DNA of 64,000 nt from Candidatus Caldarchaeum sp. (lineage in GTDB: Archaea > Thermoproteota > Nitrososphaeria_A > Caldarchaeales > Caldarchaeaceae). Of the stretch, positions 1 through 64,000 are shown in pieces; position 1 is the first letter of the stretch, and each line of letters opens with the position of its first letter. A program made the translations under genes and the position numbers. The notes below the pieces were generated by a model, which searched no databases, had not been told where the DNA came from, and worked only from the letters and a program-made list of their open reading frames with translations. Where the stretch lies: NCBI GenBank assembly GCA_038885755.1, contig JAVZZH010000002.1, positions 32,001 through 96,000 on the forward strand, given 5' to 3'.

Positions 1-2
1 TC

Positions 3-95
3 TCGGGCGGCATGGTTGCGGGCTACGCTTGCTGGAAGGCTGTCGATCACGGGTCGGGTAAGGAGTTTGTCGAGGAGAGGGTGTCGGTTGAATGA
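3..95 (+). CDS. 3' end of a gene entering from outside the window; probable M67/JAMM (MPN+, Mec-like) metalloprotease C-terminus
   Basis: Frame 3 reads SGGMVAGYACWKAVDHGSGKEFVEERVSVE* (TGA 93-95), resembling the ..SV.xG....W.....F.EE.i.v tail of M67 proteases. It directly precedes a MoaD/CysO-like gene. Only 30 aa are visible. Confidence 0.4.
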   Translation, partial: SGGMVAGYACWKAVDHGSGKEFVEERVSVE

Positions 96-102
96 CTTCG
101 AA

Positions 103-110
103 TTTATATA
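103..110 (+). promoter_or_regulatory. Archaeal TATA box for the ubiquitin-like fusion gene
   Basis: TTTATATA ending about 28 nt before ATG 138. Confidence 0.55.
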
Positions 111-137
111 CAGCTTTCAAACTATGGTAAAAGGCAC

Positions 138-680
138 ATGCCTGTAAAGGTTTATCTCCCAACCCCCCTCCGGCAGTACGCCGACGGCAAGGACGTGGTT
201 GAGGTTGACGGAGCGACGGTTGGAGAGGTTTTGAAGAGCCTAACTAACCGGTTCTCAGCCCTTCAGAAGCATCTTTTCACGGAGACAGGCTCCGTGAGAA
301 GCTTTGTCAACGTCTTCCTCAACGACGAGGACATCCGGTATCTTGAAGGCCTTCAGACCAAGATCAAGGACGGCGACACGATCTACATCATTCCATCCAT
401 CGCAGGCGGGTTGAGCGTTGCTCAGACCGTCTCGATAAGCAGGAAGCTCGGCCGGACAGTCAGGGAGCACGGCCGCATAACTGTACCGATGAAGCTTCTG
501 AAAAAGGCTAGGAAGCGAGAGGTCTCGCTGGTGCTTGAAGACGTCAAGTATGTCTTCGAGGCCGACAAATACGGCAGGATCTATCTTCCCCCAGTTCTAA
601 GGGAAAGGCTCGCCAACATGGCCGCCTTCGAGATCACTCTAGTCAACGGCGAGCTTTTCCTGAAGTTCAGAAGGTTCTAG
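138..680 (+). CDS. MoaD/CysO/SAMP ubiquitin-like protein with internal di-Gly, fused to a tandem AbrB/MraZ-like domain
   Basis: aa 1-91 are a beta-grasp MoaD (VYLPTPLRQY...VNVFLNDEDIRYL...IIPSIAGG). The C-terminal 89 aa carry two AbrB-type motifs, VREHGRITVP and ADKYGRIYLP. Confidence 0.8.
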   Translation: MPVKVYLPTPLRQYADGKDVVEVDGATVGEVLKSLTNRFSALQKHLFTETGSVRSFVNVFLNDEDIRYLEGLQTKIKDGDTIYIIPSIAGGLSVAQTVSISRKLGRTVREHGRITVPMKLLKKARKREVSLVLEDVKYVFEADKYGRIYLPPVLRERLANMAAFEITLVNGELFLKFRRF

Positions 681-695
681 GCCCTGGGTGCTCGC

Positions 696-1097
696 ATGCC
701 GAAGTATGTGATAACGCTGGAGTCGGACGACGTCGAGGTTTCCTGCGAAGCTGCTTCTAAGGAGGAGGCGATGAGCCATGTCGACGACCTGATAGAGGTC
801 TACAGAGCTGTGCTGGAGAGGTTGAGGGAGAAGCCGAAGACGACGGTCTCCAAGCGGAGGGGTAGGTCGGAGGCCGTGGAAGTGCTCAGGATACTCGAGG
901 AGCAGCTCATACCGTCTTCTTTCTTCAGCCAACCTCGCTCGACGGCAGAGGTCAGGGAGAGGGTCTCCGAGCTCGTCAACGTTAGGTTCCAGAGCAGAAA
1001 GGTAAGCCAAGCTCTCGGCATACTCCACAAGAAGGGCGTCCTCTCAAGAGTGGGGTTGAGAGGGGACTACAAATACTATCTCAAAACAAGTAGGTAG
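696..1097 (+). CDS. Putative winged-helix DNA-binding protein
   Basis: C-terminal FFSQPRSTAEVRERV...VSQALGILHKKGVLSRVG..GDYKYY wHTH pattern; operonic spacing with neighbours. Confidence 0.65.
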   Translation: MPKYVITLESDDVEVSCEAASKEEAMSHVDDLIEVYRAVLERLREKPKTTVSKRRGRSEAVEVLRILEEQLIPSSFFSQPRSTAEVRERVSELVNVRFQSRKVSQALGILHKKGVLSRVGLRGDYKYYLKTSR

Positions 1098-1101
1098 GAA
1101 G

Positions 1102-1977
1102 ATGTCTCAGGTTCTTGAAACCGTCAAGGTTTACTTCCTGCTGACCAAGCCCAACGTCTGGTGGCTTCTCGCTTTCACAGGCGTGGCGGGGATGGTTGCG
1201 GGCTCGGGCGGGCTGCCCAACCCCTCGCTCTTCGCCGCTGCTTTTGCCGGGATAACGCTAGGCGTCGCCGGGACGGAGGCCGTCTCCAACTACATCGAGA
1301 GAAACCTCGACGCAAGCATGAAGAGAACCTCGCGCAGAGTTCTTCCCCGTGGACTGATATCGCCGGAGTGGAAGGCCCTAGCCTTTGGGCTGGGCTTGAT
1401 GGCTGTTTCGCTCGTGATTAGTTTCTCGATAAACCCTGTGGTTTTCTTCTTCATGTCCAGCGGGATGTTCAACTACTTGGTGATGTACGTGTTGTGGTCT
1501 AAAAGACGCACCCCTCTAAACATCATCATCGGCAGCTATTCGGGAGGTGCTCCGTTGATGGCCGGCTACACAGCAGCCAGCCTCTGGCCTACTCTAGAGG
1601 CCTGGATTCTAGCCGCCTTGATAGTGCTGTGGATCCCGCCGCACATCTGGAGCCTAGCCCTGATATACAGGGAGGACTACAGGAACGCCCACGTCCCCAT
1701 GCTGCCTGTCGTGGCTTCGGAGGCCACGGCCATACGCTGCATATCTTCAACAACCATAATCTCAGTCATCTTCACTTTCCTGCTATACGTTCTGTACCCC
1801 GAGAAGTATGGCTTGGTCTACTTGACGGCTGCCTTCCTCAGCGGAGCGGTTATAGCTGTGCCGTCCCTCGCCCTCATCGTCAAGCCGTCCAAAAGGTCGG
1901 CGTACACGTTGTTCAAGCTCACAAGCCCGCAGCTATTCATAATAATGATGGCCGTGATTGTTGACAACCTAGTCTGA
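1102..1977 (+). CDS. ctaB: Protoheme IX farnesyltransferase (heme O synthase)
   Basis: LTKP, NYIERNLDASMKRTSRRVLPRG, KRRTPLNIIIG, WIPPHIWSLA, EDYRNAHVPMLPVV (UbiA/CyoE motifs). Confidence 0.95.
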   Translation: MSQVLETVKVYFLLTKPNVWWLLAFTGVAGMVAGSGGLPNPSLFAAAFAGITLGVAGTEAVSNYIERNLDASMKRTSRRVLPRGLISPEWKALAFGLGLMAVSLVISFSINPVVFFFMSSGMFNYLVMYVLWSKRRTPLNIIIGSYSGGAPLMAGYTAASLWPTLEAWILAALIVLWIPPHIWSLALIYREDYRNAHVPMLPVVASEATAIRCISSTTIISVIFTFLLYVLYPEKYGLVYLTAAFLSGAVIAVPSLALIVKPSKRSAYTLFKLTSPQLFIIMMAVIVDNLV

Positions 1978-3543
1978 CCCTTCGGGCGGGCCGTATCCTC
2001 CCCCTCCCGCCGTGCGGATTATCAACGTATCACCCTTCTCCAGAACAACCACGTCCTTAGACCTAAGCTTCACCGTCTCACCGTCCGCCCTGACCACTAG
2101 GTACTCGCTGGGCGCTCCGTCTCCACCTCCCCGAAGACCCCAAGGCCTGTTCCTCGACCTCTCACCCATGACGGCGACGTTTATCCTCGCCAAAGCTTTC
2201 AAGCTCCTCTCAATACCCATGCCTCCCCTCCACCTGCCAACCCCTCCGCTGCCGTCCCTCAGCCTGTAGCACATGAAAAGCACGGGGTAGTAGTGCTCGA
2301 TCACCTCAACCGGCGTGTTGAGCGTGTTCGTCATGTGGCTGTGAATCCCGTCCACGCCGTCCATCCCCGGCCGAGCGCCTCCACCCCCTCCAATGGTTTC
2401 GTAGAACGCCCACGCCCTGCCAGTCTCGGGATGGATTCCACCCATCATCAGGTTGTTCATGCTGCCGTTGCTCGCCGCGGGAACCTTGTCGGGCATGGCC
2501 TGCGACAGGGCTTTGAAGAGAACGTCTACGATGCGCTGGCTTGTCTCCAAGTTGCCGGCCGCTACTGGCGCCGGCTTGACAGGGTTGACTATCGTTCCGG
2601 GAGGAGCGTGGATTGATATTGTGCGGAGGAAGCCGTCGTTGAGAAGTATCTCGGCCGGGAGAATCGTCTTCAGGGCGTAGGTGGTCGCCGCCGTCGTGAC
2701 CCCGAGCACGGCGTTTAGAGGTTTGTCAACCTGCTTATCAGTACCCTCGAAGCTGACGTCAAAGCCTTCAGAGTTTATCGAAACCCTGGCCCTGATTACC
2801 AAGTCCCTGTCATCGAGCTCTAGGCAGTCCTCGCCGTGCCAAGAACCGTGGGGGATCTTCTCCAGCTCCTTCTTGACGAGCTGATTCGTTCTGTCGAGTA
2901 TCTGCTCAACGGCCTCGTTGAAGACTTTGAAGGACACTTTGTCGATGAGCTCGACTACTTTCTTCTCGCCCATGAGGTTCGCCGCCACCTGAGCCCTGAG
3001 GTCTCCCAGCGTTGTCTCCGGCATGCGTGTGTTGGACTTGATTATCTCGACGACGTCGTCGACCAGCTTGTTCTTCTCCATCAGCTTTACGGGAGGTATC
3101 ACCAGCCCCTCCTGCCACAAGGTCTCCGCCCTTATCGATATGCTGGACGGGTCTATTCCCCCCACGTCGACTTGATGGGCTTTGTTGGCCACGTATGCGG
3201 CCAGCCGGCCGTTGAAGAAGACAGGCCTTATCGTGGTTACGTCGTTCAGGTGTGTTCCAGCGATGTAGGGGTCGTTCAGCACGAACATGTCGCCGGGAGA
3301 GACCTCGACGCCTTTCTGCTCCAAATACTTGATCGTGTTTCTCAGCCCTAGAGGCAGCGACCCTATGTGGACTGGGATGTGTTCAGCCTGCCCTATCAGC
3401 CTGCCCACAGAGTCGAGTATGGCGCAGCTGTGGTCCGCTCTCTCACGTATGTTGGGCGAAAAAGCCGACTTCCTCAAGGCCACGCCCATCTCCTCAGAGA
3501 TGTAGAGAAGGCTGTGCCTGACTATCTCGACCGTTATGCTCAC
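1969..3543 (-). CDS. hyuB: Hydantoinase B / 5-oxoprolinase subunit
   Basis: SAFSPNIRERADHSCA, IPVHIGS, NDPYIAGTHLND, YETIGGG, HSHMTNT, GGGGYG. Start is likely GTG 3543, overlapping the hyuA stop (GTGA); the ORF track start is 3588. Confidence 0.92.
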   Translation of the reverse strand: MSITVEIVRHSLLYISEEMGVALRKSAFSPNIRERADHSCAILDSVGRLIGQAEHIPVHIGSLPLGLRNTIKYLEQKGVEVSPGDMFVLNDPYIAGTHLNDVTTIRPVFFNGRLAAYVANKAHQVDVGGIDPSSISIRAETLWQEGLVIPPVKLMEKNKLVDDVVEIIKSNTRMPETTLGDLRAQVAANLMGEKKVVELIDKVSFKVFNEAVEQILDRTNQLVKKELEKIPHGSWHGEDCLELDDRDLVIRARVSINSEGFDVSFEGTDKQVDKPLNAVLGVTTAATTYALKTILPAEILLNDGFLRTISIHAPPGTIVNPVKPAPVAAGNLETSQRIVDVLFKALSQAMPDKVPAASNGSMNNLMMGGIHPETGRAWAFYETIGGGGGARPGMDGVDGIHSHMTNTLNTPVEVIEHYYPVLFMCYRLRDGSGGVGRWRGGMGIERSLKALARINVAVMGERSRNRPWGLRGGGDGAPSEYLVVRADGETVKLRSKDVVVLEKGDTLIIRTAGGGGYGPPEGSD

Positions 3544-5612
3544 CGCTTCATCACCAAGCACCCTGATCCGTCCACCGAAGCCCTCCAACCTTGAGGGATT
3601 ACAGTCGTCGAGTCATATTCCTCCACCACCGCAGGACCCTCAACTACGTCGCCGACTTGGAGCGAGTCGCGTCTGATGACGGTGGAGTCGACAAACTCCT
3701 GCCCGAAGAAGACACGTCTGATCCTGACGCTCTTGGTGGTGGAGGAGTTGGGCCTTTGAGTGAAGACCGGCCGCTTCGACGGAACAACCACCGCTACCCT
3801 AGCCGCAACCACCTCTATCTTCTCGCCGGAGTGAGTATACCCGTAGGTTGCTTCATGCTTCTCCTCGAAAAGCTCCAACGCTCTGCGGAGGTTCAGAGGC
3901 CTGCTTGCCTCCACCTCTATCTCGTAGCCCTGACCGCTGTATCTGAGGTCTAGGCTCCGCAGAACGCTGGACCCGCTGAGGTCAAGCCTTCTCGACAGCT
4001 GGTTGAGTGCGTTTGTCTCGATCTCTCGAAACAAGTTTTCGAGGAGGTTTTCGTCGCCGGGCTCGATTACTTTGACGAGACCCTTTACGTAGGTGTATCT
4101 CATGTCGGTCATCAATAGCCCGAGGGATGAGAAGAGGCCGGGGTTGGGCGGTATGATCACGGTTGAGACTCCGATGTGCTGGGCCAGCTCAGCCGCATGC
4201 ATGGGTCCTGCTCCCCCGAACGCGAAGAGGACGAACTCAGTGGGGTCTAGGCCTCTCTCCAGCGTCACGATGTGTATAGCCCTCGCCATCTGGAGGTTGA
4301 TGAGCACAAGCGAAGCCCATGCACATTCGACGACGCTCATCCCAACCCTTTCCGAAACACGCCTCAAAGCTTCCTCCGCAAGCCTCTTGTCCAGCTTCAT
4401 CATACCCCCGAGCAGGTACTCGACCCTGCCCAGCACAAGGTTGGCGTCAGTTATCGTAGGCATCACTCCTCCAAGCCCGTAGCAGGCGGGCCCCGGCTCA
4501 GCTCCAGCGCTCAACGGCCCGACTCTGAGAAAACCTCCCGGGTCAGCGTCTATGACGGTCCCGCCGCCAGCGCTGACCTCAGCCAAGTCGATTGATGGAA
4601 ACCTCACCGGGTAGCCGCTCCCCTTGACCATCCTCCCCATATGCACCCTGCCGCCCACCTCTATCTCGGGCACGTAGGTAGGCTGGCCGTCGACGACGAC
4701 TCCGGCTTTGGCGGTCGTCCCACCCATGTCGAGGCTGATGACTCTCCTGTAGCCCGTCAACGCAGCCAGCTTAGACGCGCCGATGACTCCCGCAGCAGGC
4801 CCCGACTCGATGCAAGCCACAGGCCTCGTCGCAGCCTCCAACACGTCCACAAGCCCGCCCGCAGAACTCATTATCTGCACAGGCGCCGCAACCCCTATCT
4901 CCACAAGCCCACGCCTAACAGACTCAAGGTATCGCGCAACCACGGGGGCTAGGGCTGCGTTGACGACTGTTGTGCTCGTCCTCTCGTACTCCCTGTGCTC
5001 TGGGTCAACTTCGTAGGACGCGAAGACAGGCACCCGGAGCCTTTCAGCCAGATGGTTCTTAGCCTTAACCTCGTTGGCGGGGTTGACGTAGCTGTTAAGG
5101 AAAGAGACAGCCACAGCCTCGACTCCTAACTTCTTCAAGGCTTCCGCGACTTTTTCCAGCTCCTCCACGCTAACCTCCTTCAACACGTTCCCACGGCTGT
5201 CAACCCTCTCCGCCACCTCCAGCCTCCTCTCCCTCGAGACGACCGGGCTAGGCCTCTGGTAGAACAAGTTGTAAAGCTCAGCCCTGTTCTGCCTGCCTAT
5301 CTCGAGAACATCCCTGAAACCAAGCGTGGTGATCAGTCCAACCCGTGGAACCCTCAGGCCGAGCTGGCCCCTGAAAAGGTTCGTCCCGATGGTGTTGACG
5401 TGGACAACCATCTCCACCGCGCCGGGCTCAACCCCGTCCATCTCCAGAAACGACTTCACAGCGTTGAGGAAACCGTTCTCAGGGCTTGACGGAGTGCTCC
5501 TCACTTTGACCTTGAACATCCGACCGCTCTCCATGTCGACGGCGACAAGGTCCGTGAAAGTCCCGCCAACGTCTACAGCGACGTGAACCCGAGCCGGCAT
5601 AAGCCGCTTCAT
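3540..5612 (-). CDS. hyuA: Hydantoinase A / 5-oxoprolinase ATP-hydrolysing subunit
   Basis: DVGGTFTD, EYERTSTTVVNA, ESGPAAG, DMGGTT, SAGAEPGPACYG, FGGAGPMHA. Confidence 0.93.
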   Translation of the reverse strand: MKRLMPARVHVAVDVGGTFTDLVAVDMESGRMFKVKVRSTPSSPENGFLNAVKSFLEMDGVEPGAVEMVVHVNTIGTNLFRGQLGLRVPRVGLITTLGFRDVLEIGRQNRAELYNLFYQRPSPVVSRERRLEVAERVDSRGNVLKEVSVEELEKVAEALKKLGVEAVAVSFLNSYVNPANEVKAKNHLAERLRVPVFASYEVDPEHREYERTSTTVVNAALAPVVARYLESVRRGLVEIGVAAPVQIMSSAGGLVDVLEAATRPVACIESGPAAGVIGASKLAALTGYRRVISLDMGGTTAKAGVVVDGQPTYVPEIEVGGRVHMGRMVKGSGYPVRFPSIDLAEVSAGGGTVIDADPGGFLRVGPLSAGAEPGPACYGLGGVMPTITDANLVLGRVEYLLGGMMKLDKRLAEEALRRVSERVGMSVVECAWASLVLINLQMARAIHIVTLERGLDPTEFVLFAFGGAGPMHAAELAQHIGVSTVIIPPNPGLFSSLGLLMTDMRYTYVKGLVKVIEPGDENLLENLFREIETNALNQLSRRLDLSGSSVLRSLDLRYSGQGYEIEVEASRPLNLRRALELFEEKHEATYGYTHSGEKIEVVAARVAVVVPSKRPVFTQRPNSSTTKSVRIRRVFFGQEFVDSTVIRRDSLQVGDVVEGPAVVEEYDSTTVIPQGWRASVDGSGCLVMKR

Positions 5613-5666
5613 GACCAGAGGTGCTTAGTTTTTAAACATATGGTGGTAATTGGAGCATGAGTTATT

Positions 5667-5674
5667 TTTATATA
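5667..5674 (+). promoter_or_regulatory. Archaeal TATA box for cytochrome b gene
   Basis: TTTATATA about 26 nt before ATG 5700. Confidence 0.55.
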
Positions 5675-5699
5675 GAGAGCTAGCTGATAACCAACCGTA

Positions 5700-7043
5700 A
5701 TGTCTCAGAAAGCGGAGACCGGTCCTTTAGGCAGGGTGTTTGACGAGTTTTTCAAGTGGCTTGTTGAGAGGCTTGAAAGAACGCCCATAGTCACTTTCAG
5801 GTTTCAAATCCCGAGGCTTGCCGTCAGCCCTTTCGGCTACCTAGGGACTCTCACAGGCATCGTGTTTCTGCTTCTGGGCATCACAGGCGGGCTGCTGATG
5901 CTGTACTATCGGCCGGACATCAACCTAGCCTACAATAGCGTGAAGGAGATTGAGGAAACCATCGAGTTCGGCTTCTTCCTCCGAAACATCCACTACCATG
6001 CGTCCAACGCCATGGTCTTCCTCGCCATCGCACACATGTTCTACCAGTACTTCAGCGGCCGGTACAAGGTCAAGAACGAGGTGATATGGGTCACGGGAAT
6101 AATCCTAGGAACGGTCACGGTTCTGGAGGCTTTCACGGGCTACGACCTGATACTCAACCAGAGAGCCATGCTGGCCGTCAACATAGCAGTCGGGCTTACG
6201 AACGCAGCTCCCCTGCTGGGGCCGCAGGTGGCGCCCATACTTCTAGGCGGAGGCTTGTACGACCTGATAATCAGGTTCTACGCTCTCCACGTCTTCATCC
6301 TCCCGATGGTGATGCTCCTGCTGGCTCTCGTCCACTTCCCACGAAACCTTGTCTTCGACCCGCCTGTCGTGGCGGGAGTGATTGGCGCAATCCTCATAGC
6401 GGGAGGCCTGTACCCCGTCGACCTAGGTCTGAAGTACGACCCGACGCGGGCCATCGTCGAGGTGCCTGAATGGTATCTGACAGCCATCTACGCCTTCATC
6501 AGGACAGGTCTGGAGAGGTTCACGTCAGGCGCTCTGCTCCCGCTCCTCTTCATACTGTTCTTCCTCCTCATCCCGTTCGTAGACAGGTCTAAGAAGCTCA
6601 GCTGGAAGGAGAGGCCTTTCCTCACAGCCGTGGGCCTCGCATCCATAGTGTTGATAATCGTCACAACGGTCTGGGGCTTCTACACCACTCCGAGGGTTGA
6701 CGCGTTCACAGCCGTCTACATAGAGCCTCTAGTCTTCTACCCGGCCCTGCTCTTCACAGTAGCGGCAACCTTCGCCATAAGCTACAAGTACATCGCACCC
6801 CCCGTCAAGCAGGCTGCCAAGCCAGCTCCCAGAGCACGCCCAGTCACTATACAGCTGCCCTACGAATGGTCTGTGAGGATTATCACGGGGCTGCTGGCCG
6901 TCATAGGTATTCTCTCGCTTCTGGCCTTCCAGCAGTACTTGGAGGGGTTGAAGAACCTTTCACTCTTCAACCTAGGGGTCGTCGTGATGCTTTTCGGGTT
7001 GATAGCCCACATCTACCGCCACGCCCTACAACAGATCAAGTAG
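5700..7043 (+). CDS. petB: Cytochrome b subunit of a Rieske/cytochrome b (bc-type) complex
   Basis: Four heme-ligand His (RNIHYHASN...AHMF; ALHVFILP...VHFP), FTGY, PEWY Qo motif, multiple TM helices. Confidence 0.92.
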   Translation: MSQKAETGPLGRVFDEFFKWLVERLERTPIVTFRFQIPRLAVSPFGYLGTLTGIVFLLLGITGGLLMLYYRPDINLAYNSVKEIEETIEFGFFLRNIHYHASNAMVFLAIAHMFYQYFSGRYKVKNEVIWVTGIILGTVTVLEAFTGYDLILNQRAMLAVNIAVGLTNAAPLLGPQVAPILLGGGLYDLIIRFYALHVFILPMVMLLLALVHFPRNLVFDPPVVAGVIGAILIAGGLYPVDLGLKYDPTRAIVEVPEWYLTAIYAFIRTGLERFTSGALLPLLFILFFLLIPFVDRSKKLSWKERPFLTAVGLASIVLIIVTTVWGFYTTPRVDAFTAVYIEPLVFYPALLFTVAATFAISYKYIAPPVKQAAKPAPRARPVTIQLPYEWSVRIITGLLAVIGILSLLAFQQYLEGLKNLSLFNLGVVVMLFGLIAHIYRHALQQIK

Positions 7044-7083
7044 CAGCCAAATCCTTTTTTAGCCAGCCCATCACCATACATAG

Positions 7084-8076
7084 GTGTTGGAGCTCGTAGA
7101 CGGCTTCGGCAGAGCAGCCCGTAAGCTGAGGCTCTCCGTAACCGATAGATGCAACTTCCGATGCGACTTCTGCATGCCGCTACATCCAGTCTGGATACCC
7201 CATTCAGAGATACTGACCTACGAGGAGATTGCTCGAGTGGTTAAGATCCTCGCCTCGATGGGAGTGTCCAAGGTAAGGATGAGCGGCGGCGAGCCCCTCA
7301 TGAGGAGGGATGTCGAGAAAGTCGTCCGGCTCGTCAAGAACGTTCCGGGAGTGGAGAGCGTCTCGATGACGACCAACGGCTACTTCCTAGCTGAGAAGGC
7401 TGAGTCTCTAAAGCAGGCTGGGCTGGACAGCGTGACGGTTAGCCTCCACAGCCTCAAGCCTGAAAGGTTCGAGCAGATAGTCGGCCAGAGAGAGGTCTTC
7501 AGCAGGGTCATGGAAGGGTTGAGGAAAGCTAGGGAGGTTGGGCTGAAGCCGGTAAAGATAAACTGCGTGATAACCCGGGGCTGCAACGACGACGAGATAC
7601 TCGACTTCGTCGAGCTCGGCCGTCAAACCGGCATGGTCATCAGGTTCATCGAGTACATGCCCTTCGACGGCAGGCATACGTGGAGCAGCGATAGGCTCGT
7701 CAGCGGAAGGGAGATTATCGCCAAGATCGAGGAGAGGTACAGTCTTGTGAAGCTTCCGCGGGAGGCTGGAAGCACGTCAGTGGCTTACAGGCTCGTCGAC
7801 GGCTCAGGAGAAGTCAACGTAATAACTTCGATGACTCAGCCATTCTGCGGCGACTGCGACAGAATACGTTTGTCAGCCGACGGCAAAATCGTTCCATGTC
7901 TCTTCAGCCGCGACGAGTACGACGTCAAGAAGCTGGTCAGGGGAGGGGCCTCGGACGAGGAAATCGCCGAGTTTATACGAAGCGCATTCCGCAGAAAGTT
8001 CGCAGGAGTAGAGACCATGATAAAGAGCGGCAGAGTAAGCCCGCTCATAAGACCCATGCACACGATCGGCGGCTGA
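7084..8076 (+). CDS. moaA: GTP 3',8-cyclase (molybdenum cofactor biosynthesis)
   Basis: LSVTDRCNFRCDFCMP radical SAM motif, GGEP, FCGDCDRIRLSADG, C-terminal MHTIGG. Confidence 0.96.
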   Translation: MLELVDGFGRAARKLRLSVTDRCNFRCDFCMPLHPVWIPHSEILTYEEIARVVKILASMGVSKVRMSGGEPLMRRDVEKVVRLVKNVPGVESVSMTTNGYFLAEKAESLKQAGLDSVTVSLHSLKPERFEQIVGQREVFSRVMEGLRKAREVGLKPVKINCVITRGCNDDEILDFVELGRQTGMVIRFIEYMPFDGRHTWSSDRLVSGREIIAKIEERYSLVKLPREAGSTSVAYRLVDGSGEVNVITSMTQPFCGDCDRIRLSADGKIVPCLFSRDEYDVKKLVRGGASDEEIAEFIRSAFRRKFAGVETMIKSGRVSPLIRPMHTIGG

Positions 8077-8527
8077 GAAAAATTCGTCCTCAACTCATGA
8101 TAGATGAGAATTTCCTCGACACAATGAATTAATGCTTATGCAGCGCCGTCAGCATATCCGTCGGCAGGGAAAACGCTGCGGAAGTCTTCCGTGAAGTTTG
8201 GAGGCTTCAAAGCGTTGCGTGAAAAAGGCGAAGTCAAGGTAGGCAGCACTCCGCTCGAGACGCTGGAGAGCATATCCCGGTACCTAAGTCCGGCTACATG
8301 AACAAGATAGTGATAAAGCGGATGGGGGAGAACATGGCGGTCGTCGACATGTCGGTGCTGGACTCGTCTGTGAGGCTCACCGACGAGAACAAAGCACCAT
8401 CCCACATCATGACATGTTCGCGGCCTTGGACGAGATGAGCTACGAGGCTGAGTTGATAGAACTGATTCTCGACAGAGAGGGAACCACGTCAGGGAGAATT
8501 GGGTGATCAGTAAGCGTGGCTGAAGGC

Positions 8528-9226
8528 CTACAGCGTGAAAACCCGGCCGAGATGCGAGAGGTCGGCGTCCAGCCCCAGTCTCCTTACAACGTTCCACAAA
8601 GTCGACGAGTTGCTCGATATGGTTGGCCTGTTCGTCCTCTCCTCAACCAGCTTAATCGCCTTGAAAGTGCTGAGGTTCGTGCAGCTTATGAAGACGGCTT
8701 CAGCTCTTGGATGAAGGTTTTCAACAGCCCAGCGGGCTACTTCATCGTCTGAAACCCTGCCTATCCTGAGGTTTTCCGTAAGGGATGCGTGAAAGTAGTT
8801 AAGCACGTCGACGTCGTGAGCCCGCAGGTACTGCTTCTCTATCTCTGTGATGTCGTGTGTGTACGGCGTTATCATCGTGATTTTCTTAGCGCCCAGCCTT
8901 TCGAGAGCCCGGACAACGGCCCCCGACGTAGCCACGCATGGAATCCCGAAAGACTCTTCGATCCTCCTCTCGATGTCCAAGTACTGCCTGCCTCCCTTGA
9001 TGAAGCTTCCGCTTGTGCAGCCATAGACAATAACGTCAACCTCCGCCGAGGCTAGCTTCTCAGCTTCCCTCTGAGCCTCGTCCTCCAAAGCCGCCAGCTC
9101 AGAGTAAACAACTCTCTCGAGCTTTATCCTCGCACCGTGCACGGTCGCCTTCCCGGCCAAAGCCTCGTTGAACTCCCTCTCCATCGTCGTGTTCGACGAC
9201 GGCAGAATCAAGCCAACTCTCTGCAT
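8528..9226 (-). CDS. Maleate cis-trans isomerase / Asp-Glu racemase family protein
   Basis: GLILPSSNTTMERE, YGCTSGS, ITPY, FISCTNL, ISSN (two catalytic Cys). Confidence 0.88.
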   Translation of the reverse strand: MQRVGLILPSSNTTMEREFNEALAGKATVHGARIKLERVVYSELAALEDEAQREAEKLASAEVDVIVYGCTSGSFIKGGRQYLDIERRIEESFGIPCVATSGAVVRALERLGAKKITMITPYTHDITEIEKQYLRAHDVDVLNYFHASLTENLRIGRVSDDEVARWAVENLHPRAEAVFISCTNLSTFKAIKLVEERTNRPTISSNSSTLWNVVRRLGLDADLSHLGRVFTL

Positions 9227-9298
9227 GACGATCAGGGTTTATCCCGGTGGATAAATTTTTGAGGGCTTTCACCAACCCCGCAGGCTTAAATACAGTCC

Positions 9299-10234
9299 AT
9301 GAAATCGCCCTTCATGAAACGGCACATAATCTCCGCAAAGCAGTTCGAGAGAGACGAGGTCCTGAACCTGTTTGAAAAAGCGAAGAGGCTTAAACAGCTA
9401 TTCAAGGAGAAGCGGGTCCTCAACCTAGCCGGGGACAGGATAATGACCACGGTCTTCCTCGAGCCCAGCACGAGGACGAGGCTGAGCTTCGCCTTCGCCA
9501 TGAAGAGGCTGGGCGGAGACGTGGTGGATTTTGGAGCTGAGGAGATAACCAGCAGGGCTAAGGGCGAGTCTTTCGAGGACACGATGAAGATGCTTGACTG
9601 CTATTCGCCCGACGTGATAGTGTTGAGGAGCAGGGAGGTCGGGGCCGCTGAAAAAGCATCGAAGATTGTAAGCTGCCCGGTCGTCAACGCTGGAGACGGC
9701 TGGAACGAGCACCCCACTCAGGCCCTCCTAGACGTCTACACCGTTTGGGAGGTTCTGGGCAGGGTTGACGGGCTGAGCGTGGGGATTATGGGCGACCTGA
9801 AGTATGGAAGAACGCCCAGCAGCCTCTCCTACCTCCTGTCCAAGTTCAGCAACATCTCCATCACCTACATAGCGCCCGCCGAGCTGCAGATAAGGCAGGA
9901 AGTACTGGACTACGTCAAAAACATCAGGGTAAGCATGCGTTCTAGGCTGGAGGAGGTTGAGGAAGAGCTCGACATCCTGTACGTCACGAGGCTGCAGAAA
10001 GAACGCTTCACCGACCAGCGGCTCTACGAGTCGTTGAAAGGCAGCTACACCCTGACCCCGGCTCTTCTCAAAAAGCTGAAGAAAACCCCGGTCATACTCC
10101 ATCCTCTACCACGGGTGGACGAGCTCTCAACCGAAGTAGACAACCTGCCAGAGGCCAAGTACTTCTTACAAGCTGAGAACGGCGTCTACGTGAGAGCCGC
10201 CCTGATAGCCGAGCTGCTGTCGTTGAACACGTGA
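9299..10234 (+). CDS. pyrB: Aspartate carbamoyltransferase catalytic subunit
   Basis: EPSTRTRLSF, NAGDG.NEHPTQALLD, GDLKYGRT, LYVTRLQKER, HPLPR. Confidence 0.95.
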   Translation: MKSPFMKRHIISAKQFERDEVLNLFEKAKRLKQLFKEKRVLNLAGDRIMTTVFLEPSTRTRLSFAFAMKRLGGDVVDFGAEEITSRAKGESFEDTMKMLDCYSPDVIVLRSREVGAAEKASKIVSCPVVNAGDGWNEHPTQALLDVYTVWEVLGRVDGLSVGIMGDLKYGRTPSSLSYLLSKFSNISITYIAPAELQIRQEVLDYVKNIRVSMRSRLEEVEEELDILYVTRLQKERFTDQRLYESLKGSYTLTPALLKKLKKTPVILHPLPRVDELSTEVDNLPEAKYFLQAENGVYVRAALIAELLSLNT

Positions 10235-10274
10235 AGGAAGCTCGATTAAATGCCTGCCACGCTACATTTGGTTA

Positions 10275-10706
10275 ATGATTTCTTCGTCAAGCTCAGACGC
10301 TCTAGAAATCCTACGTGAAAGGCTTGGACGTCAAGACTTCACCGTTGTGGGAAGAGACACGGTGAGTTACGAATAAGCTGCGGGAGTTAAGGGCTTACTG
10401 CGGTATGTTGAAGACCATGTGGGCGGGAAACGTAAGTAGGCCCGAATCGTCAGGAGCACCGTTCCCCACGGCTTGATCAAATCAATCAAGCTTAAGGGCG
10501 GCGGGTTTCTCATCACCGAGTCATACGGCCCCTACGGGCCCTACGATGCCAAAAGCATAGGAGAGCTGGCGACCAAATCCGTCGGCTCCGCGATAGCCAA
10601 CGCCGTCTCCCGGGCTCTGGGCAAGCGTGTAAAATCTCTACCCATCAAGCCTGAAGAAGCCCTGCGTATGCTGAAGGACTCCCTTGTTGTAAAACTAATT
10701 AAGTGA
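10275..10706 (+). pseudogene. Internally deleted xanthine dehydrogenase-family molybdopterin subunit
   Basis: One frame from ATG 10275 reads FTVVGRD..E*..LRYVEDH..K*ARIVRSTVPHGLIKSI (N-terminal motifs, two stops), joined directly to C-terminal motifs GPYDAKSIGE..AIANAV.RALGKRVKSLPIKPE. Confidence 0.8.
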
Positions 10707-10733
10707 TTTTTCGATTCTCGACCGTGGTGATGG

Positions 10734-11771
10734 ATGCCTAGAGTGGTCTTGATAAGAGGCGATGGAACGGGGCCTGAGCTGGCTGAGGCTTTGAAGACTG
10801 TTTTCGCAGCCATCTCTCCACCCGTAGAGTTGGTTGAGTGCGAGGCTGGGTCGGAGTGGTGGAGCAGGCATGGAGGAAACAGCATGATCCCTCCCGAGAC
10901 ATGGGAAGCCATCAAGTCGAGCGACGCCTGCTTCAAGTCGCCGACCACGACCCCGCCCGACCCGAAGGCCCCCCGGAGCGTGGCGGTGTCAATCCGTCAG
11001 GAAATGGACCTATACGCAAACGTCAGGCCCATCAAGACCTTCAAGGGGGCTGAGAGCCCGCTGTCTCAGATATTCGGCCCGTTCGACTTTGTCTGCGTAA
11101 GGGAGGCTACGGAGGGCCTTTACTCAGGGATCGAGTACAAGCTCACCGACGACGTCTCGATCGCTGTCAGGAAGATTACGAGGAGGTCTAGCGAGCGGGT
11201 GGCTAGGTGGGCTTTCAGGCTGGCCCGCGAGAAGGGATGGAGCAAGGTGATCGCAGTAACCAAGCGGAACATCCTGAAGGTTTCGGACGGGGTTTTCTGG
11301 GAGGCTGTCGAGAACGTTGCGAAGGAGTTTCCGGGGATCGAGTACGAGGAGTACTACATCGACAACATGTCTCAGCAGCTTGTCAAGAACCCTAACAGGT
11401 TCAACCAGAACGTCATCCTGAGCACCAACCTGTTCATGGACGTGCTGTCGGAGCTGGCGGCCGGGCTTGTCGGCAACATAGGGATGGTTTACGCCGCAAA
11501 CATAGGCGACAGATACGCCATGTTCGAGCCCGCTCACGGCAGCGCCCCCAAGTACAAGGGGATGGACAGGGTGAACCCCACGGCCACCATACTCTCGGGT
11601 GCTTGGATGCTAAAATACCTCGGCCTGCATAAATACGGTGAAGCAGTCGAGAGAGCCACGGAGGAGGTGATCGCTGAGAAGAAGAACGTGACTGTTGACA
11701 TGGGTGGGACAGCCAAAACGTCTGAGATGGCTGCGGCTATAGCTAGGAGAGCAGCCACGCTCCTCTCCTAA
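10734..11771 (+). CDS. Isocitrate/isopropylmalate dehydrogenase family enzyme (likely isocitrate dehydrogenase)
   Basis: GDGTGPE, RSVAVSIRQEMDLYANVRP, REATEGLY, KRNILK, NLFMDVLSE, FEPAHGSAPKY. Confidence 0.88.
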   Translation: MPRVVLIRGDGTGPELAEALKTVFAAISPPVELVECEAGSEWWSRHGGNSMIPPETWEAIKSSDACFKSPTTTPPDPKAPRSVAVSIRQEMDLYANVRPIKTFKGAESPLSQIFGPFDFVCVREATEGLYSGIEYKLTDDVSIAVRKITRRSSERVARWAFRLAREKGWSKVIAVTKRNILKVSDGVFWEAVENVAKEFPGIEYEEYYIDNMSQQLVKNPNRFNQNVILSTNLFMDVLSELAAGLVGNIGMVYAANIGDRYAMFEPAHGSAPKYKGMDRVNPTATILSGAWMLKYLGLHKYGEAVERATEEVIAEKKNVTVDMGGTAKTSEMAAAIARRAATLLS

Positions 11772-13291
11772 AAATCCTCAACCCCTAGAATCATGCGTCC
11801 GGGCTTTGCACGGTAAGCCGGATGCCCGACGGCCACGACCAGCACGTTCTCCTTCTCTCCCGCGTGAGGGGAGAAGAACTCTCTCACATCGTCGTCGTAG
11901 AAAGTAAGCCCCGTTGCGCCGACCCCAGCCATGTAAGCAGCTAGGTAGGCCAGCCCAGCCCTGATACCTCCCTCCAGCTGCGCAACCCTGTATCCACGGT
12001 TGCCCAATTTCTTGAGAACATCAGTCAACGGAGTCATGAAGAAAAACACGGCGGCGGCGTCGCTGCCCAAGTCCTGCTCCAGACAAAGATAGCCGCTGAC
12101 TCTCCGAAACTCACCCCGCTTGAGCGTCTTGAGGTTTTCCCCGTCGTAGAAGTAGGCGCCCGGAGGAAGGCCTTCAACCGAGTGTGCTATGACGTAGATA
12201 TCTATGTGGGGCCCGTTGAAGTCCGTCCTCAAGCTTTGCGACGCCGTTTCGAGGATTGTGGAGAGCTGATTCAGAGTTATTGGCTGCCTGCTGAACCTTC
12301 TCGTGGAGCCGCGTCTAAGTATGGTCTCCCAGAGCGGGGGCCCTGCCGCGTCCGCAGGCTTCAGCTCGATCACCTCACCATCCTCGTGTCTCAGCTCCCT
12401 CTTCTGCATAGCCCTAGCTCTCCAATCCTCCAGCTCCTCGGTAGAATGTATGCATGAGGCCAGATGCATCTCCTCCACAAGCCTGTAGGACACTTCCCTC
12501 GCGGACAATGGTCTAACCCTCGGGCTTACCGCCTCTACGACGGCGTGCTCGGGAGCTGGTTTAACCGACCGCCCCACCGGAACCACGGCGACCGCTGCTT
12601 CCCTCAACCCATCGACCGCCACAAGCCTGTTTACCGCCTCGTCCACGAACCCGGCCGCCACGACGGACTCGAGCCCGTAAGAGCTGCACACAGCCAGAAG
12701 ATTGGCCAACATAACGCCCGAGTCCCAGAACCAGTGCCTGTAAGACCTCTCCCTGTACTTCCAAGCGTTGCGCCATCCTATCGACGTTAGGACGATGGAT
12801 GCTTGGCTGGATCCAGCCTCTCCGAGGGAGTTCCTTGCTAGGAACCCGCGGTAGTCTCCTGACCTCAGGCATGTTAGGGCGTATCTGCTGGGGCTGAAGT
12901 GGTACACGCCGTCCGCAAGCCCGTCAACATCCCCCGCTACGACGTAAACCTCTGTCGGGTAGAGGGCTCCGGTCGCAGGTGCGGCCCTGAAGTAGTGGAC
13001 GCCGTCGGGGTATCTTACCTCACGGGTTATTCCCGCCGTGAAATACAGCAGCGAGGCTAGGGACTCGAGGCTGAGACGGTTTCCCCCGGCGGTGGCGAGG
13101 TTCTTCAGGGTTCTTGACATGGGCTTGGGTATTTCTCGTGGCAGGCGTGTGGACGGCAGGTCTTCGTAGGTCTTGAAGGGATGCGGCTTGTTGGCCCAGT
13201 CCAGCCTGTGGAGGACTGTGCGTACGCTCACGTAGCTGTGCTTCGTGGCTTCGTGGAACTCCAACGCCTTCCGGTAGTCGGGGCTAGTCAA
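11768..13291 (-). CDS. SagB/ThcOx-family double nitroreductase-domain dehydrogenase
   Basis: FHEATKHS, RAAPATGALYPTEVY, WKYRERSYR..WDSG; second domain RRGSTRRF, RGYRVAQLEGG, ATGLTFYDD. Confidence 0.88.
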   Translation of the reverse strand: MTSPDYRKALEFHEATKHSYVSVRTVLHRLDWANKPHPFKTYEDLPSTRLPREIPKPMSRTLKNLATAGGNRLSLESLASLLYFTAGITREVRYPDGVHYFRAAPATGALYPTEVYVVAGDVDGLADGVYHFSPSRYALTCLRSGDYRGFLARNSLGEAGSSQASIVLTSIGWRNAWKYRERSYRHWFWDSGVMLANLLAVCSSYGLESVVAAGFVDEAVNRLVAVDGLREAAVAVVPVGRSVKPAPEHAVVEAVSPRVRPLSAREVSYRLVEEMHLASCIHSTEELEDWRARAMQKRELRHEDGEVIELKPADAAGPPLWETILRRGSTRRFSRQPITLNQLSTILETASQSLRTDFNGPHIDIYVIAHSVEGLPPGAYFYDGENLKTLKRGEFRRVSGYLCLEQDLGSDAAAVFFFMTPLTDVLKKLGNRGYRVAQLEGGIRAGLAYLAAYMAGVGATGLTFYDDDVREFFSPHAGEKENVLVVAVGHPAYRAKPGRMILGVEDF

Positions 13292-13596
13292 GCACCAGCG
13301 TCAAGAAACGAAACCATGCAGGTATTAAGCTCAGCGGACAGTAAGACAAGCAGCTCCGCAGAAGACCGTCTGGGATGCGCATAAGCACCGGGATGCTTGC
13401 TTTGCTCATCGAAACTCGGCTCCGAAACGCCAACCCTTAAGCCAATCCCATCCCTCAGGTAGTCGGCTATGTAGGCCTGCAACTCTCCCTCCTGCCCCGT
13501 CGCGCTTGGGACCGGGACGACCTTCCGCAGAAACTTGACGAGCTCTTCACGGCGCTTGTCTACGCTTGAAAGTGCTGTGTCTTTGACGGACTGCAT
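13288..13596 (-). pseudogene. Truncated ArgE/DapE (M20) deacylase N-terminus
   Basis: REELVKFLRKVVPVPSATGQEGELQAYIADYL matches the M20 N-terminus; the frame degenerates before the HxD metal motif. Confidence 0.7.
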
Positions 13597-13693
13597 GACG
13601 TCCGCACGGTTTCCGGAGTGGGGTTCAAGGCTTTTTTTTCAGAAAACAGGCGTGAAACACGTAAATATTCCACCTGTCGACAGATTTTCTGCG

Positions 13694-14641
13694 TTGCCGT
13701 CTAAAGTCAGGCTTGGGATAAGTCTGCAGAACTATTTCGCCTCAGACGATCACATCTCTATCAAAGACCTGCTGGAGACCGCTAAGCTGGCGGAAGACCT
13801 AGGGTTCCACTCTGTCTGGGTGTGGGACCACCTCGTTTTAGGAAGCCGGAAATACTTCCCCATACACGAGTCCCTCGTCGTTCTCTCCGCAGTCGCAGCA
13901 CACACAACCAGAGTCAGGCTCGGGACCGGAATCTACCTACTAACCCTCCGCACCCCTCTCGCTGTTGCTAAGCAGTTGACAGCCATAGACCATTTGAGCG
14001 GCGGGCGAATAACTTTCGGCGTTGCGGCGGGATGGTACGAGAGGGAGTTCAAGGCGAGCGGGGTTCCGTTCAACAAGAGAGGGGAGATACTCGTCAAATA
14101 CGTCAAAATAATCAAGAGGCTGTTGACTGAAGACTACGTCGACGGCGTCTACGACGGGCTGCAGTTCGACAAAGTCAGGCTGGAGCCGAAGCCTGTTCAG
14201 AAACCTCATCCACCCATATGGCTGGGAGGCTATGTTGAGAAGGCGTTGGAGAGAGTTGGCGTGATTGGCGACGGCTGGGTCTCCTACTTCTACACGCCGT
14301 CGAGCTTCAAGAAGAGCTGGGAGAAGATTCTAGGCTATGCTGGTAAGCATGGACGCAGCGGTGAAAAACTCGACAACTGCGTGATGGTGCCGGCGTTGAT
14401 AGACGAGAATAGGGTTTCAGCTATGAAGAGGGTGAACAGCTTCGTGAGCAGGTACTGCGACCTCCCGCCTTGGAGCGAGGCTTCAGCAGAAAGCGCTGTG
14501 GCGGGCAGCAGAGACGAGTGTCTGCTGCAAGTCGAGAGGTACCGGGAGAGCGGGGTGAGGGAGCTGGCTTTGATGCCGGTGTTTGAATCCCCCAAGCAGG
14601 TCAACGAGAGAGTCAGGGAGATTGGGCGGGCTTTGCTTTAA
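13694..14641 (+). CDS. Luciferase-like (LLM class) flavin/F420-dependent oxidoreductase
   Basis: AEDLGFHSVWVWDH, RVRLGTG, DHLSGGR..FGVAAGWYEREF, PKPVQKPHPPIWLGG, GDGW. Likely start is TTG 13694 (ORF track start 13535). Confidence 0.88.
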   Translation: MPSKVRLGISLQNYFASDDHISIKDLLETAKLAEDLGFHSVWVWDHLVLGSRKYFPIHESLVVLSAVAAHTTRVRLGTGIYLLTLRTPLAVAKQLTAIDHLSGGRITFGVAAGWYEREFKASGVPFNKRGEILVKYVKIIKRLLTEDYVDGVYDGLQFDKVRLEPKPVQKPHPPIWLGGYVEKALERVGVIGDGWVSYFYTPSSFKKSWEKILGYAGKHGRSGEKLDNCVMVPALIDENRVSAMKRVNSFVSRYCDLPPWSEASAESAVAGSRDECLLQVERYRESGVRELALMPVFESPKQVNERVREIGRALL

Positions 14642-14659
14642 GCCAGCGCCTAACCCTTT

Positions 14660-15200
14660 TCAGTAGTCGACCACTACTCCGAACAACCGCTGACGAGGAC
14701 CCATCACCATGTTCTTGTACAGGCTATCGACGAGCTTGACAGGCCACCCGCACAGCTTCGCCGGCAGGCATGCGGTTATCTCGAGCGTGAAGTTAACCTT
14801 GTTCCCGAACCCTCCGCCCACATCAGGCTTCAGAACTTTGACGTTTCCCACAGGCACTTGAAGAGCTTGGGCAATCACGTGCCGAGCTGTAAACCAAGTG
14901 GCTGTTGAAAGCCTCGTCGCACGTAGCTACGACTTGTATGGATCATGAAGCCCGGCTGCCCAGCCTTCCTCCGCCTTACATTCATCTGTCGGCCGCCGAG
15001 AAAACCTCTGCGACGCCGGGAGCGCTGTGGCTGGAACGATGCTGAACACTAGAACCCCAATATCGGAAGAGCAGCGGGGCGTCAGGCTCGAGCGCCGCTC
15101 AACACCACGTCTACAGGCTCTCCAACAAACCTGACACTGTCAACAGCCAGAGGCATGGTCTTGGGGTCTCTCCAGACTAAGCCATCAACGAAAGGGGCTC
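14660..15200 (-). pseudogene. Fragmented xanthine dehydrogenase/CoxL-family large subunit
   Basis: Disconnected motif fragments PLAVDSVRFVGEPV (15082-15200) and IAQALQVPVGNVKVLKPDVGGGFGNK...PVK (14660-14890). Confidence 0.75.
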
Positions 15201-15524
15201 CATGCATCTCGTCAAACCCCTGCCGTTCAAGACCATCTGTAAGCCGGGGAATTGGAGAGCTCTGGAGACGTAAGGCGTGTGCGTAGAGGCTGTTGACTAC
15301 GCAGTGAAGCAGCTTGGGCGGGTTTATGTCGTCGACGTGCTGTCCGAAGCCTTTCAAAAGCCAGCCCACCCTCTCCCTGAAACCGCCATTCTTCAAGCTG
15401 TCGCTCACGAGCGGAGTGCATCATGCTTCAGCCGTCTGCAAACGGCATACAGGTGTCTACGAAAAACAGTTCCATGTATTTTGATTTCTTAAGGCTTAAA
15501 TTACTCAGGAAATCACCAACGTCC

Positions 15525-16883
15525 GTGGCTGTCGACCTTGTTGTAAAAAATGGAATAATCGTGACTTCTGAAGGGATGTTTGAAGGATACTTAGCGGTTG
15601 ATGAGGGCAAGATAGTCTCGATAGGAGTCGGAGCTGAAACTCCTCAGGCTGACAGGGTGATTAACGCCTCGGGGCTGTTCGTTCTCCCCGGCATAATCGA
15701 CGCCCACGTCCACTTCCGCGAGCCGGGCCTCGAGTACAAGGAGGATTTCAGGACAGGCTCGATGGCGGCCGCTGCGGGAGGAGTTGCAACCGTCGTCGAC
15801 ATGCCCAACGTCGTCCCACCTACTCAGGACGCTCAAACCTTCAAGCTTAAGCTGGAGAGAGCGCTCCAGAAATGTCTGGTCGATTTCGCGATACTGGGAG
15901 TCGTGATTCCAACAAACATAGACAGGATCCAAGAGATGGCTAGAGAGGGGGCGATAGGTTATAAGATATTCATGGGCGAAACCACCGGCAACCTTCCAAG
16001 CCCCGACGACTGGGAGCTCATACGTGCTTTCGAAGAGGTTGCTAAGACCGGGCTCAGGGTGTGCGTGCATGCGGAGAACAAACCCATAACCACTCACCTC
16101 GTCAACGAGCTCAAGAAGATGGGCCGCGCCGACCCGCTGGCACATTTAGAATCACGTCCAGCGATCTCGGAGGAGGAGGCGATAATGAGGGCTGTGGTCT
16201 TCGCGAAGCCGTTCCGGACGAAGCTTCACATCGTCCACGTAAGCTCGAAGAACGGAGTGGAGGCCATCAAGCTAGCTAAGAGCATGGGGCTTCCAGTAAC
16301 GGGAGAGACCTGTCCTCACTATCTTTTGCTGGACGGGGTGGAGGCTGTGAAGAAGTATGGGTCGATGATTAAGATGAACCCGCCGGTGAGGACTAGAGAC
16401 CATGCAGAGGCTCTCTGGCAGGGGTTGAAGACAGGTGTTGTGGACATAATCGCCACCGACCATTCACCGCATTCACGGGAGGAGAAGTTCAGGGATAGCA
16501 TCTGGGAAGTCATGGCTGGCGGGCCCGGGGTTGAGACGATGCTGCCTTTGATGCTGAACGAGGTTAGCGGGGGAAGGATTACTCTGACCGAGGTTGTGAA
16601 GTACATGAGCGAGGGGCCGGCGAAGGTCTGGAGCATGTATCCTCAGAAAGGCAGCATCAGGGTCGGAGCTGACGGAGACCTGACGATAGTCGACATGAAC
16701 AGACAGCACACCATCAAGGCTGAGAACCTCCACAGCAAGAGCAAGCTAACCCCGTTCGACGGCTGGACCGTGAAGGGTTTCCCGGTCTACACCATAGTGG
16801 GCGGCCGTGTGGTCATGGAGAACGGCGAGGTCTACGAGGACGGTGGACGTGGAAAGCTCATAAAACCCCTGAAAAACCAGTGA
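15525..16883 (+). CDS. Allantoinase/dihydroorotase-family cyclic amidohydrolase
   Basis: PGIIDAHVHFREPG, YKIFM, HAEN, HIVHVSS, ETCPHYL, KMNPPVR, IATDHSPH. Likely start is GTG 15525 (ORF track start 15423). Confidence 0.9.
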   Translation: MAVDLVVKNGIIVTSEGMFEGYLAVDEGKIVSIGVGAETPQADRVINASGLFVLPGIIDAHVHFREPGLEYKEDFRTGSMAAAAGGVATVVDMPNVVPPTQDAQTFKLKLERALQKCLVDFAILGVVIPTNIDRIQEMAREGAIGYKIFMGETTGNLPSPDDWELIRAFEEVAKTGLRVCVHAENKPITTHLVNELKKMGRADPLAHLESRPAISEEEAIMRAVVFAKPFRTKLHIVHVSSKNGVEAIKLAKSMGLPVTGETCPHYLLLDGVEAVKKYGSMIKMNPPVRTRDHAEALWQGLKTGVVDIIATDHSPHSREEKFRDSIWEVMAGGPGVETMLPLMLNEVSGGRITLTEVVKYMSEGPAKVWSMYPQKGSIRVGADGDLTIVDMNRQHTIKAENLHSKSKLTPFDGWTVKGFPVYTIVGGRVVMENGEVYEDGGRGKLIKPLKNQ

Positions 16884-16899
16884 GACATTTTTCGCCGGC

Positions 16900-17550
16900 T
16901 GAGGCGGTTTCGAGCGGGGGTCGTGGGTTGGCGGGCATGCAGCATGGCTTGTAAGGCTGAACCTAGCCAGCTTCGCAGCCCTCTGCAGCGTCTGGGGCAC
17001 TAGCATTACAGGGTTGGCTGAGAGGATAGACGTCAAGAAAGCGGGGGAGTTTCTGCCGGAGAGCACGGCTGACTACCTTAAGGGATTGGCTGAGGGGGCT
17101 TCAATACCCTACAAACACCTCTTGGCATAACGGGAGGCTGGCTCCTAGGTAGTGCACCGTGCTTTTTGCGATGGGCGACTCCATGGAGAACGGGAACACT
17201 ATCATGCTGAAGAACAGCGAGAAAATAGGGTCCGAAAAAGGAGATAAACGTCGCTGTTGCCGAAAAACCAGACAACGGTCATGCTTTCATCGCCGTGGCT
17301 GCCGCCGGAGAAGCCTTCATCAAGATGGGGCTGAACGAGAGAGGGGTTGCTGCGGGAAGCAACATCTCGAGGATTGGGAGCTGAAGCAGAAGAAGGTTGA
17401 CTTGGGCTGAGGGCTCTGGACAGAGGTTGGCTGATGCGTGAGGGGATCTCGAGGAACTCGTGTGCACAGGGAGCCACGTCAACAGCCCTAGCCCGTCTTC
17501 CATGTCGACGCCGGGAAACATCGCGTTCTTCGCCCACGAGGTAATGCCGC
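16900..17550 (+). pseudogene. Frameshifted C45/C69-type Ntn-hydrolase (peptidase/acyltransferase)
   Basis: Fragments across frames: YLKGLAEGASIPYKHLL (pro-segment), CTVLFAMGD..NGNTIMLKNSE (N-terminal nucleophile Cys), KMGLNERGVAAG, STPGNIAF. Confidence 0.6.
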
Positions 17551-17566
17551 GATATTCCTGAAAGGT

Positions 17567-18739
17567 TCAGCTCAAGACCCTGTCTGTCTGCGACAGCCTG
17601 AAAACACCAGCCTTGAACGTACAGCCAAAAACCTCAACCCTCTCCAACGTCTCTTCAACAGCTTTCTCAACACCCAGCTCAACCCACTTCTCCTCCACAC
17701 TCCTCCAGTCAGCGCTCGTAGCCGGATGCCGGGCAAGTAATGAGCAACAGTCTTTGTACTGCTTCTGCACCACATCCAACAAGCCGTACCTCCCGGCGAG
17801 CTCGATTATCTCATCCTTCCCCATACCGATCAAGGGCCTGAACACCGGAACGTCTGCAGAGGTCTTGACTGCGGCGATGTTGTCGATGGTCTGGGAGGCG
17901 GTCTGAGCCAAGCTGTCGCCTAAAGCCACGGCCCTGTATCCTCCACGCTCCACAATCTTAAACGCTGTTGCCAGCATGTATTTCCTGAAAAGGAGGAGCT
18001 CCAGCCTTGTCCGGCTTCCCAGAACTATGCGGTAGAACGGGGTGAAGTCAGCCATGTAAAGCCTCGTCCTCAACCCGTACAGGGTAAGCCTCTCGACCAG
18101 CTCTTTCATCTTCATCTCGAGGGCTTCCTGCGACGACCTGTAGCTGTGGAAATGGAGAAAATCCACGCGGCAACCTCTTCGCATGAGCAGAACGGATGCC
18201 GTGGCTGAATCAACTCCTCCCGAGAGGAGGCAGAGTACGTTGCCGCTGCTGCCGACGGGAAGCCCTCCAAAACCCCTCACCTTCTCAACGTACAGGTAGG
18301 CGTTGTTCTTAGTTACTTCAACGTAGAGCTTCTTCTCGTTTTTACACACCTTTACTCCGAGCCGTGTCCGCACAATCTCAGCCAGCTGCCTGCGCAGCTG
18401 CTGCGACGTAAAAGGATGCTGCTTGTACGACCTCTTGACATCTATGTCCACAGCGGGCGGAGGAGGGTCTAAAACCTTCAACGCCGTCTCGCTTATCTCT
18501 CCGGCCTCCGGGCTGCATCTGTACCCAACACCTATGTGGCTCACTCCAAACATTTTCCTCAACAACTCCACCGCTGACGTAGACGGGTTGTAGAGAACAA
18601 GCCTGTTCTCGTCCCTCACCAAACGTACGCCACGGCCCAGAACTTGTCTGATGTTGTCGGCTAGCTTCATCTCAAAATAAGACCTCTTCCTACCCTTCAG
18701 CACTATCTCCGAATGATGAACCACTAAGACTCTCTCCAT
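17567..18739 (-). CDS. thiI: tRNA 4-thiouridine synthase (THUMP + PP-loop)
   Basis: SEIVLKGRKR, GFGGLPVGSSG, LLSGGVDS, GDSLAQTASQT, RPLIG, DCCS. Confidence 0.93.
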   Translation of the reverse strand: MERVLVVHHSEIVLKGRKRSYFEMKLADNIRQVLGRGVRLVRDENRLVLYNPSTSAVELLRKMFGVSHIGVGYRCSPEAGEISETALKVLDPPPPAVDIDVKRSYKQHPFTSQQLRRQLAEIVRTRLGVKVCKNEKKLYVEVTKNNAYLYVEKVRGFGGLPVGSSGNVLCLLSGGVDSATASVLLMRRGCRVDFLHFHSYRSSQEALEMKMKELVERLTLYGLRTRLYMADFTPFYRIVLGSRTRLELLLFRKYMLATAFKIVERGGYRAVALGDSLAQTASQTIDNIAAVKTSADVPVFRPLIGMGKDEIIELAGRYGLLDVVQKQYKDCCSLLARHPATSADWRSVEEKWVELGVEKAVEETLERVEVFGCTFKAGVFRLSQTDRVLS

Positions 18740-18823
18740 CCACTCCAGCCCGAATCAAGCCGTTTTAAAATTGTTTATCCTCGAACGAACATGGACCATC
18801 TACCACAGATCGACGCCCGGCTT

Positions 18824-19090
18824 TTATCGAAGACCAACGGACCGCTCAAGCCCTGCAACTTTGTCCAATACAAACACGAGAATAAGGGTGAACGCCATCA
18901 GCAGGGTTGAGGCCACTGCTACGGCTGGGTCGAAGACAGCCTTCAGGTAAGCGAAAAGCGCCGCCGAAAAAGTGTAGTTTCTGACGTCCGACAGAAAAAC
19001 GCTCACCGCGTAATCGTTCATAGATACTGCAGAGGAGAATACCAGCGATGCGAGAAGCCCCGGCTTAACAAGAGTCAGCGTTATGTGCAT
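18824..19090 (-). pseudogene. Orphan C-terminal fragment of a PotC/FbpB-type ABC permease
   Basis: HITLTLVKPGLLAS..FS.AVSMNDY..SVFL...FDPAVAVAST; the N-terminal half and partner genes are absent. Confidence 0.7.
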
Positions 19091-19140
19091 GAATGTTTTA
19101 AGTTCGTTTCGGGCTTAATTAGCCTGTCTGGCTTGTATGG

Positions 19141-19430
19141 GTGTGGCGGGTTGTCGCCGTTTTCGCGCAAGAGTGGGGCTTTGCTGTGATAGGCTCGTTG
19201 GTTGTGGGTTCAGTTGTGCTGACTAGGTTCATCGGCTTGGGCGGGAGGCCTGAGAGAGCTGGGCGGGAGTCGTCGGGCGAGGTTGTTGCTCTGCCGAAGC
19301 CACGGCTCGACGGCCACCTGTCGGTTGAGGAGGCCATTCATCTCAGGAGGTCTCGGAGAGATTACGGGCCTGAGCCGCTGAGCCTTGAGCATGTTTCTTA
19401 GCTTCCCTGGGCTGCTAGGGAGTGACGATG
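19141..19430 (+). pseudogene. Truncated SagB/ThcOx-type nitroreductase
   Basis: LPKPRLDGHLSVEEAIHLRRSRRDY..EPLSLEHVS*LPWAA: TAG where the family has Q-LLWAAQG; the rest is missing. Confidence 0.75.
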
Positions 19431-19540
19431 CGCCATCTCTGGACGGGTTTGCGGACGGATTCGTTCACCTACTCCTAGCGGTCGAGCTCAGGTTCCTCAC
19501 AGCGTGATACGTTTTATAGAGGGAGGTGGTTTTTAACAGC

Positions 19541-20827
19541 ATGGCGGTTCTGCGGATAGGCGTCGACGACACAGACTCGCCCAGAGGAATGTGCACCACC
19601 TACGTTGGAGCTGTGATGGAGCGAAGGCTGCAGGGCATGGGGTTGAGGAGGCTGGAGTACAGCCGCCTGATCAGGCTAAACCCCTGCTGCCCGTTCAAGA
19701 CCCGTGGCAACGCAGCGGTCTCGCTTCACTTCGAGTGCCCGGAGTATCTGGTTGATCGGGCGGTTGATGTGGTTGTCGACACGGTTGAGGAGCTTTACGA
19801 GAAGGGGTACGGAGAGACCCAGCCGGGGGTGGTTGTGCTCATGGAGAGGGAGGTTCCAGCGAGTTGGCGGGATTTTGCGCTGCGAGCTGTTAGGGAGATG
19901 GTTGCGGTGGAGGAGGCGTTGGAGCTGGCTGAGGATGCCGGGGCTCTCGTGTACAGGTTCAACGGAGGCCGCGGCGTTGTCGGAGCGGTCGCCTCTATCG
20001 GATGCCCTCTCGAGAACCCCACGTACGAAGCCATAGCCTACAGGGCTAGGAAGAACTGGGGAACTGTGAGGAGGGTTGACATCAACTCCGTCGCACAACT
20101 CCACGCAGCCGGAGTGAGCTTCGACAGCTTCGACCCCGAAACCAACGAGCCGAGAATAACGCCTCACACACCCTGCCCGGTCTTGGCTGGGGTGAGGGCC
20201 CTTACTCCCGAAAACGCTTTGAAAGGCCTTTCGATGGTGAGGTTCCACGAAGAGGTTGAGCTCCTGACGGTCTACGCAACAAACCAAGCCACCGACATGC
20301 ATCTTACGAAGACCACCATCGCGGGCTTGAAGCCGTTCAGCAACGCAGTCGTGGAAGGCAGGATAGTCTCGAAGCCGCGTATCACTGCAGGAGGCCATGT
20401 CTTCACCGAGGTTGACGACGGCACGGGGGTGGTGACGTGCGCAGCCTACCGGCCCACAGGCCCTCTGAGGAGGGTTGTCGCCAGCCTCAGGCCGGGCGAC
20501 CGTGTGAAGATGATGGGGAGCGTGAAGCCCAAGCCTTCCGGGCTGACTCTGAACATCGAGAAGCTGGAGGTCTCTGAAGTGGTTGAATACATTGTCGTGA
20601 GGCCTCCTAGGTGTCCTTCATGCATGAAGAGGATGGACTCCGCTGGAAGGGGTAAGGGATACAGATGTAAGGGTTGCGGGGTGAGGCTGGATGATTCTTT
20701 CGGCGAGAGGACGGTTGAGAACCGTGCGCTCAACGCCGGGATGTACGAAGCATCGGTCTCCGCTCGACGACATCTGTCCAAGCCTTTATGCCTTCAGTCT
20801 ATCTTCCCTATGACGAACTCGCAGTAA
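19541..20827 (+). CDS. tiaS: tRNA(Ile2) 2-agmatinylcytidine synthetase
   Basis: IGVDDTDSPRGMCTTY, LIRLNP..PFKTRGNAA, PHTPCPVL, TNQATD, GGH, C-terminal CxxC..CxxC, RRHLSKP. Confidence 0.96.
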   Translation: MAVLRIGVDDTDSPRGMCTTYVGAVMERRLQGMGLRRLEYSRLIRLNPCCPFKTRGNAAVSLHFECPEYLVDRAVDVVVDTVEELYEKGYGETQPGVVVLMEREVPASWRDFALRAVREMVAVEEALELAEDAGALVYRFNGGRGVVGAVASIGCPLENPTYEAIAYRARKNWGTVRRVDINSVAQLHAAGVSFDSFDPETNEPRITPHTPCPVLAGVRALTPENALKGLSMVRFHEEVELLTVYATNQATDMHLTKTTIAGLKPFSNAVVEGRIVSKPRITAGGHVFTEVDDGTGVVTCAAYRPTGPLRRVVASLRPGDRVKMMGSVKPKPSGLTLNIEKLEVSEVVEYIVVRPPRCPSCMKRMDSAGRGKGYRCKGCGVRLDDSFGERTVENRALNAGMYEASVSARRHLSKPLCLQSIFPMTNSQ

Positions 20828-21606
20828 GGGTCGCCTGCAGCTATGCACTTAGTTTCCTTACTCTTCTCCGACCCCACCAGCTCGCTGAAGATTCCGGCAA
20901 CAACTCCTCGGTGGAGGTTGCTGAAAGGCTTGCCGTAGTTCTTCACGAGGCTGCATTCGTAGTTGTCTTCCAGCTTTACCACAACTCGCCCAGCCTCCAA
21001 GTCTATGTTTACCTCCTTGACTCTGCTTGTTTTGTTCATCAACTGACGGTACTTGAAATGCTTCACTAATAGGTCGAGGTCCCCGCCTGTTATCTGCTTC
21101 AGCTTGTTCCAAATGCCCTTTCCTATGTTCAGGCCTATGTGGTAAAGTATAGCATCGCCCCCAGTCCCAAGCTGTCTCTTGATGCCCAGAATCATCTCCC
21201 CGTAGGCTGACTCTCTGTGGATTATCGCCCGCTCCCCCATGATACGCATGGGAAAATGATGCTCGTCGAACAGCATGTCGGGGAGCTGTTTACCGTAGTA
21301 GGTGATGTCCTTCACTACATTCAGCAGGCTGATGCTCTTCGCCAGCTGCTCGGCTGAGAACGGCTTGCCCGTCAAGTCGACGATGATGTTAACCTCCGCC
21401 ATCTCCCTCTCCCCGAGATAGCTCGCGTCGACGGTGTAGATGCTTACCACGTTCAAGCCGTAGGAGGCTATTACCGAGAAAACCTGTTGAAGAGCCCCCG
21501 GCACGTCGGCAAGCTTTACCGTGAAGAGGAAAACCTCCCGGTCGCCGCATAGGACAGCGAACGGGACCTCGAGGGGGAGAGGCATGGGATTTAACGGCCG
21601 GCGCAT
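20794..21606 (-). CDS. ACT + V4R domain protein
   Basis: N-terminal ACT (LADVPGAL); C-terminal V4R (NYEC, HRGVVAG, ETKCIAAGDPYCEF). Confidence 0.85.
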   Translation of the reverse strand: MRRPLNPMPLPLEVPFAVLCGDREVFLFTVKLADVPGALQQVFSVIASYGLNVVSIYTVDASYLGEREMAEVNIIVDLTGKPFSAEQLAKSISLLNVVKDITYYGKQLPDMLFDEHHFPMRIMGERAIIHRESAYGEMILGIKRQLGTGGDAILYHIGLNIGKGIWNKLKQITGGDLDLLVKHFKYRQLMNKTSRVKEVNIDLEAGRVVVKLEDNYECSLVKNYGKPFSNLHRGVVAGIFSELVGSEKSKETKCIAAGDPYCEFVIGKID

Positions 21607-21659
21607 TATATATATGTAAAAAGCCTGTTAAACAGGTTTTCAGCGCTGTTTCGCCTCCT

Positions 21660-22652
21660 TCATTTTGAGAATATTTCAAGGATGGCGTCGTCAGCCAAGG
21701 CGACACCGTAGCCGGCGACCGCCCGGATGGCTCTTATGACCAGCCCGAGCGTGTGAGCTTCCTTCTCAGGCTTCTTGAGCAGCATTTTGAACACCTTCGA
21801 GTACAGCGTCCTGACTTGGTCCATGCTGTCGATTACGCCGCTGGCCAGAAGAAGGTCGTGCTTCAGCAGAGCCTTCAACGAGTCCTCCAGCATCTTGTCG
21901 GTTTTCTCAGCCATCTCCTTGATGACGGCAGCCATCTCGCCCTCACATCTCTCAAGCTCTTCAACCCTCTCAGCAATCTTCATGCAGTAGTACGCAACCC
22001 TGCCCAGCTCCCTCACGGCTATGATTCTCACCGCCAAGCTGGGAGCATCCTTGACCTTCACCATCTCCCGTACAGCGCTGCTCCTCAGAGCCTGAAAACA
22101 GACACGCATCATCAGACGATAGAGGCGAGTCAGCTCAGCACCACGCTCGTAAGCATCGTGCGCAAGCGTTTTATCACCGACTTGGAGAGCGTTGACAGCG
22201 TCTCGTAAAACCGCTCTAGAGAGCTGCGTGAACCGGTCCAGCAGCTGGTCCACCTCGAACTTCGAAGGGTCGACCAGAGACTGTAGGACCACACGGTCGG
22301 CGTAGTCCTCGACGATCTCGACGCCGACGAGGTTTTCAACAGATTCTCGCACGCTTCTCTTGTGGGCTAAACTCATCTTGCCGTTCGCGACTACCTGAGC
22401 AACGTCATGGCCCATGATGTAGAAGTTGACGATGGCGAGACCGAGAAGCTTGGGGTCCTTGAAGTCCGTTATCTTGATCGTCTTGCTGACGATGCTCTGC
22501 CTTGGTGTTGTGGGGGTAAGGACTATGCGGTCGTCCTCAAGCTCGACTCTTACGACGTGTTTCCTGTCAAGCCCCAGAGACTTGACGAACTGCTTGGGAA
22601 GCGTGACCATGTATGTTCCGCCGGCTGTTGTCTGAATTGTACGTACGAGCAT
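21660..22652 (-). CDS. AbrB + PhoU-like domain transcriptional regulator (divergent from aceA)
   Basis: RTIQTTAGGTYMVTLPKQFV AbrB N-terminus, FYIMGHD, two PhoU helical repeats. Confidence 0.88.
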   Translation of the reverse strand: MLVRTIQTTAGGTYMVTLPKQFVKSLGLDRKHVVRVELEDDRIVLTPTTPRQSIVSKTIKITDFKDPKLLGLAIVNFYIMGHDVAQVVANGKMSLAHKRSVRESVENLVGVEIVEDYADRVVLQSLVDPSKFEVDQLLDRFTQLSRAVLRDAVNALQVGDKTLAHDAYERGAELTRLYRLMMRVCFQALRSSAVREMVKVKDAPSLAVRIIAVRELGRVAYYCMKIAERVEELERCEGEMAAVIKEMAEKTDKMLEDSLKALLKHDLLLASGVIDSMDQVRTLYSKVFKMLLKKPEKEAHTLGLVIRAIRAVAGYGVALADDAILEIFSK

Positions 22653-22722
22653 GGCTGCAACCGTCTATTGTGTAATTTATGCATTATGTATAGAGATCAT
22701 CCATAAACTTACAGGCGATACG

Positions 22723-22730
22723 TATAAATT
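22723..22730 (+). promoter_or_regulatory. TATA box for aceA-aceB
   Basis: TATAAATT ending about 27 nt before ATG 22757. Confidence 0.5.
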
Positions 22731-22756
22731 ATCCACCACCGCCGTAAACAACCAAC

Positions 22757-24040
22757 ATGAACCCGCTTCTAGAAGCCCAAACACCTGAAGAGCTCGAGAA
22801 GGTCTGGAAATCGCCGCGATGGAACGGCGTCGTCAGAAAATACTCGGCTGAAGACGTGCTGAGGCTTCGTGGAACTTGGAAGGTAGACCACTCAATAGCC
22901 CGCATGGCTTCCGAGAAGCTCTGGAAGCTTTTGAACACGTCCGACTACGTCCTCACGGCGGGAGCCCTGACGGGAAACCAGGCCATCCAACTCGTGGAGG
23001 CAGGGCTCAAAGCAATATACTTAAGCGGCTGGCAGGTAGCCGCAGACAACAACCTATCCGGAAACATGTATCCAGACCTTGGACTCTACCCCTCCAACAG
23101 CGCACCACACCTCATCACCAGCATACTGAAAGCACTCCAGAGAGCCGACCAGATACAACACCTCGAGCAGCGAGAGAAGAAGATAGACTATTTCGCACCC
23201 ATCGTAGCAGACGGCGAAGCCGCCTTCGGAGGCCCCCTCCACGCCTTTGAGCTGACGAAAGCCATGCTGGAGGCCGGTGCTGCAGGCGTGCATTACGAGG
23301 ACCAGTCCCCCGGCGAGAGAAGATGCGGCCATCTGGGGAGCAAGGTGCTCGTGCCTACGAACCGGTTCATAAGCATCCTCACCGCCGCAAGGCTCGCGGC
23401 CGACGTCCTAGGCGTGCCCGCTGTCCTGATAGCTAGGACCGACGTGATTGGAGCGAGATACATCACGAGCGACGCCGACGAAGTCGACCGGCCATATCTT
23501 ACTGGCTCGAGAACCAGCGAAGGCTACTTCGAGGTGAGGAGCGGGATAGACATGGCTGTGTCGAGAGGACTGGCCTACGCGCCCTACGCAGACATGGTAT
23601 GGTTCGAGACTTCAAAGCCGTCCTTGGAGGAGGCCAAGCAGCTGGCCGACGCCATTCACAGAAAGTATCCGGGCAAGATGCTTGCATACAACCTGTCGCC
23701 TTCGTTCAACTGGGTTAAGCTTCTGGACGCCGAGACGCTGCGAGAATTCTGCAGGAAGCTCGGCCAGATGGGGTATAAGTTTCAGTTCATCACGCTGGCG
23801 GGCTTCCACACCCTCAACTCGTCGATGTTCGAGCTGGCCAAGAACCTTGAGGAGCACGGCATGCTGGCTTATGCGGAGGTTCAGAAGAAGGAGATTGAGC
23901 TTGAGAAGAAAGGCTACAGAGCCTTCAAGCACCAGCGATTCGTCGGAGTACACTACTACGACGAGGTTTTGACAGCTGTAGAGGGGCGTGAGACCATAAC
24001 AGCCCTGTCCAACTCGACTGAAAGCTCCCAGTTCACCTGA
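22757..24040 (+). CDS. aceA: Isocitrate lyase
   Basis: YLSGWQVAAD, YPD..LYP, PIVADGEA.FGG, HYEDQ, RRCGHLG, ARTD, WFET, LAYNLSPSFNW, QFITLAGFH. Confidence 0.95.
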   Translation: MNPLLEAQTPEELEKVWKSPRWNGVVRKYSAEDVLRLRGTWKVDHSIARMASEKLWKLLNTSDYVLTAGALTGNQAIQLVEAGLKAIYLSGWQVAADNNLSGNMYPDLGLYPSNSAPHLITSILKALQRADQIQHLEQREKKIDYFAPIVADGEAAFGGPLHAFELTKAMLEAGAAGVHYEDQSPGERRCGHLGSKVLVPTNRFISILTAARLAADVLGVPAVLIARTDVIGARYITSDADEVDRPYLTGSRTSEGYFEVRSGIDMAVSRGLAYAPYADMVWFETSKPSLEEAKQLADAIHRKYPGKMLAYNLSPSFNWVKLLDAETLREFCRKLGQMGYKFQFITLAGFHTLNSSMFELAKNLEEHGMLAYAEVQKKEIELEKKGYRAFKHQRFVGVHYYDEVLTAVEGRETITALSNSTESSQFT

Positions 24041-24052
24041 CGGCGTCCAAAG

Positions 24053-25621
24053 ATGTTGCTGCTGAGAGAAGTCCCGCCTTCAGGCAGGGAAGTTCTCAGC
24101 AAGGAAGCCGTCGACTTCGTGGAGCAGCTTGTCCGAGCACACAGCCCAAGCCTTAACAATCTCATGCATCAGCGGAAAGAAGTCGCGGAAGCTCTCCGCA
24201 GCGGAGGAAAGCTGGACTTCCCAGCCGAGACAGCGGACGTTCGCAGGTCAAGCTGGAGAGTTGCGGAAATACCTCAGGACCTCGAAGTCAGGCATGTTGA
24301 GATAACGGGGCCGGTTGACAGGAAGATGATGATCAACGCCTTAAACTCGGGGGCCGACGTCTACATGGCTGACTTCGAGGACTCGTTTTCACCCGTATGG
24401 GAGGCTACTGTGCAGGGCCAGCTAAACCTGATGGACGCGGTGCGGAGAACGATCGAATACAGGGGCCCTGACGGAAAACGCTACGAGCTGGCGGAAAAAA
24501 CAGCAACCCTCGTGGTCAGACCGCGCGGGCTACACATGCTTGAGAAAAACGTGAGCGTGGACGGGTCATCGATTCCGGCTGCTCTGTTCGACTTCGGAAT
24601 ATACCTTTTCCACAACGCCGAGGAGCTGGTTAGAAGAGGCTCAGGCCCCTACTTCTACCTCCCCAAGCTGGAGAGCTACCTCGAGGCAAGATGGTGGGCT
24701 CAGGTGTTCAGGGACGCCGAGAAAGCTCTAAACCTGAGCCACGGAACGATAAAGTGCAGTGTTTTGATAGAGACTATCACAGCGGCTTTTCAGATGGACG
24801 AGATTCTGTACGAGCTTCGGGACTACGCCACGGCGCTCAACCTCGGGCGGTGGGATTACATCTTCAGCTTCATCAAACGCCTTGGACACGACCCGCGGTA
24901 CGTCATGCCAGACCGAAGCCTTCTCACGATGGACAAGCATTTCCTCAAGTCGGCCGCGCTGCTACTTGTTCAGACATGCCATCGGAGGAGAGCCTACGCC
25001 ATAGGAGGGATGGCTGCGCAAGTACCCATACGTGGAAACCCTGAGGCCCAGCAGAAGGCTTTCGACAAGGTTAAGGAGGATAAGCTTCGAGAGATTTCGC
25101 AAGGGTTCGACGGAGCTTGGGCGGCTCATCCAGACCTAGTCCCGCTCGTCAAACGACTCTTCGTCGAAAACGTAAAGGGCCCCAACCAGCTCAACATCAG
25201 GCACGAGGGCCTCGTCATAACTGCCGACGACCTTCTCCAAATCCCTTCGGGCGAGAGGACGGCTGAAGGCATGAGGGCGAACATGGAGGTGGGGCTCCGC
25301 TACCTCGAATCATGGCTGCGTGGAAACGGCTGCGTCGCGATCAACTTCCTGATGGAGGACGCTGCAACTTTCGAAATAGCTCGAGCGATCATCTGGCAGT
25401 GGGTCAAGCACGGCGCCAAGCTCTCCGACGGCCGTGTCGTCACAGCCGAGGTTTTCGAGGAGGAGCTGTCGAAGGTGTTGACGAAGCTGAGGAACGAGAT
25501 GGGAGAGGAGAAATACAGGACGTCGAGATACGGCCTCGCAGCCGACATCCTGCGGCAGACAGTTCTAGCCAGCGAGTTCGTCGAGTTCACCCCGCCCATC
25601 GCCTACAGATACATCGACTAG
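24053..25621 (+). CDS. aceB: Malate synthase A
   Basis: VEITGPVDRKMMINALNSGA, ADFEDS, VRPRG, YFYLPKLES, LNLGRWDYIFS, GGMAAQ, LMEDAAT. Confidence 0.96.
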   Translation: MLLLREVPPSGREVLSKEAVDFVEQLVRAHSPSLNNLMHQRKEVAEALRSGGKLDFPAETADVRRSSWRVAEIPQDLEVRHVEITGPVDRKMMINALNSGADVYMADFEDSFSPVWEATVQGQLNLMDAVRRTIEYRGPDGKRYELAEKTATLVVRPRGLHMLEKNVSVDGSSIPAALFDFGIYLFHNAEELVRRGSGPYFYLPKLESYLEARWWAQVFRDAEKALNLSHGTIKCSVLIETITAAFQMDEILYELRDYATALNLGRWDYIFSFIKRLGHDPRYVMPDRSLLTMDKHFLKSAALLLVQTCHRRRAYAIGGMAAQVPIRGNPEAQQKAFDKVKEDKLREISQGFDGAWAAHPDLVPLVKRLFVENVKGPNQLNIRHEGLVITADDLLQIPSGERTAEGMRANMEVGLRYLESWLRGNGCVAINFLMEDAATFEIARAIIWQWVKHGAKLSDGRVVTAEVFEEELSKVLTKLRNEMGEEKYRTSRYGLAADILRQTVLASEFVEFTPPIAYRYID

Positions 25622-25649
25622 GTTCCCATCCTGGCCGGCCAAAGCCTGC

Positions 25650-26834
25650 ATGCGGTTCTTCGCAACGACTTTCCACGGGCTTGAAGACGTAGCTGCTTCA
25701 GAGGTCTCTGGAATTGTGGGAGAAGAGGCGGAGGCAGATGTTTCGAAGGTGTTTTTCACAGGGTCGGCCGGGGACTGTGTCAAGGTTAATCTAGCTTCAC
25801 AGACCGTTAACAAGGTTTTCCTCCTCCTGCTGAAAGACCGGGCCGAGTCTCTGGAGAGTGTCGAAAGCCTTGCGGCCAGCGTCGACTACACTGACTTGAT
25901 CACGAGGGGGCAGAGCTTCGCGGTGGAGGCGGAGAGGGTCGGGTCCCATCCATTCACGAGCTTGGACATAGCGGCGGCGGTTGGGAGGGCTGTCATCGAA
26001 TCCTACCGGGCGGCTACGGGGTTCAGGCTTAGAGTTGACTTGAAGAACCCCGACGTCAAGCTTTACGTGATTCTGCGCGGCGATGAGCTGCTGCTGGGGC
26101 TTAACACGACGGGGGAGTCGCTTCACCGAAGGTTCTACCGCCGAGGAGCGCACAGAGCAGCCCTATCACCAACGGTGGCCAACGCAGTGGTCAGGATATC
26201 GGGCTGGAGGCCGGGGCGCACCCTCCTAGACCCCTTCTGCGGAAGCGGAACCATACCGCTGGAAGCAGCCGTCTACGGCCTCGACATATGCCCCGGAGCT
26301 AGGACCGGCCAGCTGGCTTTCCAAAAAATCTGCTTGTTCGACGCCGAGGAGGCTGAGAAGGTCAAGCAGGAGATGCTGCGGCGTGAGAAGAGAGGGGCTG
26401 TCGATGTTGTTGGGCTTGACATATCCAGTAAGGCTCTGGCTTTGGCGGAGGAGAGTAGGGCCGTGTTTGGATTCGACTGCGGAGTTAGGTTCGTCCGAGG
26501 CGATGTTTTCAAGCTCGACAGATACATAACCCAGCGGGTTGACACGGTCGTCTGCAACCCTCCGTTTGGAGTTAGGATGAAGGTCGAAGACCCGGAGAAA
26601 TTCTACACCGAAGCCTTCAAAGCTGTGATGAAGGCCTGCCCAAACGCATTCCTCACAGTCATCTGCAACAAGCCCTTCAAAATGCTAAGGGCTCTGGAAA
26701 ACTCCCTCTACAACCCCATCTCGCTGAAGAAAGTTCTACTGGGAGACCTAGCTGCTTACGTCTTCTCTTCAGCCAGCACGGGCACGAGCCTAGACTCCGT
26801 ATTCTCCGGTCGAAGGGTCTCGGAAAAGCTCTAG
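25650..26834 (+). CDS. trm14: THUMP-domain tRNA (guanine-N2)-methyltransferase
   Basis: THUMP domain, TTGESLHRR, LDPFCGSGTI, VCNPPFG. Confidence 0.85.
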   Translation: MRFFATTFHGLEDVAASEVSGIVGEEAEADVSKVFFTGSAGDCVKVNLASQTVNKVFLLLLKDRAESLESVESLAASVDYTDLITRGQSFAVEAERVGSHPFTSLDIAAAVGRAVIESYRAATGFRLRVDLKNPDVKLYVILRGDELLLGLNTTGESLHRRFYRRGAHRAALSPTVANAVVRISGWRPGRTLLDPFCGSGTIPLEAAVYGLDICPGARTGQLAFQKICLFDAEEAEKVKQEMLRREKRGAVDVVGLDISSKALALAEESRAVFGFDCGVRFVRGDVFKLDRYITQRVDTVVCNPPFGVRMKVEDPEKFYTEAFKAVMKACPNAFLTVICNKPFKMLRALENSLYNPISLKKVLLGDLAAYVFSSASTGTSLDSVFSGRRVSEKL

Positions 26835-27332
26835 CTCGGGGGGTGCGAAGGTGAAGACGAAGAACAGCAGCGCCGCAAAGGCTAGAGCTGCTGCGGGAGC
26901 GGGGTTGAACGGCTTGGCTCCGTGTGTCAGCGTGATGCGGTAGCTTATGGCTTGGCCTGCTGCAACCGACGCTATGAAAAGCCCGATGTCGTATGCGAGG
27001 TTGCTGCTGTGGAAAACAGCCTCGTAGGCGTAAAAACCTGCCACGATGATTGTTGGCATCGAGAATATGCCGACCGCCTTTCCGAGCAATAGGTTTGGAT
27101 ATGTTTTACGGATGCGGGCATATTGGTAGACGGTTAGGGCGAGAGCTGGGAAGAAAGGCAGCTTCAGATGTTCCCAGACGCTTTCGTTCACGGCGGAAAA
27201 CAGGGCTGCAACCATGTTTCCGCCTGAAAGCTCGTATGTGAAATGCAGGAGCGAGCCCGCGAATACGATGAAGAAGAAGCCTCCAACCTCGGTTTGCTTC
27301 AGAATCCTCTGGTGCTGGACCGTCTCCATCAA
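26790..27332 (-). CDS. Membrane protein, DUF6512-like
   Basis: GSLLHFTYELSG, FSAVNESVWEHLKL, C-terminal LFRDP.TG.YG; several TM helices. Confidence 0.75.
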   Translation of the reverse strand: MMETVQHQRILKQTEVGGFFFIVFAGSLLHFTYELSGGNMVAALFSAVNESVWEHLKLPFFPALALTVYQYARIRKTYPNLLLGKAVGIFSMPTIIVAGFYAYEAVFHSSNLAYDIGLFIASVAAGQAISYRITLTHGAKPFNPAPAAALAFAALLFFVFTFAPPELELFRDPSTGEYGV

Positions 27333-27412
27333 AGAATTTTAGGGGTGGCCTAAAATATATACCTTGCCAGCATCTTGTAAACAACACATCCTAATAAAGC
27401 AGCAACAACTCC

Positions 27413-28003
27413 ATGCCTCGACGAGAGTTGCGTGAAGACCTGGCAGTCGACATACAGAGGGATGAGGAGGAGGTTCTGAAAGCTCTGTCCACGGCCTCCG
27501 AGGGAGAGGTGAGCTTCAACGGCATGCGGAGGGTGTTGGGAATGCATCAGGAGAAGCTTTCACGGATACTTAGGCGGCTTGAGAAGCATGGCCTCGTGAG
27601 CCGGACTGATACCGGGTACAGGCTCAGCGGGAAGGCTCTGAAGCTTGTTTCAAAAACCGGCGGGAACCGGCCGCACGTCGTCGTCGACACCTTGGTGGAG
27701 GACGTGGGGTTGTTGCTCGCGGGTGTTGCGGCTCTTAGGGGAAGATGGGTTGACGAGCTCCGCTGGCTGGGGTACAGCATCGAGGACGAAGCCCACGTGC
27801 TCCGCTGGATCTCACAGGACGGAGCACTCACCATAACGCTGAGGCTTAAGAACAGCCGGCTCGTGATCGAAAGCAACGCAAACGACCGGAGAGCCGTCCG
27901 CGCAGCCCTAGCCATCCTACGCAAAGCCTACGAACTTGCTCTTGTTGACGACGAAACACCGTTCAAAGCACTCCAAGCAAACCCCTTCAACATAGCTGCG
28001 TAG
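27413..28003 (+). CDS. Winged-helix (MarR-like) domain protein
   Basis: SFNGMRRVLGMHQEKLSRILRRLEKHGLV..TDTGYRL. Confidence 0.75.
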   Translation: MPRRELREDLAVDIQRDEEEVLKALSTASEGEVSFNGMRRVLGMHQEKLSRILRRLEKHGLVSRTDTGYRLSGKALKLVSKTGGNRPHVVVDTLVEDVGLLLAGVAALRGRWVDELRWLGYSIEDEAHVLRWISQDGALTITLRLKNSRLVIESNANDRRAVRAALAILRKAYELALVDDETPFKALQANPFNIAA

Positions 28004-28068
28004 GCGTGACTAGCGGCACATTAACTCAGTCAATAAACACAACTCAACACCATGTTTGCTGAGCGAGA

Positions 28069-28632
28069 ATGACCACGATAGTTGGTTTGAAAGCTGTTGA
28101 CGGAGTAGTCCTGGCATCGGACAGAAGAGCCAGCAAGGGTTTCTTCATAGCTTCGAAGACGACGCAGAAGATCATGAAGGTTGACGACCGGCTGGCCGTA
28201 GCGGTTGCGGGCTTGTTGTCGGACGCCGTCTACCTAGTCAACGTCGTCAGGGCCGAGCGAAAGCTCATATCGCTGAGGCGTGGATACCCGCTCTCCGTAG
28301 CCGAGTCAAGCAAGCTCATAGCAAACCTGTTCTACAGCGGAATGAGGAGCTACATACCCTACTTCGCCGAGCTGATCGTCGCAGGAGTCGACGACGAAGG
28401 GCCCCACGTGTTCAGCAGCGACATGAGCGGGTCGATGGTTGCTGAGGAATTCGTCTCCTCCGGCTCCGGGTCGCCAGTAGCCTACGGCGTCTTGGAAAGC
28501 CTTTACAGCCCTAGCATAAACTTGGAGCAGGCACGGAACATAGCTGTGAAGGCTGTTGAGGCGGCGATGCAGCGAGATCCCGGCTCAGGCAACGGCGTCG
28601 ACGTCCTAGCTATTCCGGCTGGAGGTGTTTAG
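28069..28632 (+). CDS. psmB: 20S proteasome beta subunit without propeptide
   Basis: M-TTIVG with Thr1, Asp17 and Lys33 in register, GSGS, RDPGSG; in-frame TGA at 28060-62 excludes a propeptide. Confidence 0.93.
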   Translation: MTTIVGLKAVDGVVLASDRRASKGFFIASKTTQKIMKVDDRLAVAVAGLLSDAVYLVNVVRAERKLISLRRGYPLSVAESSKLIANLFYSGMRSYIPYFAELIVAGVDDEGPHVFSSDMSGSMVAEEFVSSGSGSPVAYGVLESLYSPSINLEQARNIAVKAVEAAMQRDPGSGNGVDVLAIPAGGV

Positions 28633-28635
28633 GAG

Positions 28636-29310
28636 ATGACGGTAGACCCTTCAAGGTTTCAGATGTTCTACGGCCCTGAGGGGAGGATGACTCTCGTCGA
28701 CAGAGCTCTCGAGGCGGTCATGCGTGGAGCGATAAGCCTAGGTCTTCGGTTCCCGTCTTTCGCAGTCGTGGCAAGCATGGTGAAGCCGACGAGGAAGTTG
28801 ATGAAGCCCAGCGACAAAGTCTTCACGATCGACGACCACGTGGGGATTACGGGATCAGGCTACATCAGCGACCTTTACAGGGTGGTCGACCACATGCGTG
28901 TCGAGGCCCAGCGGCACAGGCTTTTGTTCGACGCTCCGATGGACGTCGGATCCATCGTCGACTCGGTGAGCAGCTACTTCCACGGCTACACCCTCTACCC
29001 TGTAAGGCCTCAGGGAGTTGCTGTAATCATAGCGGGCGTCGACAAGCTCGGAGTCCAGCTCTACCAAGTCGACCCGAGCGGCACAGCCTTCAACGGCGAC
29101 GCCTTCGCAGTAGGCATGAACAGCGACAAAGCCCTAGAGATAATCGAGAACGAGTATAGGCCCGACATGAAGCTGGATGAAGCCATCAAGATGGTTGTCT
29201 CGGTCGTGGAGAGGACGGGCAACCCAGAGCCAGCCATACAGTACGGATACGTGAGCCTAGAAAACCCTGTTTTCACGAGAAGGAACATCAACAACCATTC
29301 AAACACGTAG
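28636..29310 (+). CDS. psmA: 20S proteasome alpha subunit, divergent N-terminus
   Basis: FYGPEGRMTLVDRALEAV (canonical FSPDGRLFQVEYA.EAV), KVFTIDDHVG, RPQGVA, YQVDPSG. Confidence 0.9.
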   Translation: MTVDPSRFQMFYGPEGRMTLVDRALEAVMRGAISLGLRFPSFAVVASMVKPTRKLMKPSDKVFTIDDHVGITGSGYISDLYRVVDHMRVEAQRHRLLFDAPMDVGSIVDSVSSYFHGYTLYPVRPQGVAVIIAGVDKLGVQLYQVDPSGTAFNGDAFAVGMNSDKALEIIENEYRPDMKLDEAIKMVVSVVERTGNPEPAIQYGYVSLENPVFTRRNINNHSNT

Positions 29311-29518
29311 GCAGAGCAGCCCGAGAGGAGCAAGCGGAACAACGTCAACAACAACAGAGCCGTAATCGTTCATCAAACGCCTAATCCGCCGAAGTTCATC
29401 CTGCCTAACCTCAGCCACACACTCAGCGGGAACTCTGAAGTGCGGCGAAATGTAAAGAACAGGCTACCGGGCAGTCTCCCTAACGAGGGTTTTGTTCCCT
29501 ATGGAGATGAATTTATTT

Positions 29519-29752
29519 TTAGGTGCTTACAACCAGCATGGTCAGCGTTGACCTCACTTTCTCAAGCCGGCGGATGCTCCACGAAACGATCTCCTTCAGC
29601 TTCTCCATCGAATCCGCCTCAACCTTGGCCACGATGTCGTAAACGCCGTAGACCACGTACGCCTCCTTGATGTAGGAGATCTTCTTGAGCTCGTTCACAA
29701 CCTCTTCCTCGGCGCCTATCTCGGTGTTGATTAGGACGAATGCAGACGGCAT
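29519..29752 (-). CDS. Stand-alone Lrp/AsnC ligand-binding (RAM) domain protein
   Basis: AFVLINTEIG.EEEV, VYGVYDIVAKVEA, IRRLEKVRSTLT. Confidence 0.9.
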   Translation of the reverse strand: MPSAFVLINTEIGAEEEVVNELKKISYIKEAYVVYGVYDIVAKVEADSMEKLKEIVSWSIRRLEKVRSTLTMLVVST

Positions 29753-29803
29753 CTAACCTCGCTTTATCAACGCAGCACCTGTATTTAAATAATCTGGGAA
29801 GTT

Positions 29804-30925
29804 TCACCCGTAGATCTTTGTGAACAGCTTCAAGCCAGCCCTAGCTCCGAGGAACATGCCTGCGGCGTACATCCATCCCTCGGGCCTCAGCGTCGCGACA
29901 GAAGCCCAGAACCCCGAGACGTTGCATCCCACAGCTATCCAGACGGCTACGCCCATGAACAAGCCTGCGGCAAACCCCACGGCCATGTCGCCGGGCCTTC
30001 CACCACGGTAGCAGCCGAAGCCGCCAGACGTCGTCGACCCCAGCATCGCCCCCACTACGAGGGCTATGACGAGCAGGAGAAGCGGGTCGTTGAACGGCTC
30101 CCTCAAACCCCATCTGACGGCCCAAGCAACTTCCTCGACGTCCACCAACGGGGAGGCCGTCCAGAGAGCTAGCCTTGCAAGTGGAAGCTGGACGGAGAGC
30201 GACGAGTAGAAAGCGAACTGGGCGATGAAGACAGCCGCCATCACCAGCCCTCCCAGCCAAGTAGGCCACCAGCCTGTCTTGAAGACGAGCCTCAACCCTG
30301 ACACGAATGTGCTGAAGCCGGGCAGGTTGAGACTTCCTCCACGCCGCTGGAGAATGGCTAGGAGAATAGCTATCAGGCTGATGTTTAGCGCCAGTCCTCC
30401 TAAAGGTCCGATGGCTTGGTATAAGCTGAAGCCCCTGCCCAAGTCTACGAAAGGCTCGACAAAACCCCACACGAAGAAAGCGCCCACGAAGTTGCCGACG
30501 AGGATCCCGGCGAGTGATGACAAAGCCTTCGCCTGCCCAGCTCCGAACCTATACATAACCCCGGTTATGCATCCTCCAGCAAACGGCATGGCGAGGCCAA
30601 AAAGAAACGAGCCGACCAAGATGTGGGGCCCCACCGGTATTGCAGGCGGTGCGTTGAGCCCATGCAACAAGATGAAGGCAGAGCCGATGCTGGCTACAGC
30701 CATGCTCAACAGTATAGCCGTCATTATCTGGGAGTCGCCGTAGAAGGCTGTTGCGAAGCATATCCTAGACTTGTAGATGGCGTAGCCGTACATGAGGCCG
30801 AAGACTATGAAGAACGCATGCTGCACATATCCGGCGGCAAGGTAGACGGCGACGGAGGCCAGAACAACTACGAGAATCGCCGAGGATGTTAGCTTCTGTT
30901 CAACGCCGGCCTGCAGGGCCTTCAT
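29804..30925 (-). CDS. YeeE/YedE-family sulfur-compound (thiosulfate) transporter
   Basis: Multi-TM protein with conserved Cys motifs SRICFAT, AGGCITG and GCNV. Confidence 0.88.
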   Translation of the reverse strand: MKALQAGVEQKLTSSAILVVVLASVAVYLAAGYVQHAFFIVFGLMYGYAIYKSRICFATAFYGDSQIMTAILLSMAVASIGSAFILLHGLNAPPAIPVGPHILVGSFLFGLAMPFAGGCITGVMYRFGAGQAKALSSLAGILVGNFVGAFFVWGFVEPFVDLGRGFSLYQAIGPLGGLALNISLIAILLAILQRRGGSLNLPGFSTFVSGLRLVFKTGWWPTWLGGLVMAAVFIAQFAFYSSLSVQLPLARLALWTASPLVDVEEVAWAVRWGLREPFNDPLLLLVIALVVGAMLGSTTSGGFGCYRGGRPGDMAVGFAAGLFMGVAVWIAVGCNVSGFWASVATLRPEGWMYAAGMFLGARAGLKLFTKIYG

Positions 30926-31344
30926 GACCGGCCACCCGCCTCAACGACCACTTTTCCACGCATCCATGGATGGGGGGAGCATCGGTAGCCGTACCTACCC
31001 GGCTGCGTGAAGGTGTAGGCGAAGCTCTCGCCGGTCTCGAGGAGCTTGGACTTGAAAGTCTTGATGCAGCCCTGCTCGTTGTACATGCATGGCTCGTGGG
31101 TTACGTCGTGGACTGTGATGTCCTCGTTGACCCAGACGACTGTGTTGTTCACCCCCAACACCACCCTTACCGTGGGAGGGTCGTAGGTTGTTGAGGCATC
31201 CTCACGGTAGGAGCCCAGCCTTATGAACACCGTCGTTGAGCCCGGCTCGCCGCGATTCTCTCCGCCAAGCCCGTACAAAAACGTGTAGAACAACAGAGCC
31301 GAGGCAGCCACGGCGACGACAGCCAAAAAAGTCTTCATGAACAA
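30922..31344 (-). CDS. Membrane-anchored cupredoxin (plastocyanin/azurin-like blue copper protein)
   Basis: N-terminal TM, VWVNED..HDVT, type 1 Cu ligands YRCSPHPWM. Confidence 0.9.
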   Translation of the reverse strand: MFMKTFLAVVAVAASALLFYTFLYGLGGENRGEPGSTTVFIRLGSYREDASTTYDPPTVRVVLGVNNTVVWVNEDITVHDVTHEPCMYNEQGCIKTFKSKLLETGESFAYTFTQPGRYGYRCSPHPWMRGKVVVEAGGRS

Positions 31345-32114
31345 GTCCCCACATAGAACAGCATCTTCTCAGTCGCAACCACTTGCATGCTCAGCCTTCC
31401 AGCCGACTGCCCACCCTCAACCACTAGGTAGACGTCGTCAAAGTTATCCGACTCTATCGTGAGGCTTCCAGAGCCCCTGATACAGTTCGATGCTTTACAC
31501 AGGTCTGAAAGCTGTTTTCTCGCCCTGCTGTAGGCGAGGAAGTCGCTCGACTCCACAACGGCCACGGCTCCGTCGCCTTCAGCCGTTAGATGAAGCTTGG
31601 TTCCGGGTATGAACTGGTACACTGGCATGGCGAAGCCTGAATGCGGTGAGACGACGGCTTCGAACGAGTTTCTGACAACCTCCCGGCCCGACCTCAGAGC
31701 TTTGGTTGCGTCGTCGACCGTCCCAGCCTCCACACGGAGCTTCACTTCTCCGGCTTCACGCTGCTTGACCAAGACAAGGTAGAGGCCTCCTGTCTGAGAA
31801 GGAATCGCGTATGTCAGCTTTTTGAGTGAATTGAACGCTGTAGCCGATTTGGGTGTCGAGCCGCTGGCCTTGTACGCCTCCGCTTCCCGCCCCGCCATTA
31901 TGTACAGGTCGCTCAGCCCGCTGGTCTCCAGCCCAACCACATACCTGTCTCCCGGCTTGAGAACAAGCTCCACAACCCTCTCCTCTCCAGCCTCCATCCA
32001 AGCCGCAAACCCCTCCAACCCCGCCTCAGAGCCGGGCCCCAGAACAACCTGAGCTAGGGCCAGCGCCAACAGCGTTGACGAGAAAAGGACGGGAACGTAC
32101 CTCAGCAGCGTCAT
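31335..32114 (-). CDS. Secreted/membrane-anchored hypothetical protein
   Basis: Hydrophobic N-terminus and beta-rich repeats; tightly packed in the fccB operon (4-nt gap upstream, 10-nt overlap downstream). Confidence 0.7.
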   Translation of the reverse strand: MTLLRYVPVLFSSTLLALALAQVVLGPGSEAGLEGFAAWMEAGEERVVELVLKPGDRYVVGLETSGLSDLYIMAGREAEAYKASGSTPKSATAFNSLKKLTYAIPSQTGGLYLVLVKQREAGEVKLRVEAGTVDDATKALRSGREVVRNSFEAVVSPHSGFAMPVYQFIPGTKLHLTAEGDGAVAVVESSDFLAYSRARKQLSDLCKASNCIRGSGSLTIESDNFDDVYLVVEGGQSAGRLSMQVVATEKMLFYVGTCS

Positions 32115-32118
32115 CTCT

Positions 32119-33474
32119 TCAGCCGTAGAGGCTCAGCAGCAGGGACTTCTCCCAAGCCTGCCTCCTACCGAAGTTCTCCTCAGTCGGCTGCCCCACCTTC
32201 GGAAAGCCTTGGACAACCCTTCCTTCAGCGTCCCATTCAACCTCGATCACCGACAGCTGCCTTTTGTTGACGTAGCTCCAGCAGATGTTGTACACAGACA
32301 CCTTCTCAGGCGGCGAGACTCCAAGCTGCTCGGCTATGAGCTCGGCCAGCCTTCTCCCAGACCTCTGCGCAACGTAGGCCGACTTGGTGTAAGGCGAGGC
32401 CACAGCGTCCCCCAAGCCGAAGACGTCGTCATAGCTTCTGGACCTGAAAGTCGACGGGTTTATGTCCATGTACCGTGCTCCGAGCCCCGCTTTACGTATG
32501 AAGCCGGGGGCGACGTTCGGCGGCAGCAGCGAGAGAAGGTTGAACTTGACACGCTCACCCTTGTCGGAGACCAGCTCGGAGGCATCGGCGTCAACCTCGA
32601 CGACCTTGAAGTTGGGCCTGTAGTCGATTCCAAGCTTGTTCATCTCGTCTGCGAAGATCTTCGCCTTTGCTGGAGGCTGTGGGTTTGCGTTGGCGTCCAG
32701 CACTATGAAGTTGACCTTGTCTATCTTGCCGAGCTCCCTCAAGTACTCGTGGCTGAGTAGGGCTACTTCGTAGGGTGCTGGAGGGCATTTGTAGGGCGCT
32801 GGAGGGACGGTGAAGACGACGTTGCCTCCTGCGAGTTTGCGGAGCTCCGACCGGAGCTGCACAGCCAGAGCAGGGTCCCATGCGTGGAGGTTTTTCACTT
32901 TCTCGAGCCCCGGTATCTCCCAAGTCGCCAGCTCTATGCCGGGAGAAAGAACGAGCAAGTCGTACTGGGTGGAGCCGTAGTTGGTTTGGACAAGCCGCTC
33001 AGCCGGGTCTATCGCCACCACGTTGGCGTTGACCAGCCTAACCCTTTCTCCCACAACCCTGTCGAAGTAAACAACAGCATCCTTCAACTCCTTAATCCCG
33101 CCGACGAGGTCGACGTGGCTGGGGCCTGAAACCCAGAAGCTGTTCCGGTCTATTATCGTCACGTTAACGTTCTTGACTAGGTCCGTTAATCTTCTGGCGA
33201 ACTGCACGCCAGCAGGCCCTCCTCCAACCACGACGACGTTAGCCGACCCCGACAACCTCCATGTAAAGTCGCCCGCCGGCACCCTCGCAGCCTGCCGCAA
33301 CACGGTCTCCGTCCTCGTCAACGTCTGAGTCTGCGTAGAGGTTTTCTCAAGGGTCCGTGGGAAGGCTTGCGAGCCCGCTGCCAGGCCTACGACCAAGCTG
33401 GCGGCTGCGGCTATTCCTGTTGTCAGGAAGGACCTTCTTGATGTTTGTTTAGGCTGGGTCATTTCTTTATTCAC
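32119..33474 (-). CDS. fccB: Tat-exported flavocytochrome c sulfide dehydrogenase flavoprotein (FccB/SoxF family)
   Basis: SRRSFL Tat signal, VVVGGGPAG FAD motif, YKCPPAPYE, GLGDA, YNICWS second redox Cys. Confidence 0.85.
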   Translation of the reverse strand: MNKEMTQPKQTSRRSFLTTGIAAAASLVVGLAAGSQAFPRTLEKTSTQTQTLTRTETVLRQAARVPAGDFTWRLSGSANVVVVGGGPAGVQFARRLTDLVKNVNVTIIDRNSFWVSGPSHVDLVGGIKELKDAVVYFDRVVGERVRLVNANVVAIDPAERLVQTNYGSTQYDLLVLSPGIELATWEIPGLEKVKNLHAWDPALAVQLRSELRKLAGGNVVFTVPPAPYKCPPAPYEVALLSHEYLRELGKIDKVNFIVLDANANPQPPAKAKIFADEMNKLGIDYRPNFKVVEVDADASELVSDKGERVKFNLLSLLPPNVAPGFIRKAGLGARYMDINPSTFRSRSYDDVFGLGDAVASPYTKSAYVAQRSGRRLAELIAEQLGVSPPEKVSVYNICWSYVNKRQLSVIEVEWDAEGRVVQGFPKVGQPTEENFGRRQAWEKSLLLSLYG

Positions 33475-33613
33475 CTTAGCTTATTCTAGAGAAATATCTG
33501 GCTAATAAACTGTTGCGTTCATTGAGGAAGAAAATACTAAAAATACTATGAACCACAGCCTCCAGAGACCGCTCCTCATCTATAAATAACACAGACATCG
33601 GAAAAACACGAAA

Positions 33614-34315
33614 ATGGCCCAGCAAGCCGAGACCCCGACAGTGCAGCCGAACTCCTACGTCCTCGTAGACTACACCATAAAGGTCAAGGACACAGACGAG
33701 CTCGTCGACACAACAGCCGAGGAAGAAGCCAAGAAAACAGGCGTCTTCGACGCATCCAAGACATACGAGCCGAGGCTCGTGATAGTCGGGAAGGGGATTC
33801 TGCTCAAAGCCGTCGAGGACGAGCTGTTAGGCATGAAGCCGGGCGAGAAGAAAACCTTCGAGATAACGCCCGACAAGGCCTTCGGGCCGAGAGACCCGGC
33901 GAAGGTGAGGACTATACCACTTCGGAGGTTCAAGGATGCGGAGGGCTCGTTGAGAGTCGGCAGCGTCGTCAACGTCGAGGGCAGGGAGGGAGTCGTCAGA
34001 GCAATCGGCTCCGGCAGGGTTCAGGTCGACTTCAACCACTACTTGGCGGGCAAGACTCTGGTCTGCAGCGTTGAGGTCAAGTCCATACTACACGACGAGC
34101 TGGAGAAAGCGAAGAGCTTGATTCACAGCAGGATACCCGACATCCCCGTCGACAAGTTTGAGATCACGCTGGCTCCTCCAGAGGCAAGGATAAAAATACC
34201 CGAGGAAGCTTTCCTCATTCCAGGCCTTCAGGTAAGTAAGAGAGGCTTGGCCAGAGAGTTGAAGGAAGCCGTCAAAGGTCTCGAGAAAGTTGTCTTCGTC
34301 GAAGAATATGTCTGA
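33614..34315 (+). CDS. slyD: FKBP-type peptidyl-prolyl isomerase (long archaeal SlyD-like)
   Basis: VDYTIK, DTT.EE.AK, PDKAFG.RDP, GRVQVDFNHYLAGK; TATAAATA at 33581. Confidence 0.92.
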   Translation: MAQQAETPTVQPNSYVLVDYTIKVKDTDELVDTTAEEEAKKTGVFDASKTYEPRLVIVGKGILLKAVEDELLGMKPGEKKTFEITPDKAFGPRDPAKVRTIPLRRFKDAEGSLRVGSVVNVEGREGVVRAIGSGRVQVDFNHYLAGKTLVCSVEVKSILHDELEKAKSLIHSRIPDIPVDKFEITLAPPEARIKIPEEAFLIPGLQVSKRGLARELKEAVKGLEKVVFVEEYV

Positions 34316-34631
34316 TGAATAGGAAGATGTAAAGCATTTGCAGAACGCTGCCGGCCACAAACAAGGCCGACTCCCAGACTCTTCCAGCCATTACGAACTG
34401 TAAGTGTGCAGGAGCTGGAACGGAGACGAGGAGGACGACAACCGCCAGAGCCAATCCAAGCCAGTAGCCGGCAGGCCTTCCGGCGAACACCATAAGAGTG
34501 GCGGCTGCAAAACCAGCCAGCCCCACGCACAAGGCAGTGAACAACCAAGACGGCACAACACCCAAAACCGTGTAAACAAGCACAGACCCAAGCAACGTGC
34601 TAGCTAGGAGAAGAAACCGCAACAGGATCAA
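34272..34631 (-). CDS. Small multi-pass membrane hypothetical protein
   Basis: Four hydrophobic segments; TATA-like sequence upstream on the minus strand. Confidence 0.6.
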   Translation of the reverse strand: MILLRFLLLASTLLGSVLVYTVLGVVPSWLFTALCVGLAGFAAATLMVFAGRPAGYWLGLALAVVVLLVSVPAPAHLQFVMAGRVWESALFVAGSVLQMLYIFLFIRHILRRRQLSRDL

Positions 34632-34676
34632 CCCACAGCATAATCGACGATTCAGATATTTATAGTCGAGTCAGAT

Positions 34677-35011
34677 TCAGATATCGTAGTAACGCAATAA
34701 CGCAGTTAGGAGCCTGTGGGCCAGCGTCTCTGCGTATGCTGCTTTGAGCACGTCGTCCTCGAAGGCTTTGGCGTCAACCATGTAGACCCTGTGGCCGTTG
34801 CTCCGCAGCACCCTGACACCCTGCCTAAGCCTTCTGAGAACCACGTGGAGCTCGGAGGTCTTCCCTAAATGGATGTAGAAGGCGGCCTCAACACCTTCAG
34901 CGGCTCCTCGGCCGGTCAAAACATCGTCAAGCCTTGGCAGCGACACCGTCTCTCGATACAGCAAGCCGTGGAAAAAGTGTTTCTCCCACGCCAATACGAT
35001 TAAATGGAGGC
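34677..35011 (-). CDS. Hypothetical protein or gene remnant at island border
   Basis: 3' part of the 188-aa ORF looks coding (VLRRLRQGVRVLRSNGHRVYMVDAKAFEDDVLK); start and family not recognised. Confidence 0.3.
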
Positions 35012-35266
35012 ATGAGAAGGGCTCAAGAAGACGCACGCATACTGAACATAATAGGGTGTATGCTAGGCAAGCCTGACTGAACATGCTATTTCTGAAAAGA
35101 CATATTATGAAGAGGGGAAAATAGGGGAGGTTTGGCTGGAGGCCAACCAGCAAGAACAACACCAGAGAAACCCATGAAAGGCCGGCTGTTAAATATCTGG
35201 TCAAATGCGGGGACATCGCCCGCATAGTAATATGGATTGTCATACCGGCCTCATGGGTTTTTTCTA

Positions 35267-35427
35267 TGTTGTAAAAATAATTTTCGTCGGCTTGTTAAAG
35301 CCTCTTCCGGCGAAGACTGATAGGATGACCGAATAATCTCTATAAATTTGTTTTAGACTATATGAGCCGGCGTCTGAAAATCGCGGATATGTGTGCCGAG
35401 GCTGTTGTAAAAATAATTTTCGTCGGC
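35267..35427 (+). repeat. Exact 25-bp direct repeat (35267-35291 and 35403-35427)
   Basis: TGTTGTAAAAATAATTTTCGTCGGC occurs twice, 136 bp apart; the second copy is within the moaD-like gene. Confidence 0.9.
35295..35351 (+). repeat. 57-bp block, copy 1 (promoter region of the moaD-aor-oah-had-dch operon)
   Basis: TTAAAGCCTCTTCCGGCGAAGACTGATAGGATGACCGAATAATCTCTATAAATTTGT; 52/57 identical to 42503-42559. Confidence 0.88.
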
Positions 35428-35811
35428 CCTTTACGGACTGCTTTCGGCAGCAGGGAGCTGACCCTCGCTGCAAGGGAGGGGGAGTCCGTCCGCCAGCTGC
35501 TCGTGAGGGTTGCGAGCGGGGCTGGCGGCAGGGGGGTTGAATATCTTTTGGATGAAAACCCAGAGCAGCTCGTCGTCTCTGTCGACGGAGAAGTGGTTAG
35601 AGACTTGGACAGGAAGCTTAGAGGCGGAGAAACCATCATATTGACTCCTGCTCTGTCAGGCGGCTCAAGCTACTCGGTGAGATGCTTAAACTGCTCGGCT
35701 AGAATACCTGTCCAGCAAGGGGTTTCGGAAGCGACCTGTAATAGCTGCGGCACAAGCTACACCATCACCTGGATATCTCCAACACAGCCGAAGATAAGAA
35801 GGGTTGTGTAA
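35362..35811 (+). CDS. MoaD/SAMP ubiquitin-like protein with internal di-Gly, fused to a C-terminal Zn ribbon
   Basis: VKIIFVGPLRTAFG...VVSVDGE...TPALSGG followed by CLNC-x15-CNSC; start 35362 or 35389. Confidence 0.82.
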   Translation: MSRRLKIADMCAEAVVKIIFVGPLRTAFGSRELTLAAREGESVRQLLVRVASGAGGRGVEYLLDENPEQLVVSVDGEVVRDLDRKLRGGETIILTPALSGGSSYSVRCLNCSARIPVQQGVSEATCNSCGTSYTITWISPTQPKIRRVV

Positions 35812-35813
35812 AC

Positions 35814-37703
35814 ATGAAACCCGGCCAGCTCGTGGCATATGTAGACCTGAGCCGAAAAAAGACGTCTGTAGAGCCTGTGCCGGAGCATTGGAGAAAACAT
35901 TTCTTAGGCGGCAGGGGCGTTAACACATACCTTCTCAGCACAATGATTGACGAACGCACAGACCCCCTAGGGCCGGAGAACCCGCTGATAGTAGGGGTGG
36001 GCTTGCTCACAGGGATTTCGGCGCTCGGCTCCGGTAGATGCAATATCTCAGCCCGTTCTCCGCTGACGGGCGCATTGGGCGACAGCAACATAGGCGGTCT
36101 CTTCGCAGCGACAATGCGTAGGACAGGTATAGACTTCTTAGTTGTGTCAGGCAGGGCTGAGAAACCAGTCAGAATACATCTTCACGATAGGAAGGTCATG
36201 ATAGTTGACGGCAGAGACCTTTGGGGCTTAGACTCTTTCGAAGCACAGGAAGAGATTAGAAAGGCAGAGGGTGGAGCCGTCCAGTCTCTGGTCATAGGAC
36301 AGGCAGGCGAAAACCTTGTCAGGTATGCATGTGTGAGAACTGGGAGGAAAAGCTCAGCCGGCAGAACCGGGATGGGCGCGGTTATGGGAAGCAAGAACCT
36401 TAAAGCCATCTCAGCCGTGGGAGACAGGCCGATAGAATGGTATGACACGGCGGCACTTCAAAGGTTTTGCAGAGAATTGATCGATAAAATCATGTCGACG
36501 AAATGGGCTAGGGCTCAATCGGTGCACGGGACAGCCGCCATATTCAACTATACATATCATACGGGGCTGCTTAGGGTTAGAAACTTCCAGACACAGGCGC
36601 TCCTCGACGTCGGAACGCTTGAGCCTGAGAACATCGAGCCATACAAAACAGGGATGTCTGGATGCTCCGCATGCAGCATCAAATGCAGACATGTCTATGA
36701 ACTTGATGATGGGCCCTATCCTCACAAAGGTGAGGGTCCTGAGTACAGCCAGATAGGAAGCTTCGGAACAATGGTTGGAATAAACAGGATTGAAGCAGTG
36801 ATGAACGCCTCATACCTCTGCAACAAATATGGGCTAGACACGATAGAGGTAGGCAACATGATCGCGTGGATTATGGAGCTTTACGAGAAAAACCTCATAC
36901 CCAAAAACCTGCTCGGCGACTTGAAACCGGAGTGGGGTAGTGAGGAGGCGGTTTACAGACTTGTAGAAATGATAGCTCTGCGTCAGGGTTTGGGCGACAT
37001 CCTCGCCGAGGGGATGAAAACAGCTATAACAATACTCGGCCAGGAAACAAGTCGCTACGCCCTCCACATAAAAGGCATGGGAATACTTCTCTCCGACGAC
37101 AGGCCCGTACCCAGCTTCGCCCTCGGGCTTGCTACAGCCACAAGGGGGGCAGACCATTTAAGAAGCAGGCCAGCCGTGGACCTGTACGGGCTGCCTAAAG
37201 AGCTTCTCACCAGCCTCTACGAAGGTGAGGTATCAACAGATTACACAGAGTATGAGGGTAAGAGTAGGATGGTCTGGTGGCATGAGCTCCAGTATGCTGT
37301 GGGTGATTCGCTGGGGCTTTGCAGGTTTCAGATGAAGTTTATCTCAGTCCACGCGCCTTCGTATGATGAGTGGGTAGAGTTGATAAAATATGCGACTGGG
37401 ATGGAAACCTCTAAACATGAGTTGATGATGACGGGCGAAAGGATACTGGCTGTTGAGAGGATGCTGAACAACAGGCTTGGCTTCAGCAGGAAAGACGACA
37501 CACTTCCTGAACGCTACTACATTGAACCAACAGTGGCTGGGATGCCAAAAACCAGAGGTAGAAAGATAGATAGGCAGAAGTTCGAGCAAATGCTTGATGA
37601 ATACTACAGTCTCCATGGCTGGGATGAAAACGGTGTTCCCAAAAGAGAGACGCTTGAAAGGCTCGGCCTCGTCGAACACCCTATCTATTCACAAGGTGTG
37701 TGA
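35814..37703 (+). CDS. aor: Tungsten-dependent aldehyde:ferredoxin oxidoreductase family
   Basis: FLGGRG, SPLTG, GQAGENLV, GRTGMGAVMGSKNLKA, CSACSIKC, EGPEY, GLDTI, RGADH, DDTLPER. Confidence 0.92.
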   Translation: MKPGQLVAYVDLSRKKTSVEPVPEHWRKHFLGGRGVNTYLLSTMIDERTDPLGPENPLIVGVGLLTGISALGSGRCNISARSPLTGALGDSNIGGLFAATMRRTGIDFLVVSGRAEKPVRIHLHDRKVMIVDGRDLWGLDSFEAQEEIRKAEGGAVQSLVIGQAGENLVRYACVRTGRKSSAGRTGMGAVMGSKNLKAISAVGDRPIEWYDTAALQRFCRELIDKIMSTKWARAQSVHGTAAIFNYTYHTGLLRVRNFQTQALLDVGTLEPENIEPYKTGMSGCSACSIKCRHVYELDDGPYPHKGEGPEYSQIGSFGTMVGINRIEAVMNASYLCNKYGLDTIEVGNMIAWIMELYEKNLIPKNLLGDLKPEWGSEEAVYRLVEMIALRQGLGDILAEGMKTAITILGQETSRYALHIKGMGILLSDDRPVPSFALGLATATRGADHLRSRPAVDLYGLPKELLTSLYEGEVSTDYTEYEGKSRMVWWHELQYAVGDSLGLCRFQMKFISVHAPSYDEWVELIKYATGMETSKHELMMTGERILAVERMLNNRLGFSRKDDTLPERYYIEPTVAGMPKTRGRKIDRQKFEQMLDEYYSLHGWDENGVPKRETLERLGLVEHPIYSQGV

Positions 37704-38644
37704 AAATGTCCGCAAAAGAGTATAAAGATATAGTCTACGACAGAAACTACCATACACATACTGCGCTTATTCAGATAAACAGGCCTGACGAATACAACTC
37801 CTACCTCCTCACTACTTTAAAGGAGATGATAGACGCTTTTGAAGACGCGATGTGGGATGATAACATACAGTTCATCGTTCTGTCAGGGGCTGGTGAGAAA
37901 GCCTTCTGCACGGGAGGCAACATCGGAGAGTACGCCGATATCTACAGCAAAAAGCCGTCAGACTGGTGGAAGTGGGGCGAGGTATACGGAAGGTTCCTAG
38001 ACATAATTCTCCACTGCGGCAAACCTGTCATCGCAAGAGTTAACGGCATGGTGGCTGGCGGCGGTTTCGAGTTTGTAGCCGCCTCCGACCTCGCCATAGC
38101 AGCACAGCATGCGAAGTTTCTCTCACCCGGGCCAAGGGTTGGAATGACCTCTATAGGCGGTCTTTCCCAGTGGCTTCCGCTCCACATAGGTCTGAAGAGA
38201 ACGGCTCAGCTCGTTATGACGAGCGAAGAGATAACGGCTCAAAAAGCTCTAGAATGGGGGATAGTGAACGACGTGGTGCCCCTCGAAAAGCTCGACGAAA
38301 GAGTTAAACAGCTTATAGACGTAATGCTCGACCTCTCCCCAACCAGCCTCCACTACTTCAAAGTACATCTAAACTGGTGGCGTGACCTTGTCTGGAAGCT
38401 CACATGGGAGCATGCTAAGGAATTCTTCTCACTGAACATCGGCGGCATCGAACCCGTGGAAGGGCTTCACGCCTTCAAAGAAAAGAGGAAGAGACGTTAC
38501 AGAGAAGTGAGAGACGACCTGGCTAAAGGCGTGGATCCAAGATACCCGCACGGCCCCTACATGCTTACGTGTAAAACATGCAACGCCAGATACCTGCCCC
38601 TCAACTCTGTTTACTGTCTAAAATGCGGGAGCAGGCTTGGGTGA
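37700..38644 (+). CDS. oah: 6-oxocyclohex-1-ene-1-carbonyl-CoA hydrolase (ring-opening; Oah/BamA/BzdY)
   Basis: NRP.EYNSY, KAFCTGGN..EYA..Y, KPVIARVNGM.AGGG, GPRVG; C-terminal PY..TC..C.A..LP....YC..CG typical of Oah. Confidence 0.85.
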   Translation: MKMSAKEYKDIVYDRNYHTHTALIQINRPDEYNSYLLTTLKEMIDAFEDAMWDDNIQFIVLSGAGEKAFCTGGNIGEYADIYSKKPSDWWKWGEVYGRFLDIILHCGKPVIARVNGMVAGGGFEFVAASDLAIAAQHAKFLSPGPRVGMTSIGGLSQWLPLHIGLKRTAQLVMTSEEITAQKALEWGIVNDVVPLEKLDERVKQLIDVMLDLSPTSLHYFKVHLNWWRDLVWKLTWEHAKEFFSLNIGGIEPVEGLHAFKEKRKRRYREVRDDLAKGVDPRYPHGPYMLTCKTCNARYLPLNSVYCLKCGSRLG

Positions 38645-38650
38645 GAGCGT

Positions 38651-39673
38651 GTGAAAGCCGCGGTTTTCAGGGGGGCTGGGCAGTCTCTGGAAATAGCTGA
38701 CGTAGAGGCTCCGAAGATTGGTTATGGAGAGGTTTTGGTGAAGGTGTCGGCGTGCGGCATCTGCGCCACAGACCTACATTATCTCCATGGGGTACCTACT
38801 TTCAAGAAACCCCCTCTAATACTTGGACATGAGATCTCTGGAACAGTGGCGGAGGTCGGAGAGGGCGTCAGAGGGTTCAGTGTTGGAGAACAGGTGCTCG
38901 TTCCACCGGTTATCTCATGTGGGCTGTGTCTAAGATGTCTTGAAGGCCGCGACAACATATGCGAGAACATGCAGATGGTCGGCAACCATATCGACGGCGG
39001 GTTCGCCGAATACGTCAAAGCACCTGCCAGAAACCTTGTCCGTCTGCCTGAAAGCCTGCCTTTAAGAGAGAGCTCAATAATCTCCGACGCCGTCTCAACA
39101 CCCTACCATGCTGTGAAGAACAGAGGAGCTGTCCGGGGTGGAGAATGGGTGGCTGTCTTCGGATGCGGAGGGGTTGGGATAAACGCCGTCCAAATAGCAT
39201 CTGCGTTAGGGGGGTTGGTGATAGCAGTCGACATAGACGACCGCAAGCTCCAGCTCGCCAAACAGCTGGGCGCAGTCGAGACCATAAACTCGAGGGAGTC
39301 GGATCCGGTAAAAAATATTCAAAAAATAGTCGGAGGCGGGGTTGACGTCGCCTTCGAGGTTGTTGGCAAGCCGACGACGCTTGAACAGGCTTTAAGCACG
39401 GTAAGGCCTGGCGGAAAGCTTGTCGTAGTGGGCTACAGCGCCGAAACATGGAGCATGAGGGTCAGCAGGCTCATGTTCAGAGAAATAACCGTGGTCGGCT
39501 CGCTTGGATGCAGGCTAGCCGAATACCCTGCTCTTTTGAACATGGTGAAGACGGGGAAGATAAAACTTGAGCCGGTGATATCAGACAGGCTGAGGCTGGA
39601 GGAGGTTAATGAGGCTCTTAAACGGCTGGAGGAGGGAAAGACCGTCGGACGGCAGATAATCGTCGTCAGCTGA
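38651..39673 (+). CDS. had: Zn-dependent alcohol dehydrogenase, probable 6-hydroxycyclohex-1-ene-1-carbonyl-CoA dehydrogenase (Had/BamQ/BzdX)
   Basis: CGICATDLHY..GVPT, LGHEISG, CGLCLRC...C, GNHIDGGFA, DAVSTPY, RLMF, GC; sits between oah and dch. Confidence 0.8.
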   Translation: MKAAVFRGAGQSLEIADVEAPKIGYGEVLVKVSACGICATDLHYLHGVPTFKKPPLILGHEISGTVAEVGEGVRGFSVGEQVLVPPVISCGLCLRCLEGRDNICENMQMVGNHIDGGFAEYVKAPARNLVRLPESLPLRESSIISDAVSTPYHAVKNRGAVRGGEWVAVFGCGGVGINAVQIASALGGLVIAVDIDDRKLQLAKQLGAVETINSRESDPVKNIQKIVGGGVDVAFEVVGKPTTLEQALSTVRPGGKLVVVGYSAETWSMRVSRLMFREITVVGSLGCRLAEYPALLNMVKTGKIKLEPVISDRLRLEEVNEALKRLEEGKTVGRQIIVVS

Positions 39674-39687
39674 GGGGCTGCATCGCC

Positions 39688-40464
39688 ATGACACAATCCT
39701 TCAAAACAATAACCATAGACTTTAAGGATAGAGTGTCGACAATCACCCTCACCAGCCCACCCCTCAACATCATCAACATCCAGATGATGGACGAGCTTTC
39801 CGAAGCCCTTGGAAAACTTGCAACAAACACTGAGCTGGCAGCACTAGTAGTCAAATCAGGTGTAGACGGCGTTTTCAGCGCCGGAGCAGACGTTAGAGAA
39901 CATCTTCCCGAGAAGGCTGAGCAGCTGATAAGAAAGTTCGAAAACCTCATTATGAAGCTGTTCAGCTTCCCAGCCCCAACCATATGCGTTGTTGATGGAA
40001 GATGCCTCGGCGGTGGAATGGAGCTGGCTATGGTGTGCGACTTTGTGGTCGCGTCGGAGGCAGCTGAGTTTGGACAGCCTGAGATTAAGGTCGGAGTCTT
40101 CCCCCCGGTCGCGGCCGCACTCTATCCAAGGCTGACAAGCCTCAAAAACGTACAAACACTGATACTGTTGGGAAAGACAGTAAAGGCGGCCGAGGCAAAA
40201 CAGCTGGGTCTTGTGAACGAGGTTGTTGAAAAACAGCGGCTTGAAGAGGTTCTGAAATCTTTCACGGACCAGCTGCTGGCAAACAGCAGCGCTGTTATGA
40301 GATATGCAAAGAGAGCGGTCCTCAGCTCGCTGGAGCTGTCTTTTGAACAAGCCTTGGCAAAAGCTTCCGACCTTTATCTGAACGAGTTGATGAAGACAGA
40401 AGACGCTGTAGAAGGTCTCAAAGCATTTCTCGAGAAACGGAGACCTCTCTGGAGACATAGATAA
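39688..40464 (+). CDS. dch: Cyclohexa-1,5-diene-1-carbonyl-CoA hydratase (Dch/BamR)
   Basis: PPLNI, FSAGADVREHLP, GRCLGGGMEL, GQPEIKVGVFPPVAA, LYLNELM.TEDAVEGL.AFLEKR. Confidence 0.85.
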   Translation: MTQSFKTITIDFKDRVSTITLTSPPLNIINIQMMDELSEALGKLATNTELAALVVKSGVDGVFSAGADVREHLPEKAEQLIRKFENLIMKLFSFPAPTICVVDGRCLGGGMELAMVCDFVVASEAAEFGQPEIKVGVFPPVAAALYPRLTSLKNVQTLILLGKTVKAAEAKQLGLVNEVVEKQRLEEVLKSFTDQLLANSSAVMRYAKRAVLSSLELSFEQALAKASDLYLNELMKTEDAVEGLKAFLEKRRPLWRHR

Positions 40465-40567
40465 AGGTCTGTTCCGTTATCCGGCTCGGTTTTTAGACAA
40501 TATGATTCTCATGGTTTTTGGAAACGATTTCTGGAGAAATAAATAAAACCCCATACTTTCATTTACT

Positions 40568-41476
40568 ATGAAGCAGAAAGTAACTACTTTGAAACAGGCT
40601 GTTGAGACGTTTATCCAAGACGGATGCTCACTGGCCCTATGTCTGAGCTTAGAGCACGCCATCCCCTTCGCCGCCGTCCATGAAATAATAAGGCAGGGAA
40701 AGCGCAACCTCACCCTGATAGGCCCGATCTCTGACGCCGCCTTCGACCAGTTGGTTGGCGCAGGATGTGCTTCGAAGGTGATGGCTGCATGGGTAGGCAA
40801 CGTATCCTACGGCATTGGCTACTGCTTCAGCAGAGCATATGAGAAGGGGCGTGTAAAAATGATAGACTACTCCAACCTCAGCATCGCTTCAGCCATCTTG
40901 GCCGCCGCCCTTGGAATCCCGTTTATACCGACGAAAACGTTGATAGGCTCAGACATTCTTGAAGGGCTTGTGGCCGAAGGCTTGGCCAAGCTGTCTGAAT
41001 GCCCCTTCACCGGTGAGGTGGTTGTTCTTCTCAAAGCCGTCAAGCCTGACGTCGCGGTGGTCCACGTCCAGAGATGCGACGATAAAGGATATGCGCAAAT
41101 GTGGGGGAACCTCGGGATAGTTAGGGAGGCATGTCAGGCAGCCGATAAAGTGATGGTGACAACTGAGGAGGTGGTCGACCATGAAACCATAACCCTCGAC
41201 CCGAACTCCGTCATATGCCCGCCGTACAAAGTAGCTGCAGTCTGTCAGGTTAGATACGGAGCCCATCCATCCCCTCTGGCAGGATATTACAACAGAGACC
41301 ACAACTTTTTCAGAGAATACTACGAGATGAGCAAGACGCCGGAAGGTTTTAGGAAATGGCTGGAGAAATGGGTTCTGTCTGTCGGGAGCAGGGATGAATA
41401 CCTGAAGAATGTCGAGCTTGACAGAATCAGGGTTGCTAAACCTTTAGAGGCTGGGGCGAGGCTGTATGGCTACTGA
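40568..41476 (+). CDS. gctA: Family I CoA-transferase alpha subunit (glutaconate CoA-transferase-like)
   Basis: IPFAAVHEIIRQG, DQLVGAGC, GIPFIPT..LIGSD, PDVAVVHVQR.D..G, GAHPS...GYY.RD. Confidence 0.88.
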   Translation: MKQKVTTLKQAVETFIQDGCSLALCLSLEHAIPFAAVHEIIRQGKRNLTLIGPISDAAFDQLVGAGCASKVMAAWVGNVSYGIGYCFSRAYEKGRVKMIDYSNLSIASAILAAALGIPFIPTKTLIGSDILEGLVAEGLAKLSECPFTGEVVVLLKAVKPDVAVVHVQRCDDKGYAQMWGNLGIVREACQAADKVMVTTEEVVDHETITLDPNSVICPPYKVAAVCQVRYGAHPSPLAGYYNRDHNFFREYYEMSKTPEGFRKWLEKWVLSVGSRDEYLKNVELDRIRVAKPLEAGARLYGY

Positions 41477-42206
41477 CAGCTTCACAGCACGTGAGATGAT
41501 GGTGGTCTCGGCAGCCCGCATGATCAAGAACCGGGACATCGTTTTCGTCGGCATGCGTCTACCCTTGCTTGCCTTCAGTCTAGCCAAAAACCTATGGGCC
41601 GCTGAAGCAGTGGCACTGTATGAGGCTGGTATAATGCGGGAAAAACATTGCGGCGAATATGTTCACACAATGTGCGACCTACCTCTCCAGACGCAGGCTT
41701 CATGGCTTACGGGGCTTGTAGAAGTAATGTCCTGCCTTCAACGGGGTGAGGTGGATGTTGGAATAATAGGCGGAGCTCAGATAGACGTATGTGGAAACAT
41801 CAACAGCACCTTAGTGAAGACGGCAAGCGGTGTCAGAAGGTTGCCTGGAAGCGGAGGCGCATGCGACATCGCTGTTTTCGTAAAAAAACTAATCGTGATG
41901 ATGCCGCTGGAGTCTAGGAGACTGGCCTCGAAGGTCGACTACATAACATCCCCCTCTGTCTGCGGTAGAAATGGACGGAAACAGTTCAAGGACATCTACT
42001 TGGTCACGGACAAAACGGTGCTTTCGGTGGATGGCTCAAAATTTACAGTCGTCGCGCGTTATCGTGGGGTTAGCATAGAAGACATCATGGACCATGTGGG
42101 CGGACTAGTTACAGAACTGGCTGAAGCCCCTATTCAGCAGCCACCTACAGAAGAAGAGCTTAAAACGTTAAGAGCATTGGACAGAGAAGGATTTTGGACA
42201 CGTTAA
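41466..42206 (+). CDS. gctB: Family I CoA-transferase beta subunit
   Basis: EMMVVSAAR, FVGMRLP, LYEAG (catalytic Glu), GGAQID..GNINST, RLPGSGGACDIA, VDYITSP. Confidence 0.88.
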   Translation: MATDSFTAREMMVVSAARMIKNRDIVFVGMRLPLLAFSLAKNLWAAEAVALYEAGIMREKHCGEYVHTMCDLPLQTQASWLTGLVEVMSCLQRGEVDVGIIGGAQIDVCGNINSTLVKTASGVRRLPGSGGACDIAVFVKKLIVMMPLESRRLASKVDYITSPSVCGRNGRKQFKDIYLVTDKTVLSVDGSKFTVVARYRGVSIEDIMDHVGGLVTELAEAPIQQPPTEEELKTLRALDREGFWTR

Positions 42207-42502
42207 TCAAATAGCGGCAGACGGGCAGCTGGCAACCATCGCGTCATCCCTTAAAGAGAAGGTTCAGAGCTTCCAGCGGAGAAGTGGAGAGGGAGGTGGG
42301 GATAGCGGAGGTTGAGCTCATGGGCAGGAGAGGGGGACTGACACTGAGCTTTGGAGAGAAAGAGAGAGAAACAGCATTCTAACTGAAAGATAGGACAAAG
42401 AGGCTGGAAAAACATAGCAGCTGGATAACGCTAATACACAACACGTCAATAAAGTTAACAGTAACGACGTGTTCAACGAACATTGGACGACCCGTCCAGC
42501 GT

Positions 42503-42608
42503 TTAAAGCCTTTTTCGGCGAAGATGGATAGGATGACCGAATAATTTCTATAAATTTGTCGCCATAACTGGAGGGTTGAACATCTTTCGGATGAAAACCC
42601 AGAGCAGC
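42503..42608 (+). repeat. Deleted duplicate of the moaD-operon promoter and an internal moaD segment
   Basis: 42503-42559 matches 35295-35351 (52/57); 42573-42608 matches 35534-35569 (34/36). Confidence 0.85.
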
Positions 42609-42656
42609 CCAGACGGTCGTATTCCAGACACTATCTTCATGTTGTTTAACCACTTG

Positions 42657-43826
42657 TCAATCGAACATAATCGATTCAGCGAATGTTTCAAGCATTGTTC
42701 TCACATGTTCAAAGCTTGATGTAGACTCCTCGTATTCGAGATGCAGGTAGGGGATGTTGTGTTCGTCTAAAACGGTCTTGTATATCATGTAGTCGTAGAG
42801 CGCTGGCTCGCAGAACTTGGGAGTTATGAAGACGACGCCTTCAGCCTTAGTTGCTTTAACAAGCTTAAGAATGTAGCTATGTTTGTCGACTGAGGGGTTG
42901 TATCTGACGGTTAATGGCTCCTGTTGTTTGACATAGGCTTGAGCTAAAGTTCTTAAGGGGTTTTCACCATCTTTTACCTCTATCTCGCCTATCCACCGAG
43001 CTCCTATCAAAACCTCGTCCGAGACGATGTAGCATCCCGCGTCCTCGATTGTCTTCATGAACATTAAAGGAGGTTGTTCGCAGAAGTCGCCCATAACGAT
43101 AACTCTCACTCTGTCCGCGGGCCTTACCTCTCTTGAACGAACTTCGTCCAAAAACCTCTCTAAGAGCGGGAGGTATTTTTCGACGGGCATGAACTGGCCG
43201 GCTCTCACCGCCAAATAGTATTCATGATAGGGTAGGAGCCAAGGTTTTTCGCGTCTCAGCTCGTTAAGGATGTTAAGCATCCTTCTCTTCTTGTTGTAGA
43301 GCTTGATCGCCTCCACCAGCTTCTCTTGCTCGAACTTTTTCCCCGAAACTCTTTCAAGACCTTCGACGATCCTTCTATAGTCTTGCTCAAGATAAGTTAT
43401 CGCGCTCTCGGAAACGTTGTTGATGGGGTAGTGGATGTAATCCATGTGGATTTTGTCGCCGAAGTTGCGCATCATTATGCCGGAAAGGTTTCGTGCAACG
43501 TCGCATATATTGGAGAATATCAGGGCGTCAAAGACGTTGAGCAGCCCTTGGGCAGCTAGCTGGAAAACGCTTTTTGTTATGCTGCAGACAAATGACTGGG
43601 TGTGGGCTGTCGCTATGTCGAGGGGGAGTCTACCAGAAGCTCCTAAGAGGTTGATGGGGATCATGTTAAGAACATGGGCAAGCTCCTCTGGAAAGTAGAC
43701 GGGGAAATAGCCAAGGGCTTTCCAGCCTAGCCTTCGCCTCCACTCCCTTACATGGTTAAACGTTGTGTAGGAATCTTCTACGACTTCCTCGAAGGTTTGG
43801 ATTGTTTCTTGCTTGGCTTCTGTCAA
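42657..43826 (-). CDS. bcrC: Class I benzoyl-CoA reductase subunit C (BcrC/BadD type)
   Basis: GYFPVYFPEEL, QSFVCSI, ICDVARNLSG, GDFCEQPPL, GCYIV.D, EGVVF..PKFCEPAL, TFAESI. Confidence 0.88.
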   Translation of the reverse strand: MTEAKQETIQTFEEVVEDSYTTFNHVREWRRRLGWKALGYFPVYFPEELAHVLNMIPINLLGASGRLPLDIATAHTQSFVCSITKSVFQLAAQGLLNVFDALIFSNICDVARNLSGIMMRNFGDKIHMDYIHYPINNVSESAITYLEQDYRRIVEGLERVSGKKFEQEKLVEAIKLYNKKRRMLNILNELRREKPWLLPYHEYYLAVRAGQFMPVEKYLPLLERFLDEVRSREVRPADRVRVIVMGDFCEQPPLMFMKTIEDAGCYIVSDEVLIGARWIGEIEVKDGENPLRTLAQAYVKQQEPLTVRYNPSVDKHSYILKLVKATKAEGVVFITPKFCEPALYDYMIYKTVLDEHNIPYLHLEYEESTSSFEHVRTMLETFAESIMFD

Positions 43827-44623
43827 CCTGCTTGATACCCCCTTTTCTTCATCAGCCTTCTAAAGCCTAGCACAGCAGCTCCTACTGCGCCTGCGTAAAA
43901 GAGCTGGGGTGAAACATTTGGCTTAAGGTTTAGTTTTTCTTCCAACACCTTGGGTATCGCTGGGTTTAGAACGAGCCCGCCTGTTATGGTTAGCTCAGGC
44001 TCCACCCCGATCTGTTTCAATGTGACCAGCACTCTTCCAGCCACGGATAGGTGGGCCCCCATCAAAATATCTTCCAATGGAACCTCCTGCGTCATCAGGT
44101 TTATCACCTCTGACTCGGCGAAGACCGAGCACACGGTTGATATCGGGACAGGGTTTTTGGATGAGAGGGCGATGACACCTATATCGGCTACGTCGAACCC
44201 AGTATAGTATGCGATTTTCTCTAGGAAGCCTCCACCTCCCGCCGCACATTTCTCAGTAGACCTGAACTTGACGACCTTCCCCTTCTCATCTACCTTAGCG
44301 GCTCTAGAGTTTCCAGCGCCTATGTCCAAGACTGATTTTGTTCCGGGGTAGAAGAACTTTGCACCCCTACTGTTTGCAGTTATGTCCGTCACGTTTATGT
44401 CTCTAAAGTCCACCCTGTATCTTCCAAAGCCTGTGGCCACAATGTATTCGACGTCTCCGCTTCTAAGGCCTAACTCGTTGAGCGAGGCGTTGAAGAGCTG
44501 CTTGGCCGTGTTGTTGAAGTCGAAGGATGTTTTAGCAGTTTTCGTCAAAAGAATTTTCCCACCGTCCTCTATGAAAGCTATCTTGGTGTTTCTTGTTCCA
44601 ACATCTATTCCAACGGTGATCAT
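43823..44623 (-). CDS. bcrD: Benzoyl-CoA reductase ATP-binding electron-activation subunit (BcrD/BzdP-like)
   Basis: MITVGIDVG (ATG 44623), ATGFGR, LDIGAG, KCAAGGGGFLE.IA.Y, STVCSVFAESEVIN, ITGG. Confidence 0.82.
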   Translation of the reverse strand: MITVGIDVGTRNTKIAFIEDGGKILLTKTAKTSFDFNNTAKQLFNASLNELGLRSGDVEYIVATGFGRYRVDFRDINVTDITANSRGAKFFYPGTKSVLDIGAGNSRAAKVDEKGKVVKFRSTEKCAAGGGGFLEKIAYYTGFDVADIGVIALSSKNPVPISTVCSVFAESEVINLMTQEVPLEDILMGAHLSVAGRVLVTLKQIGVEPELTITGGLVLNPAIPKVLEEKLNLKPNVSPQLFYAGAVGAAVLGFRRLMKKRGYQAG

Positions 44624-44624
44624 T

Positions 44625-45440
44625 TCACCATCCTCCGACGGATACCAGCTGGCTTGCCTTAACCTTCTCCAGACCGAATAATGCGGCACCTATCGCTCCA
44701 CAGTACACTGTTAGGCTTGAGGTGTTTATCTCCATGTTAAGCTGTTCCTTCAAACATTTGACCATCCCGATGTTCTGCGAAACCCCTCCCGTGAACGTTA
44801 GCTCAGGCTCTATCCCAACTCTACGCAGCAATCCTATAGACCTTATCGCCATGGAGGTGTGGACACCGTATAGAACGTCTTCGATGCTGTTCCCCCACGC
44901 AAGCTGCTCCATCGTCTCGGTTTCGGCGAAGACAGCGCATGTGCTTGATATTTTGACAGGTTTCCTACCCTTGAGCGAAAGCTCTCCTACCTCACTCAGG
45001 GTTAGGCCGAGAGCTTTCGCAGCGCCTTCAATGAACCTTCCCGTTCCCGCGGCGCATTTATCGTTCATGCAGAAGTCAACCACCTCCCCTCTGTCGTTTA
45101 TCCTGATTGCTTTCGTGTCCTGACCGCCCATGTCGAGGACTGTTCTTGTTTTTGGAAACAGGTAGTGTGCGCCTCTGGCGTGACAGCTTATCTCTGTTAC
45201 CTGCATGTTGCCAAACGTTATGTTATATCTTCCGTAGCCGGTGCCGACTAGGATGGAGACCTCTTCCTCAGATATGCCGGCTTTCTTAAGGACCTCGCTG
45301 AACGCTTTTTTCGCCGCCTCGTTTATCCTAATGCCTGTCATCAGTATCGAGGTGGCTACGAGCCTTCCGCTCTCATCAATTATTGCGGCTTTGGTGTATG
45401 TAGAGCCTGCATCAACCCCGGCTGAATAGATCTTCGCCAT
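44625..45440 (-). CDS. bcrA: Benzoyl-CoA reductase ATP-binding subunit (short BcrA/BzdQ-like)
   Basis: GVDAGSTYTK, GTGYGR, EISCHARGA, LDMGGQDTK, MNDKCAAGTGRF, SSTCAVFAE, FTGGV. Confidence 0.82.
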   Translation of the reverse strand: MAKIYSAGVDAGSTYTKAAIIDESGRLVATSILMTGIRINEAAKKAFSEVLKKAGISEEEVSILVGTGYGRYNITFGNMQVTEISCHARGAHYLFPKTRTVLDMGGQDTKAIRINDRGEVVDFCMNDKCAAGTGRFIEGAAKALGLTLSEVGELSLKGRKPVKISSTCAVFAETETMEQLAWGNSIEDVLYGVHTSMAIRSIGLLRRVGIEPELTFTGGVSQNIGMVKCLKEQLNMEINTSSLTVYCGAIGAALFGLEKVKASQLVSVGGW

Positions 45441-45442
45441 TT

Positions 45443-46726
45443 CTACATCCCTTTCCTGACGGATAGGCTTTCGAAGAATGCGTCAACCCTGTTTTTAAGC
45501 TGGGCCTCGCTGTAGTACCTTGGGTCAACGTGGTCTGACTCGATGTGAAGAGCTGGGACGTCTAACTGTTTTATCAAGTATTCCCTTATGTCGCCGTGTC
45601 CCATGGAGAATGAGCGGCAGCTCTTAATCGAGTGAATGACAACCCCGTCAGCGCTGTATTCTTGTACATATCTACGGATAAGGTCTTTCCGCATAACCAT
45701 GTTCCAGTTACAGTATGCGTGAATCATGTATTCTGCGAGTGATTCTAAAGGCTTGTCGGGGTTGAGTCTGAAAACGTCAACGTCGGCCATCCCCGCCACC
45801 TTCGGATATGTTGAGGCAACGCATCTAGAGTTCCAAGCCTTGAACAGGTTCCAGAAGCGTTTGAAGAATGGATAGTTGGGAACCCCCTCGAAAACAAGTC
45901 TGAATCTCTCTTCAGGCGTAGGGCCTAACCCTTTCTCATAACGTTCCTGAAGCTCTTTTAAAAGGTAGGCGTAGAAATCAACGCATTCCCTGCTCCCTCT
46001 TAACAGTGTTATCGCTGACATGTAGTAGATTGCTTCGAAGTAGGCGTCGAGCGGCGACGGCTTCAGCTTACCCATGTGGAGGCATTTCTTCCAAAGCTCC
46101 CATGCTTCAGCAGACAACCTAACATACTCTTTCAGCTTCTCCTCATCATACCTGACTCCCGTGAACTGCTCCAGCTTTGGAATGAGCTCCTCAAGCTGGG
46201 ATGAAACATAGTTTATGTCGTGTTTGGGAACGCTGCCGTTGTAGTTTCTGACGTAGGGGACGTCTACGGTGAAGACAGGTGTCTTCGTGATGTACTGGTA
46301 CTGCTCCCACCAGTGTATGTAGATCTGGCAACCTGAGTATGTCAGCATAGCCATGTCCGGCGTCGGTATGTACCCTATCGGGGTTTGCCCTTTGTTGAGG
46401 ACTGTAGCCACCCCCATCTTGACATATCCACAGCAGTCCGTTGAGTAGCCGAACTCCTCGGACAAGCCGATGAGGGAAGGGGCGCTGCCTTTGTAGGAGA
46501 TTTGCAGCGATGTTATCTCGGGGTAGACTGGGGCTATGTTGAAGACTCTTAGAAGCTCTATGGGGTTTGCCATGACGAAGCAGTAGGCTACCTTCCCCCC
46601 GCCCGCCTTTACATCCCTAACCCAGCTGTAGTATTGTTTCACAAGTTCCCCTTGGAGCTGTTTCGCCCTGTCGAGCCCGGCCTCCTCGGCCGTGGGGCGG
46701 GTTGGTGACGTTGACAGGGTCGTCAT
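45443..46726 (-). CDS. bcrB: Class I benzoyl-CoA reductase catalytic subunit B (BcrB/BadE type)
   Basis: DCCGYVK, PDM..LTYSGC, PSPLDAYF..IYY, RLVFEG.PN, ASTY.KV.G, HSIKSCRSFS, IESD.VDPRYYS.A..KNR. Confidence 0.88.
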   Translation of the reverse strand: MTTLSTSPTRPTAEEAGLDRAKQLQGELVKQYYSWVRDVKAGGGKVAYCFVMANPIELLRVFNIAPVYPEITSLQISYKGSAPSLIGLSEEFGYSTDCCGYVKMGVATVLNKGQTPIGYIPTPDMAMLTYSGCQIYIHWWEQYQYITKTPVFTVDVPYVRNYNGSVPKHDINYVSSQLEELIPKLEQFTGVRYDEEKLKEYVRLSAEAWELWKKCLHMGKLKPSPLDAYFEAIYYMSAITLLRGSRECVDFYAYLLKELQERYEKGLGPTPEERFRLVFEGVPNYPFFKRFWNLFKAWNSRCVASTYPKVAGMADVDVFRLNPDKPLESLAEYMIHAYCNWNMVMRKDLIRRYVQEYSADGVVIHSIKSCRSFSMGHGDIREYLIKQLDVPALHIESDHVDPRYYSEAQLKNRVDAFFESLSVRKGM

Positions 46727-46781
46727 CGATGTCTATGCCGGCGTTTCAATTATATACTTTCGGACTAATTTCTATAAATTA

Positions 46782-47702
46782 TCAACGCCTACGCATCAGA
46801 AAACCCATGTATCCCTGCACACTTATTCTTAAAAGCCTGTTCAGCAGGATGTCTCTGACATAGCTGTCTAGCCCGTTCAAGCCAACCCCGTGTCTCTCAA
46901 GAAGTTTTTTACGCAGTCTTTCAGCTATGGCGTTTGCTCCCAGCCCCTCGTCGAGCATACGTCCTATCTCGTCCCGCCACGTCGTTATAGACGCTCTCTC
47001 TTCTTCAAACAGTTGGCTGTCAACTTGTTTGATGCCGAAGTGAGGCGTGTAGAGTGTCGTGGGTTTTAAGCTTCTTATCTTGTCAAGGCTCTGTAGCGCT
47101 GAGTCGACGTCGTAGAATGGCGGGCTGGCGGGCGGCAGGGGGAATGGCAGGGCTGGATGTCTGACGCACATGGCGTCGCCCGTGAAGACCGAGCCCTCTT
47201 CCTCCAAGTAAAGTGAGATGTGGCCTGGCGCATGCCCCGGCGTGAACAGCACCTCCAGCCTGACGTCGCCCAGCTCGTAGCTTTCTTCCTTAACAGGCTC
47301 GATTCTCTCGGGCTGTATCGGCTGCAGGCCTCCGATGTAGTGTGCTATGTCTTCTCCGAAAGCTGCCAGCGCTGCGTCAACAAGCCTCGACGGATCGATC
47401 AACGTTCTCACAGCAGCTTCATGCACCATAAGCTGAGCGTTAGGCATGTTCTGCAGCGCTGTGTGAGAGCCGCCGGCGTGGTCTAGGTGGAAATGGGTTA
47501 GAAAAACATACTTCACGTCGCTGAGTTTGACGCCGAGCTCACGTAAACCGTTCAATACAAAGCTCCATGAAGTCGAGTATCCGACGTCGACCAGAGCAGC
47601 TCCATCGCCTCCTCTAACCACGTAAGAGGCCACAGCACCCTTTGAGCCGTACCCGTGTGTGTCGATGACTGCTACATGCCTGCTGGCCCAGCTGCCCGAC
47701 AT
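46782..47702 (-). CDS. Metallo-beta-lactamase-fold hydrolase
   Basis: LTHFHLDHAGG, TPGHAPGH, FTGDA, PHFG. Confidence 0.9.
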   Translation of the reverse strand: MSGSWASRHVAVIDTHGYGSKGAVASYVVRGGDGAALVDVGYSTSWSFVLNGLRELGVKLSDVKYVFLTHFHLDHAGGSHTALQNMPNAQLMVHEAAVRTLIDPSRLVDAALAAFGEDIAHYIGGLQPIQPERIEPVKEESYELGDVRLEVLFTPGHAPGHISLYLEEEGSVFTGDAMCVRHPALPFPLPPASPPFYDVDSALQSLDKIRSLKPTTLYTPHFGIKQVDSQLFEEERASITTWRDEIGRMLDEGLGANAIAERLRKKLLERHGVGLNGLDSYVRDILLNRLLRISVQGYMGFLMRRR

Positions 47703-47870
47703 TCCAAAAACAGCTGCCGCCGACCAGGTTATTTAGCTGTCAAACGTAATTATAGAAGTATAGCTGGCCAGTTTCCTGTCTAGGTTTATGTCTCGCATGC
47801 ACCATCTATTTATATAAATAGGCATCTAACGAATATTATCAATCGTTTTTGTTTAGAACTAGGTTTTTGG

Positions 47871-48761
47871 ATGAGGCTTAAAATAAGGTTTCACGGAAGG
47901 GGCGGGCAGGGGATAAAAACAGCGGGAAGAATAGTTGGGACCGCCGCCTTCCTCGAAGGGTATGCTGTTCAGGATTCGCCGATGTACGGTCCCGAGCGGA
48001 GGGGGGCTCACGTCATCTCGTTTGTGAGGATATCTGAAGACGGGGTTGGGGGAAGAGGCTACATCTTTGACCCTGACGCGGTTGTTGTAGCTGACACGTC
48101 GCTGCTAAGCCTTCAGCCCAGCCCTCTTCAAGGCTTGAAGGAAAGCGGCGTAGTTGTTCTAAACTCTCAGCGGAATGTTCCCCTAGTCCATGGATACGTT
48201 TCTGTAGTCTACGACGTTACGTCTTCGGCGTCTAGGCTACTGGGGATGAGGAGCGCCATAAGCTCCGGCGTGGCTGCGTTGGCATGCAAAGCCCTGGGAA
48301 TAGCGCGATGGAGCTCTGTTGAAGAAGCTGTTAAAGAGGAGGTGGCTGAGCTCGGGCTTAGGGATGAGCTGGTTGAGGCCAACATCAAGCTTGCTGAAGA
48401 ATGCTACATGAACCCGCCTACTGTCAAGCCGTCGATGGAAAACCATCGGCTACAGCCTACGGAAAGCAGAGTTGTTGAATTACCTTACGTTAGCCCAACC
48501 CTGTCGACAGCCATGATACTCAACCTCGGCAACACTGCTTTGAAAAAGACTGGTGCCTGGAGGGGTGCGACACCCGTCATCGACTATGTTAAATGCACCC
48601 GCTGCATGGTGTGTTTCGTATACTGCCCGGATTCATGCATATCGCTTGAGGATGACCTGACGCCGAAGATAGACTACGATAACTGCAAAGGCTGTCTGGT
48701 CTGCTTCACAGAATGCCCCATCAAAGCGATAAAGCTCGTTGAAGGAGGAAGCATCGCTTGA
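47871..48761 (+). CDS. 2-oxoacid:ferredoxin oxidoreductase gamma+delta fusion (PadE/PadF-like)
   Basis: RFHGRGGQG, YGPERRGA; C-terminal TGAWR + CTRCMVCFVYCP and CKGCLVCFTECP (2x[4Fe-4S]). Confidence 0.9.
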   Translation: MRLKIRFHGRGGQGIKTAGRIVGTAAFLEGYAVQDSPMYGPERRGAHVISFVRISEDGVGGRGYIFDPDAVVVADTSLLSLQPSPLQGLKESGVVVLNSQRNVPLVHGYVSVVYDVTSSASRLLGMRSAISSGVAALACKALGIARWSSVEEAVKEEVAELGLRDELVEANIKLAEECYMNPPTVKPSMENHRLQPTESRVVELPYVSPTLSTAMILNLGNTALKKTGAWRGATPVIDYVKCTRCMVCFVYCPDSCISLEDDLTPKIDYDNCKGCLVCFTECPIKAIKLVEGGSIA

Positions 48762-50014
48762 GGAAGATGCTGACTGGAAACTCAGCCGCAGCATGGGGTG
48801 CAAGGGTTTCGGACGTCGACTACGTAGCAGCATACCCTATAACCCCACAATCCGAGATAGTCGAGACGTTGTCTAAGTGGGTTGCGGAAGGCGTTATGAA
48901 AGCCAGGTTTGTGAACTTTGAGTCGGAGCATTCGATGATCACGGCGGCGGGCGCAGCATCCCTCACCGGTGCCCGATCGTTTACAGCGACTTCGAGCCAA
49001 GGCTTGTTTTACGCTTTTGAAGCGCTTTACACGGTTTCCGGATGGCGTGCCCCGATCGTGCTGGTCAACGTAGCTAGGGGAGTCGGCATGCCGATGGTTC
49101 TGCAGGTGGAGCACGGTGATGTTTTGGCGGCTAGGGACAGCGGCTTCATCCAACTTCACGCCGAAAACTGCCAAGAGGTGCTGGACTTCATACTTCTGGG
49201 CTACAGAGTTGGTGAAGACCATGAAGTTCTTCTGCCCGTGATAGTTAACATGGATGGCTTTGTCTTGTCGTTTGCACGAGAGCCTGTGGAAATACCTGAG
49301 AAGGAGTTGGTGGAGCAGTTTCTCCCCCAGTTCACGTATCCAAGGCCTCTGGGAGGAGATGAAGGCAGCATGGTTGCCTATGCGCCCACAGTAACTGAGG
49401 GAGCGCCTTACACGTTCTTCAAATACCAGCTACACACTGCAGCGCTTAGGGCTAGGGATGTTTTCAAAGAGGCTGCGAAGGATTTTCGGAAAACATTCGG
49501 CAGACAACACGACGTTGTTGAGAGGTTTATGATGGATGACGCCGAGTGCGCCCTAGTTTGTTCAAACTCATACAGCTCGATAATCAGGTCCGGCGTGGAA
49601 AGGTTAAGGAAAATGGGTTTGAAGGTTGGAATGGTTAGGCTGAAGATGGTAAGGCCTTTCCCGAGCGAGGAGCTGAGAGAAACGTTGTCGCCCGTGCATG
49701 CCGTGGCTGTCTTCGAGCAGAACATATCACCCGGTAAGGGAGGTGCCCTTTACCCTGAGATTGTCGAAGCCCTCTACCATTCGCAGCAAAAGCCATCCGC
49801 CATCGTATCCTTCATAGGAGGGCTTGGAGGAGCAAACATAGGCGAAGAAGAAGTCAGCTACATGGTCAAGTTTGCGATGGATGCTGCGAAGAAAGGCAAG
49901 ACACCGAAAGGACCTGTCCTAGTGTTCAGGGAAGATGATTGGATGAGGCTTAGAGAGTATCTCAGGACAGCGGGCATACCACCGGAGATGATCGAGGCGA
50001 TGCATCGTGTCTGA
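48758..50014 (+). CDS. 2-oxoacid:ferredoxin oxidoreductase alpha subunit (PadG-like)
   Basis: TGNSAAAWG, AYPITPQSEIVE, ESEHS, TATSSQGL, DGFVLS, RPFP, GGLGG. Confidence 0.9.
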   Translation: MRKMLTGNSAAAWGARVSDVDYVAAYPITPQSEIVETLSKWVAEGVMKARFVNFESEHSMITAAGAASLTGARSFTATSSQGLFYAFEALYTVSGWRAPIVLVNVARGVGMPMVLQVEHGDVLAARDSGFIQLHAENCQEVLDFILLGYRVGEDHEVLLPVIVNMDGFVLSFAREPVEIPEKELVEQFLPQFTYPRPLGGDEGSMVAYAPTVTEGAPYTFFKYQLHTAALRARDVFKEAAKDFRKTFGRQHDVVERFMMDDAECALVCSNSYSSIIRSGVERLRKMGLKVGMVRLKMVRPFPSEELRETLSPVHAVAVFEQNISPGKGGALYPEIVEALYHSQQKPSAIVSFIGGLGGANIGEEEVSYMVKFAMDAAKKGKTPKGPVLVFREDDWMRLREYLRTAGIPPEMIEAMHRV

Positions 50015-50918
50015 GCCGTCGGCTTTCAGAACGTTGAAAGACACGCCGCGAGCCGACTTTCTAACGCCCGGCTCCCCGCTTTGCGCAGGCTGTGGCGGAG
50101 AGCTTTTGCTAAGGCTGGCGTTGAAGGTTTTAGGGCCTAAAACTATTGTAGTCAGCGTACCAGGCTGCCTCGCCTTGCTGGAGCTCTATCCATACGTCTC
50201 TATAAGAAACCCGATGCTGTTCGCACCGTTCGGAGCGGGGCCGGCGGCTGCCCAAGGCTTGGTTGACGGAATACTGGCTAAGGTTGAGAAGGGAAAGAGA
50301 CGCGACACGGATGCAAAAGTGCTGCTGTTAACAGGCGACGGAGCTGCCTATGACATAGGGTTGCAGGCGACGTCGGGAGCCATACACAGAGGGCTTGACT
50401 TCTACTACCTTGTCTACGACAACGAAGCCTACGGTAACACGGGCTTCCAGTTCTCGAGCGCCACACTGCCATACTCCTGGACTTCGACAACCCCTGATGG
50501 AAACCTAAGCAGCAAAAAGGATTTGTTCGAGATATGGAGGGCCCACAGGCCGCCCTACATCGCTACGGTGGCGGCTTCAAGGCCTGTTGACCTGCTGAAA
50601 AAGTTTGAGAAAGCCACGAAGATTAAAGGCCCGAAGCTTTTCATAGGTCTTGGCGTATGCCCCACAGGATGGGGTGCTGACCCAAGCATAATGATAAGGC
50701 TGGACAAGCTGGCCGTTGAGACGGGAGTTTTCCCGCTTAAAGAAGCCGTCGACGGAGTGGTCAGACACACCTACATACCGAAGAACAGGAAGCCGGTGGA
50801 GGAGTACCTTAAGTTGCAGAAAAGGTTTGAACACCTGTTTAAGCCGGTGAAGCGCGACGATATAATCCAGCAGATACAGCGTCAAGTCGACAGCTACTGG
50901 ATGAACGTCAAAGAGTAG
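50007..50918 (+). CDS. 2-oxoacid:ferredoxin oxidoreductase beta (TPP-binding) subunit (PadI-like)
   Basis: LCAGCG, PGC, GDGAAYDIG, YDNEAYGNTGFQ, CPTGW, AVETG.FPL. Confidence 0.9.
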   Translation: MSEPSAFRTLKDTPRADFLTPGSPLCAGCGGELLLRLALKVLGPKTIVVSVPGCLALLELYPYVSIRNPMLFAPFGAGPAAAQGLVDGILAKVEKGKRRDTDAKVLLLTGDGAAYDIGLQATSGAIHRGLDFYYLVYDNEAYGNTGFQFSSATLPYSWTSTTPDGNLSSKKDLFEIWRAHRPPYIATVAASRPVDLLKKFEKATKIKGPKLFIGLGVCPTGWGADPSIMIRLDKLAVETGVFPLKEAVDGVVRHTYIPKNRKPVEEYLKLQKRFEHLFKPVKRDDIIQQIQRQVDSYWMNVKE

Positions 50919-51150
50919 GGCCCACAGGCATCATGTGAGAGAGTTGTGCCTGACGTAGCAGGCTCCGTGAAAAAGTTCAGACATTCTCCGAGGAGCTATG
51001 AGTTAAGCATGGGCTGGAGAAATGACGGCCGGCATGCGCCAGCCTCCAACTCAACCCGACGAGGACCGGTGGACTGCGAAGAATCGGCAGTTTAACGTAA
51101 GCCACCGCCTACCTGTTCAGGAAACGGTTGCGACCGTAATTTGACAGAGG

Positions 51151-51927
51151 TCACGGCTCCAGAGGAGGTAATACGGGCAGCTTGTAGGACATACGGATGA
51201 TAACCACGTACTTGAAGAGGCTGGAGCTTAGGAGAAGCATGGCTCCCGCTAGAAGCATGGAAGTGGGAGACGATGCGACAGCAACGGCCGCGGCAGCCAT
51301 TGAAAACAACAGGTAAACCAAGTTGCCTTCAGCCTTAAGCGATTGTTTAAAGTATTTCGTGGCTCCGGGCCACGTCGCGTAAGAGGCGCCAAGGACAATC
51401 GTCGACAAGCCGAGCAAGATAGGTGCTGTGGGGTTTTGGATTTTGTTGAGAACCGCTGCTATTCCTAAGCCTGCTGAGAGGCTTAAAACAACGAACAACG
51501 GAGGCGTGGCAGGCGTGTTCCAGCTGGGTATCTTCTTGGCCGCAGCCAGCATAAACCCTTGGCTGACGACGTAGGCGGCTGAACAAAACCAAGCCAACGT
51601 CTTGAACAACACGCTGGGCCGCAGAACATCTAGGACAGAAAACAAAACGAACCCCGTCGCGAAAACAGCCTCCCTCGACATCCACGAGTGTCTGAAGTTG
51701 CGGAACACGTGGAAAGCTTTCGTCGGATTTCCAGCCTCAAGACCCACGAATGCAAGTCCCGCTGCAATAAGGCCGGCCGACGCCAGAGTCAGAGGAAGAT
51801 CGGTTAAGCCTGTTAGGAAGGCTACAGCATACAGACCGCCACCGGCCCCGCCTACTAGAAAGTTTCCTAGAGCCAGCCACTCCCACACACGCTGCTTCTC
51901 GAGGGGGTAGGAAGCCATGCGGTTCAC
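51151..51927 (-). CDS. padD: Membrane anchor (DmsC/NrfD-like) of phenylacetyl-CoA:acceptor oxidoreductase
   Basis: Q..WEW.A.GNF..GGAGGGL, LEAG.P..A..VF.N...SWMSREA, IPSW; about 8 TM. Confidence 0.8.
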   Translation of the reverse strand: MNRMASYPLEKQRVWEWLALGNFLVGGAGGGLYAVAFLTGLTDLPLTLASAGLIAAGLAFVGLEAGNPTKAFHVFRNFRHSWMSREAVFATGFVLFSVLDVLRPSVLFKTLAWFCSAAYVVSQGFMLAAAKKIPSWNTPATPPLFVVLSLSAGLGIAAVLNKIQNPTAPILLGLSTIVLGASYATWPGATKYFKQSLKAEGNLVYLLFSMAAAAVAVASSPTSMLLAGAMLLLSSSLFKYVVIIRMSYKLPVLPPLEP

Positions 51928-52562
51928 CAGACGTAATAGACGGATGGCTCGGTGTCCATGTCGGTCAAAAGCCTGAATGCTCTTTTCCGCCGTATCATGG
52001 TGGAGACCTCGCTCTCCGGGTCGTCTAAGTCGCCGAAGAACAAGGCCCTCGCTATGCAGGAGTTGACGCAGACAGGTGTTGCGTCTGGGTCTCTGCCTGG
52101 GACAAGGTTGTTGGCAAGCCCGTAGTCTATCCTATCCATGCAGAAATCGCACTTGGTGCAGACACCTACCTTATCAGCTAAAGGGCTCAGCTTCTCAGGC
52201 TGTGTTGTTTCATCAAAGTATTCTTTCCTACCTTTCAACAACCACCTAGCCTCGTATGGGCATGCCAGTATGCAGTATCCGCAGCCGATGCATTTGTTGT
52301 AGTCTATGTATACTATTCCATCGCCACGTCTTTGGGTTGCTGTTGTCGGGCATACGGTTAAGCACGGCGGTTTCTCGCAGTGCATGCAGTGGAGAGGTAG
52401 GAAAATCCTTGTGGCGTTAGGGTAGGCTCCAAGCTCAACATCTCTAACAAACCTCCAGAAGATGCCGGGCGGGGTTCCGTTGTCTAGCTTGCAGGCGATG
52501 GTGCATGTCTGACAGCCAACGCATTTACGCAGGTCTATGACCATCCCCCACCTAGCCATCAT
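51924..52562 (-). CDS. padC: 4x[4Fe-4S] subunit of phenylacetyl-CoA:acceptor oxidoreductase
   Basis: RWGMVIDLRKCVGCQTCTIACK, CMHCEKPPC..VCPT, CIGCGYCILACPY, KCDFC, PG.DPDATP.CVNSC. Confidence 0.85.
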   Translation of the reverse strand: MMARWGMVIDLRKCVGCQTCTIACKLDNGTPPGIFWRFVRDVELGAYPNATRIFLPLHCMHCEKPPCLTVCPTTATQRRGDGIVYIDYNKCIGCGYCILACPYEARWLLKGRKEYFDETTQPEKLSPLADKVGVCTKCDFCMDRIDYGLANNLVPGRDPDATPVCVNSCIARALFFGDLDDPESEVSTMIRRKRAFRLLTDMDTEPSVYYVW

Positions 52563-55282
52563 CGCCCCACCTTCTCAACTCTCACTTTCACGAGGTCTGC
52601 TCCGCTGCCAGTGCCGTCGGTGGTCTCTAAAGCTATCGGAACAAGCCTGTTCATGTTGGGCGCGTCTATGTTTTTTGGGACGGGGGTCACCCAGTGTCCG
52701 AACTGCTGCACCGCAACCAGTGTATCAGGTCTTATGCCTTTTCTCAACAAAACCCTGCCTCTAACCCTGCCTATGGGCGACTCTATTAAGACCTCGTCCC
52801 CTGTCTTCAGCCCGAGCCTTCTGCCAGCCTCCTCGTTCATCATCACAGCATTATGGCCCATGACGTGTTTTGAAACATCGGCGAGGACCGGTATGGCCAC
52901 GTTAGCACCCCAAGCATATTGCATGCTCCTGCTTGTTACAAGCCAGAACGGATAGTCCTCGGGCCTCTTGCCGTAAAGCTTCGGCAGGTTCTCAAAGATT
53001 TCTGGAAAATCCTCCCACCCGGGCATGGCTTCGTACTCCTCCAGCTGCTTATCCCACCATCTTATCCCACGCTCGTGAAGACGTCTTTTAAGCTCCTGCC
53101 CAACCCGCATAACCCTTTCTTGGTAGGGAAGCTCGTACCTAAGCTTCTTGGCTACCATTACTGGATGTAGGTACCAGTTGACGCGTCTGAAGGGTATCAG
53201 GTAAGCGCCGTTTTTCCTAAACCATTCAAGCCCGTGCTCATGCCGGCCGTTGCTCAAAGTCATCGTGGCCGCCCTGCACAGCCTGTCCCATATCTCGTAA
53301 GACTTGTACTTCCTTTCTGGGTCTAGGCTGTAGTCGTATAAAGGCGTCCTAAGCCTGAAGCCCAGCACGCCGTTGTTTATCGCCTCGTTATACTCTCTCA
53401 GAAGACCTGTTCTGTCAGCCAGCTCCGTAGCTATGTCGGTGAGGTCCATCGTGTTGTATGGAGGTTCGGCTACGGGCTGTCGGACGGCGACGCCCGTGTA
53501 TTCCCAGAACTGCTCCTGATAGCTCGTCCCCCCGACTCTGAACAGCTGATAGCTTTCGAGGTCGACGTTGTCTGGGAGAAGGACGTCCGCAAACCAGTTT
53601 GTCTCGTCATACGTGTAGGCGAAGGCGGCTATGAATGGAAAATCCTCTAAACACTTGGCCACGAGCTCCGGCTCCCAGCTGGATATGAGTGGGTTCGTCC
53701 TGTATATCATCCAAACATCGGGAGGAGTTGGCCTAGGCCAGTTCTCCGGAGCCTGCTTCATGAAAAGCCAGGGTAGATGAGCCGGCCCCAACGCTTGGCT
53801 CCAGGACGAGTCGAGCACCAAAGGGCTTAGGGTTTTGTAGGCGTTCCTGACGCGTGGGGTGGCCTCCCAGTGCTCTCTGTCGGTCGGGTTCAAGCTCTGG
53901 GCCATGAACCCGTCCTCGCCTATCCTAACGCTCTCAAGCCTGTCGAACACAGGCCTGTTGAGCCTTATGGTGACGCCTAAGATGGAGCCAGGTACCTCGA
54001 CGGCTCCGACCAGAGACTGTAAAACTGTTCTCGCCCACACCGCTTGGTAGGCTCCCCAGCCGTTAGACACCGTTTTTCCAAGCAGTATGGCCACAGGCCT
54101 TAAAGGCATCTTCAAGCCGTCTACCGTCACAGTCGCGCCAACCATTGCGTTGTCTACAAACTCTTTCGCAAGCCTCCGGATGGTTGACGGGCTTACGTCG
54201 CAGATTTCGCCAGCCCATTCGGGCGTGTAGCTCTTCACATGCTCCACAAGCTTCGTAAAAGCTGTTTTGCCGACTACATCTGTATGTTCTATAACTTCCT
54301 TGTCAGGCCCTACTTCAACAGCTTTCTTAACGGTGAACTCGCCGTAAAGCGCGGGGCTGTGGATTGTTTTGTCGTCGAAGGTTTTTGCAGAGCTGCTCAC
54401 CGTATCCCATATGAAAGGCCTGTGTGTAGACGGGTCGCGTAAGTAGTATCCGTTAGGACCTATGAGATATGGGCTGCTGGTCCTGTTCTTGAGAAAATCT
54501 AGGTCGCATACCTTCTCCCATCCCAGCTCATGCAGAACCGTGTACAGCATGGCGTAGAGGAATGCCGCATCAGTCTTCGGCTTTATCGGAATCCACTCGT
54601 CCGCCGTGGCTCCGGTGACCGAGAGATGCGGCTCAACCTGAACCCATTTCATGCCCGCAGCCCTAGCCTCAGCGTTGCGCCAAACACCTGTGACGCCGCC
54701 TGCAGCGTTGTCGTTATGGCCGAAGGAGATAACAAGCCTTGTGTAAGGTGTGTCGTGGGCGACGATGAACGACCTATGCCAGTACTCGCCGAAAAGATGT
54801 TCTGTGTGGTAGCATTTAACTCCCTGACCGCTTCCGAGGCTGAAGTCTATCGGCCCCCAAGCCGCGAAGAAGGCGTTGAGCGTGCCGAAGTAGGCTTGAG
54901 GGGTGCCGGCGCCGCCGAGGGTTACCGCGAACCTTGGATAGCCAGCGCCATCCACCAACCCCTTCATCCTTATTTCGGAAAGCTTCTCGGCGACGATGTC
55001 GAGGGCTTCATTCCACGAAACCGGAGTCCAGTGAGGGTTTTCGCCTAGACCTTTCCGACTGTTCCCCCTCACCATAGGCTGCTTGACGCGTTTAGGGTTG
55101 TACATCTTCTGAACAAGCCCGTAGGCTTTAACACAGACCCTGCCCCCTGCGGGATGTTTGTCGGCGAAGTCAAAGTTGGGCTCCACCCCCACCGGAACAC
55201 CATCCTTGACAACAACTTTTAGGAGGTCGGGGCCGCATACGCATTGGTAGCAGTATGTCGGCACCTTGGTTATAGTAACCAT
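52559..55282 (-). CDS. padB: Molybdopterin catalytic subunit of phenylacetyl-CoA:acceptor oxidoreductase
   Basis: KVPTYCYQCV.GPDLL, EPNF, HP..GRVCVKAYGLVQK.YNP, GSGQGVKC.H.EHL.GE.WHR.F, RSMQYAWGAN, TD.TGSGAD; no Tat signal. Confidence 0.87.
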   Translation of the reverse strand: MVTITKVPTYCYQCVCGPDLLKVVVKDGVPVGVEPNFDFADKHPAGGRVCVKAYGLVQKMYNPKRVKQPMVRGNSRKGLGENPHWTPVSWNEALDIVAEKLSEIRMKGLVDGAGYPRFAVTLGGAGTPQAYFGTLNAFFAAWGPIDFSLGSGQGVKCYHTEHLFGEYWHRSFIVAHDTPYTRLVISFGHNDNAAGGVTGVWRNAEARAAGMKWVQVEPHLSVTGATADEWIPIKPKTDAAFLYAMLYTVLHELGWEKVCDLDFLKNRTSSPYLIGPNGYYLRDPSTHRPFIWDTVSSSAKTFDDKTIHSPALYGEFTVKKAVEVGPDKEVIEHTDVVGKTAFTKLVEHVKSYTPEWAGEICDVSPSTIRRLAKEFVDNAMVGATVTVDGLKMPLRPVAILLGKTVSNGWGAYQAVWARTVLQSLVGAVEVPGSILGVTIRLNRPVFDRLESVRIGEDGFMAQSLNPTDREHWEATPRVRNAYKTLSPLVLDSSWSQALGPAHLPWLFMKQAPENWPRPTPPDVWMIYRTNPLISSWEPELVAKCLEDFPFIAAFAYTYDETNWFADVLLPDNVDLESYQLFRVGGTSYQEQFWEYTGVAVRQPVAEPPYNTMDLTDIATELADRTGLLREYNEAINNGVLGFRLRTPLYDYSLDPERKYKSYEIWDRLCRAATMTLSNGRHEHGLEWFRKNGAYLIPFRRVNWYLHPVMVAKKLRYELPYQERVMRVGQELKRRLHERGIRWWDKQLEEYEAMPGWEDFPEIFENLPKLYGKRPEDYPFWLVTSRSMQYAWGANVAIPVLADVSKHVMGHNAVMMNEEAGRRLGLKTGDEVLIESPIGRVRGRVLLRKGIRPDTLVAVQQFGHWVTPVPKNIDAPNMNRLVPIALETTDGTGSGADLVKVRVEKVGR

Positions 55283-55330
55283 GTCAAGGCACTATATGTT
55301 TGATGATAGCTTATATTATTTTAATTCTAT

Positions 55331-56404
55331 TTATATAGATTCCAAACTCAAAACAGTCCCCAACGGCTGAGTCCTCAACGGGCTGAGTATCCTGTTGGCG
55401 GCCGCGTCGGCTATGGCGATGCTGTAGCCAGCTATCCTCCTTATGTCTCTAAGTATGAAGAGAAGGGTCATCGCCTGCTCGATGTCTTTCACACTGTGTA
55501 TTATGTCTAGGCTGAGCCTCTCCTCGTAGAATTTCACGTCCTGTATAAGGTTGCTGACCCTCATGACGCTGTTGAAGTCTTTGTCTATGAAGGCTTCAAT
55601 CGCACGCTGCTGCATGAACTGAACCATTTCAGACAAAGGGACTATCTGAGGAAGCATCTTCAAGACAGTTATCCTACGGCCAAGCCTGATGAGATTCTTC
55701 GATATGTAGAGGGCGTGGTAGAATATTCTATGCAGGTCTCTGGCCAGCAGCACATACGTTATCAGCTCGTTGCTGTCCCTAATCCCGCAACAGTAAGCTA
55801 TCTCGGGGTTCATGCTGCTCAACGACAGATGCCTAATCAGCTTACGGTAGATCCTCAGCATGTCCGGCTCACGGTTCGTAACCTCCAGCGCAAGCCTTAG
55901 GTTGTTTTCAGTAAGAGCGCGGATAGAATCCCTGTGGGTGTGGAGCGCCATGTCATGTATAGTTAGCACAATGTCGTCGATTTTCTCCTTCACAACGTCT
56001 GTGATAACGCTGTAAACAACTTTGTTGGAGTCTTCATGGCTTATCTCTACACCCGGCATCTCAAGCCTCATCTCCCTGAGCTTCTTCTTTTTGTCCGACG
56101 ACATCGGACGGGACGATTTCACGATGAGCGTGTAGGCGCCCTGCATGTAGTATGTTAGAAGACAGTATCTAACCGACCGCGTGTCGTCAAACCTGTCCAA
56201 ATCTATTTCAACAGTCTTCTTCATCTTAGGCGAATCTTTGAAGGACAAACGGAGGGAGTAGCCGTCCTCCACCGTGAACAGCCTCGCACCCTTTTCAACC
56301 TCATACTTGTCCACCCACCACTTGGGTAGAGTTACTGTATAGCTGCCTCCCCTGATCAGCTGTAGGACGCGGAGGCCAGGTCTGTGGGGAACAACCCTGC
56401 CCAT
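55331..56404 (-). CDS. AbrB + PhoU-like domain transcriptional regulator (divergent from paaK)
   Basis: RVLQLIRGGSYTVTLPKWWV, YYMQGA, RDL.R..YH, RDIRRIAGYSIAIAD.AANR. Confidence 0.86.
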   Translation of the reverse strand: MGRVVPHRPGLRVLQLIRGGSYTVTLPKWWVDKYEVEKGARLFTVEDGYSLRLSFKDSPKMKKTVEIDLDRFDDTRSVRYCLLTYYMQGAYTLIVKSSRPMSSDKKKKLREMRLEMPGVEISHEDSNKVVYSVITDVVKEKIDDIVLTIHDMALHTHRDSIRALTENNLRLALEVTNREPDMLRIYRKLIRHLSLSSMNPEIAYCCGIRDSNELITYVLLARDLHRIFYHALYISKNLIRLGRRITVLKMLPQIVPLSEMVQFMQQRAIEAFIDKDFNSVMRVSNLIQDVKFYEERLSLDIIHSVKDIEQAMTLLFILRDIRRIAGYSIAIADAAANRILSPLRTQPLGTVLSLESI

Positions 56405-56592
56405 TGTTCATTGTTCGCGCCGACAACATTATTATAATTTGCGGATTTTTTCCGATTTTTGCCGAACTAATGCGGGGAAAAAACAAAGGTTTATCGAAAA
56501 AGTGAAAAGTTATGTAAAAGTGTTGCGTCAATTATATTATTTGATTTAATTGTTTAAAATACAGTGATAAACTTCAATGTTTGCGCAGCAAA
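56405..56592. promoter_or_regulatory. AT-rich divergent promoter region (regulator / paaK)
   Basis: Very AT-rich spacer with ATTATTAT tracts, TTTAAA TATA-like elements and a short inverted repeat CGGA-N5-TCCG. Confidence 0.55.
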
Positions 56593-57915
56593 ATGGTGGG
56601 AAGAACACAGTACTGGGAGCCTAACTTAGAGACCGCCGGGCGGAATGAAATAAGGGAGCTTCAGCTGAAACGCCTGAGGTTCATCCTCCGATACGTGTAC
56701 GAGCACAGCCCGTTCTATAGACGTAGGTTTAACGAGGCAGGTGTAAAGCCGGAAGACGTGAAGAACCTAGACGACGTCAGAAAACTCCCCTTCACAACGA
56801 AAGACGACCTACGACTCTATAGCTACCCCTACGGCGGCGATTTTCTATGCGTGCCGAGGGAGGAGCTCATCTGCTGGCACATGACTTCGGGGACGACGGG
56901 CAAGCCTACTGTAGGCCCATACACATTAAAAGACTATGAGACATGGATGAACCTGATGGCTAGGTGTTTGGTGGCATGCGGTGTGCGGAAAGGGGACATA
57001 ATGCTAAACATTTACGGCTACGGTCTGTTTACAGGCGGGCTTGGCTTCCACCAGTCAGCACATCTCGTGGGTGCAGCCGTCATCCCATGGAGTGTCGGAA
57101 GAACAGAGGCATTGATACAGACGTTGAAGGATTTCCAGCCAACTGTTATGACAGGCACGCCGTCATACAACCTCTACATAGCTGAGCAGATGCGTAAGCA
57201 AGGCGTGAAGCCGAACGACATATCGCTGAGGATAACCATCAACGGAGCCGAGATGTGGACGGAGGAGACTAGGAAGAGAATAGAGGAAGGGTTTGGGCTC
57301 AGGGAAAGAGGCGGAGGAGCGATGAACATTTACGGCGCAACCGAGGTTTTCGGCCCGGGCAGCGGGGTGGAATGCGAGCAGCAGCAGGGCTTTCACTTCT
57401 GGATAGACCATTTCATCCTAGAGCTTGTAGACCCGGAGACGCTTGAGCCTGTGCAGCCCGGCGAGAGAGGGGAGATGGTTGTGACTACGTTGACAAAGGA
57501 GGGAATGCCATTAATCAGATACAGGATGAGGGACGTAACCGTATTAGACGACAGCGGATGCGAATGCGGCAGAGACGCCTTCCCGAGATGCAAATGGATC
57601 ACGGGCAGGGTTGACGACGTAATCCACTACAAGGGTGCTAAAATATGGCCGAGCACCATTCAGGAAACCCTACTAGGGTTTCCGGAAGTGCTGGAATACC
57701 AGGTCCTAGTTGATAAATCACCTGCCTCAGGACAGTTCACCATACGGGTTGAGTTAGACAAAGAGAAAGATGGTATGGAAAAAAGAGAGAAAATAGTTTC
57801 CGAGCTACGTAAAAACCTGTTCTTCATAAACCCGCACATAGAGTTCGTGCCCGAGGGAACACTTCCACGCTACGAAGGCAAGTCGAAGAGGATAATTGTA
57901 AAAGAGGTGATGTAG
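56593..57915 (+). CDS. paaK: Phenylacetate--CoA ligase
   Basis: LQLKRL, LPFTTKDDLR..YPYG, H.TSGTTGKPT, YGYGLFTGGLGFH, GAEMW, IYGATE..GPG, RYRMRD, GRVDD, LPRYEGK. Confidence 0.93.
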   Translation: MVGRTQYWEPNLETAGRNEIRELQLKRLRFILRYVYEHSPFYRRRFNEAGVKPEDVKNLDDVRKLPFTTKDDLRLYSYPYGGDFLCVPREELICWHMTSGTTGKPTVGPYTLKDYETWMNLMARCLVACGVRKGDIMLNIYGYGLFTGGLGFHQSAHLVGAAVIPWSVGRTEALIQTLKDFQPTVMTGTPSYNLYIAEQMRKQGVKPNDISLRITINGAEMWTEETRKRIEEGFGLRERGGGAMNIYGATEVFGPGSGVECEQQQGFHFWIDHFILELVDPETLEPVQPGERGEMVVTTLTKEGMPLIRYRMRDVTVLDDSGCECGRDAFPRCKWITGRVDDVIHYKGAKIWPSTIQETLLGFPEVLEYQVLVDKSPASGQFTIRVELDKEKDGMEKREKIVSELRKNLFFINPHIEFVPEGTLPRYEGKSKRIIVKEVM

Positions 57916-57916
57916 C

Positions 57917-58099
57917 ATGTCTTCGCATGATGCGTTAAGCGAGAAACTGGAGCTGATTCTGAAAGAGTTCAAGGAGATGAAGATGCTGGCCAGGTCTATG
58001 GGGGTCTACAGCGTTGAAAGAAACGTTGAACACATCATCAGCCACATCCAAACCATGCTGGAGTCTCTTAAAAAAACAGAAGCGGGGTACTCGCTGTGA
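57917..58099 (+). CDS. Small helical hypothetical protein starting right after paaK
   Basis: 60 aa; ATG 1 nt after the paaK stop; amphipathic helices. Confidence 0.55.
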   Translation: MSSHDALSEKLELILKEFKEMKMLARSMGVYSVERNVEHIISHIQTMLESLKKTEAGYSL

Positions 58100-58193
58100 A
58101 CAGATAAAGTTGAGCTACAAGCATACTTGGCTGTAGCAAAAATATATAATTTGCCTAAAAAGTTTATCAAACTTTAGACCGATAAACCGTCTC

Positions 58194-59675
58194 GTGGCTG
58201 AAAAAGAAAAAACCGGTGTTGACAGACGTTCCTTCCTCAAATATGCTGCCACAGCTGGAATCGCCGCCGTAGTCGCAGGAGCTGCGGGATACTTCTCCGC
58301 ATCCACGCAAACCGAGGTAATAACCAAGACAATCCCAGCTGGAGAGGTGACGAGAACAGTCACCGTCGGCGGACAGACGGTTACCGTCGGCGGCGCAACC
58401 GTCACGCAGACCCGAACAGTAACTGTTACAGCAACACCTACCCCGCCGGCTCCGAGACCGCCTCCTGGAAAGACCGAGGTTAGGATTGGGGTGCTGGCCC
58501 CGCTGGCAGCTCGTGAGGGAAAGGTTCAGGAGAACGCCGCCCGCCTAGCAATCGAAGAAATCAACGCTAAAGGTGGGATACTTGGTCTCCCGGTAAAACT
58601 CGTGGTAGCCGACGACAAGCTCAGCGCCGACACCGCTGTAGCAGAGTTTAGACGATTGGTGACGGCTGAGAAAGTCGACGTGATGATAGGCGGTTACTCA
58701 AGCGGCGTGATGACAGCCACTATGGAGCCTATGGCGGAGTTAAAGACCATATTCCTAGCGGACGCTTCATCACCGGCTCACGCCAGAAAAGTTGGAGCCA
58801 ACTATGACAAATACAAGTATTGGTTTAGGATAACCCAGAACAACGGCATAACCTTCGCCCTCGACGGAATCACGCAGATCGAATACCTTGCTGCAAACGG
58901 CGTCAAAATCGAAAAGCTGTACATAATAAGAGACGAGCATATATGGGTTGATGAATGGGAGCCCATGCTTACGGATCTGCTGAAGCAGAAGAACATCGAA
59001 GTAGTCAAGAGTGTTAAGATACCGCGAGGATACACGGAGTACGAGCCTCTTCTTATAGAGGCAAATAGGCTCGGTGCTCAAGCAGTATTCAACATGCTGG
59101 CTATCTCTGGGACAGGCGACGTGCTGGCAAAGCAGTGGGGCACGCTCAAGCTTCCGCTGCTTCTGATGGGCCATGACTTGGCCGCCATAGACCTTGGGTT
59201 CTGGGAGAAGACGGGAGGTGCTTGCGAGTACGAGATTTTCATGGCTGACGGAGGAGTTGTCCAGACAGCACCTCCAACTCAGATGTGCAGACAATTCATA
59301 GAGAACTATACAAAGAAGTATGGGTATCCGCCTGAGGCCCATCAAGGCTACGGAGCATATGATGCAGTCTACCTGTACAAAAAGGTGGTTGAGGAGGCTG
59401 CTGCCGCAGGTGAGAGCAACCCGTTTGATTCAGACACACTGGTTAAATACCTCGAGAGGTACACGCTCGGAAACGCTATTGAGCTGACGAGGAAGGTGGC
59501 GTTCTATCCTAAGGGCGCGTGGGGGGCTGACGGGACGAGATGGGACCACGACCTAGTCTGGGGGGATGAATACGTGAAGAACTGGGTGTCGCAATGGCAG
59601 GCTGGAAAACAATATTTGCTTGCGCCGTCTTGGCTCAAAAACGCAGACCTAAAACTACCGCCATGGTTCAAATAA
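58194..59675 (+). CDS. livK: Tat-exported HAAT (Liv-type) ABC substrate-binding protein, probably for aromatic acids
   Basis: DRRSFLK Tat signal, T/V/P-rich linker, LAIEEINAKGGILG, GGYSS, YWFR, AYDAVY. Confidence 0.88.
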   Translation: MAEKEKTGVDRRSFLKYAATAGIAAVVAGAAGYFSASTQTEVITKTIPAGEVTRTVTVGGQTVTVGGATVTQTRTVTVTATPTPPAPRPPPGKTEVRIGVLAPLAAREGKVQENAARLAIEEINAKGGILGLPVKLVVADDKLSADTAVAEFRRLVTAEKVDVMIGGYSSGVMTATMEPMAELKTIFLADASSPAHARKVGANYDKYKYWFRITQNNGITFALDGITQIEYLAANGVKIEKLYIIRDEHIWVDEWEPMLTDLLKQKNIEVVKSVKIPRGYTEYEPLLIEANRLGAQAVFNMLAISGTGDVLAKQWGTLKLPLLLMGHDLAAIDLGFWEKTGGACEYEIFMADGGVVQTAPPTQMCRQFIENYTKKYGYPPEAHQGYGAYDAVYLYKKVVEEAAAAGESNPFDSDTLVKYLERYTLGNAIELTRKVAFYPKGAWGADGTRWDHDLVWGDEYVKNWVSQWQAGKQYLLAPSWLKNADLKLPPWFK

Positions 59676-59722
59676 GCTCCTAATTTTTTTAACAATAGCA
59701 TACGCTGTTGACGGTGCGGTAG

Positions 59723-60589
59723 ATGATAGGTATTGAAAACTTCATCGTCCTACTTGTTTACGGCGCGACCCTGAGCGGTGTATGGGCCCTGATGTCGTCT
59801 GGGTTTACGTTGATTTTCGGAGTCTGCAGACTTCTCAACCTTGCCCACGGAGGCCTGTTCATAGCAGGCGCCTACATCGGCCTATCGCTTGTCAGAAGCC
59901 TGGGACTCGACCCGTTAAGCTCCACGGTTTTGAGCATGCTGGCTGTTGGTGTTATTGGGGCAGGTGTTTACATAGGCTTGCTTGCAAAAGTTAAGGAGCA
60001 TGAGGTAACAGTAGTGATCATAACTCTTGCCCTAGCCCTCATAATAGAGCAGGTCATTCTGATCATGTTTGGAGAGCATGGGATAAACTTCCCACCCATA
60101 TTGGCTGGCGTGGTGTACTTGGGTGATGTACCGCTTCCAGCCATCAGGATTTTCGGGTTGGCTGTGGCCTTAGCTGCTCTTCTTCTTCTAGGGCTGTTTG
60201 TCTCCAGAACAAGGATAGGAAAAGAGATTACGGCTGCGTCGCAGGACATAGAAGCAGCTACCTTCATCGGATTAGACGTGCATAGACTGTTTATCATAAC
60301 GATGTTCATATCATCCATTCTAGCAGGTTTGGGCGGTGTTCTATACTCTCAGATATACGCGGCTAACCCGTTTCTGGTTGTGAAAGCGCTGATATTCGCG
60401 TTTGCCATCGTGATTTTGGGAGGTCTTGGAAGCGTCAAAGGAAGCATCGTAGCCTCGTTCATCATAGGATACATAATGACAGCTGTCATCATGTTTCTGG
60501 GGGCGAGATGGTCGGAGCTTTTCGCCCTGCTGATAATCATAGCCGTTCTGATAATACGGCCTTCAGGGCTTTTCGGTGTAAAGGAATGA
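59723..60589 (+). CDS. livH: HAAT ABC permease (LivH-like)
   Basis: GFTLIFGV...LNLAHG, RTRIGK...A.SQD, FAIVILGGLGS, RPSGLFG. Confidence 0.9.
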   Translation: MIGIENFIVLLVYGATLSGVWALMSSGFTLIFGVCRLLNLAHGGLFIAGAYIGLSLVRSLGLDPLSSTVLSMLAVGVIGAGVYIGLLAKVKEHEVTVVIITLALALIIEQVILIMFGEHGINFPPILAGVVYLGDVPLPAIRIFGLAVALAALLLLGLFVSRTRIGKEITAASQDIEAATFIGLDVHRLFIITMFISSILAGLGGVLYSQIYAANPFLVVKALIFAFAIVILGGLGSVKGSIVASFIIGYIMTAVIMFLGARWSELFALLIIIAVLIIRPSGLFGVKE

Positions 60590-61593
60590 TGAGAAACAGG
60601 TTTGTTGGAGACGCTGTCGGCGTAGCTGTCTTGGCTGGCCTGTTGGCGTCAGCACCTCTGTACATCCCTGAAGCCTTGATCTGGATATTGGGTATGTCAT
60701 TTCTCTTCATAGTCATAGCTCTGAGCTGGGACTTGGCGACAGGCTACGCTGGTCAGATTAACCTTGGGTTGACCAGCTTCGTCGGCTTAGGGGCCTACAC
60801 CTCAGCACTGCTTCAGGTAACGAGCAGGCTTAGAGGAACACCTTTCGAGTTTCTAGCAGGCCAGCCGACCGTTCCAGTAGAGTTGACGCTGCCAGCCGGC
60901 GGCGTAGCTTCGGCGTTGGTTGGCGCTGCGATAGGAGGTGTGACACTCAGGCTTAAAGGATGGTACCTAGCTTTGGTTACCGCTATTCTCCCAATAGCTT
61001 TCGTCCAAAGCACGTATGTGTGGAAAGATGTTTTCGGGGGCGAGGAAGGCTTCACACTGCCAACCGGTCTCGCCCCAACACCCATAGGCAAATACTACAT
61101 AGCTCTAGTGATCATGTTGCTGTCGCTGGCCACGATGCTTTTGATAACTAGGAGCAGGCTTTCTCTGAGGCTGAGGGCTTTGAGGGATGAACCTGAGCTG
61201 GCGGAATCCATAGGACTTGATACGGTGAAGCTGAAGGTCCTCGCCTTCACAGTAAGCTCTTTCTTCTCAGGCATAGCCGGAGCGGCCATAGTTAACTACA
61301 GGCAGGTGGCCAACAACGACCTATACGACGTGCCTTTGATGCTTTTGGTAATACTTGCGGTTGTCATAGGCGGTGCTGGGACGATGTGGGGCCCGGTCGT
61401 CGGCGGCTTCCTAGTTTATACTATGAAGTTCTGGTGGCTGAAGGGTGTTGTATACGAGCTGGCCAGCTCTACAGGGCTGCCCATCAACGACGACGTAATA
61501 CTATACACAGTACTCATAGTGTTAGCGATATTGGCGCCAAAAGGTTTATGGGCTGTGCTAGGCGAAAATATTTCAAAGAAGCTGAGACGTTAG
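60586..61593 (+). CDS. livM: HAAT ABC permease (LivM-like)
   Basis: GYAGQINLG, LRLKGWYLALVT, GGEEG, LRALRDE, VIGGAGT..GPVVG; ATGA overlap with livH at 60586. Confidence 0.9.
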   Translation: MMRNRFVGDAVGVAVLAGLLASAPLYIPEALIWILGMSFLFIVIALSWDLATGYAGQINLGLTSFVGLGAYTSALLQVTSRLRGTPFEFLAGQPTVPVELTLPAGGVASALVGAAIGGVTLRLKGWYLALVTAILPIAFVQSTYVWKDVFGGEEGFTLPTGLAPTPIGKYYIALVIMLLSLATMLLITRSRLSLRLRALRDEPELAESIGLDTVKLKVLAFTVSSFFSGIAGAAIVNYRQVANNDLYDVPLMLLVILAVVIGGAGTMWGPVVGGFLVYTMKFWWLKGVVYELASSTGLPINDDVILYTVLIVLAILAPKGLWAVLGENISKKLRR

Positions 61594-61594
61594 G

Positions 61595-62296
61595 TCATAT
61601 CTTTTCGAGATAATAGTTTTCGAGACCTCTGATGTTGGAGGCGGGCCCGCTCTCAACTATCTCGCCCTTAATCAGAAGGCTCACTTCATCAGCCAGCTCC
61701 AAAGCTAAGCGGATGTTCTGTTCAACGAGGAGGATAGATGTGTCTGAGCTGTTTTGGATTGTTTTTATGGCATCCCTTATCCTCATAAGCACTATAGGAG
61801 CTATGCCGTGAGAGGGCTCGTCCAACATCAGGAGCTTTGGCTTGCTCATCAAAGCCCTGCCTATAGCCGTCATCTGCTGCTCGCCGCCGCTGGTCAGCCT
61901 AGACAAGGTGTTTCTCCTCCTTTTGATCTCGGGAAACAGGCTGTAGACAAGCTCAAGCTGGTCGTCGCAGTCTTTCGACACCGCTCCCAGCTTAAGGTTT
62001 TCTTCAACAGTCATGTATGGGAAAAGCTTACGCCCCTCAGGGCATATCGAAATCCCCATACGTATCCTCTGGTGCGGCTTGTACTTTGACAGGTCCTCGT
62101 TTTCAAAGGATATTTTCCCCGTCGTGTGAACTGTTCCCACCACTGCTTTAAGCAAAGTTGTTTTCCCAGCTCCGTTTGGCCCAAGAACCGCGACGGTTTC
62201 GCCGTTTCCTACTTTCATGTTTATGTTTCTTAAAACCTCCGCTTTGTCGTAGTACGCCCTTAAGTTCTTGATCTCAAGAACCGTCATAGCCAACAC
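61595..62296 (-). CDS. livF: HAAT ABC ATP-binding protein (LivF-like)
   Basis: GPNGAGKT, PEGRKLF, SGGEQQM, LLMLDEPS, LLVEQN. Confidence 0.92.
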   Translation of the reverse strand: MLAMTVLEIKNLRAYYDKAEVLRNINMKVGNGETVAVLGPNGAGKTTLLKAVVGTVHTTGKISFENEDLSKYKPHQRIRMGISICPEGRKLFPYMTVEENLKLGAVSKDCDDQLELVYSLFPEIKRRRNTLSRLTSGGEQQMTAIGRALMSKPKLLMLDEPSHGIAPIVLMRIRDAIKTIQNSSDTSILLVEQNIRLALELADEVSLLIKGEIVESGPASNIRGLENYYLEKI

Positions 62297-62960
62297 CTAG
62301 GTATGCTTCAACAACCTTTCTGTCTTCAACAACCTCTTGAGGGCTGCCCTCGCAGATAAGCCGGCCGTAGTTAAGAACTAGAACGCGGCTCACATGGTTA
62401 AAAAGCTCCCGCAGCTTGTGCTCGACGATCACCATCGTAAGACCGTTCCTCCTGAGCTTTTCTATGACTAGCCCCAGCTCAACACCCTCTCTTGGGCTCA
62501 GCCCTGAGAAAGGCTCGTCCAACAGAAGAAGCTTTGGCCTCGCCGCCAAAGCCATTGCAATGCTCAGTCTCCTAAGGTCTCCCTGCGGCAAATCTCTAAC
62601 GGAAAAGTTTTTTCTATCTGACAGCCCTATCTCTTCAACCAGCCAGTCTACGTTGTCGTTCACAACCGACAGGCTTTCCAACACCGTCATGGTTTTAAAG
62701 GTCTTTATGACTTGGAAGGTCCTTGCTATGCCACGTTTAACCAGCTCGTGGGGAGGCTTTCCCGTCACGTCCACGCCCATAAACTCCACCCTTCCCGCGT
62801 TAGGCTTCATAAAACCTGATATGATGTTGAACAGTGTTGTTTTCCCAGCGCCGTTAGGCCCTATTATTCCCACGCACTCTCCCTGCCTGACTTCAAAGCT
62901 GACGCCGCTCAACGCTGTTAGCTCGCCGAACTTTTTCGTGACGTTAACGACCCGCAGCAT
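62274..62960 (-). CDS. livG: HAAT ABC ATP-binding protein (LivG-like)
   Basis: GPNGAGKTT, GIARTFQ, LLLDEP, IVEH, VVEAYLG. Confidence 0.92.
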   Translation of the reverse strand: MLRVVNVTKKFGELTALSGVSFEVRQGECVGIIGPNGAGKTTLFNIISGFMKPNAGRVEFMGVDVTGKPPHELVKRGIARTFQVIKTFKTMTVLESLSVVNDNVDWLVEEIGLSDRKNFSVRDLPQGDLRRLSIAMALAARPKLLLLDEPFSGLSPREGVELGLVIEKLRRNGLTMVIVEHKLRELFNHVSRVLVLNYGRLICEGSPQEVVEDRKVVEAYLGVGYDGS

Positions 62961-63025
62961 ACAACAACCTTCTTAAATACGTCGGTGGATAATATAATAT
63001 ATTACCGTGAATTTATAGAGAAAAC

Positions 63026-64000
63026 CTAACTATGGGGTTGTTGAGAAGAAATGTCAAGCGATGTTTTAGGGCCTAAAGTCCTGTTGGCAGCTATGTCAGC
63101 CATCGCAACAGCGTATCCAGCAACCCTCCTAAGCTCCCTACCAATCATCATGGCTATGACCGCTTTGCCCGTCTCCCTCACGGTTTGAAGAACATGCATG
63201 TTTAACTCTTCATCCAACTGCCTAACCTTCTCCATACTCTTAACAACTGAGAAAATCTTATTCATGTCTTTTTCAAGAAAAGCGTCAACAGCCTGTCTGC
63301 TCATCTGGTGAGCTGCATCCGACATCTGCTGGATGATTTCCAGAAGTTGCTTGTCATCCAAAGGCCTGCCGTATCTCGTGAAATGTCTGGCGACGTAGAG
63401 GCTGTGGTAAACAGACCTGTTCAAATCTCTTGCCAAAACAGCGTATGTTATCAGCTCTCTGCTGTTGCTTATCCCGCTCTTGTAAGCTGTTTCAGGGTTC
63501 ATGCTGCATAGAGCTATCTGTCTTATGACACGGCGGTAAATCCTCAGAAGCTCCGGCTCACGGCCAACCACCTCAGAGGCCATCTCAACATCGCCGTTCA
63601 AAACAGATTTGACAGCGTCTTGCTGGATGGCTAATGCCGTGCTATGCATCGACCTTATGACCGAGTCGAGCGGGACGTCGTCAAACTCCCCTGCCACAAC
63701 ATATGTTATAGAGCGTTCATCCTCTTTCGCTATGTCTATACCCTGCAAATCCATCCTAAGCTCACGGAGTCTGCGTTTTTTCTCCAAAGTTATGGGGCTG
63801 GAGGACTTCACCGTAATCTCGTCAGCCCCCTGCATGTAGTATGTCCAGACCGTGTAGATCGCATGCTGGGGATCCTCCATCTGGTCAAGGTCTATCACCG
63901 CGGTTTTCTTCGCACGCAAAGCCGCCGTCGATGTTATCTTCAGCGATTGGCCGTCTTCAGCTAGGATTAGCTTGGAGCCTTTTTTGAGGCGTTGTTTATC
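63026..64000 (-). CDS. AbrB + PhoU-like regulator, paralog of 55331-56404 (5' end outside window)
   Basis: Frame open to the window edge; shares YYMQGA, REP..LRIYR..IR, SMNPE.AY, ELITY..LARDL and RR.AGY..A.AD.AANR with the 55.3 kb gene. Confidence 0.86.
   Translation of the reverse strand, partial: DKQRLKKGSKLILAEDGQSLKITSTAALRAKKTAVIDLDQMEDPQHAIYTVWTYYMQGADEITVKSSSPITLEKKRRLRELRMDLQGIDIAKEDERSITYVVAGEFDDVPLDSVIRSMHSTALAIQQDAVKSVLNGDVEMASEVVGREPELLRIYRRVIRQIALCSMNPETAYKSGISNSRELITYAVLARDLNRSVYHSLYVARHFTRYGRPLDDKQLLEIIQQMSDAAHQMSRQAVDAFLEKDMNKIFSVVKSMEKVRQLDEELNMHVLQTVRETGKAVIAMMIGRELRRVAGYAVAMADIAANRTLGPKTSLDISSQQPHS

Follow-up and report, generated by a model that had tools for sequence, protein, structure and literature searches.

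A gene at positions 138–680 on the forward strand of the window (the whole 64,000-nucleotide stretch of DNA analysed here) joins a ubiquitin-like sulfur carrier of the CysO/MoaD type, through its Gly-Gly, to a small basic protein that resembles AbrB and MraZ. In the reading that we favour, with a probability of roughly 0.7, the product is a precursor that is cut by the JAMM metalloprotease encoded upstream, which frees the carrier together with a probable AbrB-like regulator, and the fusion arose from overlapping genes in the ancestor of the genus. The core of this system, a ubiquitin-like precursor with 89 residues after Gly-Gly and its cleavage by a JAMM protease, is already known in the type species, and the window itself adds one more orthologue. 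New here are the AbrB-like identity and the origin of the extension, an account absent among the literature matches listed, the unfused, overlapping state kept by sister genera, and the finding that the tightest genomic partner of the carrier is the small basic protein and not the enzymes.

Architecture of the fusion gene

The open reading frame at 138–680 (+) encodes 180 amino acids and ends with a stop at 678–680. Residues 1–91 (138–410, +) form a β-grasp domain of the CysO/MoaD/SAMP type (ubiquitin-like sulfur carrier) that ends in PSIAGG, codons 90–91 (GGC GGG) lying at 405–410 (…IIPSIAGG). The frame then runs on as LSVAQT… for 89 residues, as noticed in the original prediction. Because these residues follow Gly91, Gly90–Gly91 is internal rather than at a free C terminus, and only a cut, expected directly behind Gly91, would free it. 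The fusion junction, GGC GGG TTG AGC (Gly90 Gly91/Leu92 Ser93), lies at 405–416 (+) and contains a TGA in the +1 frame at 412–414; removal of one G would produce GG-TGA plus an overlapping TTG start. A model of the whole fusion consists of two confident domains separated by a disordered linker (pTM 0.48). Residues 88–97 have a pLDDT below 50, which indicates that the linker is flexible.

The assignment of the N-terminal half as a MoaD/CysO-like protein is borne out by family, profile and fold matches. It matches Pfam ThiS over residues 5–91 (51.6 bits, cut-off 22.5; 1.4e-13) and, in NCBIfam, SAMP1 (64.4 bits, cut-off 60) and moaD_arch (51.8 bits, cut-off 49.5). Its best solved relatives are CysO proteins (40–42% identity), namely 4n6e_B (2e-18) and Mycobacterium tuberculosis CysO 3dwg_C (1e-16), both of which end at GG. 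The modelled domain (pLDDT 86–95 over residues 1–80) has the β-grasp fold, and Foldseek superposes it on 4n6e_B with an E value of 4.4e-9, a TM(target) of 0.90 and an r.m.s.d. of 1.8, and on 3dwg_C with a TM(target) of 0.86. Three or four ubiquitin-like matches were found per genome in the genus and four in the sister genera (the split pair described below counted as two); by these counts, the fused gene is the only CysO orthologue found in the genus genomes. The pI of the carrier domain is 5.2, against 10.6 for the 89-residue part. In databases the whole fusion goes under the name 'MoaD family' or 'SAMP1', so that the second protein stays hidden.

A TATA-like box (TTTATATA; 103–110, +) lies about 30 nucleotides upstream of the ATG at 138. 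All 16 orthologous loci compared, including those without a JAMM gene upstream, have an A/T-rich box of this kind at that distance; it is probably an archaeal promoter of the gene's own, with a leader that would be very short or absent. Inspection by eye of the 110 nucleotides upstream of cysO in the 16 loci revealed no shared operator besides this common box.

Conservation of the fusion

The fusion is present in 11 of 12 other genomes of the genus: in ten it is full length and without stops (69–98% identity), and in the eleventh, where the gene is cut by the contig end, the junction is fused. It was not found in G001 (76% complete). Identity to the window's own protein is 75–98% in the carrier half and 62–99% in the C-terminal half. 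All 12 fused loci encode PSIAGG without change, while synonymous sites nearby vary. The fused form also makes up twelve protein clusters (179–180 amino acids), all named Ca. Caldarchaeum, and contigs of four other sequencing runs from four studies (three DNA, one RNA-library) bridge 405–413 without an indel, although contigs give no information on rare RNA variants, transcript ends or expression.

The original prediction had cautioned that the fusion could be a single-base slip, since one G deleted from GGCGGG gives GG-TGA with an overlapping TTG start; the G-run would then contain a sequencing or assembly error, and the genome would truly hold two genes. There is virtually no chance of this. 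Eleven further genomes of the genus have the frame open in the same way; the glycine codons at the junction differ among genomes (GGC GGC, GGC GGT, GGA GGA and GGT GGA), so there is no common homopolymer; and the twelve independent protein clusters and the contigs of the four other runs are fused as well. The slip was thus rejected as an artefact, and it survives as evolutionary history in the split genes of sister genera. Judged by its conservation, the fusion is real and under selection.

The C-terminal extension

The extension (411–680, +) comprises a short linker (residues 92–98) and a predicted tandem AbrB/MraZ-like pseudobarrel (about residues 99–180), as assigned from Pfam, the model and fold matches. 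The motifs GRITVP and GRIYLP, on which the original prediction based its AbrB/MraZ assignment, are located at residues 112–117 and 146–151. MraZ likewise has two G-R-h-x-h-P repeats in one chain, but is about 140–150 residues long, compared with 82–89 for the extension. The extension is basic (pI 10.56; 19 Lys and Arg against 9 Asp and Glu) and has no Cys and one His, and hence no persulfide or metal site.

Pfam MraZ is reached by the whole protein with 27.9 bits and by the 89-residue part with 23.8 bits (cut-off 23), a marginal match that spans 19 residues only. Across the family, with E values up to 1 counted, 20 of 20 members match MraZ (best E 2.2e-7) and 10 of 20 match MazE_antitoxin/SpoVT-AbrB (best 2.2e-4). 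The model of the C-terminal domain (pLDDT 87.7, pTM 0.73) has a repeated strand/helix pattern, and its best fold matches are B3, LlaJI.R1-N, MraZ, BfiI-C, EcoRII-N and PHS018; ranks 1–14 are all DNA-binding pseudobarrels or AbrB/MraZ-type barrels. The matches found with VIA lie below that tool's distinctive level (Z 5.9–3.6: B3 domains 5.2–5.9, MraZ 1n0e 4.8, PHS018 2glw 3.6; B3, BfiI-C and EcoRII-N together 4.2–5.9), and those found with Foldseek have an E value of 4e-3 or weaker. Searched against PDB sequences, a profile of the 89-residue part gave only chance-level rows (E 0.11 or more). Together, the Pfam matches and the confident model support a basic tandem AbrB/MraZ-like pseudobarrel, in agreement with the original assignment. 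An antitoxin reading of the AbrB-like part was rejected, as no PIN, MazF or other toxin-like gene adjoins it in the loci inspected.

A profile search of 1.84 billion representatives found only three relatives, namely the fused form, the split form and one 85-amino-acid paralogue, so that by this search the family of the extension is very narrowly distributed. A word-index homologue search with the 89-residue part alone gave no candidate, which reflects the limits of the index and not absence.

Split genes in sister genera

In four genomes of sister genera (G013, G014, G015 and G016), each half is a gene of its own; the two genes lie side by side, the stop of one overlapping the start of the other. 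The split cysO genes there end in GG followed by SYD, VGA or EGHA. In G017, cysO ends in GG-TAG and the ATG of the AbrB-like gene comes next, in the same frame. The extension is a complete, formerly independent gene for an AbrB/MraZ-like protein. That the halves are separate, mostly overlapping genes in sister genera dates the fusion to the ancestor of the genus and indicates that it is unneeded for whatever the AbrB-like protein does, a point that bears on the proteolysis-controlled transcription switch suggested in the original prediction. The ancestral state would have been a cysO gene ending in GG plus 0–4 residues, and an AbrB-like gene whose NTG start lay within that end; a one-base change would then have put two translationally coupled, overlapping genes into one frame. 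We propose that the fusion was tolerated because the carrier tail was already trimmed by JAMM.

In G008, G013, G015 and G016, the JAMM and cysM genes do not adjoin cysO. The tight link is thus that between cysO and the AbrB-like gene, not that with the enzymes.

The two codons after GG are [T/C/A]T[G/A] AGC in 11 of 12 fused loci, which leaves a TGA or TAA in the +1 frame. Selection for this stop was considered and rejected. With Leu/Met-Ser conserved, a +1 stop is kept by 57% of the Leu codons used in the window and by 92% of its AGY Ser codons; at this codon usage, it is not significant that about five independent lineages retain the stop.

The protease, the CysM-like enzyme and the published orthologues

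The last 30 codons and the stop of a JAMM/MPN+ metalloprotease gene lie at 3–95 (+), identified by Pfam Prok-JAB and by motif. The full gene encodes 136 amino acids and starts 316 nucleotides upstream of the window (L002:7685-8095). Its product matches Prok-JAB with 72.5 bits (cut-off 25) and has the complete motif (E22, H78-S-H80-x7-S88-x2-D91), so that what had been read from a 30-codon tail as a JAMM protease is one in full. The protein scores 67.3 bits against the NCBIfam desampylase, under the equivalog cut-off of 130, and its best solved relatives are 2kcq and PfJAMM1 5lda. One orthologue per genome is found in 40 of the 41 genomes searched.

The JAMM gene is preceded by a gene for a PLP enzyme with a Pfam PALP match of 232.5 bits, the best solved relatives of which are CysM/OASS-B (2e-61). 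It reaches 306.6 bits against TIGR01138 cysM (cut-off 394.2) and 304.8 against cysKM (344.15); since it misses the cysM equivalog cut-off, we class it as CysM-like only. Two ThiF/E1 genes in the genome score above the cut-off. A small protein encoded further upstream (L002:6531-6749) has no Pfam match even at an E value of 10, and a CopG/ParG lead at rank 25 in the atlas.

The original prediction knew of no such system in archaea, but one has been in print since 2011: the available text of Nunoura 2011 (PMC3082918) describes CSUB_C0702 of Ca. Caldiarchaeum subterraneum as having "89 additional residues" after the GG. According to the part of Fuchs 2018 available (PMC6043591), the adjacently encoded CsJAMM (Csub_C0703) cleaves the CSUB_C0702 precursor in vitro, whereas CsRpn11 does not, and E. 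coli was used to make the orthologue at full length, as a precursor; that part states no cleavage site for Csub_C0702. The host is a different species of the same genus, its type species. The protein at L012, one of our loci, matches BAJ50561.1 of Ca. C. subterraneum in every residue and shares 69% identity with that of the window. CSUB_C0702 and the window's protein share the length of 180 amino acids, the 91+89 layout, the PSIAGG/LS junction and an adjacent JAMM gene (54% identity). The pro-protein released by cleavage that had been predicted from the window thus matches what CsJAMM does to this 69%-identical protein in vitro, as described in the available text of PMC6043591.

The word 'AbrB' does not occur in the available text of PMC6043591, and the available parts of that paper and of PMC3082918 mention neither the identity of the 89 residues, nor a CysM-like neighbour, nor the split state in sister genera. 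In the literature on AbrB with MoaD or JAMM and on Caldiarchaeum SAMP/CsJAMM, the identity of the extension is absent among the matches listed.

Proposed mechanism and alternatives

In the mechanism that we propose, the product of 138–680 would be a precursor, with the Gly-Gly end of the sulfur carrier blocked by 89 residues. The upstream JAMM would cut it after Gly91, by analogy with the orthologous pair of the type species, for which cleavage was seen in vitro, and expose the glycine carboxylate of the carrier. From what is known of their families, one of the two E1-like enzymes would adenylate and thiocarboxylate the carrier, which the adjacent CysM-like PLP enzyme may then use, as in the CysO/CysM/Mec+ cysteine route of M. 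tuberculosis. The same cut would free the AbrB/MraZ-like protein one for one with the carrier. Judging from its fold and charge, the released extension most likely binds DNA and regulates transcription, perhaps that of its own gene, which has its own TATA box. The cut itself could even be a regulatory step, the AbrB-like protein being kept from its DNA or protein target as long as it is joined to the carrier. We consider this quite unlikely. If true, release would supply one molecule per activated carrier and depend on JAMM, which is sensitive to metals and redox state; it would act back on the cysO promoter and on other sulfur or cysteine genes, making a proteolysis-gated circuit that reports sulfur-carrier supply, in this genus only, since sister genera make the two proteins separately.

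JAMM would still cleave the precursor if the AbrB-like protein were a protein partner of the carrier pathway (an adaptor, a chaperone or an acceptor of CysO). To our knowledge, sulfur carriers fused in this way through GG are always joined to one of their working partners, which favours a role as a protein partner over DNA binding. In four genera, moreover, cysO and the AbrB-like gene remain an overlapping pair even if cysM and JAMM lie elsewhere, and the fusion would parallel MoaD–MoaE and ThiS–ThiG, in which the fused part is the physical partner of the carrier; the parts joined to ThiS/MoaD in the fusions listed in the available text of Iyer 2006 (PMC1779556), namely ThiG, MoaE, sulfite reductase and AOR, are all working partners. 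However, the C-terminal domain, with no Cys and a single His, is strongly basic, all of its better fold matches bind DNA, and the pTM of 0.48 and disordered linker of the whole-fusion model mean that no docked arrangement is predicted. On balance, such a partner role appears unlikely.

Cleavage in vivo is dispensed with altogether if the fusion is one two-domain regulator, with the β-grasp as a sensor or interaction module that is no longer a sulfur carrier. Such domains do serve as ligand-binding or interaction modules elsewhere (PMC1779556, available text). Yet none of the 12 fused loci departs from PSIAGG, conservation is higher in the carrier half than in the C-terminal half, no second CysO orthologue was found in the genus genomes, and the orthologous precursor is cut by its JAMM in vitro (PMC6043591, part available), all of which makes an uncleaved regulator very unlikely. 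The two proteins could also be separated without a protease, by a +1 ribosomal or transcriptional slip at GGC GGG T/TGA, by internal initiation at codon 92, or by both. The +1 stop directly after GG in 11 of 12 fused loci fits this, as do the one locus in which TTG has become TTA and the stop TAA, and the possible start (TTG, ATG or CTG) at codon 92 in 10 of 12. The same pattern would be expected from an inherited NTGA overlap of stop and start, however, and its retention is not significant by codon usage; the +1 stop is lost in L010 (GCG GCG), and the TTA of L006 is not a start. Moreover, the orthologue was made at full length as a precursor in E. coli (PMC6043591, part available), and no contig has an indel at the junction, although contigs are blind to rare RNA variants. 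We regard this protease-free route as extremely unlikely, and retain cleavage by JAMM as the preferred reading.

Comparison with known systems

Cleavage by JAMM would make the gene a prokaryotic parallel to ubiquitin-fusion precursors. In eukaryotic ubiquitin–ribosomal protein fusions, ubiquitin is N-terminal and proteolysis yields the two parts in equal quantity. The CsUb precursor is built alike, its N-terminal ubiquitin-like part and the remainder being released equally by CsRpn11 (PMC6043591, part available). Unlike either, the precursor described here has a ubiquitin-like part of the sulfur-carrier type, a protease of another clade and a C-terminal part that is not ribosomal.

A trio of PLP cysteine-synthase-like enzyme, JAMM and CysO-type carrier is shared with M. 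tuberculosis CysO/CysM/Mec+. In M. tuberculosis, CysO ends at GG and the JAMM removes a cysteine adduct. The enzyme here also differs from M. tuberculosis CysM in missing the cysM equivalog cut-off. An operon type of PLP enzyme, JAMM and CysO is listed in the available part of Iyer 2006 (rows 4c and 4d; PMC1779556).

MoaD–MoaE linear fusions (Deinococcus DR2607/DR0402; M. tuberculosis MoaX is also cited) resemble the gene in joining a sulfur-carrier protein through GG to a second protein, and there a JAMM cut generates the C-terminal Gly (PMC8832034, available text). The same JAB role was predicted wherever ThiS/MoaD is fused, according to the available text of Iyer 2006 (PMC1779556). However, the fused part is the enzyme partner MoaE in those proteins, whereas here it is AbrB/MraZ-like, probably DNA-binding and without catalytic residues.

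Thermus thermophilus 1v8c, rank 2 in the Foldseek search with the whole-fusion model, is a 168-amino-acid chain with a similar plan: a MoaD-like domain up to …PPVAGG at 87, then about 80 residues. The matches listed for the 89-residue domain by itself do not include it, so a likeness of the second domains is not indicated, and no processing data for it were found among the literature matches listed. For the role of the small protein in the archaeal sulfur-carrier/SAMP pathway, the genus and its sister genera offer a natural comparison of fused and split states.

Downstream genes

A gene for a conserved basic 133-amino-acid protein of unassigned family (696–1097, +) begins 15 nucleotides after the stop of the fusion and has an invariant C-terminal block (FQSRKVSQALGIL…R.G..G.Y). 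The original prediction took it for a winged helix-turn-helix (wHTH) protein, a claim that gained no support: the protein matches no Pfam or NCBIfam family, a profile of nine orthologues found no wHTH in the PDB, and the per-member Pfam matches were MCM4_WHD (E 0.072) and HTH_33 (E 0.09), each in one of nine members. The only lead in a language-model atlas was Penicillinase_R, on 10% of one distant cluster.

The next gene (1102–1977, +) starts 4 nucleotides past the stop of the 133-amino-acid gene and is probably co-transcribed; we regard it as a neighbour only. It encodes heme O synthase (CtaB/CyoE; UbiA 7.7e-47; TIGR01473 cyoE_ctaB 241.3 bits, cut-off 210.3). Among the other genus loci with at least 400 nucleotides beyond the fusion (L004 and L009 end too early), L012 is without it, and it occupies the same position in eight of nine (L005–L008, L010, L011, L013 and L015).

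Architecture of the fusion protein

The fusion, an ORF at 138..680 (+) encoding 180 amino acids, joins a sulfur-carrier half to a C-terminal extension. The β-grasp domain of the carrier half ends in …IIPSIAGG (Gly90-Gly91, nt 405-410), and past Gly91 the same frame runs on for 89 residues that include GRITVP and GRIYLP. Pfam assigns residues 5-91 to ThiS (1.4e-13) and Urm1, and the NCBIfam models SAMP1 and moaD_arch each score above their own cut-off. The closest solved relatives are CysO proteins (4n6e_B, 2e-18; Mycobacterium tuberculosis 3dwg_C, 1e-16), both of which end at GG and superpose on the carrier half with TM(target) 0.86-0.90. In the model of the whole fusion (pLDDT 85.2, pTM 0.48), residues 88-97 have a pLDDT below 50, so the protein is predicted to be two domains on a flexible tail.

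We fetched 8 kb upstream of the window (locus L002). This region completes the gene whose last 30 codons occupy window 3..95: it encodes a 136-amino-acid Prok-JAB protein, as suspected from its tail, with the entire M67/JAMM motif (E22 and H78-x-H80-x7-S88-x2-D91). Among solved structures it comes closest to 2kcq and the SAMP protease PfJAMM1, and a single JAMM orthologue per genome is found in 40 of 41 genomes. With the ORF, both motifs and the upstream protease thus recovered, every detail of the original observation was correct: the Gly-Gly position, the 89-residue run-on, the motifs and the JAMM tail.

The extension resembles AbrB and MraZ

The original prediction assigned the C-terminal half to the AbrB/MraZ type, an assignment supported by profile matches and, moderately, by the predicted fold. 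In a 20-member alignment of fused forms, split forms and four free-standing 86-91-residue paralogues, Pfam MraZ matches all 20 members (in the fusion, the match covers GRIYLP) and MazE_antitoxin (SpoVT/AbrB) matches 10. The extension modelled alone reaches pLDDT 87.7 and pTM 0.73. Its top Foldseek matches (E 4e-3 to 0.2) are LlaJI.R1-N, plant B3 domains, MraZ and the Pyrococcus AbrB-like PHS018; a full-library aligner returned B3 domains (Z 5.2-5.9), MraZ (Z 4.8), BfiI-C and EcoRII-N (Z 4.2-4.7) and PHS018 (Z 3.6). These matches to the predicted fold are moderate, yet of one kind: DNA-binding pseudobarrels and swapped-hairpin barrels. With a pI of 10.56 (5.23 for the carrier half), the extension is basic; it contains no cysteine. 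Its family is tiny: run against 1.84 billion representatives, its profile retrieved three proteins.

Other genera and families within the order encode free-standing AbrB-like paralogues of 86-91 residues (L023:983-1255, L024:1019-1288, L025:992-1249 and L026:953-1210, the last on the − strand). The paralogues keep the tandem layout G/W-R/K-h-x-h-P … D-K/R-Y/H-G-R-h-x-h-P and lie in unrelated contexts, beside a molybdenum hydroxylase-like gene and Met-tRNA synthetase or beside an EamA-type transporter.

Origin of the fusion

The 180-residue query has a match in 39 of 41 related genomes. Conservation of the fusion in relatives was confirmed in 11 of the 12 other genomes of the genus: in ten it is full length and free of stops (98, 98, 89, 82, 79, 79, 73, 69, 69 and 69% identity), and in an eleventh (G010) a contig end cuts the gene and the junction is fused. 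The query has no match in the twelfth, G001, which is 76% complete. Twelve protein-database clusters of 179-180 residues span the entire query, and the named ones are all Candidatus Caldarchaeum proteins annotated as 'MoaD family' or 'ubiquitin-like small modifier protein 1'; the remaining 108 matches listed each cover at most 73% of it.

Removal of one base at the junction would yield GG-TGA with an overlapping start, and the original prediction had cautioned that the fusion could be a sequencing slip. A slip is ruled out. The frame is open across the genus; the Gly-Gly codons vary between its genomes (GGC GGG, GGC GGC, GGC GGT, GGA GGA and GGT GGA), leaving no common homopolymer for slippage; and contigs from three DNA runs and one metatranscriptome library (four studies) bridge 405-413 without an indel, although contigs are blind to rare variants and to expression. 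The sole indel listed is a base missing at 684 in a contig of run X5, four bases past the fusion stop; it is intergenic and affects neither ORF.

As an ancestral relation, the same one-base difference holds, matching the split or overlapping genes of sister genera. There, in four genomes of three sister genera, each half is a gene of its own lying next to the other. The cysO gene of G014 terminates in GG-SYD-stop, a tail that contains the second gene's ATG in another frame; those of G013 and G016 terminate in GG-VGA-stop and overlap the second gene at ATGA; that of G015 terminates in GG-EGHA-stop and likewise overlaps; and that of G017 terminates in GG-TAG, with the second ATG four bases on in the same frame. 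The N-termini of the separate second proteins align with the fusion linker (residues 92-103), so the genus ancestor appears to have joined two translationally coupled genes through a frame change at their overlap. In three of the four sister-genus tails GG would become exposed only after trimming, so JAMM processing probably predates the fusion and rendered it harmless.

In 11 of 12 fused loci (window 405-416 and the corresponding positions of L004-L013 and L015), GG is followed by the codon pair [T/C/A]T[G/A] AGC, so that the +1 frame contains a TGA or TAA; where TTG AGC has become TTA AGC, in one locus, the stop is still there as TAA. A programmed +1 shift onto this stop, directly after Gly-Gly, is an unlikely reading, and retention of the stop is unremarkable and not significant given the codon usage of the window. 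We read the stop as a relic of an ancestral NTGA stop/start overlap.

Gene neighbourhood

The gene order in L002 is a 72-amino-acid ORF, a 307-amino-acid PALP enzyme, the JAMM gene, the fusion, a 133-amino-acid ORF and heme O synthase. The PALP enzyme is CysM-like, scoring under the cysM equivalog cut-off. The 72-residue ORF (L002:6531-6749; G000:C2:30531-30749) lies directly before it; the C-terminal half of its product shows 85-100% identity within the genus and 60-67% in a sister genus. Pfam gave no match to the product, and a rank-25 atlas lead points to CopG/ParG ribbon-helix-helix regulators; it may be the regulator of the operon. A 480-amino-acid N6 DNA methylase/Eco57I-like protein (L002:4408-5850; Pfam N6_Mtase 7.4e-13) is encoded ~0.7 kb upstream of the cluster.

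The 133-residue protein, originally taken for a winged helix-turn-helix (wHTH) protein, is a conserved basic protein whose C-terminal block is invariant. No matching profile (Pfam, NCBIfam, per-member Pfam) or solved structure (PDB profile search) supports that assignment, the sole pointer to it being a language-model lead. Its gene starts 15 nt after the fusion stop and is followed after 4 nt by heme O synthase (window 696-1977), and all three genes may be co-transcribed; one RNA-library contig covers 53-1100, which is no proof of transcription.

In two near-complete genomes of the genus this cluster is not intact. G008 (L013) has no CysM-like or JAMM gene upstream of the fusion, its JAMM gene lying ~28 kb away on the same contig, and G009 (L012) lacks the 133-residue gene and heme O synthase downstream. 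A TATA-like box (window 103-110) precedes the cysO ATG by ~30 nt in 16 of 16 loci, with or without a JAMM gene upstream, and the gene should thus be transcribable apart from cysM and JAMM. This suggests a promoter of its own and a near-leaderless mRNA.

Processing and role of the two products

The proposal that the fusion is a pro-protein cleaved by JAMM is right, and is already in print for the type species, to which the window adds one more orthologue. The L012 protein is identical letter for letter to BAJ50561.1, the ThiS family protein of Ca. Caldarchaeum subterraneum, and 69% identical to the window protein. Nunoura et al. 2011 (PMC3082918) had described the 89 residues that CSUB_C0702 carries beyond GG. 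In Fuchs et al. 2018 (PMC6043591), Csub_C0702, Csub_C1603 and Csub_C0703 (CsJAMM) were expressed, the orthologous precursor was cut by the neighbouring JAMM in vitro, Csub_C0702 served as CsJAMM substrate in inhibitor assays, and SAMP precursors were not processed by CsRpn11 (Fig. 4e). Iyer et al. [quoted passage not shown] The term 'AbrB' was not found in the texts of PMC6043591, Iyer et al. 2006 or Makarova & Koonin 2010, and literature searches (best 15 of 88 and best 15 of 104) found no paper on the identity of the extension. The present analysis adds its AbrB/MraZ-like identity, its origin from an overlapping gene pair and its very narrow distribution.

For the window protein, JAMM would cut after Gly91, the freed carrier would be activated by one of the two E1-like enzymes in the genome, and the activated carrier would then serve the CysM-like enzyme. 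The released 89-residue protein probably binds DNA, judging only from predicted fold and charge. The transcription switch originally proposed is possible but not indicated, and sister genera produce the carrier and the AbrB-like protein separately. In a less probable rival reading, the small protein works alongside the carrier and is no regulator; this would fit the cysO/AbrB-like pairing, which persists in G008, G013, G015 and G016, where the enzymes are encoded elsewhere.

The Ubl-GG-X layout of the fusion is shared by the solved Thermus thermophilus MoaD-related protein PDB 1v8c (168 residues), in which a MoaD-like domain runs to …PPVAGG at residue 87 and ~80 residues follow. The 188-residue metagenome protein P0013 is a tandem di-Ubl, with two CysO-like domains linked via …PAIAGG-TVAVGK… and the second ending …VQGG-SGK; by its sequence it would be a poly-Ubl-style sulfur-carrier precursor needing two JAMM cuts.

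Follow-up and report, generated by a model that had tools for sequence, protein, structure and literature searches.

The window (the whole 64,000-nucleotide stretch of DNA that was analysed) derives from a hot-spring relative of Candidatus Caldarchaeum and contains a gene island that extends from position 35362 to its end at 64000 and then for ~8 kb further, beyond the window, into molybdenum/tungsten cofactor genes (Table 1). Its proteins are 80-93% identical to those of the corresponding island in named MAGs, and the lineage is Caldarchaeales and not Archaeoglobales, in agreement with a preliminary description of this DNA that had placed the host near Caldarchaeales and outside Archaeoglobales. 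All gene classes listed in that description were recovered at their positions as long ORFs with strong Pfam and NCBIfam matches, and every island ORF is intact. The island is accompanied by genes for cofactor maturation (FdhD, two MoeA and a rhodanese) and by three putative regulators, and the first PhoU-domain gene adjoins PadB/PaaK in relatives too. None of the island proteins reached the NCBIfam equivalog cut-offs; the proteins referred to below as bona fide are those above the NCBIfam cut-off, and they come from MAGs and not from the characterised Thauera, Aromatoleum or Ferroglobus sequences.

Table 1. Coordinates of genes and promoter-like segments of the island within the window
Feature	Position	Strand	Size (aa)	Matches and remarks
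Promoter-like segment, TATA-like box	35308..35351	+		Upstream of MoaD-AOR-Oah-Had-Dch-CoA-transferase genes
MoaD/ThiS-like small protein	35362..35811	+	149	Pfam ThiS 28.5 bits
Tungsten-type aldehyde:ferredoxin oxidoreductase (AOR)	35814..37703	+	629	Pfam AFOR_N, AFOR_C
Oah-like ring-opening crotonase, short form	37700..38644	+	314	TIGR03200 157 bits (cut-off 464)
Had-like Zn-dependent alcohol dehydrogenase	38651..39673	+	340	Had TIGR03201 248 bits (cut-off 339), best NCBIfam
Dch-like dienoyl-CoA hydratase	39688..40464	+	258	Dch TIGR03189 178 bits (cut-off 292.5), best NCBIfam
Two-subunit CoA-transferase, glutaconate-CoA-transferase type	40568..42206	+	302 + 246	Pfam CoA_trans, both subunits
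Second promoter-like copy	42503..42559	+		Within 450-bp gap
BcrC-like subunit	42657..43826	-	389	TIGR02263 268 bits (cut-off 421)
BcrD-like ATPase subunit	43823..44689	-	288	Pfam BcrAD_BadFG
BcrA-like ATPase subunit	44625..45440	-	271	Pfam BcrAD_BadFG
BcrB-like catalytic subunit	45443..46726	-	427	TIGR02260 308 bits (cut-off 487)
MBL-fold metallo-hydrolase	46782..47702	-	306	Pfam Lactamase_B
2-oxoacid:ferredoxin oxidoreductase (OFOR), three genes	47871..50918	+	296 (gamma-delta fusion), 418 (alpha), 303 (beta)	Pfam POR, Fer4, POR_N, PFOR_II, TPP_enzyme_C
PadD-like membrane anchor	51151..51927	-	258	Pfam NrfD/DmsC; after PadC in relatives
PadC-like four-cluster Fe-S subunit	51924..52562	-	212	Pfam Fer4_11 and others
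PadB-like molybdopterin subunit	52559..55282	-	907	Pfam Molybdopterin, Molydop_binding, Fe4S4 domain
PhoU-domain protein, putative regulator	55331..56404	-	357	Pfam PhoU, two stretches
Phenylacetate-CoA ligase, PaaK type	56581..57915	+	444	TIGR02155 417 bits (cut-off 646)
Liv-type ABC importer	58194..62960	mixed		Pfam Peripla_BP_6, BPD_transp_2 x2, ABC_tran x2
Liv binding protein	58194-59675	+		Peripla_BP_6
Liv permeases, two	59723-60589, 60508-61593	+		BPD_transp_2
Liv ATPases, two	61595-62296, 62274-62960	-		ABC_tran
Second PhoU-domain protein	63026..64000, continues past window	-	365 in full	

Three other Caldarchaeum MAGs hold these genes in synteny, and in two further MAGs, labelled Nitrososphaerales and only 'bacterium', respectively, they are combined into one compact operon, so the block is no chance grouping; the PadB and BcrB of the MAG labelled 'bacterium' group with Nitrososphaerota rows. 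Genomes G009 and G010 hold Oah-Had-Dch-PadC-PadD-MBL-OFOR-BcrBADC-PadB as one compact block. Of 80 PadB loci from other species, 31 had PaaK and 26 had a gene resembling BcrB or BcrC in the flank that was fetched, and gene order in several phyla links the BCR-like enzyme to PadBCD, an OFOR and relatives of Dch/Had/Oah. Bacteria such as Thauera degrade phenylacetate without oxygen by this enzyme set. These data confirm that the block is a real and coherent island with nearly all enzymes of the anaerobic phenylacetate route, to which we assign functions by homology and gene order.

The PadB-like subunit shares 55% identity along its entire length with PadB from a Rhodocyclaceae MAG, where the gene lies in a canonical padBCDEFGHI cluster with PadE to PadI above their equivalog cut-offs (PadE 327>300, PadF 155>150, PadG 760>700, PadH 629>475, PadI 836>700), and is ~60% identical to proteins named phenylacetyl-CoA:acceptor oxidoreductase by JGI. 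Its Fe4S4 domain starts at residue 5, indicating that there is no export signal peptide. The PadC-like protein is DsrO/TtrB-like by NCBIfam and shares 45-62% identity with PadC of bacterial loci. The OFOR matched PorA_Arch best in NCBIfam (367 bits, cut-off 550; PadG 281, cut-off 700) and no PadH gene was detected in the window's OFOR set with NCBIfam models; the island enzyme is thus POR-like, unlike its bacterial counterpart PadEFGHI, and is a candidate for the phenylglyoxylate-oxidising enzyme. For the ligase, the haloarchaeal PaaK model gave 399 bits, and identity to PaaK encoded beside bacterial PadB was 39-44%. The AOR, whose gene adjoins that of the MoaD/ThiS-like protein (kept in G006-G008), had P. 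furiosus AOR as its best PDB match (1aor, 340 bits; BamB 4z3w just 167 bits) and is a candidate for the phenylacetaldehyde to phenylacetate step, while the CoA-transferase was closest in the PDB to GctA (1poi, 139 bits).

The same chemistry could act on an aryl acid or arylacetate other than phenylacetate (4-hydroxyphenylacetate, indoleacetate or a substituted benzoyl-CoA, for instance), with a reductase that is MBR-like rather than of the plain benzoyl-CoA type. The best solved relatives of the BcrB- and BcrC-like proteins are indeed 3-methylbenzoyl-CoA reductase subunits (MbdO, 240 bits, and MbdN, 238 bits), the window BcrB clade lies outside that of BcrB above the equivalog cut-off in a careful tree with an unresolved base, PaaK scores below its cut-off, and the importer binding protein has no counterpart in the bacterial loci at the thresholds used. 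However, phenylacetate and benzoyl-CoA models were the best NCBIfam matches throughout, ring-substituent enzymes were not seen in the island, and both the identity to a canonical pad-cluster PadB and the frequency of PaaK-type ligases at PadB loci argue for phenylacetate, which makes a different substrate unlikely.

The subunits of the putative reductase were then compared with the related dehydratases. The BcrC-like protein scored 268 bits against TIGR02263 versus 196 for HadC, and 154 and 101 bits against the HadC and BzdN structures; the BcrB-like protein scored 308 bits against TIGR02260 versus 185 for HadB and 111 for BzdO, and 144 and 109 bits against the HadB and BzdO structures. The BcrB-like protein conserves the cluster cysteines C99, C133 and C370, and C81, C108, C249, C265 and C339 of the BcrC-like protein are common to bona fide BcrC. 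Of the ATPase subunits, the BcrD-like protein matched TIGR00241 with 203 bits and BcrD with 161 (cut-off 313), and the BcrA-like protein matched TIGR00241 with 263 bits and BcrA with 193 (cut-off 578), the latter in the C-terminal half only (model positions 216-431). In the tree, 64 of the 70 rows, the BcrB-like protein among them, fall into a 97* clade that includes three BcrB above the TIGR02260 cut-off and is separate from HadB-type and BzdO-type rows. Trees and scores thus place the BcrB- and BcrC-like proteins nearest to Thauera-type BCR, as the preliminary description had proposed, and not with 2-hydroxyacyl-CoA dehydratases or BzdO.

Downstream in the predicted pathway, bona fide Dch is joined in one clade by the Dch-like protein (100/100) and bona fide Oah in another by the Oah-like protein (98/93, sister to MenB), both apart from the genome's own generic crotonases and from MenB, PaaF and PaaG of E. 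coli. Neither protein thus groups with generic crotonases, a placement that would have spoken against the preliminary description. The Oah-like protein is a short, non-canonical form: Oah was its top NCBIfam match over residues 20-199 only, followed by MenB (145 bits) and BadI (140 bits), and its alignment to Oah is limited to the N-terminal ~180 residues. The Had-like protein is 38% identical to bona fide Had, and its tree split is weak (71/89, 13 rows).

It is also conceivable that the four-subunit enzyme does not dearomatise but is a dehydratase or reductase of the BCR/HAD family for a CoA ester that is non-aromatic or unknown, with the crotonases and the dehydrogenase serving ordinary or alicyclic beta-oxidation. 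This would fit with all four subunits lying below the equivalog cut-offs, with the public annotation of a 93%-identical protein as '2-hydroxyacyl-CoA dehydratase family protein', with the nearly equal scores of MenB, BadI and Oah, and with a Caldarchaeales pangenome paper, the accessible part of which takes the activase as amino-acid fermentation. In contrast, HadB-type proteins lie beyond a long 100/100 branch in the careful tree, scores with the HadB/HadC models and structures are 70-120 bits lower than with the BCR ones, the BcrC-like protein has two extra BCR-type cysteines missing from a HAD beta subunit, which retains three of the five, and the gene order in several phyla ties the enzyme to PadBCD, an OFOR and Dch/Had/Oah relatives. 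We therefore consider a non-dearomatising enzyme rather improbable.

An assembly or binning artefact joining bacterial DNA to an archaeal contig, or a decaying, non-working remnant, is highly improbable: the G+C content of the island (~0.48-0.55) is below that upstream (0.55-0.58), a Logan contig starts at window position 35154 near a 301-bp repeat, which indicates branching of the assembly graph on the left side of the island, and one gene of a relative is missing, but the ORFs are all intact, archaeal housekeeping genes flank the island on both sides of the 256-kb contig, depth is similar in flank and island (10-18 versus 15 in X1 and 15-22 versus 16 in X2, runs that may be the source samples), the island recurs on 25-104 kb contigs of three other Caldarchaeum MAGs that were assembled separately, and PadB and BcrB of archaea each make up a separate clade (100* and 100/100, respectively). 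A chimeric contig, which would have spoken against the preliminary description, is thus unlikely. The suggestion of horizontal acquisition is supported in part: the patchy distribution of island orthologues (6/76 genomes of the order), the G+C dip and a tRNA at one island edge are in its favour, whereas the separate archaeal clades are against it and no donor is visible in the PadB and BcrB trees.

Taken together, the sequence comparisons make it likely that this is an accessory catabolic island for the oxygen-independent conversion of phenylacetate to an opened ring in a Caldarchaeum-like archaeon, probably with phenylalanine-derived phenylacetaldehyde as a further entry substrate. Substrate would be imported by the Liv-type ABC system, phenylacetaldehyde would be oxidized to phenylacetate by the tungsten-type AOR with reduction of ferredoxin, and PaaK would form phenylacetyl-CoA. 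The PadBCD-type molybdoenzyme, predicted to be membrane anchored and to face the cytoplasm, would then oxidize the alpha-carbon to give phenylglyoxylate and pass electrons to quinone, and the POR-like OFOR, in place of the bacterial PadEFGHI, would convert phenylglyoxylate to benzoyl-CoA by decarboxylation, again reducing ferredoxin. The ferredoxin reduced by OFOR may then serve a class I benzoyl-CoA reductase of the Thauera/MBR lineage, ATP-dependent and composed of four subunits, in producing the dienoyl-CoA, followed by hydration, oxidation and hydrolytic ring opening to 3-hydroxypimeloyl-CoA by the Dch-like, Had-like and short Oah-like proteins. From there, enzymes of beta-oxidation with genes at other genomic sites would take over. 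The rest of the genome encodes six acyl-CoA dehydrogenases, thiolases and a 3-hydroxyacyl-CoA dehydrogenase/hydratase fusion. The window itself lacks a beta-oxidation set, glutaryl-CoA dehydrogenase and a free ferredoxin, as previously noted, and no ferredoxin gene occurs inside the island. PaaA/PaaC were not found in the 86.5%-complete genome, so the aerobic route offers no alternative use for PaaK here; a haem-copper oxidase is encoded, so this archaeon is no strict anaerobe. BCR-type genes have already been annotated or reported in other archaeal MAGs, according to the accessible parts of the published accounts. The known pathway would here appear in the Caldarchaeum group, a lineage without an earlier description of it.

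Alignment revealed three near-identical copies of the promoter-like segment in the genome, and its 19-nt core occurs exactly three times in 1.33 Mb, always within the island. Relatives have a single Rhod-MoaD intergenic region, to which the first copy corresponds. The second lies where G007 has a gene for a 312-aa 3-hydroxyacyl-CoA dehydrogenase, absent from the island of this genome; a 111-aa ORF in this gap had no family match.

The conserved MBL-fold hydrolase had been left out of the earlier gene list. In loci L006, L007 and L030, an orthologue of it stands between the Bcr genes and those for OFOR, and the gene is kept in archaeal versions of the cluster. Its PDB matches are uncharacterised MBL proteins, and the nearest Atlas cluster is automatically named hydroxyacylglutathione hydrolase, which we take as a lead only.

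The region between positions 35362 and 64000 of the window is packed with ORFs of the expected size, with hardly any gaps between them, and its genes were assigned by Pfam and NCBIfam profile matches. The preliminary description had listed the parts of an anaerobic phenylacetate and benzoyl-CoA degradation island, and all of these were recovered by such matches; the sole gene that it did not mention codes for an MBL-fold hydrolase. Past the window end, the island continues with an HTH_10 regulator, a tRNA-Ala gene, FdhD, two MoeA proteins (one of them fused to a binding-protein domain) and a rhodanese. The G+C content is 0.48-0.55 in the island and 0.55-0.58 upstream of it, and values of about 0.55-0.57 are regained approximately 8-10 kb past the window end; whole contigs have a G+C content of 0.53-0.57. 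The finding is real and, at the level of sequence analysis, the reading of the island holds: it represents a known pathway, some of its parts substituted, in an archaeal lineage that is new for it, and no new kind of enzyme, pathway or system.

Genes of the island within the window, with best family assignment
Feature	Position	Strand
MoaD/ThiS-like protein	35362-35811	+
Aldehyde:ferredoxin oxidoreductase (AOR)	35814-37703	+
Crotonase, best model Oah	37700-38644	+
Zn-dependent dehydrogenase, best model Had	38651-39673	+
Crotonase, best model Dch	39688-40464	+
Two-subunit CoA-transferase	40568-42206	+
BcrC-, BcrD-, BcrA- and BcrB-like, four genes	42657-46726	-
MBL-fold hydrolase	46782-47702	-
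2-Oxoacid:ferredoxin oxidoreductase (OFOR), three genes	47871-50918	+
Membrane anchor, Fe-S subunit and 907-aa molybdopterin subunit	51151-55282	-
PhoU-domain protein	55331-56404	-
PaaK-type ligase	56581-57915	+
Liv-type ABC importer	58194-62960	mixed
Second PhoU-domain protein	63026->64000	-

The source genome (1.33 Mb in 10 contigs, 86.5% complete) had been placed provisionally near the Caldarchaeales, with a chimeric contig considered as one alternative. The placement is borne out by the closest homologues, which are found in Candidatus Caldarchaeum sp. MAGs (93% identity for BcrB and 90-93% for the Mo subunit), with an 80% homologue in a MAG titled Ca. Caldarchaeum subterraneum; the lineage is Nitrososphaerota, Candidatus Caldarchaeales. 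A chimera is unlikely. The window lies inside a 256-kb contig, its first 13 kb carry ordinary chromosomal genes (MoaA, cytochrome b, UbiA, aspartate carbamoyltransferase and isocitrate/isopropylmalate dehydrogenase), and the stronger support comes from three other Caldarchaeum genomes, in which the island is found on contigs of 25-104 kb. Public contigs from two hot-spring runs have similar depths on flank pieces (10-22) and on the island (15-16), which lends weak support since these runs may be the source samples. One public contig of 30,369 bp starts at window position 35154. The runs listed for the stretch are seven hot-spring DNA runs from three studies, six of which may be source samples, and no RNA runs are among them.

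The four reductase genes form one operon, in which PF06050 and PF01869 each occur twice, corresponding to two HGD-D-type subunits and two BcrAD_BadFG ATPases. All four proteins miss the NCBIfam equivalog cut-offs (TIGR02260, 308 of 487 bits; TIGR02263, 268 of 421; TIGR02259, 193 of 578; TIGR02261, 161 of 313), yet the best specific matches of the B and C subunits are still benzoyl-CoA reductase (BCR) models. An alternative for these two subunits is a 2-hydroxyacyl-CoA dehydratase (HAD). HadBC/HadI of Clostridioides (PDB 3o3m) and the double-cubane cluster proteins indeed belong to the same superfamily, with Pfam HGD-D and a BcrAD_BadFG activase, and the three Cys ligands of the HadBC catalytic subunit are the same as those in the window. 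The BCR models, however, outscore HadB and HadC: the BcrB-like subunit gives 308 bits with BcrB, 185 with HadB and 111 with BzdO, and the BcrC-like subunit gives 268 with BcrC, 196 with HadC and 101 with BzdN. The order is the same among PDB entries, where the BcrB-like subunit scores 240 bits with MbdO, 144 with HadB and 109 with BzdO, and the BcrC-like subunit 238 with MbdN, 154 with HadC and 101 with BzdN.

Phylogeny also separates the two families. As references for the BcrB tree, we used three BcrB proteins over the TIGR02260 cut-off (from genomes that also contain PadB), three BzdO-like proteins from Rhodocyclales MAGs, and two HadB-type proteins (Fusobacterium and Proteus records) that score 439 and 503 bits with the HadB model versus 97-105 with BcrB. 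In a quick tree of 70 rows, the window BcrB and the bona fide BcrB proteins, i.e., those from MAGs that exceed the equivalog cut-off, share a 64-row clade (97*), outside of which lie the HadB-type and BzdO-type proteins and an Azoarcus plasmid homologue. A careful tree of 32 rows sets the HadB-type pair off by a long 100/100 branch and places the BzdO-like rows on a very long one; the base of the remainder is poorly resolved, with the window clade outside the bona fide BcrB clade. The window clade consists of Caldarchaeum proteins, metagenome proteins and those of G009 and G010, two MAGs with a compact version of the operon, and its sister (88/82) contains proteins named Thorarchaeota, Heimdallarchaeota and Thermoplasmatota.

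The cysteine set points in the same direction. The BcrB-like subunit has three cluster cysteines (C99, C133 and C370), and the BcrC-like subunit shares C81, C108, C249, C265 and C339 with over-cut-off BcrC proteins, whereas the HAD beta subunit lacks C249 and C265. In the BzdNO structure (PMC11971306), BzdO provides three Cys plus water and the [8Fe-9S] cluster of BzdN is held by six Cys; the sixth was not found in the alignment of the BcrC-like subunit. Of the two catalytic residues of BzdO, Glu65 and His131, the former precedes the start of the local alignment with BzdO, and at the latter the window protein carries Tyr and MbdO carries Phe, so that this pair gave no usable test. Both ATPase subunits are of the standard activase type, the match of the BcrA-like protein to the BcrA model being confined to the C-terminal half. 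Altogether, the NCBIfam and PDB scores, the trees and the cysteine set argue that the predicted reductase works like, and descends with, the Thauera/MBR-type class I enzymes, as a member of an uncharacterised archaeal subclade.

For the ring-opening enzymes, the question was whether the Oah- and Dch-like proteins are generic crotonases. References were taken from L071, a Xanthobacteraceae MAG whose Oah, Had and Dch exceed their cut-offs (636>464, 555>339 and 381>292 bits, respectively), and a careful crotonase tree was built from 28 rows, a small sampling without a BadI reference. In this tree, the Dch-like protein and its orthologues join bona fide Dch at 100/100, with the genome's own generic crotonases outside, and a second clade (98/93) unites bona fide Oah with the Oah-like protein and the orthologues of the latter, both at starred level. 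The Oah clade is sister to a MenB clade that includes E. coli MenB, with PaaF and PaaG more distant. The Dch-like protein scores 178 bits, under the cut-off of 292.5, yet Dch is the top of 73 families. The Oah-like protein (314 aa) fails a full-length match to TIGR03200, scoring 157 of 464 bits over positions 37-216 of the 360-position model; its alignment to Oah is limited to approximately 180 N-terminal residues, and the MenB and BadI models give nearly equal scores. The Had-like protein scores 248 versus 339 bits, with Had as the best model by just 16 bits over a generic alcohol dehydrogenase model, and the split in a 13-row Had tree has weak support (71/89).

The 907-aa Mo subunit is only distantly related to Mo enzymes of solved structure (PDB; ArrA, 105 bits; PsrA/PhsA, 83 bits) and shares approximately 60% identity, from end to end, with the members of a very large JGI family named phenylacetyl-CoA:acceptor oxidoreductase. 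Relatives are encoded in at least 593 of 600 pattern-matched stretches (one genome per species). PadB orthology was judged against L069, the cluster of a Rhodocyclaceae MAG, and the identities to it are 55% for PadB and 52% for PadC. The genes after PadB and PadC in L069 exceed the NCBIfam equivalog cut-offs for PadE, PadF, PadG, PadH and PadI, which identifies this cluster by sequence as the canonical padBCDEFGHI of the Thauera/Aromatoleum group. The three subunits expected of PadBCD are present in the window (Molybdopterin, 907 aa; Fer4_11, 212 aa; NrfD/DmsC, 258 aa), and the PadB-like protein has no signal peptide, its Fe4S4 domain beginning at residue 5. A predicted quinone-linked enzyme with its active site toward the cytoplasm, where the CoA esters are, fits these subunit sizes, the anchor of NrfD/DmsC type and the absent signal peptide, and we infer that a cytoplasm-facing catalytic subunit is a defining feature of PadBCD. 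Together with the L069 identity and the JGI family name, these features led us to file the Mo enzyme as a PadBCD orthologue with a predicted activity. The PaaK-type ligase matches TIGR02155 over its full length below the cut-off (417 of 646 bits) and the haloarchaeal PaaK model with 399 of 700 bits, the next family reaching 212 bits.

An additional observation concerns the first Fe-S motif at the PadB N-terminus. Related Mo enzymes usually carry a third Cys in this motif. In 21 aligned family members C11, C14 and C50 are invariant, and an invariant Pro18-Asp19 takes the place of that third Cys, which suggests that the first cluster is ligated in an unusual way across the whole PadB family.

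The OFOR is POR/VOR-like (PorA_Arch, 367 bits), with archaeal PorA/PorB proteins as best matches. Membership in PadEFGHI was rejected, as all scores are below the cut-offs (PadG, 281 of 700; PadI, 132 of 700; PadE, 69 of 300; PadF, 59 of 150) and no gene for PadH, the FAD/NAD subunit, accompanies the OFOR. In relatives it is flanked by the PadCD genes and the Bcr genes, a position that makes it a candidate that may work like phenylglyoxylate:acceptor oxidoreductase, and its POR/VOR-like type, with three genes and no PadH, makes ferredoxin rather than NAD the likely acceptor. The MBL hydrolase is kept in archaeal clusters only, and searches of the PDB and the Atlas gave generic MBL hydrolases without a specific match. 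As hydrolysis of phenylglyoxylyl-CoA to phenylglyoxylate belongs to the known route (PMC9765128), a putative role as phenylglyoxylyl-CoA thioesterase is a reasonable idea. The CoA-transferase is of the glutaconate-CoA-transferase type. The AOR is closest to the Pyrococcus AOR 1aor (340 bits), with five other AOR/FOR structures at 223-318 bits; a BamB-type class II reductase was rejected, since BamB (4z3w) gives 167 bits over partial length.

The closest known system is the anaerobic route for phenylalanine and phenylacetate in Thauera aromatica and Aromatoleum, which consists of the PadJ ligase, PadBCD and PadEFGHI and leads into the benzoyl-CoA pathway (BcrCBAD, Dch, Had and Oah). The island has the same predicted sequence of reactions, carried out by the same families of enzymes, including the four-subunit ATP-dependent reductase type of the Thauera lineage, an MDR-type Had-like dehydrogenase and relatives of Dch and Oah. 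It differs in the three-gene OFOR without PadH, the BcrA without the N-terminal half of the model, the short form of Oah, the MBL-fold hydrolase, the gathering of all genes in a single island and the archaeal host. Loci of the Rokubacteria/Methylomirabilota type (L013-L045) likewise link PadBCD directly to a Thauera-lineage four-subunit reductase, often with OFOR, PaaK and Dch, at identities of 37-45% for BcrB/C and 57-60% for PadB; these have another gene order, a bacterial host, and neither MBL nor AOR. Among archaea, the enzymes of Ferroglobus placidus (Archaeoglobales) have been assayed, and its reductase is of the Azoarcus/BZD type. This organism reportedly has a benzoyl-CoA pathway and degrades aromatic amino acids (Schmid et al. 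2015; Aklujkar et al. 2014). The Caldarchaeum island resembles it in combining an ATP-dependent class I reductase with Dch, Had and Oah in an archaeon, albeit of another phylum (Nitrososphaerota/Caldarchaeales), and the window enzyme lies far from BzdO-type rows, a separation from Ferroglobus by enzyme type. To our knowledge, Ferroglobus is the only archaeon for which dearomatisation without oxygen has been demonstrated by biochemistry.

Comparable genome-based predictions of class I BCR and ring cleavage are already reported for other, uncultured archaea, namely ANME (PMC10581246), Hermodarchaeota (PMC8163825) and Thermoplasmatota (PMC9239135). In contrast to these, the window joins the phenylacetate module (PaaK, PadBCD and OFOR), the reductase and the ring-opening genes in one place, in a thermophilic Caldarchaeales lineage. 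A literature search, with subscription journals mostly outside its scope, found no link between Caldarchaeales, Aigarchaeota or Caldarchaeum and benzoyl-CoA or phenylacetate degradation; PMC12806544 merely lists bcrABCD in a figure legend, and in PMC9246946 the discussion is confined to tungsten AORs.

The usual description of Caldarchaeales is that they use hydrogen, CO, sugars or amino acids (PMC10547907 and PMC9246946). With a complete syntenic island from phenylacetate to ring cleavage, shared by several Caldarchaeum genomes, aromatic carbon becomes a likely further part of their diet. The quinol from PadBCD would need a respiratory acceptor. The genome encodes haem-copper oxidase subunit I, and a class I reductase in a facultative organism matches the pattern of facultative bacteria with ATP-dependent class I enzymes in PMC11971306. 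Just one further molybdopterin enzyme is encoded, and PaaA/PaaC of the aerobic phenylacetate route were not found in the 86.5%-complete genome. It is tempting to speculate, although we consider it rather doubtful, that thermophilic Nitrososphaerota (Caldarchaeaceae and the G009/G010 lineage) own a distinct, self-contained archaeal anaerobic phenylacetate pathway, in which ferredoxin reduced by a POR-type phenylglyoxylate oxidoreductase and AOR directly feeds the archaeal BCR clade, the short Oah opens the ring and the MBL hydrolase is the phenylglyoxylyl-CoA thioesterase, an activity hitherto not assigned to a gene. In that case, archaea of the Caldarchaeum type would degrade aromatic amino-acid carbon in hot springs and would be a source of a thermostable class I reductase. 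More generally, PadBCD and class I BCR are both difficult to study, and the island makes thermophilic forms of the two accessible to biochemistry; the linkage of their genes is seen in both domains.

The distribution of the island is patchy. Matches to the Mo subunit at E<=1e-50 occur in 10 of the 76 genomes of the order; six, including the source genome, have orthologues of at least 75% identity and all belong to one family, and the other four have paralogues of 32-37%. The Caldarchaeum MAGs G006, G007 and G008 carry the same island, whereas two congeneric genomes of 99% completeness (1 and 4 contigs) lack it. A compact block, PhoU-Oah-Had-Dch-PadC-PadD-MBL-OFOR-BcrBADC-PadB, is found in G009, titled Nitrososphaerales archaeon, and G010, titled just 'bacterium', whose PadB and BcrB group with Nitrososphaerota. 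Among 80 PadB loci of other species, a BcrB- or BcrC-like gene lies within the fetched flank in at least 26 and PaaK in at least 31, lower bounds because many loci are cut by contig ends; in Rokubacteria/Methylomirabilota loci, PadBCD is situated between Bcr gene pairs. A PadB tree of 81 rows unites the seven Nitrososphaerota-type rows in a single group (100*); Pseudomonadota and Chloroflexota each form one group as well, and no recent bacterial donor is visible. Past the window end, tRNA-Ala(TGC) (L002:3590-3664) separates the HTH_10 regulator from FdhD, and since it also adjoins the HTH_10 end of the island in G006 and G007, it is a possible integration site. The patchy distribution, the tree groupings and the tRNA-Ala at the edge show the island to be accessory, with transfer or loss in its past. 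A search via the flanks in four island-free genomes of the genus showed no simple empty site; in the one-contig genome, the flanks lie within approximately 45 kb, yet rearranged. A tRNA-Met(CAT) gene approximately 3 kb past the last island gene (L002:12419-12493) is 97-99% identical in four island-free relatives.

The island has also been rearranged. A repeated segment of 38-57 nt with a TATA-like box occurs in three copies, at 35308-35351, 42503-42559 and L002:9631-9668 (C2:103631-103668 of the source contig, approximately 7.6 kb past the window end), and its 19-nt core is confined to these three sites in the genome. In relatives, the intergenic region between Rhod and MoaD contains the only copy, a diverged one, upstream of MoaD, and this region is split in the source genome, part lying ahead of MoaD and part behind Rhod. 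The split region and the single copy in relatives indicate that the FdhD-MoeA-MoeA-Rhod block moved between the island ends with a duplicated junction, the three copies marking rearrangement points. A conserved operator is unsupported, as relatives carry only one diverged copy of the 19-nt motif. The gap of the second copy also contains a 111-aa ORF after BcrC, a low-complexity sequence that was rejected as a ferredoxin or small subunit for lack of a family match. In G007 (L096:14583-15521), a 312-aa 3-hydroxyacyl-CoA dehydrogenase gene lies between the CoA-transferase and BcrC; it is absent from the source genome, where the gap 42206-42657 carries the repeat copy instead, and its best match elsewhere in that genome is a fused enzyme on C1, another contig, at 34%. 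An acyl-CoA dehydrogenase 12 kb beyond the window was not assigned as glutaryl-CoA dehydrogenase (174 bits versus a cut-off of 470 with the Desulfococcus-type model).

Several minor features were seen in the flanks. The upstream chromosomal part contains an arylmalonate-decarboxylase/Asp-Glu-racemase family gene (8528-9226, minus strand) and a hydantoinase A/B pair (1969-5612, minus strand), neither with an evident tie to the island. Directly after the right-hand repeat copy (L002:9729-12392), a 295-aa protein without a Pfam match is followed by an ABC-2-type exporter (ATPase and permease). Between 28000 and 30000, parts of the upstream flank are covered at depths of 60-190 by public contigs, each piece differing at 6-13 positions, compared with approximately 15 for the island, which suggests that a more abundant close relative without the island may live in the same springs. 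Finally, a 301-bp stretch at 34705-35005, inside a 188-aa ORF (34677-35243, minus strand), has a 99% identical copy at C2:176243-176542 and occurs in public contigs of depth ~180-207 versus ~15 for the island, and the 180 bp that follow have an 88% copy on C1. This repeated gene fragment, of a family that we did not recognise, marks a branch point of the assembly graph on the left side of the island.
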